In this document: positions 1-64,000 of the stretch, piece by piece
Numbering within the stretch: the stretch's first letter is position 1
Layout of the letters: each line of letters starts with the position of its first letter
Assembly (NCBI RefSeq): GCF_037042905.1
Contig: NC_087250.1
Location: 23,438,001 to 23,502,000 of the forward strand
DNA: 64,000 nt
Source of the DNA: Lytechinus pictus
Lineage: Eukaryota
Direction: 5' to 3'
Position numbers and translations under genes: made by a program
Notes under the pieces: generated by a model
What the model saw: only the letters and a program-made list of their open reading frames with translations
The model's database searches: none
What the model was told of the DNA's origin: nothing

Positions 1-240
1 AATCTATTCAAAGGCGCATTGTTTATTATTATTACCCCGGCTTTAGCTCGAGCTGCCTTTCATTGGTCAGTGCGTTCAAGGACTTAATCCTGCTGGGTAG
101 CCATTCACCTCACCTGGGTTGAGTGCAGCACAATGTGGATAAATTTCTTGCTGAAGGAAATTACGTCATGGCTGGGATTCAAACCCACGACCCTCTGTTT
201 CAAAGTCAGAAGACTAATCCACTGGGCCACAACGCTCCAC
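1..240 (-). mobile_element. tRNA-derived SINE (Deu-domain/SURF1-like), 3' end cut by window edge
   Basis: Minus strand GTGGAGCGTTGTGGCCCAGTGG (A box)...GGTTTGAATCCC (B box), then a TTGTGCTGCACTCAACCCAGGTGAGGTGAATGG core; closely matches the copy at 5261-5546. Confidence 0.85.
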
Positions 241-412
241 TGATTATCCTAATTCTATCATCAACATTATACTACAACAATGCTCATTGAGCTGGTGATT
301 ATATTCATAACATAATTCTAATCTAACAAGAAATCAAATCAAAATTCATAGCTTTTCTGGAAGTCTTAAATGGATCAGTAGCATGGTAAATATTGCCAGC
401 ATCGAATTCTAC

Positions 413-637
413 ACATAGTAAAAATGCTGTTTAAAACTTTTATACAAAGCTATTTACATAGAACCTTACAGCAGTTGGTTTAACAGTTTAAACAAGTATT
501 TAAAATCTTAAACGACAAAGTTTGATTTTTAAGATCTATTTCACAATAATTCAAGCAGGGTTGTTTAATCTGTTAAACAACTATTGTTAGGTTATAAGCA
601 GAGTTAAATACAATTTTAAACAGCTTTTTCCCTGTGC
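413..637. mobile_element. Degenerate palindromic MITE (TTTAAAC-rich family)
   Basis: Imperfect inverted termini ...GTAAAAATGCTGTTTAAAA / TTTTAAACAGCTTTTTCCCTGTG; similar composition to 58280-58480. Confidence 0.55.
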
Positions 638-1529
638 ATCATACTTATAGTTTTCTTAGCTGCATTACGCATACACATGCATTACAATTCTATATGTATA
701 ATTCTATTATTATCATTTTATATGTATAATTGTATTAGGCATGTATACCTTGTACACAGAATTCTATAATATGCATTACACACGTGAGTTTGTTGATTTT
801 CCAAAGATGTACCTTCACACACATCTATCATCTTTCTATACTCACACAGAACACGTCTGAGGATAATTCTATTGATAATTACGACCAACTTACACTTCAT
901 TACATTTTACGACAAGAGCTAATATGTCTAGATACAGCTAAGAAGCTTCGTCGGTATCTATGACGTTACAAGTATTATGACTTTGACTTTAATAAATATT
1001 GTCTGTTACAGCAAAAAGGATGTAAAATGTGACCCAAAGTAGAGGATTTAATTTCCCTTTTGCTCTCAACTTCCAATTTATGGCATTCATAACATCTAAG
1101 AAAGCCGAGTTATCTATAAATTCAGGCGTAAACTATGTACATGTACCAGGCTATACCTATTCTGTGTCAAATGCATTTCTATATTGAGTTCAAGCTGTGA
1201 CATTTACATTGACTGTCAGAGTATTTTGTGTTTTTATTCTTTATTGAATTGAATTTATTTGCATTTTCAAACCAAAAACCAAAAACATCATGAAGTAAAA
1301 TGAGAATCCATTCCAGGAAAGAAAAAATCATTTTTAAAAGTATTTGAAGGGTTTACTCTTAATCTGCAACATTGGATAGGCTTAAACATTGCGACGATGT
1401 ATAGGATTATTCAGGACTCCTTTTTTAGTTTCCTTTTGAGCATTTTAAGGGGTGAAATCGCCCCAAGCCCCCATGTAATTTTCCCCTGATCCATTTATGT
1501 TCCAGGATTCTGATTTTAAAGTCTTGCTA

Positions 1530-1658
1530 GGTCCCATAAAACAAAGGTTAGTGATCGATTGAATGCTTGATTTTTATGACTGATTGTACATTATAGTCAA
1601 TGCAATCAATTGTAGATAAATGTTCTATTATCATTGCTAAGCTTTGTGTCACGGGCCC
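1530..1658. mobile_element. ~130-bp MITE (GGGCCCGTRACACAAAG family)
   Basis: Inverted termini; homologous copies at 39702-39829 and 61784-61916, and a degenerate copy near 14740-14842. Confidence 0.8.
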
Positions 1659-2370
1659 TAGATGGGTAATAAAACACCCCTTTATATTCCAGTCCGACTT
1701 CAAAGTCTTGTTACGAGCAGGGTCGATGCCATGCGAACGCAGTGAACAACAGCCCAGTGGGTGTTCAGACTTAAACCTCAAATCACCATTACTAATCATC
1801 AAAAGGACGGATCCTTACCCTATTCTCTGAACCATCACTCCTTCACGACTTGTCGCTCTATCAAAACAAAATCGTCCCTCATCCCATCAATAGAATATCA
1901 AGGATCTATTCAAACGGGTATCACACAGCCAGGTGCAAGCGTTTGCTTAATTAGTTCCATTTTCCCCCCTCCCTTGATAACATTCCTAAATTCTTTACCG
2001 TGTTTTTCTTCAAGATGTGTTTAATAAAACGAGCCATGAAGGTTGAAAGATCAGGTAATTGACTTGTGAATTGCTATTTGAACATCAGTCAACCAGGCGT
2101 CTTCAGCAAATGGTAAAAGTTAATCCCTTTCTTTATCTGAAAATGCTCATCAAGATGACTTGAGGATTTATTTTTATACCAAAATTACCACAACTGGGAC
2201 CGAAATCCATGAAACTTTTTGACAGTATTCACCACATTTTTAATAATGAGAGAACGTTTCCTGTATAAATTCTTATGCAAATTCACGAGTTTAGCCGCAA
2301 AGAAAGATTATCCAAATTTCATACTTTGGATGTTGTGTGTAGTTATACAGCTGAATATATATGTATGTTG

Positions 2371-2866
2371 CTATGTGTGGGTAAGCTTTGTTCATATCTA
2401 AAGTTTTTCAATGCATACATACTATGCAAGCCTACATGGTATAATGCAAAATGTTTATCCTTGGCTAATGCTATGTCAGACAATTATAGGTTGCCTATCA
2501 TAGCAACAAGCGATATCCGAATGCTACCCCTTGCTCGCTATGTGGTGCAAGCTTTGTTATATCTTACGTTTTTCAATGTATACATACTATGCAAGCCAAT
2601 ATGTTATAATGCAAAATGTTTATCATTGGCTGATGCTATGTCAGACAATTATAGCTTGCCTATCATAGCAACAAGCGATGTCCGAATGCTACCCCTTGCT
2701 CGCTATGTGGGGCAAGCTTTGTTATATCTTACGTTTTTCAATGCATACATACTATGCAAGCCTACATGGTATAATGCAAAATGTTTATCATTGGCTGATG
2801 CTATGTCAGACAATAATAGCTTGCCTATCATAGCAACCAGCGATATCCGAATGCTACCCCCTGCTC
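2371..2866. repeat. Tandem repeat, 3 x 165 bp
   Basis: ATGCTACCCC recurs at 2521, 2686 and 2851; units are highly similar. Confidence 0.95.
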
Positions 2867-4845
2867 ACCATACCCCTACATGGCAATGATCCTTTCAGCA
2901 CCTCCCTGAGTAATGACCTCAGAAAAGTGCTAACAGGAAAATTCTCAATTTCAAAGTTCAATCACCCACATGCATTTACCAATATGTTTATTAAAAAAAA
3001 GCAAAAATGCATAATATCCTGGCATTTTACAGACAATAAAAAATATGGAAAAAATAAATGTCACAAACATCAGGACCATCCTATGTCCTAAGGCTATCGA
3101 AAGCAAAATTGTTTACGGAGTAGTAATGCATTTTTTTATTTCTCACCTCAAAACAGGACTTTTTGTTCATTTCATGAACTCGATCAAACAATAGTAGAGA
3201 TTTTCAAAGTGCAAGCTCTGTAATACATGAACCAATTATCAAAAATTACATTTGAAAATATTGAGTTTAATTTGTTCATTCATTAAAAATAAAGTGGATC
3301 ATCAATACAGATTAAATGGGATGCCCTGATTAAGATTTATGCCTTAAATAGTACTTTGGAGCAAGAACGGGTACATTTCATGCCTCAACAATTACAACCA
3401 CACATATTTCTGACAAGCAAGGCCAAGTTTACCTGTACTTTTTTGGCAGGTCACGGGGCGACAGACCTATCACCAGATATGAAAAGACCTTCAAATGCAG
3501 TCAAAGATTTTGTTTGACATTGTTGAAGACTAACGGCCCATTAACTTCAGGCAACATGGCATGGGTACATTTCAGCTGCTTCATCACGCAAGAAAGACGA
3601 ATAATAATGTATTTTTTTTACTTTTTCTCTCTGCTTTTATCTGAAAAGAAAACATTGAAAGAGGGGCAGGGAGGTCTCGTTCAAGTTGCTAATCATCTCT
3701 AGGCTTCGTTTCACGGCGCAGGGGTGAATAAATAGAATTCCCTTCTCGAATGAAATATTCCATTCCATTGTCAATTTCAAAGACTGAATGTAAGTTGGAT
3801 ACAAAGGCCAACAATGCAAGAATGAGCGATCGCATTGTGACGGAGATTATACACCACGGTATGCCCCCAAAACACGTTCGAATAACCGACAAATTGGGCC
3901 CGAGCTATTCGTCTATTTACAGTCATCATTCCATGTCTTTATCACAAATTTAATGCGACAGGTCGTCAAGGAGCGGCAAAGCTATAAGAACTTCACACCT
4001 CGGCTTAGGCAGAGACCATTCCTTTCATACACATTTCTATTTCTGAAAAATGCCCTAAAATTTAAACCATTTTCTCAGGATTTGAGACACCCCTGGAAAT
4101 TAAAATCAGTATTTACTTAATATGAAAGGGGATGAGGGAAATGTTTCATATGGTCCCAAAACGTGTCGATATTAGTTAAACACAAGGATAATTCTATTGA
4201 AATCTACATGTGTTTATGATGAGTGACATACCATTTCAGTTACTAAGTTTTAAGCACATTCGATACTGTACATCCATACTCTGAGCGATTACTACAAGCC
4301 CATATTTTCAAAGAGGATTATTTTTAAGTAATGGGTCAGTTTAGTTAAATATGATGTGAGCTTTAAATCAATCCTATTGCTCCAACTCAAATAAACCCGA
4401 TTCTGAAATCTAGAATTGTTCACATATCAATTTCCATCAACGATATACAGTTAATATCTCATACCAGGTATGTATTACAAATTCCATTTGTTACAGGTAA
4501 ATATGCTTTCTTCAGTGGTGCATGGGTGGCTTTGAAACCCTGATCCAAACAACAGATGTGCAAACTAGTTCTTTAAAAGTAGCAAGTCTGGGACAATGGG
4601 CTCCAGTCATTATTCAAATAGTTCCTGGACTATTAGATAGTTTGTTTCCAAAACACACCCAGTCCATTCATAGGGGTCTGGACCTATTCAGGGCCTATTC
4701 ATTGGACTAACTTCTCTGATAGGTGTTGATGGTATTTGGTGGTCTATGCAAAGAAGGTTTGAAGCTTTTGGAGTCGGAGAAGAAAAGAAAGATACATGAT
4801 AACGCATATAGCTACAGGCAAATCTGTAGGCCTATGACCTGTGTT

Positions 4846-5160
4846 TCGTCCAGTTGGCTCAGTTGTTAGAGCATCCATCTCACAACCGGGAGGTCAGGAG
4901 TTCAAACCCCAGCCGTGTAGTTTCCTTCAGCACAAACTTGATCGACATTGTGCTGCACTAGACCCAGGTGAGGTAAATAAGTATTTGGTAGAATTAATTC
5001 CTTGAAATGCATGTGAACTGTAAGTAATTACAGCTGCCAAGCTAAAGCCGTGTCAATAATATCCAATTACTTTGCAACTGCAAGTCAAGTGCATATAGAG
5101 ACGTTATATTCATAATGTGATATGCGCTATACGAGAACCGTTTAATATTTTTATTATTGT
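4846..5160 (+). mobile_element. tRNA-derived SINE with the same central core but a different tRNA head and tail
   Basis: TGGCTCAGTTGTTAGAGC (A box)...GAGTTCAAACCC (B box), then TTGTGCTGCACTAGACCCAGGTGAGGTAAAT core and an AT-rich tail. Confidence 0.75.
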
Positions 5161-5260
5161 TTCCTTAGAGGTTGCCATCCCTTGATTTCTTCGTGTTTTT
5201 TTATTCTTCAGGAAGAAGAGGAGGATTGAATTGAATGTACCAGTATATCTACAAAATTCA

Positions 5261-5546
5261 TAATAATAATAATAGGCATTTATAAAGCGCCATCTATCTA
5301 AAAATATTCTATTCTGAGGCGCATTGTTTACTATTATTACCCCAGCTTTAGCTCAAGCTGCGTTCCAGCGCTCTGTGCATTCAAGGAATTAATCCTGCTG
5401 GGTACCCATTCACTTCACCTGGGTTGAGTGCAGCACAATGTGTATAAATTTCTTGCTGAAGGAAATTACGCCATGGCTGGGATTCGAACCCACGACCCTC
5501 TGTTTCAAAGTCAGAAGACTAATCCACTGGGCCACAATGCTCCAAC
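5261..5546 (-). mobile_element. Full-length tRNA-derived SINE (Deu-domain/SURF1-like)
   Basis: A and B boxes (GGTTCGAATCCC) at the right end, conserved core, (TTA)n tail at 5261-5273; paralogous to 1-240. Confidence 0.88.
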
Positions 5547-5978
5547 ACTTCATCAACTTTAAAGTTTAATACAGGTCTTTATCTTAATTTCAATCTGCCA
5601 AGGAATGAGAATATTTCATAAGCATTGGGGAGGATCTTCGAATTGGAGCTGCTAGAATCATCAGCTTTGTCATGATAAATATATTCCAGTCTCATTTAGA
5701 CATGAGAACACGAGGGACGACATGTATTGTGTCGATGTACTATTAGGGGTAGGTATGAATTTACTACGTGAGATGTTATACTTGGGACTAGGAGGTGGCG
5801 AATGTGATTCCTCGCATGCTGAGTGGGAATCCACCCACGAGACAGTGTCATTAATATCAAACGACTTCTATAAGAAGAGAAGTGATTTTCATAGATGAAT
5901 ATTTCCTACTTTTAGGCTATGAAATTGGTGTTCTGTCATCTCATAAATTCACCATCTTATTCAGACTTTCCCTTTGAT

Positions 5979-6009
5979 CATGGAGATATTGTCAGTTAGT
6001 ATCTCCATG
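5979..6009. mobile_element. 31-bp hairpin stub with 7-bp TSD (candidate transposon excision footprint)
   Basis: CTTTGAT-[CATGGAGATA...TATCTCCATG]-CTTTGAA; TSD matches 6/7. Confidence 0.65.
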
Positions 6010-6789
6010 CTTTGAAACAGCTACAAAATACACAATCGATGTAATAATGATTTTCCTTTAAATGTCCGCATCAATTTATGATATCTTTGAACAGTACATT
6101 TATAGGTAACTTAATAACCCAACACAATCATATTTTTAATTCATACTATATTTGTGAACTAAAAATAATCATATAGGCCTAAGAATATACTCATTTAAAG
6201 ATGTTAAATCATACATTTGATTTTAAACTTATATAGTAAACTTTCAATGTTAACAGTACTACTATAATAAGAAGTAAATATCATGTACAGAGTCCATGGC
6301 ATTTGAACAATGTGGCAAGGGAGTGTTAACATGACTGGGATGGAATAACAAATTGAGAAGCACGACCATGTGTTTCTCTTCGGCCCTGGAGAACAAATTT
6401 GTTTCCCATAGGTATGAACACATGGTGTGAGCAGCTGGGTTTGGTCTTTTAACAAATGAAAGTACAAAACTAATGATGGTTTAATTCAATGAACGATTGG
6501 AAGAAAGTTGATTATTAACTTTCATAGATTTGCAATTTGCAAACAAGAGCTATCGTTTGCTGTACATGTGTGTAGGCCTATACTGGAAGTCATAGAAAGT
6601 TGTAATTTGTAACTTATAGCCTTCCCAAAAAGTGTGATTCTGTATTAACATACTATGAACCAACAAGATGTATCAATATTCTATTCGCCCACAATAAAAA
6701 GCTATAAATATATCTGAAGAAATTAAAATAAAATAAAAAACAAGGAGAAAATCAAGTTCGTATGAGGATTTTGGAACTTCTGATGCGAG

Positions 6790-7100
6790 CAATCCTTTCT
6801 CCCTATAACACAATACATATTAAAAATAAAATAATTCCTTCAACACTACCATTACATGAGTATTAATATTGTTGCTATGTCACGCAATCTCCAATACCCT
6901 AATCCTTTCACTTCTCCCTAAAAGACACAAGACTATACATTAAATCTACACAGATAACAACTCTTGCCATCATTATCCAAAACACTCTACAACCCTAGTA
7001 ATGTCACAAGTATTTCTGTTGCTGCTATACCAGGCAAACTGAAGCATCATTATCCTTTTACTTCTCACTAAAGTACACAAGACCATAGATTAACTCTTTG
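6790..7100. repeat. Degenerate tandem duplication, about 3 units
   Basis: ATCCTTT(C/T)ACTTCTC..TAAA..ACACAAGAC.ATA.ATTAA recurs near 6902 and 7052, with a shorter version near 6792. Confidence 0.6.
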
Positions 7101-7617
7101 CTCATTGCATGTTTAATGAGGAAATCGTGACAAAACGTGTCCATCATACAAGCGCATCCGTTAAACGCATCAAACATGCGTGTCATGTATTCCACCGTGG
7201 CTGCGTCCCAAGACGCTAATCTGTACCGCGGCCGGCGATGCTCAAACGGGTCTTACAATCTTGTGAACACGCTAAAAGGCTTATTTTGATGAGGTCCTGA
7301 CACGACCTTTGACCTCCGATACAATCAGTCTTCTATTCATTATTGAAAGTGATGGCCAAGGGGTGATGGTTATTCCATGTTTTCCTATGTACATTTATCT
7401 GTAATGTAAGCTGCATATAAGGTTTCTTTCTCCAAGAATCACTTTAGACGACATAAAGAATTTACAATATTAACTAGAATGATAAAAGGTTCTAGTGTAT
7501 TATTTAATTTCTATACTCATTAAGAATCATTGAATATTGTTGCTATGTAAGGTAATCCTTAGGTAATATCATTTTTCATATTTTTATGATTATGAAACAA
7601 ATACTTTATGACTATAT

Positions 7618-7817
7618 GGGGCGTTGCAAGAAACTTGCGATCAATTGCAAGTCTATTTTCGTTCCCGAAATCAAGCATATGCCGTGCCATTAATTGAAAA
7701 TTTGCGATTGATTGCTAATCTGTAATCTGATTTGCTATAGCTAGAAGTGATCAATCAATTGTAAAATTGCAACAGAATATTTGCGATTGATTGCAAATAT
7801 TTTCTTGCAACACCTCC
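7618..7817. mobile_element. ~200-bp MITE
   Basis: TIRs GGGGCGTTGCAAGAAA / TTTCTTGCAACACCTCC, with internal TTGCGATTGATTGC repeats. Confidence 0.75.
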
Positions 7818-8119
7818 ATAGGGGGAGTTGTTGAGGACTTTGCCTTAAATTTCAAAATCGCCTCTATAAAATCTTTAAAATATGACCACTAACTGTAAAT
7901 AAATGTCATGGAGATTGAGTCTGTCATAAAAAACACTTGCTTCAATAATCGCCCATATCCAGAACTTTCTAAGATTGACACCATAACCCCAAAACCTACT
8001 TTCTACTCCAAAATAGCACCTTGCCCATTCATGTTTTTTTTTTTTCTCTCTCTTTTTTTATGTAGGGTCTTTCTTTTCTATTTCTATTAAATCCAATAAC
8101 TGGTTTCTTTTTTGCAGTA

Positions 8120-8380
8120 TACAAGGGATCAGCCTAGACAGGCCAACGGCTTATTGCTGATCCCCCACATCCACTGCTACTTAATGTTATTCACTCCTAT
8201 CTGTCCACTTTTTTACAATTGATTTATCGTGTATTTTTTTTCTTTGTTTCTATTGTGTATATTTGTATGAATATGTTTTTATATTGTGTTTGTCATTCGA
8301 ATGTTTTTATGAGAGATGTGAAATAAATGAAATTGAAATTGAAATTGAAAATTGAAATTGAAATTGAAATTGAAATTGAA
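8120..8380 (+). mobile_element. 3' end remnant of a non-LTR retrotransposon (CR1/L2-like)
   Basis: Stem-loop GGGATCAGC (8125-8133) / GCTGATCCC (8156-8164), T-rich UTR, AATAAA, then a (GAAATT)n tail at 8329-8380. Confidence 0.55.
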
Positions 8381-9229
8381 ATAATTCCATTCCCATACAA
8401 ATAATACAATGCACTGGGATTCAATTACTTATGGGCCTTTAATTTGATGCAAAATATGATCAATTTCATACTTTGAATTCAAGATTGCGATACCAGACCC
8501 ATCACTGAATTAGCTCAAAAGTGCTTGAAATACAAAATAGAGATCAAAATGCTATTTAACCCAATTTTATGATAATTGCATTCCTGCTGGAATAATTACT
8601 TGACTATAGTGTCTGGCACCTACTGAATTACTCTACTTATCTTTATCTGGACACTATGTCTGCCCAGCGGTCAAAGTCACGCTGGATCTGGAAGCGCTGG
8701 ACGGCGGTGACGACAGACTTATCGTCTTATTTTGGACGAATAATTACTGCACAGGGATTAATTTAGGCTGAATGGTTTGGCAGATTATGGTGAAAGAGAT
8801 TTTATCACTCTTATGACATTTTTTGAATTATTAAACGAGATGGAGCTAAATCGATGTATGCAATGAGTATGTAGGTTTTCAAATGAAGCATTTATTTTGT
8901 AGTAGAACTTGAGCAAGATTCATCAGTTGACCATTCAAACGTCTACATCAAGTCAACAATTATGGACTGAAGTGGTAGGTTTTAATCAAGTGCTTGTATT
9001 TAGACGTAAAAAGCTTCTACGACAGACAAAATTTTAACTCTGCCATTGGATGCAACAAGTGTATCCCTCCTGCAAACAAACTGTTTTGAATTTTCAAGAC
9101 AAGGATGCTCTTGTGTGTTCGTACCAAGGGTTGTGTAGCCATTTTCAGCACAACATGGATTCACCCTGGAAAAAGCACAGAAGCTGCAGGATTGACAACA
9201 CCGCAGAGCTGTTGCATGCGCAGATCCAT

Positions 9230-9612
9230 CAGGGTTCCCAGCTTTTCAAGAAAACAAAATTCCCTGATGAAGTTTAAAAATTCCCTGATAATTAGTTAAA
9301 CCCATTCCCAGTTTTGCATATTTTATAAGTTGTTGCAGTGAATAAAATGTATTTTCAGTATAAAAACAGTAATATACAACTAATTAGTACCACCATAACC
9401 AGTCATTCCATGGATGTTGTTTTGATATGCAACAAAATATAACAGAGTCTGACTGACTAACGTGCTTTCGACTTTAGGGCCGATTGAAATTCCCTGATTT
9501 TTCCCTCATTTGAGGAATTTTTTCCTTATTTGAAGTATAATTATCAAATTCCATTATTTTTCCCTGACTGGAAAAAAGTAAAATAATTTTCCCTGATGGG
9601 CTGGGAACCCTG
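9230..9612. mobile_element. Non-autonomous hAT-like DNA transposon, 383 bp, 6-bp TSD
   Basis: Perfect 13-bp TIR CAGGGTTCCCAGC; TSD ATCCAT at 9224-9229 and 9613-9618; subterminal TTCCCTGA repeats. Confidence 0.88.
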
Positions 9613-9632
9613 ATCCATGGTTCAATCATCAA

Positions 9633-9802
9633 GTCATCTTGTCGGCGCAAGAACACCCTTGACGCCACACTTCTGTGCATCACATGCATGCAAAAATGCC
9701 CTTAGCAGCGTGCATGAGTGCATTGAATGAGGGCGTTTCTGCATCTATTCAACACACGAAAAATGTTTTGCTAACAGCGTTCTTGCACCGACACGATGAA
9801 CT
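9633..9802. mobile_element. MITE with imperfect TIRs
   Basis: TCATCTTGTCGGCGCAAGAAC / GTTCTTGCACCGACACGATGA inverted pair. Confidence 0.6.
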
Positions 9803-11380
9803 GTATTATCGTAGAGACGTCCGTCATCCATTAGAAAAGTTACTTAATCATCATGTGATAGAGAAGGTGACATGAGAGTAACAATTGAAACACAACACTG
9901 CATTCTGGTTTTAATCATGCAATATCATGTAATTATTATTCATATTGAGGAAAGCGCATAGTCCATCAAATATATGTGCAATCATTTCTGAAGTTGCACA
10001 AGTAAATTATTCACACATGACCACCATCCATTTATAGTTAGGCCTATCTACTTTCATTTGAATGTACAATGTAGCTTTAGTTAATATACCCTGTGGTATG
10101 ATTGACAGGGTAATGTATCAAAACAAAATCTTCAGTTCAACAATATTTTCACTGAAAGAATCAATTCGCCATCTCAAATGGCAAAACATGGCATATTCCT
10201 CTGTTGTCAGTTTGAATGCAGTTATGCCACTTTCTATGTTTAGATAGAGATTTCATTTGTGTTCATAAGTTCTGAATGTTATAAATACATAGCGAAAGAG
10301 AAAACAAATTGAAAGAATTTAGAAAAATCACCATGAACATAAAAGCAAAATTCAAACCTTTAAGACGAATTTGAGTAATGATGAAAAAAAAACCTGAAGT
10401 AAAGGCATTTCCACTCCCACCCTTTCTTTCTTTAAAAACATTTGCTTACAAACACTGGCTCTGTTCGTATTACTGTTGTTATATTATTTAACTATACCTA
10501 ATTCTATCACTGTTACATTGTAACAATAATAGTTATGGTTAACATCATGTTATTAATTCCATTTATTCAGCCTACATTTTTACATCTTACTTGTTCTCTA
10601 AGCAGATGTACTGGCAGCTTTTTTGTAAAGTATTTATGTTTTCTTGATGTCCTTTATCTTTAACAATTTTACTTTGTTTGTTTTTTAAAGAAACTTGATG
10701 AAAATAAAACAAATGAAATAAAATGAAAACAAAAAGCCTCAGTGAAAATACAAACCCTACCCCAAATCTTTATCTCCCGTCCTGCAACACTATATCAATT
10801 GAAACTACAAAACGCACAAACAATTCTCAAGGTGTGTCCTATTCCAGGTAACCTACATCAAACCATATTTGTTCTCATTTTCTAATATCATACGCAGCCC
10901 TCTCGCCAGGTAAAACACGACATGTAATCACCTCTCTCAGACAAACACCCTCTTTCTAACCTTCTATCAATATCTTACTGATGATGTTAGCGGAGTAAAA
11001 GTCAAGTTTGGCTAAGCAATTAACCCCGAAACCTTGTTCCCTATGCGTTTTGATACAACGTAATTGAGTTAGCATTTGAAAACCAGCATCTATCCCACTG
11101 CTTTACTTCTCACTTTCCCTATGTTGGAGACGGAAACTTCATTACAACTTTGCATCAGTATACTACATTTGTGTATAGAAGAGAAGGCATATGATTCTAA
11201 AAAAAAGGTAAAATTGTCTTTGGGCTCCCAAATGATGAGGTATTTGAGTCATGGACCCTGTGACTTCTTACCTGGATACCTAACCAACGAACCACTACTA
11301 CGCCTCCATCAGAATGGAGCTGGCTCTAGAATGAAAGGAGAATGTGAAGAGACACCCTTATGTGTTCCAGGGTGTTAATG

Positions 11381-12005
11381 CCAGATGGGGATTTGAATCA
11401 ACGACCTTGCGATATGCCATGTTGTGACCTGATCACTAGACCACTCAACAAACCTCCATAATAAGAAGTAGACACTCTGCCTCCCAGAGAGTTACTATAA
11501 ATACTACCAGGTAGAGATTTGAACCAATGGCCTTCTAATTTACCACCATTTGGGTCATTTAACCACTAGACCTTCATAGATCACTCAGTAAGGGGGGAGA
11601 AGACTATTTGTGAAAAAAATACTACACATCTTCCGTCTTCCAAAGGCGGAAAAACCAGATAGGGATTTGAAAAGGTGACCCTGTGATTTACCATGCAGTG
11701 ACTTAACCACTAGACCATCGCACTTCCATGACAAGCAGTTCATTTGTTACAAAAGTTATAAATATCAATATACTGCTTTCAACCACTCTGACATTCATTA
11801 GTACCAGGTAGGGCTTTGAACCAACGACCTTACGGTTACTTGTATGGTGACATAACCAAGAAACCACTGCATCTTCAGTAAAGGTATTTGATTCCATGCA
11901 GTAGGAATGAATACAAAGTATAAACCATTCACCTCTCCGGTGTTTAAACCACCAGGCAGAACTTTGAACCAATGACCTTACTTAGTGACCTAACCACTAG
12001 TCCAT
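11381..12005 (-). repeat. Tandem array of five degenerate tRNA-like (A-box/B-box) units
   Basis: Units start CCAG at 11381, 11507, 11655, 11804 and 11952 (spacing 126, 148, 149, 148); minus-strand consensus is roughly GGTCTAGTGGTTA...AGGTCRTTGGTTCAAA.CCC.AYCTGG. Confidence 0.75.
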
Positions 12006-14149
12006 TTCATCTTCATCAAAGCCAGCTTTTGCTTAATATATTCTGCATTTTTACCTTTTAAGTTGTGATTTTACATTGCATTTATGTCTAACTCCTGTCG
12101 TTATAAGATTGTCACTTGGTTATGTACTTTAGGCCATATAATGATTTTCATGCATTGTAAATTCATTTTGTATTAATACAATATATATATCTAATCCAAT
12201 AAATGCAGAAAATCCTGAAAAAAAATCTAACTTATATGAATATATATATCATCACTTGACTGTAAAGTGATTTCTTAATCATAACTATATCTTAACACAG
12301 CAGAGAAGTAAACATAATAGGCAGCACTTTGATAAAAACACATTAAGGAAGCTTCCCACGTCTTTAGGAATGATATTTTAAGACATTTATCCATTAACGG
12401 GAAAAACCATCTCCTAATCTCGGATGAAAATTGAAAATTTGCTTTCAGCGCTGCTGCGTACGAAATGATCACCATACGCAAGACACTGGAGGGCAGGAGT
12501 GGATAAATTGCTCTAAAAACCCAACTCAGGTTTTGATGTCATTGCCGTTAACAACGGAGGAAACCTACTCAAGGATACGTCACATTCCATTACATGAGCG
12601 AGAGATCGGGTTCTTCGTTTTGAGAGGTTTGTTGGGAGTGCGTGTAGTGGTGGTTTTTCCGCTTTCGGCATGCTAACCGAGCTTTCGTTGACCTATGTAT
12701 ATTGTCTGGCAATACATGTTAACTCGATATGCAAGCCAAGTCTTGCATTACATTTATGACAAGTAAATACTGTAGCCTGTTATCTTTAGATGTTTATTAC
12801 CTCCATTTTGATTTTGTATTTTTCTTAATTAAACCTCTTCCATCCTAATTGAAATGAAATAAAATGGAAATGATCTTCAATTCGTACCTTACTTTGATCT
12901 TTGTGAACGTGAGTTTATAGAACAAAAATGTAAACATTTCAATAACACTGGCCAGAGTTACAGCCTGACCCTTGAAATGCCTTTTCTACAGCATTGCACA
13001 AATGTTTAAGGTCCAATGAAAAAGAAACAATAAACCCGTCTTTTCATGGAAGACAAGAAAACATCTCTATATCAATGGGTTTCTTTATTATAATGATATT
13101 ATATTCAGAATAGCCTATGCTTAATTTTGAGTTTTAAGCACTTTAGTAATCTCCGAAGAGAAACGCTATTTGAGGAGATAGCTTTTCATTAAACAGTCTT
13201 TATAGCCAGACTATCTTTACATACAGGTGGTTGAAATGGAGATTTGAAGCGATATCGTTTGATAGTAGGCACTATAGTGAATAAATGCAAGAAACAAAAA
13301 CTCATGATTTAACTTTTCAATTGTCACAGGTAGTGGATAAATCCTGAACAATCATATCATTACGGGTTTGTGCAATCGCAGAGATCTATCTGGAGAAAAC
13401 TGATGGAATCTTTCAACCACGACAGACATATGCTGCAGATCCTATAATTCTTATCCTTTGCTCCACTATCCTACCCTCAACTGGCCTCCAGTTACCAAGG
13501 AAGACCCCCATCTTTACTGGAAGTCAACCACTTCACCCTCTCCTTTGCCATATCGTCCTTCACCTCCTTTTCAATCAATCTCTGTCAATTTATCTTTCTC
13601 CATTCATTTGTTCCATCTCCATCTATTTGCTCTATCTCTCTCCTTTCAATTTTAACATAGACCCTCTGGTTGAAAGGTATTGCTATGCTCTTTAATATCA
13701 TGAAATAAAGCATTCATTTCTATATTTAATCCTTCTCCACCCCTTTAATTATCTTCCCTCCCTCTCCCTCTTCCTTTGTCTCCCTTCCTCTCTTCTCCTC
13801 TCGCTATCTCTTCCCCTCTCTCTCTGGTTACCACGACAACCTCATCTTTATTTGAAGTCACATCCACCCCTAATCCTTCTCATCCATTTTGATTTCAAAG
13901 CACAAAACGCTTAATCCCACGATTCCGTCTTAGCCGGGGATTTCGCTAAAGCCCCTCGCACATTTCCGACAAATCGAGGGGATGTAGCAAATCGGTTGAG
14001 GCAGTCCATCGTTTGTTCATCCGTCTTAAAGGCTCCATGTCAAAAATTTCATAAATTATCCTCTTTTTTGTCCCAGGAAGTCAATCTCTCCAAAATAGGC
14101 TTTCACTTTAGGATTTATAGTCTACACACATCCTTTGACAGCATTAGAA

Positions 14150-14173
14150 CATGGAGCTATTAATAGCTCTGTA
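14150..14173. mobile_element. 24-bp hairpin stub with 7-bp TSD
   Basis: ATTAGAA-[CATGGAGCTATTAATAGCTCTGTA]-ATTAGAA. Confidence 0.65.
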
Positions 14174-16243
14174 ATTAGAAGATACCTGAGGTTGATCATA
14201 TTTGCATTATATTTACCTTGTGGTCATAGATTTAAATTTAAAGCCAAAAGATTTGAATTCAAATTTTAAACAATCTTTTGAGATCTAAAACTTAATCTTT
14301 ATTATTAATATTTTAGACTTTATGATTAACATTTTTGAAAAATTTAATCTTTCGAGATTTAAAATCTAATCTTTAAGATTGAAAAAAAAATCAGATATTT
14401 GGCTGTTCTCTATTTCAAGCCGATCTGGACTTATTGTAAATCCTTGAAATTTAAAGTGAAAGCTTGATTTTACAGGTCCACTTTGAAAAATCCTGGTAAC
14501 TATGACACTGAAAGAACATCAGCCAGTCAGGAGTCAGTTTCATTGGTTTAACTGTGGCGTTAGCAAACGCTAAACTTGAACTCAACGCTCCCAATATAGC
14601 TGGAAGAATCTACCTTCCCTTTAAATCTTGTTCATTACATCCGATAGTCCCAGCTCGCATCAAGTCGATCCCCTTCTTTCTTTGCCTACCCTGTCCCATG
14701 GCAGTACAGACTAGCACCCAGTCACACAAAACCAAGCAATCATCATAGAACAAATCCTAACGATCGATTGCATTCACCACAATGAATGATCAATCATAAA
14801 ATGGAGAATATCATCAATTGCAAAGCCTTGTGTAAAGGGACCATAGGGACCCAGATATATGGGATTGCTGAGGAAAACCTGGATCTTATTAACAGGGTAT
14901 ACAAGGTGTAGGCCTACTCTGTGTGAAAGATTCTTGGGAAGCTATGAATCGCCATTTGGTCCAATACTATGTTGTTTAATGCCCATTTGGTCTAAAAATG
15001 TGTATTTCCCCAAAGATTTAGTTTTGGAGGTCATGTCATATTAGTGTTTTGGCAAGAATTGCTTACACCGACTATAATAATAGAATTGTTAATGGCCTAA
15101 TACATATAGTATATCCATGGTTATACACATGTAAGCCACTGAAATCCTTGCAACTAATTTTCCAAGAGCAAAAGTCTGTTTGAATCTCTGACACTTTCCT
15201 TTGTGAAATGCTTCCCAGATACAAACAAATATAAATTTGAAACTAGATGATTGCAATCAACTTATTTTATTTCAATGTCACCCTATATTGGCTTGTGAGA
15301 TTCAATGTTGATCTATAACTGGATGCTGCTTAAATCATAGATGTCATCTTTTACCGTCTACTCGTGAGTTATAGAACCCTGACATCAATTTGTATTCCTC
15401 TCACCATCTCTTCCACACCTTTCCCTATGTTCATTTCTACTTCACCCTCTCTATAAAAGCGGCTTGCCCTAGTTCAGGTGTCGATTGCGCCACGACCGAA
15501 TGGCTCCCTCGACAGTTCCGATGAGGTGAGGATAGTCGCGAATGGGATTATCAATCGCGATACACCGCATCACGCCGCCTGGCAATGAAAACATCGCAAA
15601 GACCTCCTCGCAGATTGAAAAATGGCTCACCGTTTGGGAGGATGGTGGGTTCTGTCGTCACTTTAAGCCCCTGACGACCAGGTAAACCTTGTCTTAATTT
15701 GCAGAGAAGGCGAGGTGGATTTGAGTGGTAGAGAAAGGCTTAATAATTATTAAGGAGAGCTCCAAAGACTCAACGCGTCTGCTAATTATTGTACTACTCA
15801 AGGGAAAGTCAACGTTGGATTGCACATTTCTTATAATACGCTGTGCACTGTAGAGACTTTCACAATGAGAATATATTGAACTTCTAAATGATTTTTCTGT
15901 GATAAGTGAGAGAGCTACCTACTGAAATCCTCAGTAAAATGAATCAATCATTGAAAGTCAATAAATTGTTGCCTTATGAAGTACTCTTCATTCTGATGTT
16001 TAGTATCTGTCAGAAGGTTGTCAATAGTAGATACCTTGTGTTTGAAAGGTGACACTTTAAAATTCCTTTTTATTTCAAATAGGCCTACTATTTGGCTTAC
16101 TCTTATCTATGTTAGTTTATTTTGATTGATTGAAGTGTAATGTTGTTAATATATGCAATGATGTGTCATTCTTTCTGTTGCAAGAATAAGCAAATTTTAC
16201 AAAAAAAATTTAGTTCATTTCAAGGTTCTATTCAATCGTACTA

Positions 16244-16375
16244 AGGTATTGATCCTCATTACCAGGTCCCTCGGAGAGGACCTTAAGCCATTGACCCTCT
16301 GGTTGGTTGCTTGCTTACAAGCATTCATGCTTTCTTAGCAATCAGGTAAAAAATCACTAACATTTATCACCATTT
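16244..16375 (+). mobile_element. SINE fragment (central/3' part)
   Basis: CCAGGTCCCTCGGAGAGGACCTTAAGCC resembles, from recall, a conserved SINE central domain; no tRNA head is visible. Confidence 0.35.
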
Positions 16376-18669
16376 TTACCAGAATGAATAATCTCATATT
16401 ACATAATACACATTGCAGTTAAGAACTATGAAGACAATGTATGAGCAAAACAAATAATAATCATCACATTAGTCAGTATTGTATTACTGGCTATTTTTCA
16501 TCCATGCAATTTATGATCTATGATCTAACGTTCAATAACCCGCGTTCGTGCACAGCAAAATCACTAACCGGTGTCATTCCTCAAATTGGCAGCCATATGG
16601 ACCAGCGCATAATTCCTTAACGTACCGCAAAGTTTTGCAGCCTGGCCGCCTCGCGATCTCCACGGACCTTCATTACGATAACCCACACCTCACTCCTAAC
16701 ACCTCGACGTCTCGAAAATACCAATTACCACCGATCCTGGTGGAAATGAGATAGTCTCATATCTAGACTTAAATGAATTTCATTGTATCATAAGATCAGA
16801 TTTACTCATGTTATGGTAATAAAGCAAATCCAGCTTCAGTTTTCCTGTTTTCTTGTGTTTTAGAGAGAGAGAGGATTGATGTTATGATAGTGACAAAATT
16901 ACAGTTAGCAAGAACACCTATATACTCAAACCAAGAAAATTTTCACTAACAATTCTCTGCTAAAAATGGTCTTTTGATACATAATTAATGACCAACACTA
17001 TCTTTCTTGAAAATTTTAAATTCAAATAGAGGCTACATTTACTTCGTTCAGGCCTAAATTTAGCTGTGGTTTAAAGTTCAGTATCAAATGCCCCCTTTTT
17101 GTGGCTCCATGGATCAAAATCCATCACCCCCCCCCCCCCACCTCCCTAAAACAGAACATTGCTGGTGGTCTTAACTCATTTAACCTGGGTGTTAATTTCA
17201 CCCCTTTGTTTAAATCCCCTGACAAAAGATGTAGATTACATGATATCAATTATCACTAGTGATAATAATACAAAGAGAGAATCCCTTGTATTTAATGCAT
17301 GCAGGTTTCCAGCTAGTGATCTGTCATTAGCCCAGGAGTGTGTAATATTGATGTAGGCCTGTGGTTTAGGGGGAATGAGTAGGATGGGTTTCGAATTGTG
17401 TGGCCGGTCCAAAAAAATAAAGGAGCTTGAATTTCTCCAAGGAAGGGGTGAAGTTTCTTATTCTGTGGCTGGAATAGAATTCCTTGACACCATTGTCTGA
17501 ATATTGTGGCTGGTGATCTCATAATGCAGGCAACAACCTGAGGTGGTCAAAAGTTTAAGACAGTCAATTCTTCTCAATATAGTTTTACTTGTAATGGCAT
17601 ATCGAGTGTTTAGGCCTTTAGCGCTGCAGGGATACCGATATCATAAATGATTATCAGATTGTGGATTAAAAACTTTTAACACTTCACATACTAACATGAG
17701 CTAATTATTCCACATAGGCCTAGGCATACAAATATTATTTAAGTTTGGTTTAAAATATGACTCATAAGCATTAGAGCAAGGTTTATTTTCTGGATGCCAC
17801 CCTCCATCTCTTCATAATTTTGATAAAATAAAAAAACAATAAGGAGCGCTTTGTCACCGTTGGGGGAAAGGGTTCACCCTTTTACAAACCAATAAGATGT
17901 CAATATTCCAAGAAGGCCTACACATTCAAACATAATTCAAGTTTGGTCAAAATATGAGCAAGATGTATAATCTACCCCCCCCCCCCTTCAGACATTTTTT
18001 TTTAAAGATCAATAAGGGCACTTTTAGTCATTGATGGAGCAGGGCTTAACCCCTGTGCACACCACCCCTATGAACTTCACACCCTCTATCATGTAGTCAT
18101 TCTGTGTAAACCAACACCATTTCTCCCATTCACTTGCCTGTGTGATGACAGGGTCGGAGTCACGAGAAGGACTTGTTGTGTTAACGAAAACTAGTTTCGA
18201 ATACATGGATATAATAACACCAAGCCACAAATACTAGTAGCACTTATAGCAGTCATAACTCATCCGGTAGTTTTCCTTTTTACCTATAGGATTATCTAAC
18301 AATTACTTGTATGTCGATTTCACTTGTCTTATTTGAGATGTTCTGGGCACTTTATATATTGTAGATTTTGTAAACGAATAATCGGTCCCTTTGAGATCCA
18401 CTGATTGTGCTGAAATTATAGTATCCGCAATCATTGCACAGAGCAGCTTCTTGCACGTAAACGAATGTGAATCTCACCAAATCGAAACTATGCCTGTTGA
18501 TATGGTGGCGGGGGCAAGCAGGAGGCAACGGGCAGAAATCTTGTTAACTATGCCCTATGCCTGTTGCCCTTGGAAACCTCTTTAGTTTGTTGTTTTGCAG
18601 GCATGGTTAGAAACATAACCTGACTTTTGACCAATCATATTACTAGATTATTCAACATTCTGAAAGAGG

Positions 18670-19255
18670 AATATAATAAGAAATAGTTTCATGGAAAGGA
18701 ATCGCTTCAAGAATATACTTTCCCTTTTTAAGACTGTCCAAGAAGGAAGTTTCATGGACCAGAACTGCTTTAAGAAACTCAAAGAACAAATCCCAAAGAC
18801 CAGAACTGCTTCTAATAATATCTCAGAATTAGTCACATGGACCAGTATTCTTCTAGAATATCCAAGAACAAGTCGCATGGACCAAAATCACTTCACTATT
18901 ACAAGAATGAGTTTCATGAAATGGAATTGCTTCAAGAATGCAATTTCCTTTAGGACAGTCCAAGAACAAGTCTGAAGGATAAGACATGCCTTCAAGAATT
19001 CTCCAAAAATGTACCTTCCCTTTAAGATCTTCCAAGAAGGAGTCTCAGGAGTCAGGAAAGCATTGGACAAAGACCACTGGAAGTTGACATAAAAACTAAA
19101 CAAGGATTTGTAGGTGATGAGATGAGGCATGCCTTCAAGAATCTGACTTCAAGAATGCATCTTCCCTTTAAGATCTTCCAAGAAGGAGTCTCAGGAAAGC
19201 GATGGACAAAGACCACTGGAAGTTGAGACAAAACCTAAACAAGGATTTGTAGGTT
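18670..19255. repeat. Degenerate tandem repeats ending in a ~130-bp direct duplication
   Basis: GTTTCATGGA...GCTTCAAGAA recurs; 18986-19115 aligns with 19128-19254. Confidence 0.8.
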
Positions 19256-20175
19256 AAGGCGGAGACACCACCTCGGTCTGTAAAAATAGCCCATAGCGAC
19301 AGTCACCACGGCGATACGTGATGGGCATGCTGGGAAGGGAAGCCGGGCAGCGTGGACCGCAGAGAGGTGTAAGTCTACCAGTGACAGACAGGGGTGAAGG
19401 GATAGTACAGGGTGAGAAGGAAAGTTGAGATGGAGGTTGTTTAGGGGGGTGGGAGTTGGAGTGAGAGGTGACCATGTACTTTTAAACGGTGCTATTACTG
19501 GCTGTGAAAGGGCTACTCGAGGGAGATGTGAGGATTGATCTTTATAGGCAGGTCTGGGCCTCCCTCTCACGTCCCTGGTCTTACAAAGAGTTACAATTGA
19601 TCTTATCAACCTTAACTGCATGGAAATCCATCAATTTCATAATTTTTTCCACAGGAAATTTTCATAATATCCTTAGGAAACAAAGAGAAGCATACCAAAT
19701 TTTCAATGAATGTATGAATATACATCATATCTAGGAAATATTTTGAACAAACATGCATTTTGTATGTTGACGTTGCTGGCTTTCCATAGTCTTGGTTGAT
19801 CGGATCAATCGCAACTTTTTGTAAGTCGGGGCCCAGGTGTCCTCTACGGACAGGGTTTCCTGAAGTACATGTCTCTATGAACAACCATTCAAAATATATA
19901 CCCCAAAATATGTATGTATTGTCTTCAGAATTATGCAAATAATATGCAAATGATATGCAGAATTGCTGTGGCACTTCCAATGCTAATTTTGTTCACCTCT
20001 CCAAGAGCAATGACGAGTTAATTTTTTAACCGACTTATATGTTGGTTAAGCAATATTTGAGAGTATATGCACAGGGCCCATCTTATTTTAAGTAACATGA
20101 GCAGCATGTTAGACATTCCATAGTTGACATGTTAAGCTTTCTATACTTGGAGTAAGAATATGTAAAGAAAGAATA

Positions 20176-20260
20176 ACTTACCTGTTTGATGTAAAAAGAA
20201 GATGACAAGAAGGTCCGCACATGAAAAATAAAGAGAAAAAAAACACACATAAATTAGCAC
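20176..20260 (-). promoter_or_regulatory. Candidate recursive splice site (3'ss abutting 5'ss), junction 20181/20182
   Basis: Minus strand reads GCTAAT (branch-like, 20253-20258), then a pyrimidine-rich tract with no AG for 76 nt (20184-20259), then ...CTTCTTTTTACATCAAACAG|GTAAGT. Confidence 0.7.
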
Positions 20261-20839
20261 TTAGTTTGAACTAAATTACTCATTACAATAGTGTAGTATC
20301 ATGCTGTATTTCCTTCCTCATTTTATCTCCTATATGACAGAGATCAAACTTTGGACACAATATTTTCTGTAATTATACAATATTAGTCTTATGGCACATC
20401 ATGACGTCATAAGTACAGAAAATAGTTTAAAAGGGAGCTACTGATACTATTCCCCAGAATATATGCCCTTAGTTCATCATCTTCAAAGCATCAAATCAAA
20501 CCTTACAGCATTTAGAGAAATGTTCGAAAAATATACGTCACAACTTCTAGACCTGTACGAAAAACTACAAAGCACAAACAAAGGGGATTCCCAAATGGAT
20601 GTTAGTCTTCATAATTGGATCCAACAGAGGAAGAGAAAAGAGACTTAAAAGGGCCGTCCGAACAGCCTACACCTTTTGAATAGGACACCTTGTACCCTAG
20701 GGGTATAGCGTCTAGAAGGGTGTTAAAAAGGAACAAAGCTAATACTGCACTGCCCTCAAACATAGCCCTGAAACGTCCTCCAAAACGCTTATGAGCAGAC
20801 ATTTATAAGTGTGAAGTGATTCTTTAGTTGGAGGAAATC

Positions 20840-20978
20840 GGGGAGGGTTTCATGAGAAGCTTTATCAGTGAACTTCATCAACTCTGTTCCACTCAGCCAA
20901 TCAGATGCAAGAATTTTTGTAGCTTTTAACAGTTATAAGTGAAAATCACTGACTACACATTTCATGTAATGCTCCCCT
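20840..20978. mobile_element. ~135-bp MITE (GCATCTGATTGGCTGA family)
   Basis: TIR-like ends GGGGAG..TTTCATGA / TTCATG.AATGCTCCCC; related copies at about 24151-24288, 26431-26560, 26640-26767, 38630-38761, 53185-53315 and 60972-61092. Confidence 0.8.
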
Positions 20979-22771
20979 GATGGAGATGCTTAAAGTAGGC
21001 TTCTGTGAATGCAAGTTAAGTGCATGCTTAGTGCATAAGCCCATCCAACAATGCAGTACATACAGATAGTTTGATTTTAAAGCCTTTAAACATACACAGG
21101 CCTACATTATGTAGATACATGGGTTCTTTTTAAAGCTATTTTTTAAGAATGTGTTTATTCTGAAGAGGGTTGTCTTTAAGCATGTAGCCCTTTTAGTTTG
21201 GTGACATCTTCAAAAGAAGTTGGGGCTTTTTTTTACAAGCCTACTATCCGAACAGACTAGGTGACTCTATAATGCCTTGATCACTTTCAGATACAGACAT
21301 ATTTTTTAACTTATGAATTCCCCCCCCCCCCCTTCAAAAAAAGGAAATAAAATGTACGAGGCAATATGGAAGGAGCTATTATTATATTCACACTATCCAA
21401 AATATTTGAGAAATGCCAGAGTAAAAAGGCAAAAATAGAAAATACAAGGTAGATAGACTATTGGTTATCATCATCACAACAAAAGTTTCCCAACACCACT
21501 TGTACAAAAACTTAATACTTTTAGCAAACTTTTGTATCTTCAGTTTGCAAATGTTTGCTACGAGATCAGACTCCTCAGAGAGTACCTATCTATTTCAAAT
21601 TTATAATGGTTTTATTTTTATTGGTTTTTGGCTTTGAGACAAAGTAAATTCATGAAAAGGGTGGCATTCCGTAAAATAATGTACGAAAATCACAAAATGT
21701 GATTTTTCTACAATATGAGTGGATAGTCCCTGACCCCTCGTTAGAAGACCTACATTTCATAAAGTTATTAACCAAAAAAGTATACAATCCATTCAAGATC
21801 ACAATGACATGTGATGCAAGAAAATAAAACACCCAAATTTACCTTTCTCAAATCTAGACCAAACAAATAAGAATTTGAAAACAAGCAATACAAGCATAGA
21901 TATAGAGGAATTACCACTAATATTTCATACAATTATCATTCATTATATCCGACCTTGAACAAATTTTCATTCTTCCTTCCCTTTTGGGGATAAGGTCACG
22001 TTTTTCTGACCACTTTTCTTTTCCATTTCCTGCCGGTTCTATTCTTTCGCCTCCACCACTACTGCTTGAATACATGTGCCTACCATGTGTGTGTGTGTTT
22101 GAGGTAGCTTCCAAAGTGGTTTACTCCTCAAATCCATCCCAACAATCAAACTATTAAACGCAAATATTATTCCCTCTCGCTTGTCAAATAATTACCCCGT
22201 AGCCCGAGGGGGCGCGGAATATCGCTAATTCCTCGTAATTTCCAAAAGAAACGGCCAAACATGCGCGACCTCTACCCGAACAAGAGGGCATAAACGCGCT
22301 TAATAGCACGCCCTGCAAAAACATGCTTTGTGAGAAGCATACCAAATATACAGCCAATATAAAGGGCTTAGGGTTCGGGAACAAAGACCAACACGAAAAT
22401 GCATAAGTTGTGCTACCCCAGTACTAAACTAACTATATTATGATGTTAATGCAGACAGGCTGTACAGAATGGAGGATTAAATGCATTCACACACATGGCC
22501 TTGTTCCCATTTACAAAATCATTAAGAAAATTACAGATAATTACAAAGTTATTTCTACCTAAAGCACTGAATGGTATGAATGTATATACAGCAAACAGAT
22601 GGGAATAAGTGTTTGGTAAACCGCAGGATTAAATCCAAGAAAACAAAATTAGAAGTCTTTAGGGGAGAAATAGAAAGTTGAGCTAAAAATAACTTTCCAG
22701 TATTATCTCAAATTTATCCTGTACAATCATTTTGGAATGATTTAGAATATAGATGAGAGCCTAGGTACTAT

Positions 22772-22819
22772 CATGGAGCTATAAATTTGAGATAATGATG
22801 GAAATGTAATAGCTCTATG
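22772..22819. mobile_element. 48-bp hairpin stub with 7-bp TSD and templated filler
   Basis: GTACTAT-[CATGGAGCTAT...ATAGCTCTATG]-GTACTAT; filler 22781-22804 matches the reverse complement of 22694-22717 at 22/24. Confidence 0.75.
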
Positions 22820-23021
22820 GTACTATTAAAGTGGAATTTGTTCCTACATGTAAGAATCATAAAAGATGTAATGAAATTTAGTAACTGTTGTATCAAGAAT
22901 ACAATGAAAGTAACATAGTCTGTATAATAAACTAATATCTGCATGCACACCCCCCCCCCCCAGAACTTGCAAAATAATGTCTCTATTTCTTTCTTTTCCC
23001 CCTACTTTTCTAAAATCTTTA

Positions 23022-23435
23022 GGCCCAAATTCACAAAGGTGGTTTTGAAAACCCCTGGCTGAGTCCATGGTTTATGCAGATATACTGTATAAATTACGCT
23101 TAATTACCGCGTAAATTAAAAAATGTCCAATGCTGATGCGCGCTTTTGTCACAGTGCACCGAATTGACCCCTGTTGCCGTGGTTATCCATGCTATTTTAC
23201 TCATGAGTCCATTGTTTTTATTCATTAGTCCACTCTTCAAACAGGGGACTCATGAATGAAATAGCGTATCTAACCATGGTAACAGGCGTCAATGTTGTGC
23301 ACTGTGTCAAAAGCGCGCATCAGCATTGGATATTTTATATACACGCGCTAAATTAAGCGTAATTTATACAGGAAATCAGCATAAACCATGGATTCAACCG
23401 TGGGTTTTCAAAAACCACCATTGGGAATTCGGACC
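23022..23435. mobile_element. Long palindromic (foldback) element, arms about 190 bp
   Basis: e.g. CTGTATAAATTACGCTTAATT / AATTAAGCGTAATTTATACAG and TCCAATGCTGATGCGCGCTTTTG / CAAAAGCGCGCATCAGCATTGGA; central loop about 30 bp. Confidence 0.9.
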
Positions 23436-24150
23436 ATGAGGTTTGGTCAGATCTTAGGAAATAAGTCTTAAAAAATATAATATCACATTTCACACCTTTA
23501 TTTCTCCTTTCAATTAATACACTCACTAATCACACAAGCAAAATAGGCTAATCTGAAACAAAAATGAATATATTACAATGCCCGTTTTCATTTTACACAA
23601 GCAAACAATTTAATTTTCAGGTCAGTGCTTATATACAGGTGAAGGTTTGTTAGAAATCTGAGAGGATTTTTTTTCAGGTCAATAGACCAAAATACAATAA
23701 AAACATAGTCATAGACAAAAATACATGTGTTGACCCCCCCCCCCCCCAAAAAAAAAAAAAAAAAAAGAAAATAACAAAATGGTGAAATGAATATATCCTT
23801 TTTGAGCCATGGGTCATTTTCATAACCAAACCAGGTGCAACTATTTTAGTATATAATATTTTTTTTCTAAATTTTCCTTTTAATTTTCCTTTTCCATCCA
23901 GACCCCCCCCCCATTCATAATCACTTAGCCATTATTAAATATATTATATTGTACCATCATTGGGAGGATTGCATATGTACCTATTGAGCCTTCCCTATTG
24001 TTGCCATAGAAATTCTTGTACTAAGTATGTGTTGATGTTTTTTTGTGGGGAATTCATACTGGTGTCCAAAGCCTTCGGCCAGGATTAGGACTTTTTCAGT
24101 TTGATCAAAAAGGCGATTGATCCAGAAAGGGTAGGATAAATAAATAATAC

Positions 24151-24288
24151 TGGGAGGTTTCATGAAGTGATGTGTCCCCCTGACTTATACTCAAAACTGT
24201 TATAAGCTACTGAAATTCTTGCATCTGATTGGCTGAGAGCAAATTTGTCAGTGGAAATCAATGACAAGATGCTTCGTGAAAGACCCCC
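24151..24288. mobile_element. MITE (GCATCTGATTGGCTGA family)
   Basis: Homologous to 20840-20978 in the opposite orientation. Confidence 0.75.
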
Positions 24289-24594
24289 AATGGTTTAGCC
24301 CGTTATCAAAGGAAAGAGAAAGTACTCCTCGAAAAGTAGCGTTCTTGTGAGCAACCTGGTCTAACATTAGGCCTAGACCTGATTCATTGATAGGCATAAT
24401 CACTGATAGGCCTAATTCCAAGATAGACTTTACTCTACACTACAGCTACAACCAGTTGGTCTAGTACTACAAATTAGGACCAAGTGGGTGATGTTTGGTC
24501 CAATTACCACAAAGTTTATACACTTGGGATAATAAATGTCATTTAGCCTAATAGCCAAATCAAAACCTTTTTTATCAACTGAGATAACCCCTCT

Positions 24595-24765
24595 ATGACA
24601 AGTTGGTCTATGATACTTTGCCTTTGGTCTACAAGTTGTTCTATGATGCTTCGATCTACAAGTTGGTCTATGATATTTTGATCTACAAGTTGGTGTATGA
24701 AAATTTGGTCTAGAATAATTCAGCCTATGGTATATTATTTTGGTCTATGAAAAGTTTGGTATCTT
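24595..24765. repeat. Degenerate minisatellite (ACAAGTTGGTCTATGAT-like, ~27-32 bp period)
   Basis: Motif repeated 5-6 times. Confidence 0.7.
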
Positions 24766-25139
24766 ACCAGCCATCTACTAAGATAGACAGCTCTGATTAA
24801 TGGTACAGATACATTCATGCAAATGACACATTTATATTAGATAAATCTATCAAATAAAAAAACTACTGTAATAAATCAATGAATGTATGCATGCAGCATA
24901 AACACTTAATACCTGGCTCAACATTTTTGTTTTCAAAGTAATATTCGGAAAGAGAAGTGAAATCTAGTGCTACAACCAACCGAAGGCATCAACCTTAAAA
25001 AGTGCATTTCGTATAACCCTCTTACTTTTCCTGAAGCTAGAATTAACCGAATAACTAAAGTCCAAGTTGAAATACAGACTAAAGCAAATTGATTGCATCG
25101 TCTGCAAAGCCCAAGCAAACCCAAACCAATTGCCAACTT

Positions 25140-25229
25140 TAATCCAAATCTCATCAAACTGCTCCTCCCCTCCCGGCATATTTAATCCAATAATATTTAG
25201 ATAATCCCCCTTTAATCCACTTATAATCC
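25140..25229 (+). promoter_or_regulatory. Cluster of five TAATCC (K50 homeodomain: Otx/Pitx/Gsc-type) sites
   Basis: TAATCC at 25140, 25183, 25202, 25213 and 25224. Confidence 0.55.
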
Positions 25230-25404
25230 GAATGATAATTCATAACCATCTTTGCGGAGAATAACGGGGTCGTTGAATGTCAGAGAGATGTATTACGTGG
25301 ATTTAGGTAGAATGAGTCAACGCTGGTTTACAAGAAGATGTAAACTAACATGCGTTTCAAGTAAAATATTTAGGAATCTTAACAGGATTAAGAAGTTTAT
25401 AGAC

Positions 25405-25593
25405 CTGGGGGCCATTTCATAAAACTGATTGTAAGTTAAGAGCAACTTTAAGAACGACTGGTGATCCTTTCTTGTGGTAAATGATATTAGCCATTCAATG
25501 TTCATTGGTGATTATTTAGAGCATAAGAAAGGATCACCAGTCGTTCTTAAAGTCACTCTTAACTTACCAACTGCTTTATGAAACATCCACCAG
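25405..25593. mobile_element. Palindromic MITE
   Basis: ACTTTAAGAACGACTGGTGATCCTTTCTT / AAGAAAGGATCACCAGTCGTTCTTAAAGT within inverted arms of about 70 bp. Confidence 0.85.
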
Positions 25594-26430
25594 ATTTATA
25601 GAATAATGTGATTAGGCACTCTGCAGCAATTAATATTCTTGAAATGCATTGCCAAGAGCGATCCCTTTTTAAAACCACATTTATATTACAGGGAAATGGA
25701 AATTCCTAGAAGAATATGACTAAGGGGGTGAATTCTAGTTTTAAAAGTGCAGTCCAATTTACAAGAAATTTGAAAGAAAAGTTTGCAGAAGTCTTGAATT
25801 GCTTATAAAACGGTTACTTTTACACAGGGATGGCATACAACATTTTCAAACAGTATTCTAATGATCACTAAAAAGATAGTTTGGTGGTTATTTTACTCGC
25901 ATTGTACATTTCACCTACATGTATTACCAAATGCAAAGAATAAATTCATTTTTGTTTACAAGATGTATTTCCACCAAACTTGCATTTAGGTCACCATGTT
26001 TCTATCTTATCTTATCCATGTTGATATGTACCATAATAAGAGCAGGACATAGTATTATGTGATTATTTACATTTCGTTCTTTGGACTCTACTTGCACTAC
26101 AATCTACAATGATTTTTCTTCTGTTGTTGTTATTGCTGTTGTTGATATATCGTTGTTCTTGATATGGAAATTGAAAAAAAATAAAGATTCATTCAACATA
26201 GTAAAACTGCAAAAAAAAGAATCAGTTGGCCTCACTTTTAGCTTTATTTCAAAAAGCAGTAAATAAAATATTTCCATCTAAGCTTGAATAACAATCACAG
26301 TACGCATCTTCCTAAAACACCCAGACAAAGCAGAACAAGGGGAGAGATAATAAGAGATACCTGACAAATGTTGATTTTGAGATAACCTTCATTATATACA
26401 CTGACAGTTTGATCCCACACCTCCCATCCA

Positions 26431-26767
26431 GGGGGGCACTTCAGGGAACAAATAGACAGTGATTATCACTGGTTATTCGTTAAAAGCTACTGATATCCTT
26501 GCATCTGATTGGCTCAGAGGAAAGTTGTCAATGACAAGATGCTTTGTGAAGCACTCCCCAGGCTCTCTGCAGCAATGACCTTTGACCTTTAGATCCAGGT
26601 CATGTTCATGTGGTTAGTAAGATCAAGCTTGGAAAAGCTGGGGTGAATCTCATGAAGAGATTTACCAGTGGATTTCAATGACAGCTGTTATAAGCTACTG
26701 AAATGCTTGCACGTGATTGGCTGATAGCACATTTGTCACTGAAAAGGTTTTTCATGAAATGCTCCCC
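26431..26767. mobile_element. Two adjacent MITEs of the GCATCTGATTGGCTGA family
   Basis: Copies at about 26431-26560 and 26640-26767 share AAGCTACTGA.AT.CTTGCA..TGATTGGCT. Confidence 0.75.
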
Positions 26768-28354
26768 ATTGGTGTGGTCATAAATCAGAGGCCCATTACG
26801 ACTGTGTTTGGCGCTTTGGGAAAACAGGGCATTCCTCATGAGCGCAATTTCTTGGCATGTTGTGGGCATTTTGAGGTCCTTTGTGATTTATCAAGAGATG
26901 ATAATATGCTGGAGCAGTTTTTTTTTTCATAGAGTATCTGCATCTAGGGTTGTGGGTAGGGGTGTTAATGCTAAGGGAATGTAGGAGGTGTTTTGAACTG
27001 GTGAGCTTGGTTAGGGAGAAAGAGGAAGGAGAAAGATGATGAGGAAGAGGAAGAAGAAGGGGAAGAGGATCGGGGTGAAAGAGAGGGGAGGGGGAAGAGA
27101 GGAGAAGATGGAAAATGAAATGAGGACAATCATGAATCACCCCCCCCCCCTCAAATAAATTATACATTGTAATGTGCTGAAAGACATTGTTTGATGTATT
27201 GAATACTAATATTAAACATATTATACTCATAATTATTTTAACAAATTTACCTAGAAAGTAATTTCTAAAATCATACTTCACAAGCTTGCCTACTAGATCC
27301 CTGAGTCGAGAGTTGTCATGGAAAGGACTGAATATAATGTATATCAGTTAGTTTAAACTTGGGGAAAATCACCCCTAAACAAAGTGACAATTAGTCCTTA
27401 CCTTCTTTTCCTTTCTGAAAGATTTTCACAACTCTTTTCTTCTTGGTCAAACAACCAACTCACTATCTCTATCATCACACAATATTATTTTTCATCTCAT
27501 AAAAAACTTTTCCCTACCCAATTTATGGTCACAAAGGGCAGTAAGAGCAGACATTTATCACTTCTCTGAGACCAGTTAGGCCCCTTTGGACATGTTATTT
27601 ATGAGTTTACAGAGTACCAGTCTGAGCCTTTGATAACAGAAACAACACTTGGGAAAGCAAATGAAAATGGACTTGACTTCTGGCATTTGGAAGGAGAGAA
27701 GCTCCACGTTTGAGGTCACAAAAATTGATAATATGCATAGGAAATAGGCATACACAATTGAAAGTACAAAGATATTGGGTAGAAGTGTATTTCCAGGAGC
27801 TAGTGTGTAAACAAAATAAAGGCATACATCAGGCTCACAGCAATCGGGCAAACCAATGTCATGCAATACAGAATAGAGAGATCTTTTCACATTGCATTTT
27901 AAGTTGGTCAATCGTTCTGTGCTAAATTGTAGTTTGAACAATTATTCACAATAATTATGAGATATGATTTATTATCTACCATAATCAATTAGCAGGGAAC
28001 TCAAGGCACCATGTAAAAATCACTTTTTTCAAATTTATAGGAATGTCTTAATTAAAAAAAAATTAATTCAACTGTAATGCTGTTAAAGGCCTATATATTT
28101 AACCTTCACTTTCAGGAACACTCAATAAACCATCTGTCCTGCGAGTCTAACCCTAAAACCTCAATCATAACAAAATATCAACTTGAGAAGTGCAATTACC
28201 CCACTTCACGCTCTTAACAATTCAATTTTTATGCAGGTGGCGAAAAAAAAAATCCTAAAATCTTATCACAATGGAAAAAGTTACACCTAGAATATTCAAC
28301 ACATCATCATCAAGCCTACAAGCCGGTTTCTCTCTCCCCCTTATTCTTGCCCCG

Positions 28355-28392
28355 AGGTCGTCCGAGGTCAATTTCATGACCTAATGGGGTCA
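28355..28392. promoter_or_regulatory. Nuclear-receptor half-site cluster (DR4 + IR6 + ER4)
   Basis: AGGTCG-tccg-AGGTCA-atttca-TGACCT-aatg-GGGTCA. Confidence 0.45.
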
Positions 28393-30539
28393 AGCTTATT
28401 TGCGGTCATTGTGCTTGAGCTTCGGTATGAAGCGTTTAAAGATGCATTAAAAATTGGAGGGTTTTAAAAGGGATTGGTTTCTATTCAAATAGCGTTGTAT
28501 GGATATTTCTTGAAAAACATTGATTTTTACATGCGGTAATTATATTTGAGGTGACACGAGTATAAAGGGTTTGGATTTGTGCAGGTTTTGATAAAACTCA
28601 GGTGTTTTGTTTGTATACAAGGATCTGAGCTGATGGTGGATGGACAACTTTGTTAACAGGTAAAGTTATGTATTTTTGTTGAGATTTTTCTCACTTCTGA
28701 TTTCTAATGGTTGCCCCCCCCCCAAAAAAAAAAAAGGCCAAACAGATAAAAGTATTGCTAGTAGTAGCAAGATCATATTTCACTCTATTAAATCAAAGAA
28801 TTTCAATTCTTATTTGTTGTATTCTTTTGAAAAAACCTATCCAACTATTCATACCATAAAAAGGCCCCCCCCCCCCCCCCACTTTCCCCACCTATCTCTC
28901 CCTCATTCTCTTTCTCTCTACCTCTTGCTCTTTCTTTCTCTTTGGTAAATTAAAATTGATCAATCAATCAAGCAATGGATATGGATCATTTCTTCTTTAT
29001 CTTATTCATGTTCTCATTATCATTAGGGGCCTTTATTTTGTTGTCTTTCACATTCTTGGTCCTATGCCCCCCTCCCCCCCCCCCCCCCCAGCTACACCTC
29101 TCCTCTCCATTTTCGTTTCATCCACATCATTCCAGAAAAGATACAAGCATTATTTGGTCTCTGTTTGGCATCCAAGCTCAGAAGAATAGATCAGCTCTAC
29201 AGTACATAACACAATCATATCTTAAAAACTATCTTTCATCTGCCTTGATTCATTGATGATAACAGATTTTGCTTGGATTATTCCATTAATGATCTATCGA
29301 CCCTCTGGGAGAGTGCATTGTGGGTAATCCTTTCTTTTAGTTATAGCTTCAGGCGAATTAGAATATTGACAAAATATAGGCCTGCTCCACTAAAAAGAAT
29401 CAACATAATCAACGATAAAAAAGATAAGGAAGGTTGTGTCATAACTTCTAATCAATGTCGGGACAAGAATGCATGATTTTAATTTACTTTGGGTTCTTGT
29501 TATATAAATGAGGTACCCCTCTATTTTTGCTCCCCCCCCCCCCACCTCATTTCCTTCCTTTTCTACTTTTCTTAAATTTCAATTGAAAATATAACACACA
29601 CCCCTTGCCTCAACCTTTCATTTTCTCTCTCTCTCCTTACACTTATCTCTTTCTTTTCCATCCCCTATACCCCTTTCCTAACCCCCCCCCCCCCCCCGCC
29701 ATGACACCTACTTTAATCTTTTCAATGCCACGCTTGTATTGTGTGTACACATGCAATCATATCTGATTATTTTCATTTTGACACATGCATTCACTTCATT
29801 ATCTTTGTTCCAATAAAAGTTTGATCTTTAAAAGTCTTTTGTTTAAAAATTATTGAATAGATCTTGTTTTTGGTAGAATCAATGTATTGACTTTAATTGA
29901 CTGGAATTGCAATCAATAAACTTGAATTTTATAGACCGAACGAATGATTGTGTTCCGATAACAGTTATGTCTGTATGTGTAGTGCTTGTTTGCCACACAT
30001 CAAAACATTAATCCAGGCAAACTTTCTACTCCCCTTCGCAACGCCTCACCTCCTCTCCAAAAATATATCTGGCCTGAAAATATCTCTATCTCTGAAGTTG
30101 TGTATATTTGTGAAATATTCATTTATTTCCATGTTTCTTATTACTTCACTCATCTTTGATCTTGATTTTCTCTACATTTCTGGTATAATATTCATTTCTT
30201 ACGATTAAGTTTGCCTGCACTTTTGAAATTTTCAATATTTTTGTATAATTATATTCATCACGTTTCATTTGGCAACTCACGCTGCACATACAAAACTGCA
30301 TTCAAAGAAATCAACGCATTAATCAGGCTAATACATATAAAGCAATCAGCAAGTATAAAAAGATCATGACATGGAGATAACCACGATGCACGCTCTTTTT
30401 ATAAAGATGAGCAGTCGAGCAGACAAATCTATATTGTTAAGCAGACTTTTGTCATATTCTGAACAAAAATCCCCGGGATATTGAACTCATCCGTGACTCA
30501 TGCTTCTACTGCTTGAGGTAGAATGATAACATGAATATG

Positions 30540-30735
30540 TTTTGCTATATACTTCTGTCTGTGAGAGGGATGTCTGTTCACATATTGGTTGTATTCAATT
30601 AAAACTTTTTAACTTACAAACACATATTTTCAAATTCATTTTTATAAAGGCCTACTTCTGTCTATGGTAGCGATTGCTGTTCACATACTGATTGCATTCA
30701 ACTAAAACTTTTTACCACACAAACACATTTTCAAA
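30540..30735. repeat. ~105-bp tandem duplication
   Basis: TACTTCTGTCT...CTGTTCACATA.TG.TTG.ATTCAA.TAAAACTTTTTA occurs twice. Confidence 0.75.
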
Positions 30736-32341
30736 GACACCTAAGTTTTGCATTTTGCTGTACTCCTACAGTGATTACAATTAAGATAAGATGCATTCAA
30801 TCTCAACCAGTTTATCATGCAAACACGATTCAAAAATATTAATAGATATGTTGTATGTTATACTATATAAGCCTACCACTGCATACTTTTGTATGAATAC
30901 ACATAACAAAATAACTGACTCTTTTGAAAATGAGTGACCTCCCCTTTAAAACGGACATTCTATTTAAAAAGGGAGCTCATGCATTCTCAATAGCCTTATA
31001 GTGCAGCTTCTTGATCCCAGTCTTCGGTCATAAATAACCTACAACTATCAAGTACACAGGGCCAATGGCAAAGCGATCCCTCATGCAATATAACAAACTA
31101 TCTCATATTTTTGCACAAGCATGGCTGGGGTGAACCCATGCGTTATGAATGACCGAAATTGGACAAAAGCAGCGAAAACAACAGAGAGAATGGGAAGAAG
31201 AAAGGGGGAAGAGCGGACGAAAATGAGATCAGCTCGGAAAGAAAGGAGGGCAAGGAATCGCCCTCAGGTGGAATCATGATTCACAAATTGAAAAAAATAT
31301 TACCATCACGACCATCATCGGCATAGCACAGATATTGGGCCTATCTTGCCATGCAGTGCTATATTTATGCCTATCAAATGCTTCTTCCTTACATGGGGGA
31401 ATATCTTTAAGGCTATTCCCCCACATTGTACTCTGAATATTGCTTGTTTTGTACAAATTTTGCCCTTTATTCTGACGAAATAAATAGATAGTTAGAAAGG
31501 AGCTCCGCCAGGGGGAATTAGAGCACAAAAATATGATATTTACTTGCCTGTGAATAGACAGCTTCATTTAGACTGAGAAAAAGCTTGTTTGTCTCATATT
31601 TTCGAGTATCATTGGATGAAAGTTGCAAAAAGGATTCATAAAGATATCCCTACAGAAATACAAAGCCTAATTTTTGCTCGTTTGAAATGCTAGTAACTAA
31701 ATAATCACCAGTTCGAGCAGTAAATAATACAAATAATATAATGAAGAATGTAACTTGTTAAGTGCCAAATCCACTCTGCAACTGCCTGAAGTGCATCTAG
31801 GAATATTCATCCTCAAAAGTTTGCTCAAAACTTGGATGACCTTGAGAGGGGGTGTTCATCACACAACTCAAGGAATAATAATTGGTGCATTCACATATTA
31901 GATGACCCTCCCCCTTTCACACACACACATAACAATTGAAGATTACTCTCTAAAGTCATAATGCTTATTCCAAAAAGAAAAATGCATCTATTGGGGGCAG
32001 GAAAGAAAAAGAAATCTTTGAAATGTGAATGGACCATGGATCCAATTTACTATAGAACCATTTTCATTATTACGGAGTTTCTCTCTTTCTTGTTGTGATA
32101 TTACTGCAAAGGTCACCAAGATCATCAGATAACCTAGGTTCAAAACTTGTTCTCATTTAATCGCTTAAATCATATCTTGACATGTTATCTCCATGTTAAA
32201 TCGTTTTAATCATAACTTGGAAGAGATAACACGGATGGTTTGTTTAAAATCCTTTTTGAAAATTTGAGCTCCCAATTTACTTCGACATCAATTACGAAGG
32301 AACCTCCAACATCAGGCAAGGTAAGGTATTGGTGTGTGAAC

Positions 32342-32621
32342 TTTAAGGAGAAATGAACTGGTGTAGATAATATAAGTATATTTTCAGTGTCAAAAGGATA
32401 GAGTTGTACATCTTTGACATCACAGATCTTGGTTGCATGGCAATGTGAGGATTTACAAATTACTTAGCATTGGTGATCTCGGCATTTTTTTCAAATGTTC
32501 ATAACTTTCTGATTGTTGGTCCAATTTTACAAAATTTTCCTCAAATTTTTCTTGATCTTATTCTTTGATTTTTCTGCTTTCAAACAAGCTAACCTTCTCC
32601 AAGCGTTTGACTCTCCTTTAA
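32342..32621. mobile_element. Degenerate TTAA-flanked (Kolobok-like) non-autonomous element
   Basis: Right part TCATAACTTTCT.ATTGTT.GTCCAATTTT...CTCCTTTAA is homologous to the ends of 47077-47672 and 56755-57333. Confidence 0.5.
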
Positions 32622-33316
32622 CAGGAAATTTCATTCTACATTGCAATGGAAAATCATAAATCACAAGCAATAACATGCGCAGTATAATAAAAGACCATGG
32701 AACAAAAAACATACCTTCCGCCTCCCCCATCCCCTCACAATGACCAAAAAAAGAAAAGAGAAAAGAGACACATCCCCTAAGCCCTGATATTTGGCAGTTA
32801 TTGATATCTTTATGCAAATTGGAGCTGGTGGCTAGTCTACAGGCACAGACCTTTGGTTTTCGCAATTTGCATAGTGCATAATGCAGAGTCTGAAGGATTG
32901 AGACTAGTTTCACTATCCACTGTGGCTGTCTCTATCAAATATCATTTGACAATGACAGAGAGTTTTGAGTCTAGTCTTTACTCTAGACATGGTATAATTG
33001 GTTTAAATGTCAAATTTGAGTCTGTGCTTGCAGACTAGGTAGTAGCCTAGATAAGGGTTGCAGTGGGTCCCTTGCCTGCCATATATTACCCTAATTGATA
33101 CTGACATCTTGATCAAGGCTCTCTCCAGAACACATCAAGACCCTTTCTTTTCCGCTTCAAGATATTGGGCCTTGGTTTCATTTGATTATTGATATTCTCT
33201 GGTTTTTCTGTTGATAACTTCTGTCACTTACAAATCTTGCACAATAATATGCATTGCATTCATTTTATTTTGGGGGTGTGGGATAATAAGGACCACTATG
33301 AAGAAGTTGTCAGGGT

Positions 33317-33590
33317 CAGGGGCAGATACAGAGGGGCACATTTTCCCCCGAGGAAAATTTTGACAAGCTGTAAAAAACAAATAGCTAAAAATAAGGGTAT
33401 TTAGTCCACGAAAAAAAATTGACAAGCTAAAAAATCAAAAAAGAATTCTACACTTTCAAGGGGGGGGGGGGAACACTCCTGTTTTAATGGCAAGTTTACA
33501 TTTTACAAATTTTAATTGTGCCTCTCAAAAGGGGGGAACGACCGGCTTTGCCCCCCCCCCCCCCCCCACCCCCCTGGATCCGCCCAGTGG
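33317..33590. mobile_element. CAGGGGCGGATCC-type MITE (hAT-like) with poly-G/C tracts
   Basis: CAGGGGCAGATACAG...CCCCTGGATCCGCCCAGTG; related fragment at about 56009-56100. Confidence 0.6.
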
Positions 33591-34164
33591 TCTGGGTGGT
33601 ATGAAAAACCTGTTTATCACTATCAGCATTGGCTTCTTCACAAAAGTCACTTTGCTTTGCATGATACATAACAACTTGCCCAGTTACCACTATTTTGGGG
33701 GATTTCCTATACATCATTAATCATTTTTAATCTGCATGCTATACCTACATATAGGCCTAAAAGTTCATGTTTATGAAGAAATTATCTGCATGGTGGATAC
33801 AACAAAATGACGACCTGTTCAGTTGAGGTCGCTGTATTTTCAGAAAAATCACCTTTACTCTGCATCCTATACTGGGTGGTAAAAGAAATTACACCAGTTT
33901 CTTCAAGGATGCTGTATCTACATGGAGAAGTCACTTTTGCTCTGCATGCTAATATCTACATTGTGTGCACTGTTGGTTGGTTTGCAACGGAAGGATTTGG
34001 GATGGTGTGTGTTTGGAAAGAATTTGAGCCCTGTAATGCTAGATGGGTATGCATAGCCATGCTCTGCTTTGCTTTGTGACATCACAGGTCAAATTCAATC
34101 AGTTGGTCAATTGTTATGATGGTGATGTGAATGCCCAGCTTGGGAGTTTTCTCTTTTTTGTTCT

Positions 34165-34590
34165 TTATTCTTTTATTCATTCCATTCCTTCATTCCTTCA
34201 ATCAATCAATCATTCATTCATTTATTCACCCATTTTATCCATTCATTCATTTCTTCTTTTTTTTTCTTTCATTCAGCCATCCCTTTTTCCATTCATTCCT
34301 TCATTCCTTCATCCAATCATTCCTTCCTTCCTTCCTTCTTTCATTCATTATTTCTTTCTTCCTTTTAATCATCTCTTCATTCATTCATTTATTCATTCAT
34401 TCAATCCTTCATTCATTCCTATATTCCTTCCTTCCTTCCTTCCTTCCTTCATTCCTTCATCCATTCATTCATTCATTCTTTCATTCATTATTTCTTTCTT
34501 ACTTTTAATCATCTCTTCATTCATTCGTTCATTCATTCATTCATTCATTCAATCCTTCATTCATTCCTATATTCATTCATTCATTTTATT
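34165..34590. repeat. Degenerate (CATT)/(CCTT) microsatellite
   Basis: Direct reading; it generates the spurious ORFs 34043..34597 and 34131..34508. Confidence 0.95.
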
Positions 34591-35544
34591 TACTTAATGC
34601 CATCTCGAACCAGGTGGAACCTGCACAAACCCTATGGAAATGACAGAATTCAGTAGTCAAAGTCATAATTTGTCAAAAATAAAAACAGAATTTAGATAAA
34701 AGCCTATACACACTCTAGTAAGGTCATAATCATCATCAACTAGAACATTTGAAAAGAAAATTTGGAAGTTCATAAATCATATTTCAACATGACAACAAGC
34801 AAGGACACCAAACAGACCTAAACATTGCCTAACCGAAAGAAAATCTCACAGAAACCTTGATCATAAGTTCAAAAATAGCATCAAAATCAACTTCTTTTTC
34901 ATTATTTGTAGGTCTTATAGTACATCTGCGTGATTTTGCCAAGGCTGAAGATTTGTGCCAGCTTTTAGACAGGTATTACACCCAATTTTGAAGCTGTTAA
35001 ACTCAAACAAATTCTAAACAGTGATCCCGCATGATTGCACTTGGAATTCCTTCCTGAAAGGAACTTGTAAAAATTCATCTTCGTCTAACAAAAGCGAACT
35101 CTCCATGAGGCCGCCCCCATGGTTTACGCATAATGGTACAAGTATTCTGATTGTAAATTCTTATTTGCTCACATTCTTATATTCATGTTTCATTTTTGTC
35201 CTTAATCGGTAGATAGATACATCAGGCCCTGTCTTACAAAGCATCATGATTGATCTGATCAATCTCGACTCTAAAAAAAAAAGCCAGCAACCAAAACATG
35301 TTTATAACTTTATATTAATGTCTATTTTACTTTATTCTAATACCTCAGTCACATTTGACTGATGTGATGTACCAACTACATACAGGTGGTTTGAATAAAA
35401 ATGAATAAAATTACTGTTTTCAACTTGCCGTAGAGCAAATGTGACTGAGGTATTAATTTCTATGTAGACCTACATGTAGGCACCAGCCAATGTGGAGGAC
35501 CTCTCAAAAGAATTTTCAATTCTTTTCAGTGATCCCTGGCCGTT

Positions 35545-35757
35545 CCATGACATTTGCTCTGGCGACAATTGCTCGGATGGAAAATCTGCATGTTGAGCCA
35601 AACATAAAACTTAACCTCCAAAAGTAGATATAACTAACCCCTAATCCTTATATTCACATTATTCTGAAGCAAAAACGCTATTACAATCCTAACTCTAACC
35701 CTATGCCTTCTGAGAAGACCGGAGCAATCCACGCAGGAGCAAATGTTGTATCATCCC
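35545..35757. mobile_element. MITE with ACATTTGCTC / GAGCAAATGT termini and internal CCCTAA-like repeats
   Basis: ATGACATTTGCTCTGGCGACAATTGCTC vs GGAGCAATCCACGCAGGAGCAAATGTTGT. Confidence 0.6.
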
Positions 35758-38700
35758 AAGACATTGGTTGGTGCTCATTTTCATTCTAATTTTGCAGCAT
35801 TTTTATTGTTCTTGTCATGTTTGCTATGATCTTGCCTAAAAATGGAATAAATTAATTAATAACTAATAAATCATGAATGCATTATGGTTGCTTAAAGCCT
35901 TTACAAATAGGACTTTAAATTAATATAGTCATGAATGCATCATTGTCCTCACAAATCAGTGAGCTCCAGTTTCCCTAATTGACATTGTGCGCATTTCCTA
36001 CATCAAAAAATTATGATATTGACAGAATTTCCATAGATGATATTCAGCAGACAATGGTATATCCCTGTGTAAGACCAGGCAAAGGAACAGAATCATTCAC
36101 TTAATGAGCATTTCACCTAACAGCTTCACAAAATCAAGGCAAAATAAACAACAACGGATCTTGTTGGAATTTCATTTTGTGCAATAAAAAATATCAATTG
36201 ATACTGAAAGCAGATCATTCCATAACTTCAATTTGCCATCTTTTGTCCGAATGCAATTAAAATGTTGACTGCTGTCTGTGAATGACTGCTCCAGATATGG
36301 CGTCAACAGGCAAATAGATGCCAATGATGTGATGGTCCAATTATATCCCCACAATAAAATGGTTTACATCGGTTTATGAGTGCTTAGAAATTGATAATTT
36401 CACTCAAAAACATATAATTGAGTTTTCGGGGTTGGGTGCATGTCGTACGCACTCTAGATGTATGTATTTCTACCATAAATGCAGTCCCTTTTTATGAGCA
36501 TTATGAAAAATATATTTGCATTTCTGTACCCCCCCCCCCACCCTACTCTAAGTCCTATTCAAATATTCATAGATAGTTATTACCTGCGTAAATCTTTATC
36601 CTTGGAGTTTCTTTGTTGTTTGTGTGTGTTCTGACATTCTGTTTGGCAACTTCATGTCTTTTTTTAATATGTTATAGGCCTATCCTATATTTTTTTAATT
36701 GCCTGCTTGACTGGGGTTCTGGGGGGGGTTCCGGTTTTGAGAGGGGCATGGTCGACATTTCTTGTGTTATGTGTCTGTGTCTGCATTGCTTTTGTTGCTA
36801 CTACTGCTGCTACTGGCATTGTTGATGATTTGGGTTTTAAGGGGTATGCCCTACTTCATTCAGAAAACTTTAAAATACAATAATTTTGGTATTTGTTATT
36901 AGATTTTGATGAAATTTTCAGCCTTTTGCTTGGTGATTTTTAATCTTTTTATTTAGATATATTCATCTACGGTATACTATGTAGTACCGTTTTAATGTAA
37001 AAATATGAAAAATATGATTAAAATCAAATTATAGGTTTTGATAATTTCTTTGGAGGAAATAATAAAATGAAATGAAAGCAAACGGAGCCTGTTACAACTC
37101 TGTTTGATGAATGAACATATTGAATACATTATTCAATGCCCAGGCATTTTATTTTCTAATGCCTCAATCCTTGACCAATCACATCTAACCAAATGACCAT
37201 TATATCTATCCAGGAAGCAAAAAGTATTAGTTAATAATGTCCTAGAACATTCCAGTCATGGATAATAATGAATTCATCATGAAATAATTTTAGCTATGGT
37301 AGTAAAGATAAATGTTAGCTGGCTCCAGACAGCTTTTCCTTCAAACTCCAAAACATTTGTTTCTCATTCTTATGAAATAAATCATCAATGATTACCTAAC
37401 CTTGTAAAATGCCTATAAAGATGCAATCAGTGTTAAAACTGATATCCACTACAAGTCCTACTAACAGGAGAAAAAAACATATTTTACAGTAGGCCTAAAA
37501 ATATTTTTATATAATATTTCTTTGCATTATTACATGGGTCGGTTGTCAATGTCAATCTATAAGAAATTAAAAAGATCTAAATTCTCATTTAACAATAGCA
37601 TAAAATCTTTTGGAATGTTAGCCAGGTGCCATCTAAGTCCACTCCCTTCCCCCCTTTAAAAAATAAAAAACTAACATCAACCCTTATTATATTTTCATTA
37701 CAAGAAGTCCTACTCCTACATAAAGATGAGCACTGCAGGGCCTATTATAAGCAGAGTAATCTCTCTCTACCAAACTTTTCAATGCTAAGAACCTTCTCAG
37801 AACATTCAAGATGGATATACCCCACCCCCCTCCCCCTCCCCCCCCCCCCCAGGGACCCCAAAATAAATAAATAAAGTGAGAGGTAGAAATGAAAATGTGC
37901 ACATTGCAAATATCCTGTTGTAGGGCTATATTTTTCACTGTACCACACCTGTGCAGCCTTTCAACACATAAACTGTGTGCATCTGCTGCCTTCAGAAGGG
38001 CAATAGCTCTGTGTAATAGTCAATGCTAACGACCTTCTGCTTGTACTATCCCGTGCTGTCCTTTTAATGTCAAACTAGAAGTTTACAACCCTTCTGTTTG
38101 GCACTTTATGGTCCTTCCAGCCTGATTGAAATATAACAGATCTTCCTCCTCGCATTCCTTCCCAGCTTTTCATCTTTTCCTTGGAATTTTATTCAATATT
38201 TTGGTTATTATTCCTTCAAATAAAACTTATAAAAATAAAGCCATGCAGCTGACATGTTTAAAGGGAAGATTTTATTTCGTTGAAAGCGAAAATTTTGCTT
38301 CTTTATTTAGCACCTTATGAAAGTGCAAATCCCACAGAAATACACTTAAACCAGACATCACTAAGTCAAGGCACCATCCAAGAGTCCCATGAATTCAAAA
38401 TCATGTACCCTTCAGCAAATGCTACATGCAGTCCCACATGCTTAAATCCATGTAAGTATTGCACAGAGAGCCCCATTCAGTGTGTCTTGGTATGCCCCCA
38501 TGCTATTGCCATCATCGCTGCCAACAGTCCCACACATTAAGATACAATGTCCTCTTTCATTCCGAGGCCAATTGACGTTGATCATAAGTGATGACACTAT
38601 TTACAGCTCTAGAGATCTCGCCCCTCCTGAAGAGCATTTCATCAACCAAAGTAGTCAGTGACTGTTGTTATAAGCTTCTGAAATCCTTGCATTTGATTGG

Positions 38701-39701
38701 TTCAGAGAAAATTTGTTACTGTTAGTAAAAAGCGGTGACTGTTCGTTCCATGAAACACACCTCTTGTTTAGCCAAGCCAGATAGGAATCACATCAACGCT
38801 GCTTCAAGTTCAGCTATGTCTGTATTAATGAGCCAACTGGCATATCCATCTACTACCAACTTTCCTAATCTGAAACATATTACATCAATCTTCATCTTAA
38901 AGACTGCATGGCCAAAGCTTTGGTAAAAAGGCAGTAATGTGAACTTTAGGCCTACTTGAGTGTCATCTCACATTTTAATATTGCAAAAGTGTTGAGGTCA
39001 TTTTTTTTTCAGTTATTTGAATTCAGACGTCTTATTTTTTCAGCTGTTATATTTTAATTTTGGCATCTCGTAACCTCACCCAGTATTGATTTATTTTTAT
39101 TACAAATGATACCCCCTTGAGCACTTACTTTACAAATTTAGTAATTGGATAATAGAAGGTACAGAAAAGGATAATACCCTGAAATTGTAAGCCCATTCAA
39201 TGCTCAAGAAAGGGTTTCATACAAACAGAACAAAATAAGATTTTAAAGAATTTCTCTTCCAATAACCTCCTGAAGACTAAGATTTTCATCAGATAGTTCA
39301 CAAGCAATCTTGAAGTGGGAAGATGTAAAAATATGAATGTTATTTCCTTCTAGTAAAAATATTTTTACAGCGCAATTGCAGATCCAGGATTTCAAAATAG
39401 ATTGGGTGCAAAAAGCAGAGTAAGGGAGCATAAATGACAATTTTTTTTTTTGGGGGGGGAGATTTCAATATTAAAAGCCAGCATGCCCCTCGCGTCCCCA
39501 CCTCAATATAACCACTGATATGTCCTTGTTCACATGAGATAATTTACAAGCAAACTTTAGATGAATAGGTGATGGGAATACAAATTATGTTTTCTAAACC
39601 TGAGTACAGAGGTTTTTTTAATCTTATACAATATTCTTTGGTATGCATGCCAATGGTCTTGCCACTACGTGAGCTCAACATACTAGATGGAATCACATCT
39701 C

Positions 39702-39829
39702 GATCCTGCAACACAAAGGTTAGCGATTAATCATACGCTTGATTTTTACGATCGATTGTACATTGTAGCCAATGCGATCAATCATAGAAAAATGTTCTAC
39801 CATCATTGCTAAGCTTTGTGTTACGGGCC
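39702..39829. mobile_element. MITE (GGGCCCGTRACACAAAG family)
   Basis: Same orientation and sequence family as 1530-1658. Confidence 0.8.
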
Positions 39830-40384
39830 AATGATGTATAAATGTGAATGCACCCAACAAATAAATTACATTCTGTAATTCAAGGTTAAATACTGGGCTG
39901 ACCAAGGAGGAAGGAAGATCGCGCTGTCTTCCCCATCTTGTCATTTTTTTTTCTGTCTTTCTTTTCCTCTTTCATAAATCTGATCTATTCTCCATAACTT
40001 CATAAATCCATACCAGAAGTATCTTTAAAGGGAAGCACCCGGTCATGTTAATTCCATTTCAATAATGCAGACAAATCGTAAGACATACCAGAGACTGATT
40101 GCCCATACCAGAGAATGATTGCCCATTAATGTTGTGGCAGCAAGAGAGGATGGGGGTACAATGACCCCCCCCCCACCTTCCCCCTCCCGCTCCCTCTCCA
40201 ATTGGCTGCTATACAAAATTCAAAATTCACTTCCAATAAAAAAATAATAATGTCGCCTGTAGCCATATGCAACTATACAACAAGTAGCCCCTACAGCATT
40301 CTCTGTTTTGAAAATAATAATAAAAGTATAGTAACATGAGAACCACATCAGTATATCCCTTTAAAAAAATTGAAATTTTATATT

Positions 40385-40475
40385 ACTTACCTGTTTCCAA
40401 AGCCAGGCAGAAAACGTGATGAGCAAAAGAAGGATATGCAAAAAGAACAAAAGAAATGCAAATCAACAGCAGGCT
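40385..40475 (-). promoter_or_regulatory. Candidate recursive splice site, junction 40390/40391
   Basis: Minus strand has an 81-nt AG-free pyrimidine-rich tract (40393-40473) ending ...TTTTCTGCCTGGCTTTGGAAACAG|GTAAGT. Confidence 0.65.
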
Positions 40476-40514
40476 ATATTGTCACACACTTCAAATCACA
40501 TTGTAATTTTCAGT

Positions 40515-40750
40515 TTTTAAATTTCAAGACTTTCAAAATTACTCAATCCAGAGCTGCGCTGAATAGGGACCAGCTAATATTGAATTTATTTTTTAATCTT
40601 CAGATTCTGTTTGGTTTAATTTCAAAGGATTTGAATTCAAATCCTGTAAATTCAATTTCAAAAGGTTTAAATATACAAACCAATAGTATTTTGCTGGTAA
40701 CTATTTACGGCTGCTCTGGATTTACTCCAAATCCTTGAAATTTAGAGTGC
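40515..40750. mobile_element. Degenerate palindromic MITE
   Basis: TAAATTTCAAG...AATCCAGAGC.GC / GCTGCTCTGGATT...CTTGAAATTTA; related to 14230-14460. Confidence 0.55.
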
Positions 40751-41918
40751 ATTAGAAATACAATATAATAATATGAAATGAAACAAAACTAGTCAGATTG
40801 CAGAGATAACAGAATACAATCTAATTCTACGAATTAGACAGAAAAATGATACAAATAAAACAGTGTAATATATTTCCACTCTTTTTTCCTTTTTAAAAAA
40901 CCATTCTAAAATATAGAAATCAAAACCCTACTAATATACTGTAGTACAATTCCATACAGGAAATTATAAGTAAATTATATGGAATATGTGGTGGATTCGT
41001 TCCATTAAGAGAAATGATTATCAGATCTGTATTTTTTTTAATGGGAGAGTTGTTGAGTGTTAAAATCATAAAGATGTGATATAATCTTCACTGTAACTCC
41101 TCAAACCACAGAGCAAGGTAACCACAATGGACACAAAATAAACACCACAACTCTTCCAACATCGTCACTGAGTCTCATTCATAAGTATGATTTTATACAT
41201 GCCACTTGAATAAAAGACTTTCAAATCACGTTCCATAAAAGAGCTACATGCGTTTTAGCATCTAAATTTATGCATAAACAATGATCATATGTTTTTCATA
41301 ATGTATTGCACTGCATCATCAATGTTTGATAATATGCCTTATTTTGACTGTTTGAATTTTGATTCCAACAAAGAGAATGGCATGGAACATTTATGAATAA
41401 TATATAATTGTTCCATTGCAGACAGGTTTATAAATTCAAAGGTTAAAGAAGACGAAAAATAATCCCAAAAAGTTCATAAATATCATCCAACTCTTTCGGC
41501 TGAAAAAAACTAAAAATTTAATATGAACATTCGAAATGGGAGGCTTTTATAGGGACAATATTAATTATGTATTAGTTTACCTACATAAAAAATAGGTAGG
41601 CCTATATGAATGAACTTTTACCTGCACACACACACACAATAGGTCAATGAACTTTGAAAGAGTTGCTATCTTTAATTTCATGGGCTGGCAGCAATATGGA
41701 AGTAATACAATCACAAGTTATTCCTGTGAGAGAGCACAGACATGCCATTTTCTCAAACCTCCTGTTTATTTGATCCAGATATTGGGAATTTCAGCCCAGA
41801 ACGTACAAAGATTGAACCCCCCCCCCCTCCAGCGAAGTGAGATGAAATCAAATGATGTACCAGTATGCATTCTGGTAGTGCTTCTACCTTACATGATATA
41901 GGCCTATATTATACACTT

Positions 41919-42079
41919 CAGGGGCCGCGGAAGCAGGGGGGGGGGCTGGGGAGGCTTCAGCCCCCCCCCCCCCCACTTTTTTCCAAACTCGTGTACAAAA
42001 ACGTTAAAATGACCATAGGATTGTAATTTTTTGCATGGTCAGCCCCCCCCCCACTTTAGAAACCGTTCCGCGGCCCCTG
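41919..42079. mobile_element. 161-bp MITE, 14-bp TIR, 5-bp TSD (hAT-like)
   Basis: CACTT-[CAGGGGCCGCGGAA...TTCCGCGGCCCCTG]-CACTT. Confidence 0.88.
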
Positions 42080-42189
42080 CACTTTGTAGTTTGTAGTATT
42101 TTACCCATCTGTCTGTTAATATTTGAAAAATATAATCTTGCTCTACCTATTATCATTAAATTTGTCATTAGTAAAATCAAACTTCTACA

Positions 42190-42360
42190 GTTACGTTGTG
42201 TTAAGTATCATTACGTTATGTTATCATTATGTTACCTTATATTACGTTACTTTACATTACGTATGGTTACGTCACATTGCACTATGTTATGTTATGTTAC
42301 AATATGGAGTGGTACAGTATGGCTTGATTGTGCTATGTTAAATTGTATTGTACATTACAT
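42190..42360. repeat. Degenerate pentamer microsatellite (TTACG/TTATG)
   Basis: Direct reading. Confidence 0.75.
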
Positions 42361-42877
42361 TAAAAAATAAAGGTTACATACAGTCTATACAATACAGGAT
42401 GTTTTGTTGTGTGATGTTATGTTAGGACTGACACTAATGTCTTATATTATTCTGTACTGTATTGTATTACACATGTATACAGGAATTGTCTTTTTCCTCT
42501 GTGTTGCTTTTTTTTTGTGTTCTTGTGATATAGGCCTATAGGGGCATGTCATACCCAAGAATTCTTGTAATTTTGACAAATGCTACTATTTAGCGGGTAT
42601 TTTCTTTCGGGGAGATGACGCGTAATTTGCTTTCAAACTGCCAAAATACCTGGAACTGACGGACTTCGAGGCGGTCTGAAACCACCTAGTCTAATGCATT
42701 TAAAAGATCATGAAATTTGTTTATGTTTATGAATTTATTTGAGTGTTTATGAATGTCTTCATGATGATGTACTGTCATTGCCAGATTCATTAAATAATAT
42801 CACTGAATTTTTGAAGTTTTTGTAAATGGATGAATGGACTAATGAATGTATTAATGAAAGAATATGAATGAAATATC

Positions 42878-42974
42878 GAATGATTGAATGAATGAATGGA
42901 TGGATGGATGGATGGATGGGTGGGTGGGTGGGTGGGTGGGTGGATAGATGGATGGATGGATGGATGAATGAATG
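42878..42974. repeat. (GAAT)/(GGAT)/(GGGT) microsatellite
   Basis: Direct reading. Confidence 0.95.
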
Positions 42975-43676
42975 TCCACAGAATTTGAATGATAAAAAAT
43001 AATTAATTCCCCAAATACTTCCGCTCTGTACATCTACACAGTGAACTAGCGATCATACAGTTCAACAATGACCATCACTTCCAACAGAATCCCATATCAC
43101 TAATAAAAAAAAACACTTCAACCGCCTCATATAACCCATCATTACCTACTACCCGCTGCTTATCTTGCTCATTACCTGTCACTAATTGGGTAAAAACAAG
43201 TGTTTTTTATGACTTTCTGTATAGCAACATCCTATACATAGATGTAGGTCTATAAACAACCTGCAAACATTGGTAGAAATGGAAACATGTCTTTCTACTT
43301 CTGTAGGGAATGTCGCTCGATTGCTTCTTGAATCATGTTTAGATGGTATTGAATTGAAGGGAATGAATAAAATTAACAAGTGTGGCATGTGTAACTCATG
43401 TATCGCCATGACAATGATGATGTCACAATGATATTAACAATGGAATTAAACTAAGAAGAGTATAAGGCTTACAAAATGGAAGGAGGTCTAAGGGAAGAAC
43501 CGTTCTCGTATAAAATTATTTCCACTTTGCGTCATATCTTTCATTATTCATTATTTCTGTACAATAAATATGTTATTATTTCTACTGATCTATTTCTTTC
43601 ATAAACTACATCATCAGATATTTCAGAATGGGTCATTTCATCCTGTTTTGGCCACCCCACCCCACCCCCCCTTCCC

Positions 43677-44276
43677 CCTTCCTTCCTTCCTTCCTTCCTT
43701 CCTTCCTTCCTTCCTTCCTTCCATCCATCCATCCATCCATCCATCCATCCATCCATCCATCCATCCATCCATCCATCCATCCATCCATCCATCCATCCAT
43801 CCATCCATCCATCCATCCATCCATCCATCCATCCATCCATCCATCCATCCATCCATCCATCCATCCATCCATCCATCCATCCATCCATCCATCCATCCAT
43901 CCATCCATCCATCCATCCATCCATCCATCCATCCATCCATCCATCCATCCATCCATCCATCCATCCATCCATCCATCCATCCATCCATCCATCCATCCAT
44001 CCATCCATCCATCCATCCATCCATCCATCCATCCATCCATCCATCCATCCATCCATCCATCCATCCATCCATCCATCCATCCATCCATCCATCCATCCAT
44101 CCATCCATCCATCCATCCATCCATCCATCCATCCATCCATCCATCCATCCATCCATCCATCCATCCATCCATCCATCCATCCATCCATCCATCCATCCAT
44201 CCATCCATCCATCCATCCATCCATCCATCCATCCATCCATCCATCCATCCATCCATCCATCCATCCATCCATCCAT
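43677..44276. repeat. (CCTT)11 followed by an uninterrupted (CCAT) run of about 139 units
   Basis: CCAT run 43721-44276 (556 bp); source of the MDGW/PSIH pseudo-ORFs. Confidence 0.98.
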
Positions 44277-47076
44277 CTACCTATCTATCTATCCATCTTA
44301 TCATTCACATTTAGTCTTTACTATCTTTCATCCACTTTATTTCTATCTCACTACTTTCTTTCTGTCTGTTGATCTATCATTGTCTCTCTTTAGCTCCATC
44401 ATTCAATTCCTCCCTCCTTCCAAAAAGGAACCATCCTCCCCCATATCCTCTATATACATCAATCTCTTTCTATCTCATCGTTCGCATTCTTCCTAAAGCG
44501 AACCAAAAGAAAATGTTATAAGACTGAGTGTCTGAGTTGCTACACTCAACGGAGAGCTCCACTTCCATACACTATACACTTCGTCAACAGAACCCTGGCA
44601 TGTTGACACGGCACATAAACCGCCGATAGAGAACAAACAGCATTACGGTACCGGTTTCTCGCTCAACGAGCGCAAATTTACTCAGACCGACCCCGCCGCG
44701 CATCAATCATGCTCATTTGCCGTTTACGGAAGACCACGCTGAAAAGGGAGAGCGCCTCAAAAAAATTCATTCATTCCTGTTTTTTAATTTCTTTTTCATC
44801 CATTTCAAATTTGTCAAGTCTTCATATTTGTCTAAGAAAGCCTAGGGAACACTTTGGATGATATGGGCATTAATAAGAAGGTGTCGGGCGATCGATCGTT
44901 GGGCGGGGTAAACAAAGCGATGCAGATCTTTTTGTGAGATCTAGGACTAATATTTATGATTGGGAGAGAAAATTGGCTCAGAATACATAAATTATTGCCA
45001 GCTCTCCCAATAAATTTTCAGGGTTGTATCAACAGAACAGTGACAAGTATATAACAATGAGTAATTTATGAATTATCATAGCAACTGCAGATTTACCTGC
45101 AAGTGGGAATGGATATTTTCTTTTTTCATAATTATCCTGCAACATCTGCTCTGCAATAAGAATTAATTTCCTATCCCCAACTTCTTTATTAAATAACTTT
45201 ATCTGCAGATCATTTTTAAAAGAATATAAAATTTTAAAAAAATACCCAAATACAGTGATATAAACAGCAAAAAAATCATTCATCTTCATGATTAAAGTAA
45301 GCTTAAGTAAATGCATATCTTTTAGTCATTCATGTAAGAAAATCTATATAAAAAAAATAGAGTAAAGAATTTGTCATGGGGGAAGAGCCAGCTTTTACAC
45401 TATACAGATATTTTCATAGTAATACAACACTGAAAATGAGAATATAATTACATCTTGATAGGCCAAAATGATACTGGAAATACAGCTTGTTCTCAACGTG
45501 GACCCTACCACAAGTCCATGTTCTCAACATCCAATTTCCCTTTCCCTTTCATCTACTACCACCCTCCTCCCTTACCCTTACCCTTCAGGCTACACCCCCC
45601 CCCCCTCCAACAATCCTGAGCTTGGTCTCAACCTGCCATTTCCCACTTCCCCTCCAAACTACTAGTTAACCCCCCTGCACCCTTATCCTGCAAGTTACTT
45701 GCCTCACCCTCCCCCCCCCCCTCTTCTCATTACCTCTTCCCCCACCCCCAAATCCTGAATAACTGTTATGACCCATCTCCTAACAATATACACCAATGTA
45801 TACCACTGTATCATCTTCAAACCCGTAATCCAATCTAAGGAGCATGTCTTCGTCCACCAGCGTATCAAATTAATTATGCTTCTCATCTTGCCCTCTCCCG
45901 CTCCCTGCTGCATCATCGCCGGCGGCAACGGAATATGGACAACCCCCAGGCCAACCAACGTCTCGACCTCTAGCTGCAATATTCATAGTTTGGATCGGGC
46001 AGAGAATTACTGTGCTCCCCGGCAGGCACGTATGACTCATAGAGGGTAGGGGTGGGGTATGATGGGGTAGGGGTGGGGGGTATAATGGGGAGGGGAAGGG
46101 GTGGGGTGGGATAGAGGGTGGGGTTGTAGATGAGGGAGGGAAGGAGAAGAGGATGAAAGAGAGGGGGAACAATATGGAGATAAAACTTTTGAAAGAGGGA
46201 GGGGTGAAGATGAAGGAGAAGATGGAGTTGTTTCTTCATCCTCCATCTCTGTATTACTCATATAAGTCCGGAGGGGGATCGATTTCCGATATATGAAATC
46301 CACTGTAGTATGCCTCAAGAGTCACGATTGTGTTTGTAAACTTATGCTGGAATGCTCCCCAGGAAGTGGAGAAAGTGCATAGAATGTGTGGGGCAAAACC
46401 AGACCCCGCTGACCAGGGTAATAACAGAGGAGAAGAGAGCATGCTTTGGACCAAGGGCATTAAAAAATTTGATTTATTTTTTGGGGGGGAGATTGATGCC
46501 AACTTGCCCCCCCCCCCCCTTCTTCCCCATCAAGGAAGGGGTGTCAGTGGAGTTATTTTTTACTTCTTTCTCCCCCCCCCCCCTTGTCAGAGAAAGAATG
46601 ATGAAGAAAAAGTATGCTCCCCCGGTTCAACTTGGGATCCGCCACGTCGGTAAGGATGAGAATGAGGAGGAGGAAAGGAAAGATAGATCACAAATAATGC
46701 ATTCTGGGATTCACGATGAAAGATTCACAGCAATGAGGATACCAGGCGAGGGCTCTGGTTTAAAGAATAGAGACATTCATTTCACAGATCCGATGTCGGT
46801 CGACGGCGCTAGAGGTCTGCCGGATAATGTTACGAGATTCTGTAATTGAAATGACGGCCGATTAAACTCATGAATATACCGGGATAGACATTAACGCATC
46901 TCAAAGCCCAAGACTACTCATCACAAGAATCATAAAAATGTTCACTTTTACACACACTATGCACATGTTTAATTATAGAGATGAAAGGATGTATGAATGG
47001 AAGTTGGTGGTCATGTAGTCTACGAGGACAGACTCAAATTTAACACTTCAACAAATTATACCATGTCTAGAGTTAA

Positions 47077-47672
47077 AGGGGAATCCAGCCTTGGCCATAA
47101 CATTTTGTGTTGGGAAGGAGAAAAATAAATTAAAACAGAATGGTGAAAGTTTGAAAGAAATCGGACAAGCAATAAGAAAGTTATAGCTGCTTTAAAATTG
47201 AGATCACTAATACTATGTAGATTTCAAATTGGCAACTGAGTAAGTAAATTACGACAAGGGGCAAGGACAACTTTCCCATAGGCCATGTACTTTATTATCA
47301 GGGATTTGTGGTTTTCTCCTAAGTACACATTCCCCTGGGGCAGTAATCTAAATATAACCCAGGTAGTATATTGTTTTATGTCCTCATGAAAGAAAAATAT
47401 AATTTGAAATAAAACTTTTGGGAAAAACGAAATTTTAGCCATAATATGTATTGGAGTACATGGAAGAGTAGTCCTTGCCTTACATCACTATGACATCCCA
47501 TATGCGGCCAATTTGAAGTCTCCATAGGTATAGTGATTACCAATATTTACAACATTTAAAAATTCATAACTTTCTTGATGTTTGTCCAATATTGTTCAAA
47601 CTTTCACCTATCAACTTGTCTGATTTTTATTTTCCTTATAAAAACAAGTTTTTATTTGGGTTGGATTCCCCT
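47077..47672. mobile_element. Non-autonomous TTAA-targeting DNA transposon (Kolobok-like), 596 bp
   Basis: TTAA-[AGGGGAATCCA...TGGATTCCCCT]-TTAA; subterminal AAGAAAGTTAT / ATAACTTTCTT inverted motifs. Confidence 0.88.
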
Positions 47673-48832
47673 TTAAGACTGGGCAGAGCATCTCTTCAGT
47701 CCTTAACCACCATAAGCCTTATGTTTAAGCTCATACTCAATATCAAATTATAAAACTGTAGAAGAGCACCCAAGAATAAGGCAATAAAAAAATTATCAAC
47801 TACAATTTTCTATAAAAAGCAATAGGCCAAGTTATTGTATGGTTTGGTCGGTTGACTATTAACTCATCTAACATGATATTTTGTTGTTTAACATCTCTTA
47901 AACTTGATTTTTCTTTATCATTCAGGATCATATAGGACACTCTGGGCATGCAGTACACTGAACAATTATGTTGATGTGAATCTTTCTACGTTTCTGAATC
48001 GTGTTTCAGGATACAATGTAAGCATGCTGTGTATGAACATGCTTAAACATGAACTTGTCAATACTGTATATGACTCACAATCGTAAGTATACATGATTGC
48101 ATCATTGGCCTGAGGACATACAATTATTAATGAACTCAGAGTGTACTTCAATTCACACCTACAGGTCTGTGAATCTAATTTTGAGTGACAGAAAGGCGCT
48201 TGGGCAAAATTTGTTATTTTCTGTACAAGCGTCATTTCCATTTTCCTCCTCAAGATCTGAACATTGTGTGAGTAACAGAAGGTGGTTTGGGAGAACTTTG
48301 ATAATTTTTTCACTTTCTGTTCCTTACTGAATTCCAGTTTGCCCTGCAGCTGCACCAAGTAGTAGTAGTAGTAGTAGTCTACAGAGCACTTATGTGTAGG
48401 AGAGCTACTTATTTTGTTTTAAGTTTCCCAACTCTTCTTCATAACTTTACACAAAGGTTTCAATAGGAAGATAAAATAGGCCTTCATTTCAAGCTATTAT
48501 GATCTCATCTCAATCTTCAAATTGGCAAAGTACATACTGTATTCTGTCTTCTTGAACTTCAAATTGGTAATCTGAATGTATGCTGACTTCCTGAAATGCA
48601 CAAAGTTGCTTTCTGGCAAAAGCAGAAAGGATACGTTCTAAGCTGAACCGATCACATGCACTTTCGGCACAACTTTTTAACTACCCATTATAAGACAATG
48701 CAATGTTATACATATAACATGCAACATCATTTTCATTCCTTCATAGGGGACGTTAAGTAATACAATTTACCAAATAATTGTGCATGAGTCCGTAGTTAGC
48801 CCTACTAATCTACCCCTTCCCCACAAACACAA

Positions 48833-49148
48833 AGGTTCGTATTCTGAACTTGGGTTTAAATTAAACTTTGGTTTAAAGTTGTGGTTTAACTGTGGGTAGC
48901 CAATTGTGGCATAAACCTCTAATGTTAAAGGTTCAATGTATTGGCTTATTTGGCTATTGAATCATTCTTAACTGCCTGGGAAGGGTAAATAAAATAATGT
49001 CTTTTCCATTCAACAATTATAAGAAAAAAAACACAGTGAACATAAGAAAGATACAATATAAACAAAATTCTGACATTTTTGGCTTCCCATAATTTTAGCA
49101 CAGAGTTAGACGACAGTCTAAGTTACAACGGACTTCAGAATACGGGCC
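48833..49148. mobile_element. MITE with GGCCCGTATTCTGAAG termini
   Basis: GGTTCGTATTCTGAAC ... CTTCAGAATACGGGCC. Confidence 0.7.
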
Positions 49149-50465
49149 AAACAGTTTACCCTGAGGAAGCAGGGGGGCCCAGACATTCCACAGCTTGTAA
49201 CTTTCACTTAAGTATGTAAATAAGGAAAACTGGTAGACCCCAAACAAGCATCAACATCCTATAGAACTGGTCAGCACTTGAAGAACAATAGGAAGGACAT
49301 GTATTGTCTGAGGTGGGGATGGTCTAGGAGTAGTCTTGTCTTGGGTGAGTCGCAGACCCTTTGGAAGGATGCCCCACAAGATGATAATTGATGAATTACT
49401 TTAAAAAGCCAAACTTTAGTCATCATACAAATCTGCCGAGTCTTACAGTAATAGTAATATTTCTAATATTGTTCAATACTTATGTTTTTAAGTGCCTTGC
49501 ATTGAATATTATTATTAAATAAGATTTAAATTATGTGAGACTTGTGACCACCTTAAGTTGAAGTATTCAAAGAATGATAATCCAGTAATGTTGGGTAATT
49601 TGAATTAAAATTTAAATGAGTACTTAATCAAATCAAATTAACTATTAAAACTATTTGAGCTAGGCCTATGTGAATTAAGTAATGCTGATATTACATAAAC
49701 TATTGTCCATTTCAAAAAGACTCTGTAATTACAATACAAATGCATCTTAGGTGCGCACTGAGCAAAGAAGAAATTTAGACCCGGGTGGCAGGGTCTGAGA
49801 TGAGAAGACTAGGATTATAAGAGAAGACAATTCTCACCCATGTATCAAAAGGACCGAGAAAGGGGGCCTATAGTTCTAAGTGGAAAGGGGTCATTAATTA
49901 TGTATACCACTGCCCCTTCAACCCCATCATACCTGAATGTTTGCACACAGGGGTAGATTGTTACATTACAATACATTGAGGAGCCAAAACCTTTGTTTGA
50001 GGGGTAAAGAAAACTTGGAAAGGGGAAGGAAAAGGGGTACATTTAAGAGCTGGTCTTTTGTTAGAGGGGTAATGGAAAATGAGTGGAGGGGTGAAAGAGG
50101 GGTGTAAGGTGTGCCACTGGGGGTTGAGAGTGTGGGAATTGCATGGACATGAATGAAAGGGAGATCGGAATGGAGTGTGATGTATGTGGAAAAGAGGGGG
50201 TTAGTATTGATGGTATTGTTTTTGTTTGGGTGTTGTTTTTTGTTTGGGGTTTTGTTTTCGTTTCGTTTCAATAACGTTCAAAGTCACTCATTGTTAGAGT
50301 CAATGACCGATGACATGCAATTGGTGTACACATGTACATGGAGAGATCCCTCTTCAGGCTTCTGTCCTCCGTTACTCTCTCACTATTTTTTTTAGCTTTC
50401 TTTTTCTTTCTCTTTCTCTCTCTCTCTCTCTTCAAATCAACCCTAGATTACACATTCACATTTAA

Positions 50466-50842
50466 AGGTATTGTTTAACTTTGTGAGCAGCCGATTTAAA
50501 AAATTCTCAAACCAAGATGAAACATGTGTACAAGTGCATGTATTAGAACTAATAAACCCTGAAAACAACCATTATTGAGAATGAAAAGCTAAAACTACAA
50601 GGCAAACCCTGATTTTGTAAATAGGCGTCTTATAGACGCCTAAATAGTACACATAAGTGTATGGGATGAAATTAAGATGGTGTTTTCGGTCACTTTATAT
50701 TTCAATTTTTGAAGCACTAAATAATTATTTTCAACGCAATTTTTTCTGGGCTTCATTTTTGTAACATATCACAGACACAGGTGACAAGTGTGACCTTCTA
50801 GCTCAGATTTTTTAAAAGTCAAACCAATGTTAACCAATCACT
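50466..50842. mobile_element. Non-autonomous TTAA-flanked element (Kolobok-like), 377 bp
   Basis: TTAA-[AGGTATTGTTTAAC...GTTAACCAATCACT]-TTAA; imperfect TIR. Confidence 0.7.
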
Positions 50843-51506
50843 TTAAATCTATATTGAAAATGTCAAAATGGAACATTTCTAAGTAAAAACATTACAGGAC
50901 AAAAAAAATCAAAATGTTCTTATAACAAAATTTGATTGAAAGGCAAGGATGTTGAATTTAAATGTCGCCATCTGTCACAACTTAAAATACTTCTGACAAA
51001 AGTTCTGAGCTTACTTGTCCAGGTTAAGGTAAATCCCCTTGGCCTTCACCTCAAACAAAATCTTATTTTACACAATTTATGTGGCGGCGCAGCTCCTAAT
51101 CATTTGAATAATTTACAAGCCAACATCCACAAACTATTCCGAATGGTCACGTTTCAACGCATTGCCCACGACCTTAATAGTTAACGTGAGCCAATGATCA
51201 ACAATAAGCAGTATTACGACAATATCGCTTTCACGACAAGTGTTGTAAAGTTGGTTTTTATGATTGCCGTGTGTGAGGTGCGTTTCTGTTTTAGTATCGC
51301 CAAGTACTCATCACCTCTCTCAACCTAGAATGGTAAAGAGGGAGGAGAGAGACTGATGGGAAGGGTTGTCATGGTGATGACATGTAGCATCTCTCAGTAT
51401 CTCCCCTGCTCTAAGAAGAGATGAGTGGAGGGGAGGGAGGGGGTGGGATGATGATTCTTATGTAATTTTCATTTGTGCATGACAATTAATATTACATCTA
51501 GAAGAC

Positions 51507-51595
51507 ACTTACCTATTGAAATCAAGAGATGAAAATACATCAGGATCAGCACATGAAAAGAAAGAGAAAATGGCAACAGTTGAATGGTTAGTTTC
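51507..51595 (-). promoter_or_regulatory. Candidate recursive splice site, junction 51512/51513
   Basis: Minus strand has consensus branch point ACTAAC (51587-51592), no AG for 150 nt (51515-51664), and ends ...TTTTCATCTCTTGATTTCAATAG|GTAAGT. Confidence 0.72.
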
Positions 51596-52864
51596 GATAT
51601 TACACAATTTGAAATATAAAACAATAATTGGTGTTACACACACATCAAGCACGAATATGATAAACTCTTTGAAGTATCACACTTTGTAACTTGTGAGCTT
51701 GGTCATTTTAAGCTCTTAATTTAATTGCTATTTTTCTGTCATTTTATTTTCTTTGCGAATATATAAAAACATTTTTTTTTACATTATGTATTTCTATGAA
51801 ATTCCATAGGCAAACATTGTTATCAATTGATTTATTATAATTCAATAATTCATGTCTGATATTGCACCTAGAGCACTTTCCAAATGTAAATACCTTACTA
51901 CCAATCTTTTAAAGAAGTGCCCCGGAAGTGGAAGCTATGTCGATCACGACACACCATTTATACACTCACACATACAGGGCAAACGTGCACGGCTCATATA
52001 CCAAGGAGGATCACTGCAAATAACACAAGTCGATGAAATAAGGCAATATAAAACGTCGGTGAGGAGAGTCGTGAGATATCTACCAAGGGTGATGCTGTAA
52101 TGGTAATGTCATCAAATACAGGATATGGAGAGTATAAGACGTTGATGGGAGGTGCGAATGGGGTCAAGATGTGGACAGATGGACACTTATAATAGGGGTA
52201 TGCATTCAGACGGCTGAAAATAAAGCGTTGAATTAAATGGTTAAATGTGCTCAAAGACCTTCATGACATATTAAGGTTCTATTTAGGTACCATTATAAGT
52301 GAGGATTAGTGTTATCATTTAAAGGATGATAGATAGTATCTTCACCGACATTAGAGGCAGGAGCAAAAACAATCTCTCACTTGATCCATTTCTCTATATT
52401 TTGTTCCTGTCTTTCTCTGTTTGTTTTTTTCTTTCTTTCTACGATTAGCATTAATTAAGGGCTCTTACATTTGAGTAAACTTATAGCACAACACTCATTC
52501 ATCCCTTTATTACAAAATCTCTGCTGCTTCTCTTATTCCACTCGCTTCATGTAATTTGTTACCATGGTTACCACCCCCCCCCCACTCTTTCCTACTCTCT
52601 AACTCTCTTCCTTTCTATCTTTCACTCTCTCTCCCTCTTTCTCTATATCTTCCCATCTCTCTCTTCCTCTGTATCTCTCTCTCCTCTCTCCTTCTCTCTC
52701 CCTCTCCTCCCATACGTTCAATGCCCTCCTCTGTGCGATTCTCCCTGTATATAACCTCATCTCAGCATGTTAAACCCATCACATATCTTTGCGTCATACC
52801 TTATTCTATATCCAGACAGCTCAATAAACACCTCTGTGAACTTCATAACCCTCCACTAGATAGG

Positions 52865-53155
52865 AGCCAAATAAGACATCATACCACGGGTGTACCCCCC
52901 TCCCCCCTCTTCCAAAAACTAGGGGTAACCTCAAACAGATACATGCACCAAATGGGTATTACCCCCCCCCCTTTCTCACATTAGGGATAATCTCAACCAG
53001 AGGATCTCGCTGCCCCCCCCCCTTCAAAAACTAGGGGTAACCTCAACCAGAGGATCTCACTGCCCCCCCCCCCTTTAAAAACTAGGGGTAACCTCAACCA
53101 AATACAGACCACATAAGACATCATACCATGGGTATAGATTCCCCCCCCCCCCATT
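52865..53155. repeat. Degenerate minisatellite with poly-C (AAAACTAGGGGTAACCTCAA)
   Basis: Motif at about 52915, 53027 and 53078, plus a variant at 52982. Confidence 0.8.
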
Positions 53156-53242
53156 TCACAAATTCAGTGTATCCACACATACATAATCAAGCTACTGAAA
53201 TACTTGCATCTGATTTGCTCAGCGCAAAATAGTTGGTAAAAA

Positions 53243-53268
53243 CATGGACCTATTAGAGTAGGTCCATG
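53243..53268. mobile_element. 26-bp hairpin stub with 7-bp TSD, nested in a MITE
   Basis: GTAAAAA-[CATGGACCTATTAGAGTAGGTCCATG]-GTAAAAA. Confidence 0.75.
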
Positions 53269-54019
53269 GTAAAAATCACTGACTACCAGGTATTTCTTTT
53301 AGGAAGTGCTCTCCATAGGGATTTGAATATATTACTTTGCCTTTCTTCACTTTCACCACAAAATCTGACTAGAACCTTTAACCAAGATTACCATCGCAAG
53401 TAACTCTATCAAAGCATCGTGATGCAAGCTGAGCTAGACATCAAAGCTACGATGATGGGAGTATATTCCCGCTCAATAAAAAAATATTCAAGAAATTAGC
53501 ATCAATTATGCAAGCTCGTCGAAGGTTTAATACCAGTCACAGCCTGGGGCACCTCAAGGAATAAATAAAATATATGATCTTGACATTACGAGGAAAAGTA
53601 CATCCATTTTACCAGACATGATCAAAGTGCGTATGTGAGAAAGAATGCATTTGACCTTCTTTTTTGTCCTTGATGTGAACTGAACTTGCAATGGAAATAT
53701 TCTTGAAATTCTAGAAAACAGTTTTTTTTTTTTTTTTTTTTTAATTAAGTTTTGGGGGTTTTAATTCTTTGATTGTTTTTGTGGGTTTGTTGGGGCTTTT
53801 ACCATATTTAGTTTTAAAGGGCACTGAATTGACCACCTGAAAATGAAACATTTCAAGTCCAGCCCCCCCCCCCCCCCCCCCGAGCATTGCATCCGCTCCC
53901 AGCTATATTGTGTATGCAAACATGAGTGGTGGTGAAATACCTTCTTTAGTTACTTCTCAAGTTTTATGGGGGTTACCCCCGCCCCCTAGGTAAATCCTGC
54001 ATTCACACACACTCACAAT

Positions 54020-54420
54020 AATCATCCTCTTCTCTCCAAACCCCTACGAAATATTCCTCCCCCCCCCTCCATGATTCACCCTCCTCCAAAACTATCACAA
54101 ATGTGACACCCCCCCCCCCACAAAGACATGACAATCCTTCTCCTCTACTCTCCAAGATCTCAAAATTCTTCCAACCCCCCCCCCATCATTACCCCTTCTC
54201 AAAAACTATCACAAGTATGACACCCCCCCCCTTCACACAAGACATGACAATCATCTTCTTAAATAAATCTTATCCTTCTCCTCTCTCCTCCAAAATCTCA
54301 AAATTATTCCGACCTCCCCCCCCCCCCCATAAAAAACTATCACAAGTATGACCCCCCCCCCTCCACACACACAAGACATGACAATGATCTGTTTAAATCA
54401 ATCTTATCCTCCTCCTCACT
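54020..54420. repeat. Degenerate ~115-130 bp tandem repeat with poly-C
   Basis: AAAACTATCACAA.T.TGAC.CCCCCCC...CAA.GACATGACAAT occurs three times. Confidence 0.85.
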
Positions 54421-56754
54421 CTCTTGAACTCTATCACATATATTCAACATGGAATGCTCATCAAAATGATTGCCTCATCCTCCCACTAACCTACCCTACC
54501 TACCATAGACATCTCTATAAACAAACAATCCACTGGCAACAGTCATTACCGTTTGCCTTACTGACACAGAAGTGAATAGCATGGGACTATAGGTCAAAAA
54601 AAATCTGCAAAGGGATAAATCTTCTACGTGCTCTAGAATGCATAGAGGGGCCGGGATATGAATGTTTGGAAAAGTTTCTTGCAATAAAATTTAAAACAGA
54701 AAAAAAAAATGTCTGAAATTCTGAGTCTGATGATCAAACACTGGATGAGCATCCGAAGAGATAAATCCTGACTTTGAAAGATTCCAGCAAAATAATAATC
54801 ATAATATCAACCGTCTTATTTGAATGAGCGGTTGTTAAAATAAACCTGGGATGTATGAGTCTCTCACCCTCCACAGTTTCCCTATGCAGGAAATTCCTTT
54901 ACCAATCTACCCCACCTTCATCTTCTATAACATCACACTTCCATCTCTATTTTTCACACTTTTATCCCAAAAATAAACTCCGTCCATACAATTTACCTGC
55001 CTCCAAGGCATGGGCTTCAAAATGAATTAAATTTAGAAAAAAAAGGAGGAGGCAAAATGGAGGTATATGCAAACATTTTTCTGGCCCCTGTATAAGAAGG
55101 TGATGAGTTATTGGATTTCTGCGGTTCATGTTCATACTGAGAAAATGTTCGTCGAAAACTGAAGTTATTGGAGTCATAATATTCAAACATGGTTCTATCT
55201 GCTATGAAATAAACATATAATGCATGGGTTTAAATGATTAGATCTGATTACAGGCAAAAGGCAAAGCTATGGATTGTTTTATTTTTTCTGCAGTGCACTC
55301 ATGAATAATGCAAACCTTTCCGAATATACTACGTAGATGTAATACAAATAACTTGTTTCTGTTAGATGATGAAATCAGAATGTTATGCATTATGATAGAA
55401 GTTTTTGTTTGTATGTTTTATTTTTCCCCAATGCAAGAAGTACAAATGCTTGGAAGGCAGTGATAACATCGCTTCTCCAAAATGTGTCGCGCATGCAAAA
55501 CATTGTAGATGTAAAGTTTCTCAATGGACATAGAGCTTGAGGCATTGAATCTTGGGGTCCATTCTCACTGCCTCCGTACTCGTATATTAATGCTTCACAC
55601 ACATACTCTTTTAAATGGCAGCCTTTATCTACAACATACATAAATAAGCAACTGAATTGCACATTGATTCGATTCCACATTTTCACAATTTGTAGCAGTG
55701 TGAGTGAACCGTCTCAATGAATGGGGGGTAATTTGAGGAACAAATGTTTCGGATTTATTGCAGGGGCTCGCATAACCCTCTTATACATAGCATCTACATG
55801 TAGGCTATAAACGAGCTCCAGTCATGTCATGTACTTCTCATATGCCTCTATCAGCAGTAAAGCAATTACTTGATAAGATGGAAATACATTTATAAATGCG
55901 AGCCAATACAGAGCAAGATTAAGATTGAGACGAGAGGACTCAGAAGAAAATTCTCCATTTTATAAAGATAATGGGAAACTATGTCCTCGAATGAGCCGAA
56001 CCAGGGCCGCAGGGCGGATCCATGATTTTCCAAAAGAGGGGGCCATTTTCCCAGGAATTTGACAAGCAAAAACAAAATTTGAAAAGGGGTGCACATCAGT
56101 GCAAGAACGGCATATTTTGATTATGGCTCTCAAAATGTAGAATAAGTCAAATCAAATCATTAACCATTCACAAAGACCACTTTTTTGTCTATATTGAGCC
56201 ATCTTTTATACCATGGACCTTTTTTATTAGGTCCATGATCTTATAATACATGTAGACGGTTTCCCTATATTTTGACTGCACTCGAAGCATAAGGATTAGT
56301 AAGCTTTCATCAAAAAGTAAATAATTATATATCCTTCTATATATGTACAGGCTACAACTCACTGATTGTTTTACTATTTGAACATCGTAGAGATTTGAAA
56401 GCATTTACAAGTGGGGGTGGGTCAACATTGAAGTGGTCTTGCAGCTGATGTAGAATTAAGAGATTAAACCAGAGTCTTCAAGGAATAAACCTAGCTTCTT
56501 TACAAGTCCTGTTCCTATTTATACAAACCAAATTATGGTCAACTGTAACACCCATTTCTCCCCACATAAAGATTAACTGAAACCCAAACCAACTTGGTGG
56601 ATGACTTGGTATGCATTATGGCAACCACAGGTAGGAGGAGCTACCTCAAATAGTATCTTGTAATTTACAAGGTGATCCCTGGGGTAATTAACGCTGGTAG
56701 TTAATTGCATTTTTAAGATAGCTCCCTGTGATGTTATGAATACAGAGCAGTTAA

Positions 56755-57333
56755 AGGTCAAGTCCACCCCCAGGAAAATGCTGACTTGAATACATCTAAA
56801 GTCAAACTAGCATAGTGCTGAAAATTTCATCAAAATCGGATGTAAAATAAGAAAGTTATGACATTTTAAAATTTCGCTTATTTTTCACAAAACAGTGATA
56901 TGCACAACTAGGTGAGTCAGTCGATGATGTCCATCACTCACTATTTCTTTTGTTTTTTATTGTTTGAATTATACAATATTTCATTTTTTATAGATTTGAC
57001 AATCAGGACCAACTTGACTGAACCATATAGTATAAAACAATGCTAATTCCACATGTTCAGGGAGGAATTAATCGTTGTATCACTTGACAATGAGGAGAAA
57101 ATTAGAATATTTCATATAATGAAATACAAAATAGTGAGTGGATGACGTCATCAGTTTCCTCATTTGCATACAGACCAGGATGTGCATATAACTGTTTTGC
57201 AAAATTAAGCGAAATTTTAAAATGTCATAACTTTCTTATTTTACATCTGATTTTGATGAAATTTTCAGTTTTATGCTTGTTGTATTTTTCTCTTTTTATT
57301 CAAATCCACTTTTTGTTGGGGTGGACTTGTCCT
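56755..57333. mobile_element. Non-autonomous TTAA-targeting DNA transposon (Kolobok-like), 579 bp
   Basis: TTAA-[AGGTCAAGTCCACCCC...GGGGTGGACTTGTCCT]-TTAA; long subterminal inverted repeats (GAAAATTTCATCAAAATC.GATGTAAAATAAGAAAGTTATGACATTT). Confidence 0.92.
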
Positions 57334-58279
57334 TTAACAAACTTCCATGCACAGTCTCCTACATACAAGTCCTCCATGTGCATTCTACCGCTACAAAAAA
57401 GTAACATGGGTAACCCTCCACAAATAAGTTCACAGCACACTCTCTACCAAGGGGTGCGAATTTGCACCCCATCAGTAGCACATTCACCCCTCCTGAGCTC
57501 CATTGTTACCCCTGTGTAAGCCAAGACTCTTAATTCCCATTGGGTCTTGACCCAGTTGCTAAACCTTCCCTATTTTCAGTCTGAAAAGTGAAAAAGTGAA
57601 GAAATAGAAAAGTTGCAAGCCCCCTTTTGTCAATAAATCCACTCTCGCTCCAAACTTTTTTTTAATATCCTCCCTCTTGCAAGCCAAGCGAGGCTATTCC
57701 AGATACCATTTATAGGAGTCCCCCATCCCAAATTCTAGTCCGTTTTTATGCAATCCGATAGCCCGAAAGTAGAATAAACTGCCCTTTTTCATGAGACGTG
57801 AACAATGGCGAAACTGGGCCAATTATTTTGTTGGGTAGAGAGAAAGAAAGGTTTTGAACTACACGGCGGCGAGGCCGGGGAAAAAGAAAAGAGTTTGGCA
57901 AGAAATGGCGACAAGTGGCTAATACAGAATTGTCCTTCTGTTCAATAACCAAACTATCCTGGTATTTGTCAGAGCAGACAGACGAGCTCATAAAGCAATT
58001 CACTGGCAAGCAAACAAGATGAAGCACGATTTCTTTTGTTTATTTAGTTATTTTCACCCTTCACTTTTCCATGATTTGCAATATATGTTATTAGTATTCA
58101 TTCTGTATGGTCATCTACATCTGACCATATGCAGTACAGATCTTGTCAAGACAAGAAGACAAAGTTGGGCTATAGCTCTTATTATATTTAACATTGATCT
58201 ACTCAAATGCAAACTACAAAGGAAATTGTAGAGCAGGAATGTATTCAGATAAATTTGTATCTCACTTTTGAATGTGTGG

Positions 58280-58480
58280 TACACTGTAAAAACTAAAAAC
58301 ACTGTTTAAGATTTTAAGCACGTTGTTTAAGCCTGTCACTCTAACAGCTATTTTTTGTTTAAACTTTTTAACAACTGTTTAAACTTTTTGATAAGTGGTT
58401 TAAAAAGTTTTAACAATTACAAAAAAGTTTAAACAACTGGTTGTTAGAGTGACAGGCTTAAACAATGTGCCTTTTTTTAA
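58280..58480. mobile_element. Palindromic MITE (TTTAAAC-rich)
   Basis: GCACGTTGTTTAAGCCTGTCACTCTAACA / TGTTAGAGTGACAGGCTTAAACAATGTGC. Confidence 0.8.
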
Positions 58481-58699
58481 CATTTGCTCATTCTCATCCA
58501 TCATTACATGTAGGCCTACTTGCAAAATATTTTCTCTATACTTTTTCCTCTTTTTTTTTTTAACCTCCTTCTCATTCATTCCTTCATTTCCTTCCTTCTC
58601 CTTTGTGTTCTCCAATTTCTCCTACTCATTCTCGTCCATCTCCTTTTCATCCTCTTCCTTCTCCTCCTCCCCACCAAAATCATTTCCATCTTCCCAATC

Positions 58700-58754
<55 letters not shown>
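58700..58754. repeat. (TA)n(TG)n compound microsatellite
   Basis: Direct reading. Confidence 0.97.
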
Positions 58755-58755
<1 letters not shown>

Positions 58756-61700
58756 CTTCTTTCCCCATCTCCATTTGAATATCCTTCAGTATCCTCCCAT
58801 CCATCCCTCCCCTTCCTTTCAATTTCCCTTCCTTCTTTTACTCCCTTTTCAATAAAGAAACAAACAAATCAACATCAATCAGTTAATTGAACACCTTATT
58901 AAACTGTCATTCCAATCTTCTTTTAATCTTAATCCAAAATGTCAACATCCATGTGTTTGATCATGTGAGACTAAGAACAAACAAAATACATGTAATCCTC
59001 TTGCGTTAGTCATCAGCCTTTAATATTTAGTTTTAACTGCAGTCTAGCCAAATGATTCAACAATTTTCTACCAGTTTATATTGTACATTTGAAGAAGAGA
59101 GGGGCGCATTACCCCCATCCTATCTTCCACAACACATGTGCCAAACAATACATGTACACAACACTCTTAAAAAGGATTGGTAAAAGCATGGACCCTACCA
59201 CAATAGAAACCATTATGTCGGTGAATGTGTCCAACCTCCTTTCTCCAACTGATAAAAATGGTCAATATCAACCCAAATTCTGTTAGATAACTGATAAATT
59301 GATTGATTTTAAGTTTTTTTTTGTTGGCCAAACTCATATTCAACATCACATTACCTTTCTTGATCAATCTTATTTAATAAGAGTGTGACACCCCAAGTAA
59401 AAGATTTAACTTGATTAATTGACACTGACATCCCCCAACTTTCCCCCTGGTCTTTGACCACATCTTAGCAAATGTTGCCTCTAAAAGCTAATATGAAATA
59501 CAAAATAATGGCATTGATTAACTCCCTTCATCCCCATGTCCTGAATATTTCTAGATATGCCATGAATACACTAGGAGTCACTATGCAAAGGATCAATGAT
59601 TCATTACTAATCAATTTCTTAAGAGGGTGTTTTGATTTTGTCTTGTGTATCTCATACATGATCTGAGGACACTTTTAAATGTAGTCATCCACCCCCAAAT
59701 ACCAGCAAAAGATGCTATATAAGTCCAATAGGCTATATTATTATCATCATCATCATCATTATGTACTTGGAGACGCTATGTAGCATTATTCTACATTTAT
59801 ACATCATACATCTGTCTGCAGACACACTCATCTGAAGACATTCTCACCACATCATTTCTAACAACAAAAAAAGAAGAAAGAGAAATTTCTATTATTAACT
59901 CTTGCATGTCGCTGTCACCAATTAGCAGCAAATGATACGCATAGATTTCTGAAATTCTCTGGCACTTTAAGAGTTAAGCTGCTGCTGGAGTCCCTACACA
60001 GACTCTGAAGTGGACACGCCGTAAACTTTCCACAAAATTTGAAGACATCTCATCGCCTCACCGCAAGAAAACTGAAATACAATGATCAAATCCTCTCAAC
60101 ATTCAAGTACTTCTGTTCCATAACCAAGCAATAATTTCTCTCCATAGATGTAGCTCTTTCTCGATCAGCATTTCCCCCCACAAGAGAATGTTTCCATGGT
60201 TAATTTTGTGAATAAAAAGCTCTCTTGTTGCACATTTGAAATATGAAATGTGAAGTGATTTCTTTTCTTTTCTGTCTGAAATAAAACTGACCTCTAGAGA
60301 GAAAATTAAAAGAAAAGGACAGAAATTATGGAAACTCGATAATAATGTAAGAAACTCTTTCTATATTTAACAATCTATCTCTCACTTTATGGTACATGTG
60401 TAGTAATGTGCAAGATTTTGAAGATTGCAAACTGTAGAAATGGCATTAGGGAAAGGGGTTGTGCACAACACGAATTGCTGAAAAATGTAGCATGGAAATC
60501 AATGTGAACACATTTCAACAGCAAAGGAGTTGAGTAGCAAGGCAAATAGTACGGACATGGTTCTTAAGCGAGCCTGGTCCTTAAATAGTGGAAACTGAAA
60601 ACCCTAATATTTGGCAGCACAGATTCCACAAATACACAAGGAGGTGGAATAAACGCTTCTCAGCCGACTCAATCCGATTACGAAATGGGACGATGCGAGG
60701 GAGTAAACGTAGATGACGACGATGAAAACTGCGGTTGCATATCGACGATGCTTTTGCATGATTTAAATCAATTTCAAATTGCATAACCCATCTAGGGACC
60801 AGTAATTGATGGAGTATGTCTCACAGAACACCTTGGCATTGGTTTTCACTGACAAATTTGCTCCAAGCCAATCAGATTTAAGGATTCCAATATGTAAAGA
60901 GCTTCATAGCCAGAATACTCCCTTTTGAAAAAGGGCTTACCTCAGAGTCAATTCTAAATATGCCTGTATAGTGGGGAGAATTTCATGAAACACAAGTCAT
61001 TTAATTTCACTGACTATTAAGCTCTGAGCCAAACAGATGCAAGGATTTCAGTAACTGTAACACTCGGTGAAAAAAAAAAAATTGACTATTTTATTACATG
61101 AAATTCTCCTAGGGTGATGCTTATAGCTTGACTGTATGTCATATCAGATCGATAAACTTTGGTTAAAATTCTTTTAAAGAGTTATTGTTTGTGTTGTCAA
61201 TTGTGACACTTTTCAGACCCCCAAATGACGAATTATCAAGCTCGATCGATGCTCGATCAATGCCAGTGATTTCAAAAGAGACCATTCTGTTTCTTGTTTG
61301 AAAAATTCTTTGGATCACAATTTGAACTTATTCAGTGCTCATTATGAACTGTGTACACTTGCACCGTGGAACAGAATATGTTATATGTAGTTTATTGGAT
61401 GTACATGTAACAGTTCCAAAGCATAGTAAATTAGTTACATTCGCACTGACTAATTTGCAATTAGCCATTGAGATGTAAGCTTTTCGTAGTAAACAGTTCT
61501 CAATGGTGATATCCGACAGGAACTGCATAACGTACGAGCCATTCATTTACAATCAGAAATCAATTCATATAACTTATAACACAATTATCAATAGTATGCA
61601 CGTCAGCCCCCCCCCCCTCCTTTGGTGGGGTAGGGGGCAGGGGGTGATGAGATATACTTTAGATATAGAGTGTATAACACGCTTTTAAAATAATTTGATC

Positions 61701-61783
61701 ATACCATCTCTAGTATGAACTCATAGATTGCATCTTAGACTGGTTGACAGCAGGCTATCAGGGACCGTGTGAATGCACATCCA

Positions 61784-61916
61784 GGGGGCCCGTGACACAA
61801 AACTTAGCAATGATCATAGAACAATTTTTCTATGATTGATTGCATTGACTACAATGTACAATCAATCGTGAAAATCAAGCGTACGATTGAGCACTAACCT
61901 TTGTGTTACGGGACCC
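61784..61916. mobile_element. MITE (GGGCCCGTRACACAAAG family), inverted relative to 1530-1658
   Basis: GGGCCCGTGACACAAAAC...CTTTGTGTTACGGGACCC. Confidence 0.85.
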
Positions 61917-62865
61917 AGATTGTCTGACGCGTGCCATCATCCGCACCAGTCTCGCATCAATTTGAAAACCCGGTATAAACGTGGGCCATATAGGTGCGCT
62001 CCCTGGAACTCAAGACACTGCCTAGGAGCCTGTCTTTGAGACATGAGTCATAGATGTTAGCACACACTCATGAATGCATGTTTATCCCCTCTTATCATAT
62101 TTGCTGATGCTATCCGTGTTTATTTTCATCTCTCCCATCAGGTCGCTTATGACTGGCATGAGGTTTATTTGAATATTGGGGGAGGAAAATATCATATCTC
62201 AGGGCATGTCAGTAGGAAAGAAGGGAATTCATATTTCAGGCTTGTTTTCGATGTGGTTTTATTACTTCCGAACTATTGATTAATATTACATCACTTGAAT
62301 TTAAATGAAAACTATAATGTTCCACTGAACTTGTGTTGAGTAAGAATTACATTTCCTCACTTGACTTGCATGTTTTGTTTCCTTCGCTTTTTTCTCTTCA
62401 ATCCCCGCCCTTTGTAAGAAGTTGTCTATTTGCCTAGGTACAGTCACAATGCTCTCTCTCTATTTCTCTCTCCTCTTTCTTTCTTTCTCTCTCTCTAGTC
62501 CATACATTTCATAACCTTCAATTTACCACCATTACATTACATGTTTAGATCCACTACTTTGAATTGAATTTTTGTAGTTCATAATCCAATGCAATGATAA
62601 TAACAATTTACAAGTTTACAGTCAATCAGTAATGAATACATACATTGTAGAAAGCAAGGATAATAGGAACCAGAAAAAAGTATGAATGCTAGTCAAGTCT
62701 GGCCCCTTCTAGTTTAGGTAGAGAAAAACATGTTTCTTAACTTGTTAGTTAAGAATGAACAACTCATGCGTCTACTAAATATACCCTGTAATATATAAAC
62801 AATGCTTACATAACGATTTAACAAAAACTAACGTATTTATATTTTAATCACCATTTACTTTTAAT

Positions 62866-62894
62866 CATGGACCTCGAGTAGTAGTAGGTCTATG
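62866..62894. mobile_element. 29-bp hairpin stub with 7-bp TSD
   Basis: TTTTAAT-[CATGGACCTCGAGTAGTAGTAGGTCTATG]-TTTTAAT. Confidence 0.75.
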
Positions 62895-64000
62895 TTTTAA
62901 TCAACCGAAAGTTATTCCTCCTTCATTTTCTGTCCATATTCACTTGACCTTTAACAGTAACAGATGTGTCAGTTCCACTCCAGTTCATCAATTACATAAT
63001 AACCCCTCTCCCCTTCCCTCTACTCCATTCTACAGGCTTTTCATTCCCTTTTCTTTCCCATTTTACAATCTTCCTACGAACAATACAGGTGTGTGCACAC
63101 AATTTATACACTTAATACACAGTAGACTGGATCCTACAGGTTCGACGCACAACAAAACTTTTCAGAGACGACAAAAGCCGAGGTTACGATTGATTTTCTC
63201 CCCCTAGACCGTTGTAGGTCATTGTAAGCGATCCCGTACACCTCAGGTATCCAATCATCCAGTCGCATGTATGTTAGTGTATATGTAGCATTACAAATTA
63301 TGCAATTGTAACATATCACTAGCGTGTCAACATGTAATTCACAAGAGTATACATGTAAGGAAGGGGATAAGATAAAAGTAAAAAAATATGTATGAACTAT
63401 GAAAAATAACCATAAGTTTACTAGGTTAATATGAACTTTAATGAAGGTGCTGTGCTTAGCCATGTCTATGGTATGTACAATACAATCTAATTGCATGAAT
63501 GTGTGTGTACTGTACACATAGTAATAAACTGTAAACGGAATCATAAACATATAACCAACAAAAGGTATTATCACTATGATGTAAATGTAAGAAGATAAGT
63601 TTTAATTATTTTAATTTTAAATAATATGAACGATGTAAAACAGCCACATGAAGGGGGGTGTAACTTCGCCCTTGATGTGTCTAGCCATGTCTTTACAGAC
63701 TTAAGTTTACCCCTCCTATAACCAATGGATGACACATAAGATGGCCACGGTGAAATAAATTATGTTTGGAATGGCCGCAGTATGATAACATCATCATACT
63801 GAAATTAACTTTGCATTCTATGTTGGTTTTACATGAGCAATTGAGTAAACAGAAGAAACATATTAATCATGCAATAATGGAAGGCTCTGGAGACTGGATG
63901 AACAGATTGTACCCCCCCCCCTCCTCCCCTCCCACACACACACACACACAATGTGGATCAGGCAAAGAATTTTATTTCATATTTTCAAGGGTGGGGGCTA

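Follow-up and report, generated by a model that had tools for sequence, protein, structure and literature searches.

Ratchet points of Drosophila, zero-nucleotide recursive splice sites reported in Ubx, kuz, osp and several hundred other cases (Hatton, 1998; Burnette, 2005; Duff, 2015; as cited in PMC2773006 and PMC8553928), consist of a 3' and a 5' splice site fused around AG|GT. Very long introns of developmental genes hold several of them each, on the sense strand; the sites carry a strong 3' signal and regenerate the 5' splice site after each step. The candidate sites described here, in the first intron of the single ephrin gene of the sea urchin Lytechinus pictus, share the fused layout, the strand, the type of intron and gene, the multiplicity and the strong 3' signal, and regeneration of the 5' splice site is proposed for them likewise. 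The ephrin sites are candidates read from sequence, whereas fly ratchet points are known to be spliced.

In vertebrates, recursive splicing is said to pass through RS-exons, as Sibley reportedly described in 2015. Blazquez (2018; PMC6224609) also describes this route, in which, as proposed for ephrin, long first introns of long genes are removed stepwise and the 5' splice site is rebuilt. In vertebrates, a 5' splice site farther downstream initially makes the recursive site part of an exon. At the ephrin sites, a crude consensus count (at least 7/9 positions, 20-300 nt downstream) finds one such site at four of the eight, with a background of 0.55 per search window, and so gives no sign of enrichment. 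Two further precedents concern site layout: the 3' splice sites of Gooding et al. (2006; PMC1431707), which combine distant branch points with AG exclusion zones, and the rat tropomyosin "zero-length exon", where a 5' splice site directly follows a 3' splice site (Grellscheid and Smith, 2006, according to PMC2773006). The distant-branch-point sites and the ephrin sites have in common a long AG-free zone from the branch point and pyrimidine tract to the used AG. However, the cases in these sources are single regulated vertebrate exons, whereas the ephrin sites form a series that subdivides a giant intron.

Enrichment of ratchet points in long sea-urchin introns is already known by computation. 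Shepard et al. (2009; PLoS One 4:e7853, PMC2773006) obtained 0.540 RP-sites per 100 kb on the sense strand of sea-urchin introns >50 kb and 0.066 on the antisense strand, an 8.2-fold excess. These counts are genome-wide, were computed with a human-derived matrix and, in the accessible text of the paper, come with no named gene, site anatomy or experiment, whereas the ephrin case is one gene with its anatomy. The first-pass annotation of this DNA had been aware of no characterization of such sites in echinoderms. That stands for gene-level or experimental description, since the sea-urchin literature available to us yielded no ratchet-point description beyond the genome-wide count, but not for the sense-strand excess computed in 2009.

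The window, the whole 64-kb stretch analyzed (1..64000), lies entirely in the interior of ephrin intron 1 on the minus strand. Exons were mapped by tblastn with the S. purpuratus and L. pictus (XP_054756771.2) ephrin proteins, which placed exon 1 at 76247-76087 and exons 2-5 at -108542 to -111376, all on the minus strand and in window numbering extended beyond its ends. Intron 1 thus measures 184,628 nt, from 76086 down to -108541 (C6:23514086 to 23329459, minus strand). Exon 1 encodes the signal peptide and ends at the donor TCTAA|GTAAGTTC; the protein reads DKNNS-N-FTSTG across the exon 1/exon 2 junction (donor TAA|GTAAGT, acceptor CACAG|T), and exon 2 gives a Pfam Ephrin match (E=3.8e-23) in the minus-strand ORF -108860..-108474. 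The minus-strand host transcript and the very long intron that had been expected are therefore both in place. The window was also said to hold no credible coding exon, and none of 270 scanned ORFs (those with entropy >=3.6 among 309 stop-to-stop ORFs of at least 55 aa) reached the Pfam cut-off.

Giant first introns lead to truncated gene models. The ephrin model of L. variegatus and the first-version model of L. pictus (229 aa each) do not have the signal-peptide exon, which sits 185 kb upstream.

The 64 kb contain YAGGTAAGT three times, each time on the minus strand, and a motif search placed the matches where they had been read by eye. From the exon 1 donor it is 24,574 nt to site 1 (TAG|GTAAGT, 51507..51515, cut between 51513 and 51512). 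Its AG-free zone spans 150 nt (51515..51664) and contains the branch-point motif CTAAC, with the branch A at 51588 (-76), and a pure pyrimidine run of 16 nt at 51555-51570 (-58 to -43) followed by CATG. Site 2 (CAG|GTAAGT, 40385..40393, cut between 40391 and 40390) follows after 11,122 nt, with an AG-free zone of 81 nt (40393..40473), 80-90% pyrimidine from -70 to -51 and a branch-point-like TTGAT whose A lies at 40463 (-73). Another 20,209 nt on, site 3 (CAG|GTAAGT, 20176..20184, cut between 20182 and 20181) has an AG-free zone of 76 nt (20184..20259), the motif CTAAT with its A at 20254 (-73), and a pyrimidine run of 14 nt at 20230-20243 (-62 to -49), again followed by CATG. The measured zones agree with the 76-150 nt given for the AG-free tracts in the first-pass annotation, which had also named two of the three branch-point motifs; TTGAT is additional.

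The count of the 9-mer in the window is by itself weakly unusual, because 6 of 100 window-sized shuffles reach three YAGGTAAGT (mean 0.81); for AGGTAAGT, 29 of 100 do so. An AG-free tract of at least 76 nt precedes only 2.3% of the 213 minus-strand AGGT sites in the window. Among YAGs with a tract (AG-free for 60 nt or more, with a pyrimidine share of 62% or higher, criteria set after the sites were known), GTAAGT follows at 3 of 29 on the minus strand and at 0 of 30 on the plus strand, in line with the earlier failure to find a comparable plus-strand site. GTAAGT alone occurs eight times on each strand.

Extending the search to 314 kb around the window brought the tract-bearing YAG|GTAAGT sites of ephrin intron 1 to eight, all on the sense strand. 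The five outside the window have the G of their AG at -6194, -33489, -46464, -71042 and -88935 (motif search, minus strand). The sense strand of the intron holds ten AGGTAAGT, eight of them preceded by 60 nt or more free of AG, and the antisense strand holds none; GTAAGT alone is found 35 times in sense and 33 times in antisense. In 200 dinucleotide shuffles of the intron, AGGTAAGT averaged 2.89 (maximum 9), and its tract-bearing form, by thresholds picked after the data were seen, averaged 0.065 (maximum 1) versus the eight observed. Of the sense AGGT sites that follow an AG-free tract of 60 nt or longer, 8/29 are AGGTAAGT, as against 2/571 of the others (Fisher P=4.6e-10). The 125,977 nt examined outside the intron contain no AGGTAAGT on the minus strand and three on the plus strand. 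Genome-wide, YAGGTAAGT occurs 8,208 times in 811.7 Mb, counting both strands, a frequency that predicts about 0.9 on the sense strand of the intron, where nine are observed. The number of sites is thus far above chance.

The sites are also evenly spaced. They divide the intron into segments of 24.6, 11.1, 20.2, 26.4, 27.3, 13.0, 24.6, 17.9 and 19.6 kb, with a coefficient of variation of 0.265 (P=2.2e-4 for a value that low with eight random points) and a longest segment of no more than 27.3 kb (P=1.3e-4). Their density, 4.3 per 100 kb, is eight times the average computed for long sea-urchin introns in PMC2773006. RNA structure did not exceed that of shuffles at seven of the eight site regions, and two exact-pattern searches of metagenome contigs returned no matches.

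We consider it quite probable, from their sequence and arrangement, that the eight sites are recursive splice sites, that is, ratchet points or zero-length exons. Eight evenly spaced fused signals in a 185-kb intron make it very probable that this intron is removed piecewise, and the recursive-splicing reading of the first-pass annotation is supported, each checkable part of it having held. In vivo use of the candidate sites is what we infer from these signals, and a 5'-to-3' order of the steps would follow by analogy with the fly data presented in PMC6110457. Transcription would start on the minus strand from ephrin exon 1. As each site emerges, U2AF and U2 snRNP would bind the branch-point-like motif (-73 to -76) and the run (-70 to -45), and the first AG downstream, the one adjoining GTAAGT, would serve as 3' splice site. 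Joining exon 1 (...TCTAA) to GTAAGT would rebuild the original 5' splice site (TCTAA|GTAAGT), and the following pieces would be excised likewise, up to the true exon 2 acceptor at -108542. Stepwise removal would hence release the intron as nine lariats of 11-27 kb, not as a single lariat of 185 kb.

The anatomy of the sites departs from that of flies. In 47 rows of fly sites from the S1 table of Pai et al. (2018; PMC6110457), the pyrimidine run adjoins the AG (e.g., T-rich up to GCAG|GTAAGT), and several donor sequences occur (GTAAGT, GTGAGT, GTAAGC, GTATGT). In contrast, all eight ephrin sites have a YAG|GTAAGT junction with a perfect GTAAGT donor, and the purest pyrimidine run lies some 50-70 nt upstream of the AG, within an AG-free zone of 76-150 nt. 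Over the eight sites, the mean pyrimidine share amounts to 0.49 for -10..-1 and 0.68 for -20..-11 and peaks at 0.90 for -60..-51, whereas six ordinary acceptors nearby peak at -20..-11 (0.92). The core run ends in CAT at -41 to -52 in every site. Because pyrimidines make up only 49% of the 10 nt next to the cut and are purest at -70 to -51, the ephrin sites do not show the fly motif as such, with its strong pyrimidine tract adjoining the AG.

It is conceivable, and we propose it tentatively, that sea-urchin ratchet points are a distinct "spaced" form. The branch point (about -75) and the core run (-70 to -45) stand about 46 nt from AG|GTAAGT, separated from it by an AG-free spacer about as long as a minimal exon. 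U2AF and U2, bound to the tract, could then occupy the RNA simultaneously with U1 on GTAAGT and define a "virtual exon", which would have zero length once spliced because the first AG after the branch point touches GTAAGT. Such a layout would relieve the steric conflict at fly sites that is among the points discussed in PMC6110457, without a downstream cryptic exon. Across the genome, fly-like YAGGTAAGT with an adjoining run is rare and accounts for 22 of the 8,208 matches, where the local frequency of 10-nt pyrimidine runs predicts about 72, and spaced look-alikes elsewhere fall into co-oriented groups. The spaced form may be the usual form of ratchet point in the L. pictus genome.

Could the composite motifs be bound but not spliced, as U1 sites suppressing premature cleavage and polyadenylation or as decoys regulating ephrin output? 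The perfect GTAAGT at all eight sites suits U1 binding, and even spacing is also compatible with a protective role along the intron. However, a U1 site alone requires neither an AG, nor 76-150 nt free of AG, nor a branch-point-like motif upstream, and GTAAGT without these features has no strand bias in the intron. In addition, what flies are known to splice is the fused form (PMC6110457), and we regard binding alone as unlikely.

That GTAAGT marks ordinary donors of cassette, poison or alternative first exons, the pyrimidine-rich tracts being exonic, appears quite unlikely. The tracts are open in the frame set by exon 1, but most frames stay open in pyrimidine-rich AG-free DNA in any case. With the nearest upstream AG as acceptor, the hypothetical exons would measure 152, 83, 78, 121, 106, 89, 89 and 102 nt (AG-free length plus 2); two of the eight would keep the reading frame, which is chance level. 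Those nearest AGs (e.g., at 20260) have no pyrimidine tract of their own, so the sites do not resemble ordinary cassette exons, with an acceptor tract upstream and the frame kept. Moreover, the Pfam scan matched none of the ORFs scanned in the window, and exon 2 directly follows exon 1, with the tracts skipped, in the ephrin protein models of S. purpuratus, L. pictus and Diadema antillarum. A stretch of 76-150 nt that lacks AG and carries a YTRAY motif ahead of a pyrimidine run has the layout of a 3' splice site rather than an exon, which agrees with the view of the tracts as non-exonic taken at first reading.

It is extremely unlikely that the sites are chance matches or arose by copying of one repeat or duplication of an intron segment: the window count taken alone is within reach of shuffles and the tracts of sites 1 and 3 are alike (local score 38, reached by 0/500 shuffles), but the tract-bearing sites far outnumber those in shuffled introns, the 201 nt around site 1 occur nowhere else in the genome, and the remaining two tract pairs are dissimilar (scores reached by 182/500 and 90/500 shuffles). 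Common descent of the sites was rejected, as their eight 3-kb flanks share no homology at the junctions; duplicated intron segments were likewise rejected as their origin, the intron being without large internal duplications.

Recursive splicing of the ephrin intron would provide a concrete gene-level ratchet-point series in a deuterostome invertebrate, with eight sites and nine segments in one developmental signaling gene, and its exact coordinates make it directly testable. With their displaced run and fixed spacer, the sites amount to a natural experiment on the way a single site can act as acceptor first and donor second. The series also bears on whether recursive splicing through zero-length exons dates back to the bilaterian ancestor and has largely disappeared from vertebrates.

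The whole window lies within the first intron of an ephrin gene on the minus strand. The window was placed in its own assembly (G000:C6:23438001-23502000, a contig of the same genome) and 314 kb of DNA were read, from -150000 to 164000 in window coordinates, where negative positions and those above 64000 are flanking DNA. A minus-strand ORF at -108860..-108474 matches the Pfam Ephrin family (E=3.8e-23), and the exons were mapped with two proteins, S. purpuratus ephrin and the L. pictus model XP_054756771.2. Exon 1 (76247-76087; G000:C6:23514247-23514087) carries the signal peptide and ends in the donor TCTAA/GTAAGTTC, the slash marking the splice junction. Exon 2 starts at -108542, behind the acceptor ...ttcttccatcacag/T, and protein mapping places three further minus-strand exons to -111376. 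This gives intron 1 a length of 184,628 nt (76086 to -108541). Both the minus-strand host and the location in the interior of a very long intron had been predicted by the first-pass annotation, and both are borne out. Two ephrin models of 229 aa, that of L. variegatus and version 1 for L. pictus, begin at exon 2 and are without the signal-peptide exon, 185 kb upstream, which the 288-aa version 2 for L. pictus includes.

Just upstream of the ephrin gene is a complete four-exon C2H2 zinc-finger gene (93383-85676, minus strand), whose product is identical to a protein named 'zinc finger protein 814-like [Lytechinus pictus]'. The neighborhood also contains two paralogous ORFs of 369-385 aa on the minus strand (145834-146988 and 137076-138182) and two of 319-320 aa on the plus strand (-139239..-138283 and -123664..-122705). 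Three long ORFs of 1049, 729, and 688 aa (95013-98159, 120279-122465, and -86469..-84406), one of which lies antisense to ephrin within its intron, were taken by eye only as retroelement ORFs.

The sense strand of intron 1 carries ten copies of AGGTAAGT and the antisense strand none. Outside the intron (125,977 nt) the minus strand has none and the plus strand three, and the one at -122695, after the end of one 320-aa ORF, resembles an ordinary donor. Eight of the ten sense-strand copies follow an AG-free tract of 76-150 nt, with the G of the AG at 51513, 40391, 20182, -6194, -33489, -46464, -71042, and -88935. The two tract-less copies are at -30148, which by eye seems to belong to a short inverted repeat, and at -51711. 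In 200 dinucleotide shuffles of intron 1, AGGTAAGT occurred 2.89 times on average (maximum 9) and its tract-bearing form, preceded by 60 nt or more of AG-free sequence (a threshold set after the sites had been seen), 0.065 times (maximum 1). Among sense AGGT, 8 of the 29 with a long tract carry GTAAGT, compared to 2 of the remaining 571 (Fisher P=4.6e-10), and GTAAGT alone shows no strand bias in the intron (35 vs 33). From the genome total of 8,208 YAGGTAAGT, about 0.9 would be predicted on the intron 1 sense strand, vs nine seen. The spacing of the sites is also regular. They divide the intron into nine segments of 24.6, 11.1, 20.2, 26.4, 27.3, 13.0, 24.6, 17.9, and 19.6 kb, and among 200,000 draws of eight random cuts a coefficient of variation this low arose in a fraction of 2.2e-4 and a longest segment this short in 1.3e-4.

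Three of the eight sites fall in the window. The minus-strand YAGGTAAGT that had been reported are present at 20176-20184, 40385-40393, and 51507-51515, behind AG-free stretches of the lengths claimed (76, 81, and 150 nt among the three). Three copies compare to a shuffle mean of 0.81, 6 of 100 shuffles reach three, and for AGGTAAGT 29 of 100 do. The count by itself is weak evidence, and the unusual part is the context. An AG-free stretch of at least 76 nt precedes 2.3% of the 213 minus-strand AGGT in the window, and GTAAGT follows 3 of the 29 minus-strand YAG whose AG-free tract measures 60 nt or more and is at least 62% pyrimidine. None of the 30 tract-bearing plus-strand YAG precedes GTAAGT, in agreement with the earlier reading that the plus strand has no comparable site, and GTAAGT alone occurs eight times on each strand. 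The two branch-point-like motifs noticed at the outset were located as CTAAC (A at -76) and CTAAT (A at -73), and a third is TTGAT (A at -73).

The pyrimidine tracts could be thought to belong to exons. If the nearest upstream AG served as acceptor, the reading frame would be kept in only two of eight hypothetical exons. Exon 1 is joined directly to exon 2 in the gene models of three species (S. purpuratus, L. pictus, and Diadema antillarum). Within the window no coding exon was seen, as had been claimed. From 309 stop-to-stop ORFs with 55 aa or more, a complexity filter retained 270, not one of which reached a Pfam cut-off. The nearest match, to Lactamase_B (21.7 vs a cut-off of 22.7 bits), is a translated CA/TA microsatellite and was rejected. 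The longest non-microsatellite ORF (206 aa), with no Pfam family, is underlain by a tandem repeat with a 165-nt unit (2370-2866; three copies, 93% matches).

Common descent of the sites was rejected, since their flanks show no homology at the junctions and the intron no large duplication. BLAST among the eight 3-kb flanks gave three matches, none at a junction. Apart from one tandem array, the repeats of intron 1 are dispersed and no longer than 621 nt. A 201-nt stretch surrounding site 1 (51513/51512) is unique in the genome. In a MAFFT alignment of sites 1 to 3, similarity is confined to the tract, and tract likeness is significant only between sites 1 and 3 (20182/20181). A common RNA fold was not found either, seven of the eight 130-nt regions folding no better than their shuffles (z-scores +0.36, +1.90, +1.68, +0.70, +1.16, -0.57, -0.14, and -2.83). 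Two exact-pattern scans of metagenome contigs for orthologous DNA gave no matches. Repeats in the window include a (TCCA) x154 array with 99% match (43680-44297), an (ATTC) x105 array (34167-34585), and inverted (ATGG) copies at 42888-42974 that create inverted repeats of 95-118 nt. A short element with the core GCTACTGAAAT.CTTGCATCTGATTGGCT, presumably a small interspersed repeat, has six dispersed copies of 61 nt each (15126, 24197, 26477, 26685, 38665, and 53182), which are 66-100% identical.

The eight sites share an anatomy that differs from that of ordinary acceptors. The donor is GTAAGT in all eight, with A at +8 in seven and A at -4 in seven. Their pyrimidine share is 0.80 at -70..-61 and peaks at 0.90 at -60..-51; nearer the AG it drops, to 0.68 at -20..-11 and to 0.49 over the final 10 nt. 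Six ordinary acceptors, from the ephrin and zinc-finger genes, have their peak (0.92) at -20..-11. The AG-free stretches of those acceptors measure 29-35 nt, except for a single one of 70 nt, compared to 76-150 nt here. Five of the eight sites have a YTRAY motif whose A is at -73 or -76. By a crude consensus count, 5' splice sites such as a cryptic exon would need are not enriched downstream of the sites: four of the eight have one that matches at least 7 of 9 positions within 20-300 nt, compared to a background of 0.55 per window of that size. In all eight the pyrimidine run ends directly in CAT, with the C between -41 and -52 (CATG in five), and this ending looks like an acceptor (Y)nCAG with its G replaced. 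Run and CAT lie at 51555-51573 and 20228-20246 in sites 1 and 3, which share TTTTCATGTGC. TCAT occurs in seven of the eight spacers, as in 1 of 300 shuffles, a figure to be read knowing that many words were tried. The 47 fly ratchet points in part of the S1 table of Pai et al. (2018) are different. There the pyrimidine run reaches up to the AG and the donor is variable, whereas in the urchin sites the run is displaced from the AG and the donor is invariant. The terms 'Ephrin' and 'Eph' gave no matches in those supplements, which says nothing on fly Ephrin because the gene column in that part of S1 gives FBgn numbers.

It was suggested that simultaneous recognition of a ratchet point as acceptor and donor may be sterically impossible (Pai et al., PMC6110457). 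In the eight sites the distance from run to donor is about 46 nt, close to the length of a small exon. For this reason we offer, strictly as a hypothesis, the idea that the two complexes could be bound simultaneously and delimit a 'virtual' exon, of zero length after splicing. Genome-wide support for this spaced form is mixed. Fly-like sites (Y10-NN-YAGGTAAGT) number 22 of 8,208 vs about 72 predicted from how often 10-nt pyrimidine runs occur locally. The pattern Y12-R-N30-50-YAGGTAAGT was seen 146 times vs about 171 expected, with no enrichment over local background. Its AG-free share was 35 of the first 100 matches listed vs 185 of 623 in the background, and that of a Y8CAT pattern 25 of 81 vs 82 of 239; neither share, counted by eye, stands above the local background, which is itself inflated by the microsatellites of the region. 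For the CAT ending genome-wide support is weak, with 25 AG-free matches for CAT vs 5 for CAC, weakly above the 2:1 expected. The reversed letters of YAGGTAAGT occur 24,878 times in the genome vs 8,208 forward, a three-fold rarity of the motif that makes a reversed-pattern control misleading.

Ephrin intron 1 is probably not the only long intron with such a series. Among about 45 non-ephrin AG-free matches listed, eight adjacent pairs lie within 150 kb vs about 0.37 expected, and all eight are co-oriented (binomial 0.004). These sites, each an AG-free pyrimidine run followed by YAG/GTAAGT, form pairs at C1:20876433 / 21018108 (plus), C4:2464788 / 2496224 (minus), C11:6234974 / 6313793 (minus), and C14:6806074 / 6832968 (minus), and trios at C4:14718003 / 14732147 / 14763246 and C8:15512104 / 15563345 / 15649142 (both plus), spaced by 14-142 kb. 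They are candidates for further ratchet-point series, and their support consists of clustering and co-orientation. By eye, both members of the C14 pair also look like one further site, C14:26095699 (minus).

Each site would act first as acceptor for exon 1. Because the first AG past the branch point touches GTAAGT, ligation would rebuild TCTAA/GTAAGT, the same as the original donor, and the next piece of 11-27 kb could then be removed, in nine removals altogether. In fly data recursive splicing proceeds in a 5'-to-3' order (PMC6110457). A site would likewise be rebuilt if any two of them were spliced together, and therefore other orders are compatible with the sequence. Signals and statistics are read directly from the DNA; from them we infer the use of the sites, and from the fly data its 5'-to-3' order. 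Gene context and statistics favor the recursive splicing first proposed, and we consider it quite likely that the eight predicted sites are functional recursive splice sites.

The first-pass annotation had regarded this as uncharacterized in echinoderms, which holds in part. A gene-level or experimental account was not found in the literature searched, which consisted mostly of titles and the starts of abstracts and included few subscription journals, but a genome-wide excess was counted in 2009. In sea urchin introns longer than 50 kb, RP-sites (3' splice site AG fused to 5' splice site GT) occur at 0.540 per 100 kb sense vs 0.066 antisense, a ratio of 8.2, and invertebrates including sea urchin were concluded to accumulate them (Shepard et al., 2009; PMC2773006). 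The kind is thus already known and predicted for the sea-urchin lineage; as far as can be told, the case of ephrin intron 1, with its size and anatomy, is new.

Follow-up and report, generated by a model that had tools for sequence, protein, structure and literature searches.

Ratchet points and RS-exons in Drosophila are fused YAG|GTAAGT junctions in long introns, found only on the sense strand, with several in each intron spaced 10-30 kb apart, and leaving zero nt in the mRNA. As described in the accessible text of Duff et al. (10.1101/006163), fly ratchet points have branch points mapped at -21 to -36, with the pyrimidine tract next to the AG; according to Joseph et al. (PMC8605326), they rely on a cryptic exon that is closed by a donor downstream, the RS-exon measuring about 50 nt. 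Sea urchin introns >50 kb have RP-sites 8.2-fold enriched on the sense strand (Shepard et al., PMC2773006); that survey used the human consensus with its adjacent tract, and the accessible part of its text describes neither a displaced tract nor an upstream CAT. How an exon without nucleotides is recognized when its acceptor and donor overlap is a long-standing question, to which the downstream cryptic exon is the accepted answer. In introns with distal branch points, scanning picks out the first AG. In Drosophila, exon 3 of Sxl, with SPF45, is reportedly a two-AG acceptor, in which one AG serves early recognition and the other serves ligation. Microexons regulated by SRRM3/4, in the published descriptions accessible to us, combine a long AG exclusion zone and a long branch point-to-AG distance with a CU-rich tract, CUAAY, UGC between tract and AG, and a strong donor.

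The window analyzed here (the whole 64-kb stretch of DNA, positions 1..64000, or C6:23438001-23502000 in the 811.7-Mb assembly of Lytechinus pictus), read on its minus strand, is assigned from its sequence to intron 1 of an ephrin gene. The intron is 184,628 nt long and of phase 2; on the minus strand it runs from a phase 2 GTAAGT donor at C6:23514086 (window coordinate 76086) to an acceptor at C6:23329459, before the ephrin-domain exon 2. Exon 2 lies on the same strand as exon 1 and matches Pfam PF00812 (C6:23329161-23329460, E 2.6e-20), the only ephrin-domain match in the genome, and the first atlas match is Ephrin (0.91). Exon 1 encodes a signal-peptide-like N-terminus and sits in a CpG-rich stretch at window coordinate 76-78 kb, and the reading frames of the two exons join in frame. 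CpG observed/expected is about 1.0 at exon 1, 0.7-1.2 past coordinate 100000, and mostly 0.3-0.6 over the intron (window coordinates -100000 to 76000), the low intronic values being those that a methylated gene body would be expected to show. Outside repeats the window contains no long coding frame, and a simple exon finder run over 264 kb returned no convincing coding exon, exon 1 also being missed by that finder. On the plus strand, a 206-codon open frame covers a three-copy 165-bp tandem repeat, and there are TCCA and ATTC microsatellite arrays (window 43680-44297, 34167-34585 and 2370-2866).

YAGGTAAGT occurs nine times in the sense orientation of ephrin intron 1 and zero times in antisense. 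AG-free zones of 76-150 nt precede eight of the nine sense sites, a zone of at least 76 nt being reached by just 1.4% of the intron's 10,812 AGs; because no AG lies upstream for 76-150 nt, the AG-defined exon length at these eight sites is zero. They cut the intron into pieces of 24.6, 11.1, 20.2, 26.4, 27.3, 13.0, 24.6, 17.9 and 19.6 kb. The fused junction, the sense-only orientation, the several sites per long intron and their spacing are all like those of Drosophila ratchet points, and we conclude that the eight are very probably recursive splice sites, and used recursively. The ninth sense site, a TAG|GTAAGT at window coordinate -30148 (C6:23407852, minus), has an AG 11 nt upstream, lacks a tract, and is probably unused. 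A SINE-like repeat with CCAG|GTGAG on either strand and no AG-free zone (window 109-116, minus; 4965-4972, plus; further copies in the flanks) is a source of false ratchet calls.

Three of the eight sites lie inside the window, and five more of the same build are found at window coordinates -6194, -33489, -46464, -71042 and -88935. Their order of elements is a branch-point-like motif, a T/CU-rich tract, N-CAT|G(T), a 38-49-nt AG-free spacer and YAG|GTAAGT; all positions that follow are on the minus strand of the window, and the branch points are predicted. Site 1, the first candidate ratchet point at 24,574 nt into the intron, has a branch-point-like CTAAC at 51587..51591 (A at 51588, -76 from the junction and 36 nt before the CAT end), a displaced pyrimidine tract at 51556..51572, an 11-mer at 51549..51559 whose acceptor-shaped CAT (51555-51553) ends 40 nt before the junction and is followed by GTGC, and a fused acceptor/donor TAG|GTAAGT at 51507..51515 (junction 51513/51512) behind an AG-free zone of 150 nt. 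At site 2 the branch-point-like motif is TTGAT (40462..40466, A at 40463, -73), the pyrimidine tract at 40436..40456 ends in G-CAT with the CAT (40438-40436) 45 nt before the junction, and the fused CAG|GTAAGT occupies 40385..40393 (junction 40391/40390, AG-free zone 81 nt). Site 3 has a branch-point-like CTAAT at 20253..20257 (A at 20254, -73, 34 nt before the CAT end), a displaced pyrimidine tract at 20224..20243, and the 11-mer at 20217..20227, with an acceptor-shaped CAT at 20223-20221 that ends 39 nt before the junction and is again followed by GTGC; an AG-free spacer from CAT to junction (20185..20220), the proposed pseudo-exon body, leads to a fused CAG|GTAAGT at 20176..20184 (junction 20182/20181, AG-free zone 76 nt).

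An earlier note on this DNA had pointed to a motif shared by two of these sites, at minus-strand 20239-20217 and 51570-51549, that ends 35 and 36 nt before the AG|GTAAGT junctions 20182/20181 and 51513/51512, and to TTTGC/TCTGC motifs at the site with junction 40391/40390; we find all of these in place. We also confirm that the surroundings of the motif are not duplicated: blastn of the 900-nt flanks gave no match between the two 11-mer sites at E<=0.01, and other site pairs share stretches of 21-39 nt at most, one paralogous pair elsewhere in the genome (L006 and L007) excepted. The bin that holds site 20182 has a depth of 2.2 in one run and 0 in another, whereas repeats in these runs reach thousands, and with unrelated flanks and such low depth the motif does not look like the remnant of a dispersed repeat, an origin that the note had itself considered. 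Its description of the motif as position-fixed stands only loosely: in this intron the CAT ends 40, 45, 39, 44, 49, 38, 43 and 47 nt from the junction at the eight sites, a range of 38-49 nt rather than a constant -35/-36, and genome-wide the range is about 25-80 nt.

Comparison of the eight sites indicates that the shared 11-mer is the best-fitting version of a wider element, tract-N-CAT. The most pyrimidine-rich 16-mer is followed by CAT within 4 nt at 8/8 sites, compared with 13/79 control AG-free tracts from 274 kb (Fisher 3.5e-6), and at 6/6 when the two 11-mer sites are left out (P=6e-5), under a rule picked after the sites had been seen; the same rule finds CAA at 0/8 and CAC at 0/8. 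The element has the consensus TTNCAT|GT, ahead of the YAG|GTAAGT junction. Anchored on CAT, the profile has T at -6 and -5 in 8/8 sites, a free -4 position (T3 G2 C3), G at +1 in 5/8 and T at +2 in 5/8, and is the acceptor consensus, quoted as (y)nNCAG|GT in PMC2773006, with the last G swapped for T. The CAT position thus has the tract, the free -4 base, the C at -3, the +1 G and the branch-point-like motif 20-40 nt upstream that characterize an acceptor, but carries AT, not AG, at -2/-1 in 8/8. The last 15 nt before the junction are 47-73% pyrimidine, against 88-100% in the displaced tract. We regard the CAT element as highly likely to be under selection.

A dinucleotide-shuffle test of CAT (8/8, P=1.6e-4) was set aside in favor of the tract-conditioned test, because shuffling destroys the tract and CTT scored equally. 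Two other readings of the trinucleotide were rejected. As a translation start, with CATG marking tandem first exons, it would give ATG-TGC-TGA at site 51513, and 3/8 sites have no ATG; neutral decay of old CAG acceptors would favor the transition CAA, yet CAA is not enriched.

Predicted branch points lie far from the junction. A YTRAY motif falls 28-37 nt before the CAT end in 9/12 sites (the eight ephrin sites together with L001, L002, L003 and L007, the last four picked by the 11-mer), and YTRAY motifs in this set are 63-91 nt from the real AG; the other 3/12 have no YTRAY at the expected distance from CAT. Among the ephrin sites, YTRAY occurs at -70 to -82 in 6/8 (13% expected, P=1e-4, in a window chosen afterwards), CTAAY occurs in 4/8, and weaker YTRAY motifs lie at -28 to -37 in 2/8. 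The predicted branch point is about equally tied to the AG and to the CAT (SD 12.1 vs 10.3 nt). This is in contrast to Drosophila, where, as far as the accessible accounts go, the branch point lies close to an AG with the tract beside it, whereas here the predicted branch point is placed at -73 to -91 and the tract stops some 40 nt short, in N-CAT|G; measured to the CAT instead, the YTRAY distance of 28-37 nt matches the fly branch point-to-AG distance of -21 to -36. The ephrin sites also differ from the fly RS-exon, with its downstream donor, in having no excess of such donors: the best score 20-150 nt downstream equals that of random intron positions (P=0.63, with an approximate weight matrix).

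The element recurs across the genome. The 11-mer followed at 20-50 nt by YAGGTAAG occurs seven times in 811.7 Mb, against 0 for the reversed-pattern control, and all seven have AG-free spacers; six of the seven loci are independent, L006 and L007 being paralogous (80% over 940 nt). A 128-variant form of the 11-mer pattern gave 11 matches against 7 in the control, in raw count no excess by itself; 6/11 are AG-free, and all 6 are the exact 11-mer. A strict pattern for the wider element (nine pyrimidines, N, CAT, 24-52 nt, YAGGTAAGT) gave 88 matches (control 56). AG exclusion is not expressible as a pattern; the matches listed were scored for AG by eye, and the genome-wide tests rest on these hand-scored AG-free fractions. 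On this scoring 37 matches at 35 non-repeat loci are AG-free, 10 further AG-free matches belong to one inverted-repeat family, and 41 contain an AG (29 unique, 12 in three repeat families). For raw counts, reversed patterns provide a weak null, as a scrambled donor is also above its own control (63 vs 29).

Spacers between tract-CAT and a true donor are AG-free at 35/64 non-repeat loci, against 13/49 with the scrambled donor (P=0.004), for which 63 matches were obtained and 14 from one repeat family dropped; that family has a tract-GCAT with TAG about 45 nt later and no donor. Replacing CAT by CAA or CAC gave 73 matches, 20 of them AG-free at 19 loci, and 4 of these have a CAT 2-3 nt later; the comparison of 35/64 for CAT with 19/65 for CAA/CAC gives P=0.008 with repeat families counted once (P=0.0009 uncollapsed). 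TAT alone is not enriched, with 13/26 matches AG-free and 9 of the 13 already CAT sites. The excess amounts to about 24 AG-free loci over about 11 expected. G follows CAT at 20/35 AG-free loci, against 4/29 AG-containing loci (P=0.0006) and 3/13 AG-free matches with the scrambled donor (P=0.052). Seven pairs of neighbors lie <150 kb apart, 2 of them in the ephrin intron, and all 7 are co-oriented, where 0.23 would be expected. These results bear out the earlier proposal of a dedicated cis-element, which is not a repeat, upstream of candidate zero-length exons.

Spacing has a lower limit. Within the range searched, CAT lies 27-54 nt from the junction (median 43). Spacers of 0-23 nt show no excess (23 matches vs 29 in the control; 0.96 per offset where the background is about 1.4), in line with the prediction of a minimum-distance model, and there is none below a CAT-to-junction distance of about 26 nt. 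At 53-81 nt there is a tail, in which 18/40 matches are AG-free in the visible 80 letters, with about 11% expected. The strict pattern fits just 3/8 ephrin sites, suggesting that the true number of loci is probably two to three times higher. A tract pattern without the anchor gave 154 matches against 282 in the control (100 of the 154 listed), and is a lead only.

Several loci show how the element varies. The paralogs L006 (C21:4183130, minus) and L007 (C21:11487235, plus) have CAT-to-junction distances of 54 and 35 nt with tract, CAT and junction kept, indicating that spacer length is flexible; C14:6806074 and 6832968 are another duplicated pair. A MITE-like family, arranged as inverted pairs about 210 bp apart, ends in tract-ACAT, a spacer and CAG|GTAAGT (11 matches, 10 AG-free; C2:35382235/35382448 and C5:37609766/37609979, also on C9, C10, C12 and C15), and is possibly a seed for new sites, or a chance match. 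A single GAG interrupts the spacer at sites of the same build at C18:24915929, C13:15137325 and C10:3050933; GAG may be tolerated there, in which case the AG-free criterion undercounts. The AG-free loci at C1:20876434 and C15:30948815 have tract-TATG for CATG, a possible rare variant.

The match of one contig begins exactly at a predicted junction. We compared two of the three runs listed, X1 and X3, over window 12500-26500; none of the runs listed is on record as RNA. In record 15 of X3, a 408-nt contig, letters 23-408 match minus-strand 20181-19796 with no difference, and the first 22 letters do not fit the genome upstream, in an orientation that assumes that the first letters map to the high coordinate. 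Position 20181 is the G of the donor, and the chance that one of the 15 listed contig ends falls on it is about 0.001. At the first base before 20181, exon 1 and the genomic sequence already disagree, so that joining to exon 1, or a lariat junction, would break the match exactly there, whereas unspliced RNA, DNA or inclusion of the stretch after CAT would run on past it. The contig edge is as expected for a recursive intermediate: one suggestive piece, not proof, from a run that may be DNA. No joint at site 3 appears among the X3 matches listed, which are mostly downstream of the site and none of which spans the element, and nothing in X1 matched at site 3. We claim no saw-tooth coverage, as contigs cannot show coverage shape and gaps between them prove nothing.

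We tentatively explain the CAT element by an acceptor-mimic, or pseudo-exon, mechanism, to which we give a little less than an even chance. At a zero-length exon, acceptor-recognizing factors and U1 would be unable to bind together, as their sites overlap. With the branch point and tract moved about 40 nt upstream and ended by an acceptor-shaped CAU|G, there would be a pseudo-exon of definable size, spanning the mock acceptor to the strong junction donor, with U1 on that donor. Branch point and tract would be bound at -75 to -45 and CAU|G would mark the start of the mock exon; CAU would not be used in exon ligation, branching would take place at about -75, and the first AG would then be used, the AG-free spacer keeping the junction AG unique as first AG. 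Ligation would regenerate exon 1|GUAAGU, and the cycle would repeat. The motif would be the 3' end of a displaced branch-point/tract unit, at ratchet points that would split the intron into nine pieces of 11-27 kb. We infer the protein contacts and the order of events in this scheme; the layout, its statistics and the lower distance limit are observed.

Compared with the fly model, where a real acceptor is paired with a cryptic downstream donor, the proposed mechanism is a mirror image. It is also like Sxl exon 3 and the scanning introns, in that the recognized acceptor would be apart from the ligated one and the zone from branch point to AG is AG-free; in Sxl exon 3 both sites are AG, whereas here the upstream site is AT, and stands at a recursive junction.

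The weakest step of this mechanism is the reader of CAU. In the accessible text of PMC4536312, the fission-yeast U2AF small subunit shows no detectable CUAUG binding, A at -1 is better (Kd 111 uM) than U, and the Q151R mutant is the sole binder of CUAUG, at 53 uM, all CUAUG binding being measured on 5-mers without a tract. As far as the accessible text of PMC7505975 goes, the small subunit of U2AF makes contact with the -1 G at O6, N1 and N2, and prefers +1 G, and -3 U over C. These affinities predict CAA or TAT, not CAT, and argue against a literal U2AF35 decoy, which we regard as poorly supported. The mechanism in its full form is possible but doubtful: a genome-wide class of recursive sites would be defined from upstream by a full mock 3' splice site with CAU|G at its end, about 40 nt before the junction, paired with the junction donor and bypassed at ligation, with an altered-specificity factor as reader, such as an AU-accepting variant of the U2AF small subunit or an eMIC-domain partner.

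The earlier note had linked the sites to the machinery for neural microexons. On this reading, which is compatible with the acceptor mimic and which we consider unlikely, they would be zero-length microexons that the SRRM3/4 eMIC domain promotes through UGC immediately 3' of the displaced tract, with CAT a by-product of the UGC context. The resemblance in layout stands: the sites have a long AG-free zone, a CU-rich tract, a CTAAY-like branch point and TGC 3' of the tract, and in the accessible parts of the sources fly eMIC exons have long AG-free zones, CU-rich tracts, CUAAY branch points and UGC (10.1101/2021.02.24.432780), and human microexons have a functional UGC between tract end and AG (10.1101/2024.09.17.613571). 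What does not stand is TGC as the core, because the invariant part is tract-N-CAT. At 7/8 sites a TGC begins between -5 and +10 nt from the CAT end, and TGC is found 12 times in the spacers against 5.0 expected from pyrimidine-matched AG-free windows (P=0.006), yet against dinucleotide shuffles it is not enriched (P=0.21); under one rule CAT is present at 8/8 sites and TGC at 6/8, and one of the 8 has no TGC in 130 nt. Genome-wide, TGC lies near CAT at 18/35 loci, compared with 1/13 (P=0.007, scored by eye), leaving 17/35 without it.

eMIC UGCs are described close to the 3' splice site, whereas the anchored TGCs here are 35-52 nt from the AG, and tract-CATG before exons of 3-12 nt shows no excess (43 matches vs 68 in the control, about 8 of them AG-free). 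Published SRRM3/4 microexons are retained and regulated, with UGC near the acceptor and, in the accessible descriptions, no invariant CAU, whereas here the AG-defined exon length is zero, which leaves no short exon to be retained in the mRNA at the eight sites. According to the accessible text of PMC8797185, eMIC activity is neuron-restricted in non-vertebrate bilaterians; a giant intron would presumably need removal wherever the gene is expressed. A profile search with PF15230 (eMIC) gave no match, but gave none in the control either. Two candidate 6-nt microexons (AG|6 nt|GTAAGT) lie behind AG-free zones at C3:39493503 and C11:2097633.

It is distinctly unlikely that some other RNA-binding protein, one that recognizes the sequence U-rich-CAU(G)-UGC at the tract end, connects the distal branch point with the junction, the acceptor shape being coincidental. 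Such a protein would account for the specificity for CAT over CAA, CAC and TAT, which is unlike U2AF small-subunit affinities, and for the exact 11-mer at 6 independent loci, but not for the way in which the free -4 base between the invariant T's and CAT, and the preference for +1 G, copy acceptor geometry. The known candidates also fit poorly: Nova-type YCAY clusters are not enriched (10 vs 9.9-10.1 expected), and the Rbfox-type UGCAUG is present in 1/8 sites only.

We consider it improbable that CAU-N-UGC pairs with the donor GUAAGUG in a hairpin that keeps U1 off the donor until excision of the upstream piece, and brings the tract near the AG. The arms pair with the donors better than shuffled arms do (-7.0 vs -5.5 kcal/mol, P=0.013), with no covariation between them: own pairs score -7.03 and swapped pairs -7.09 (P=0.53). 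The donor-arm pairing probability is 0.47-0.91 in 4/12 sites, but <0.1 in 5/12, site 20182 among them. Moreover, perfect pairing would favor CAC with a following T, whereas CAC is not enriched and G is commonest after CAT.

Still less probable is that AT serves at CAT as a genuine non-canonical acceptor, with the 38-49-nt stretches as cryptic or poison exons. The acceptor geometry is indeed complete, from branch point through tract to CAT|G, and a strong donor comes after it. However, 6/8 lengths would disrupt the reading frame at this coding intron, which is of phase 2, and 3 have in-frame stops; 15/35 of the genome-wide lengths are multiples of 3, with no clear bias; the X3 contig match stops at 20181 and does not reach 20220; and the consensus YAG, as the first downstream, should win. 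Chance, or descent from one dispersed repeat, is already largely refuted and very improbable, even though most of either motif is T/C tract, the strict pattern is matched by two repeat families (20/88 matches) and two genome-wide pairs are local or segmental duplicates, since the two 11-mer sites share no flank similarity, depth is low at 20182, and the strand bias, the clustering and the conditional CAT test all oppose it.

We conclude that this is a real, genome-wide, non-repeat element: recursive sites were already known, and the CAT variant is new. Our search of the literature accessible to us found no account of recursive sites whose displaced tract ends in an acceptor-shaped CAT. Against the accepted answer to how an exon without nucleotides is recognized, the sequence here points to another, in which the extra signals are all upstream and an invariant non-AG trinucleotide stands at the acceptor position. 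The element is short, with eight copies in one intron and a few dozen other loci, and is open to single-base testing. If the proposed mechanism is true, it would be a second solution to zero-length exon recognition, a mirror image of the RS-exon in flies and vertebrates; it would offer a new sequence criterion for recognizing recursive sites that are underrated when an adjacent tract is scored, and it would be a natural case of acceptor recognition split from exon ligation.
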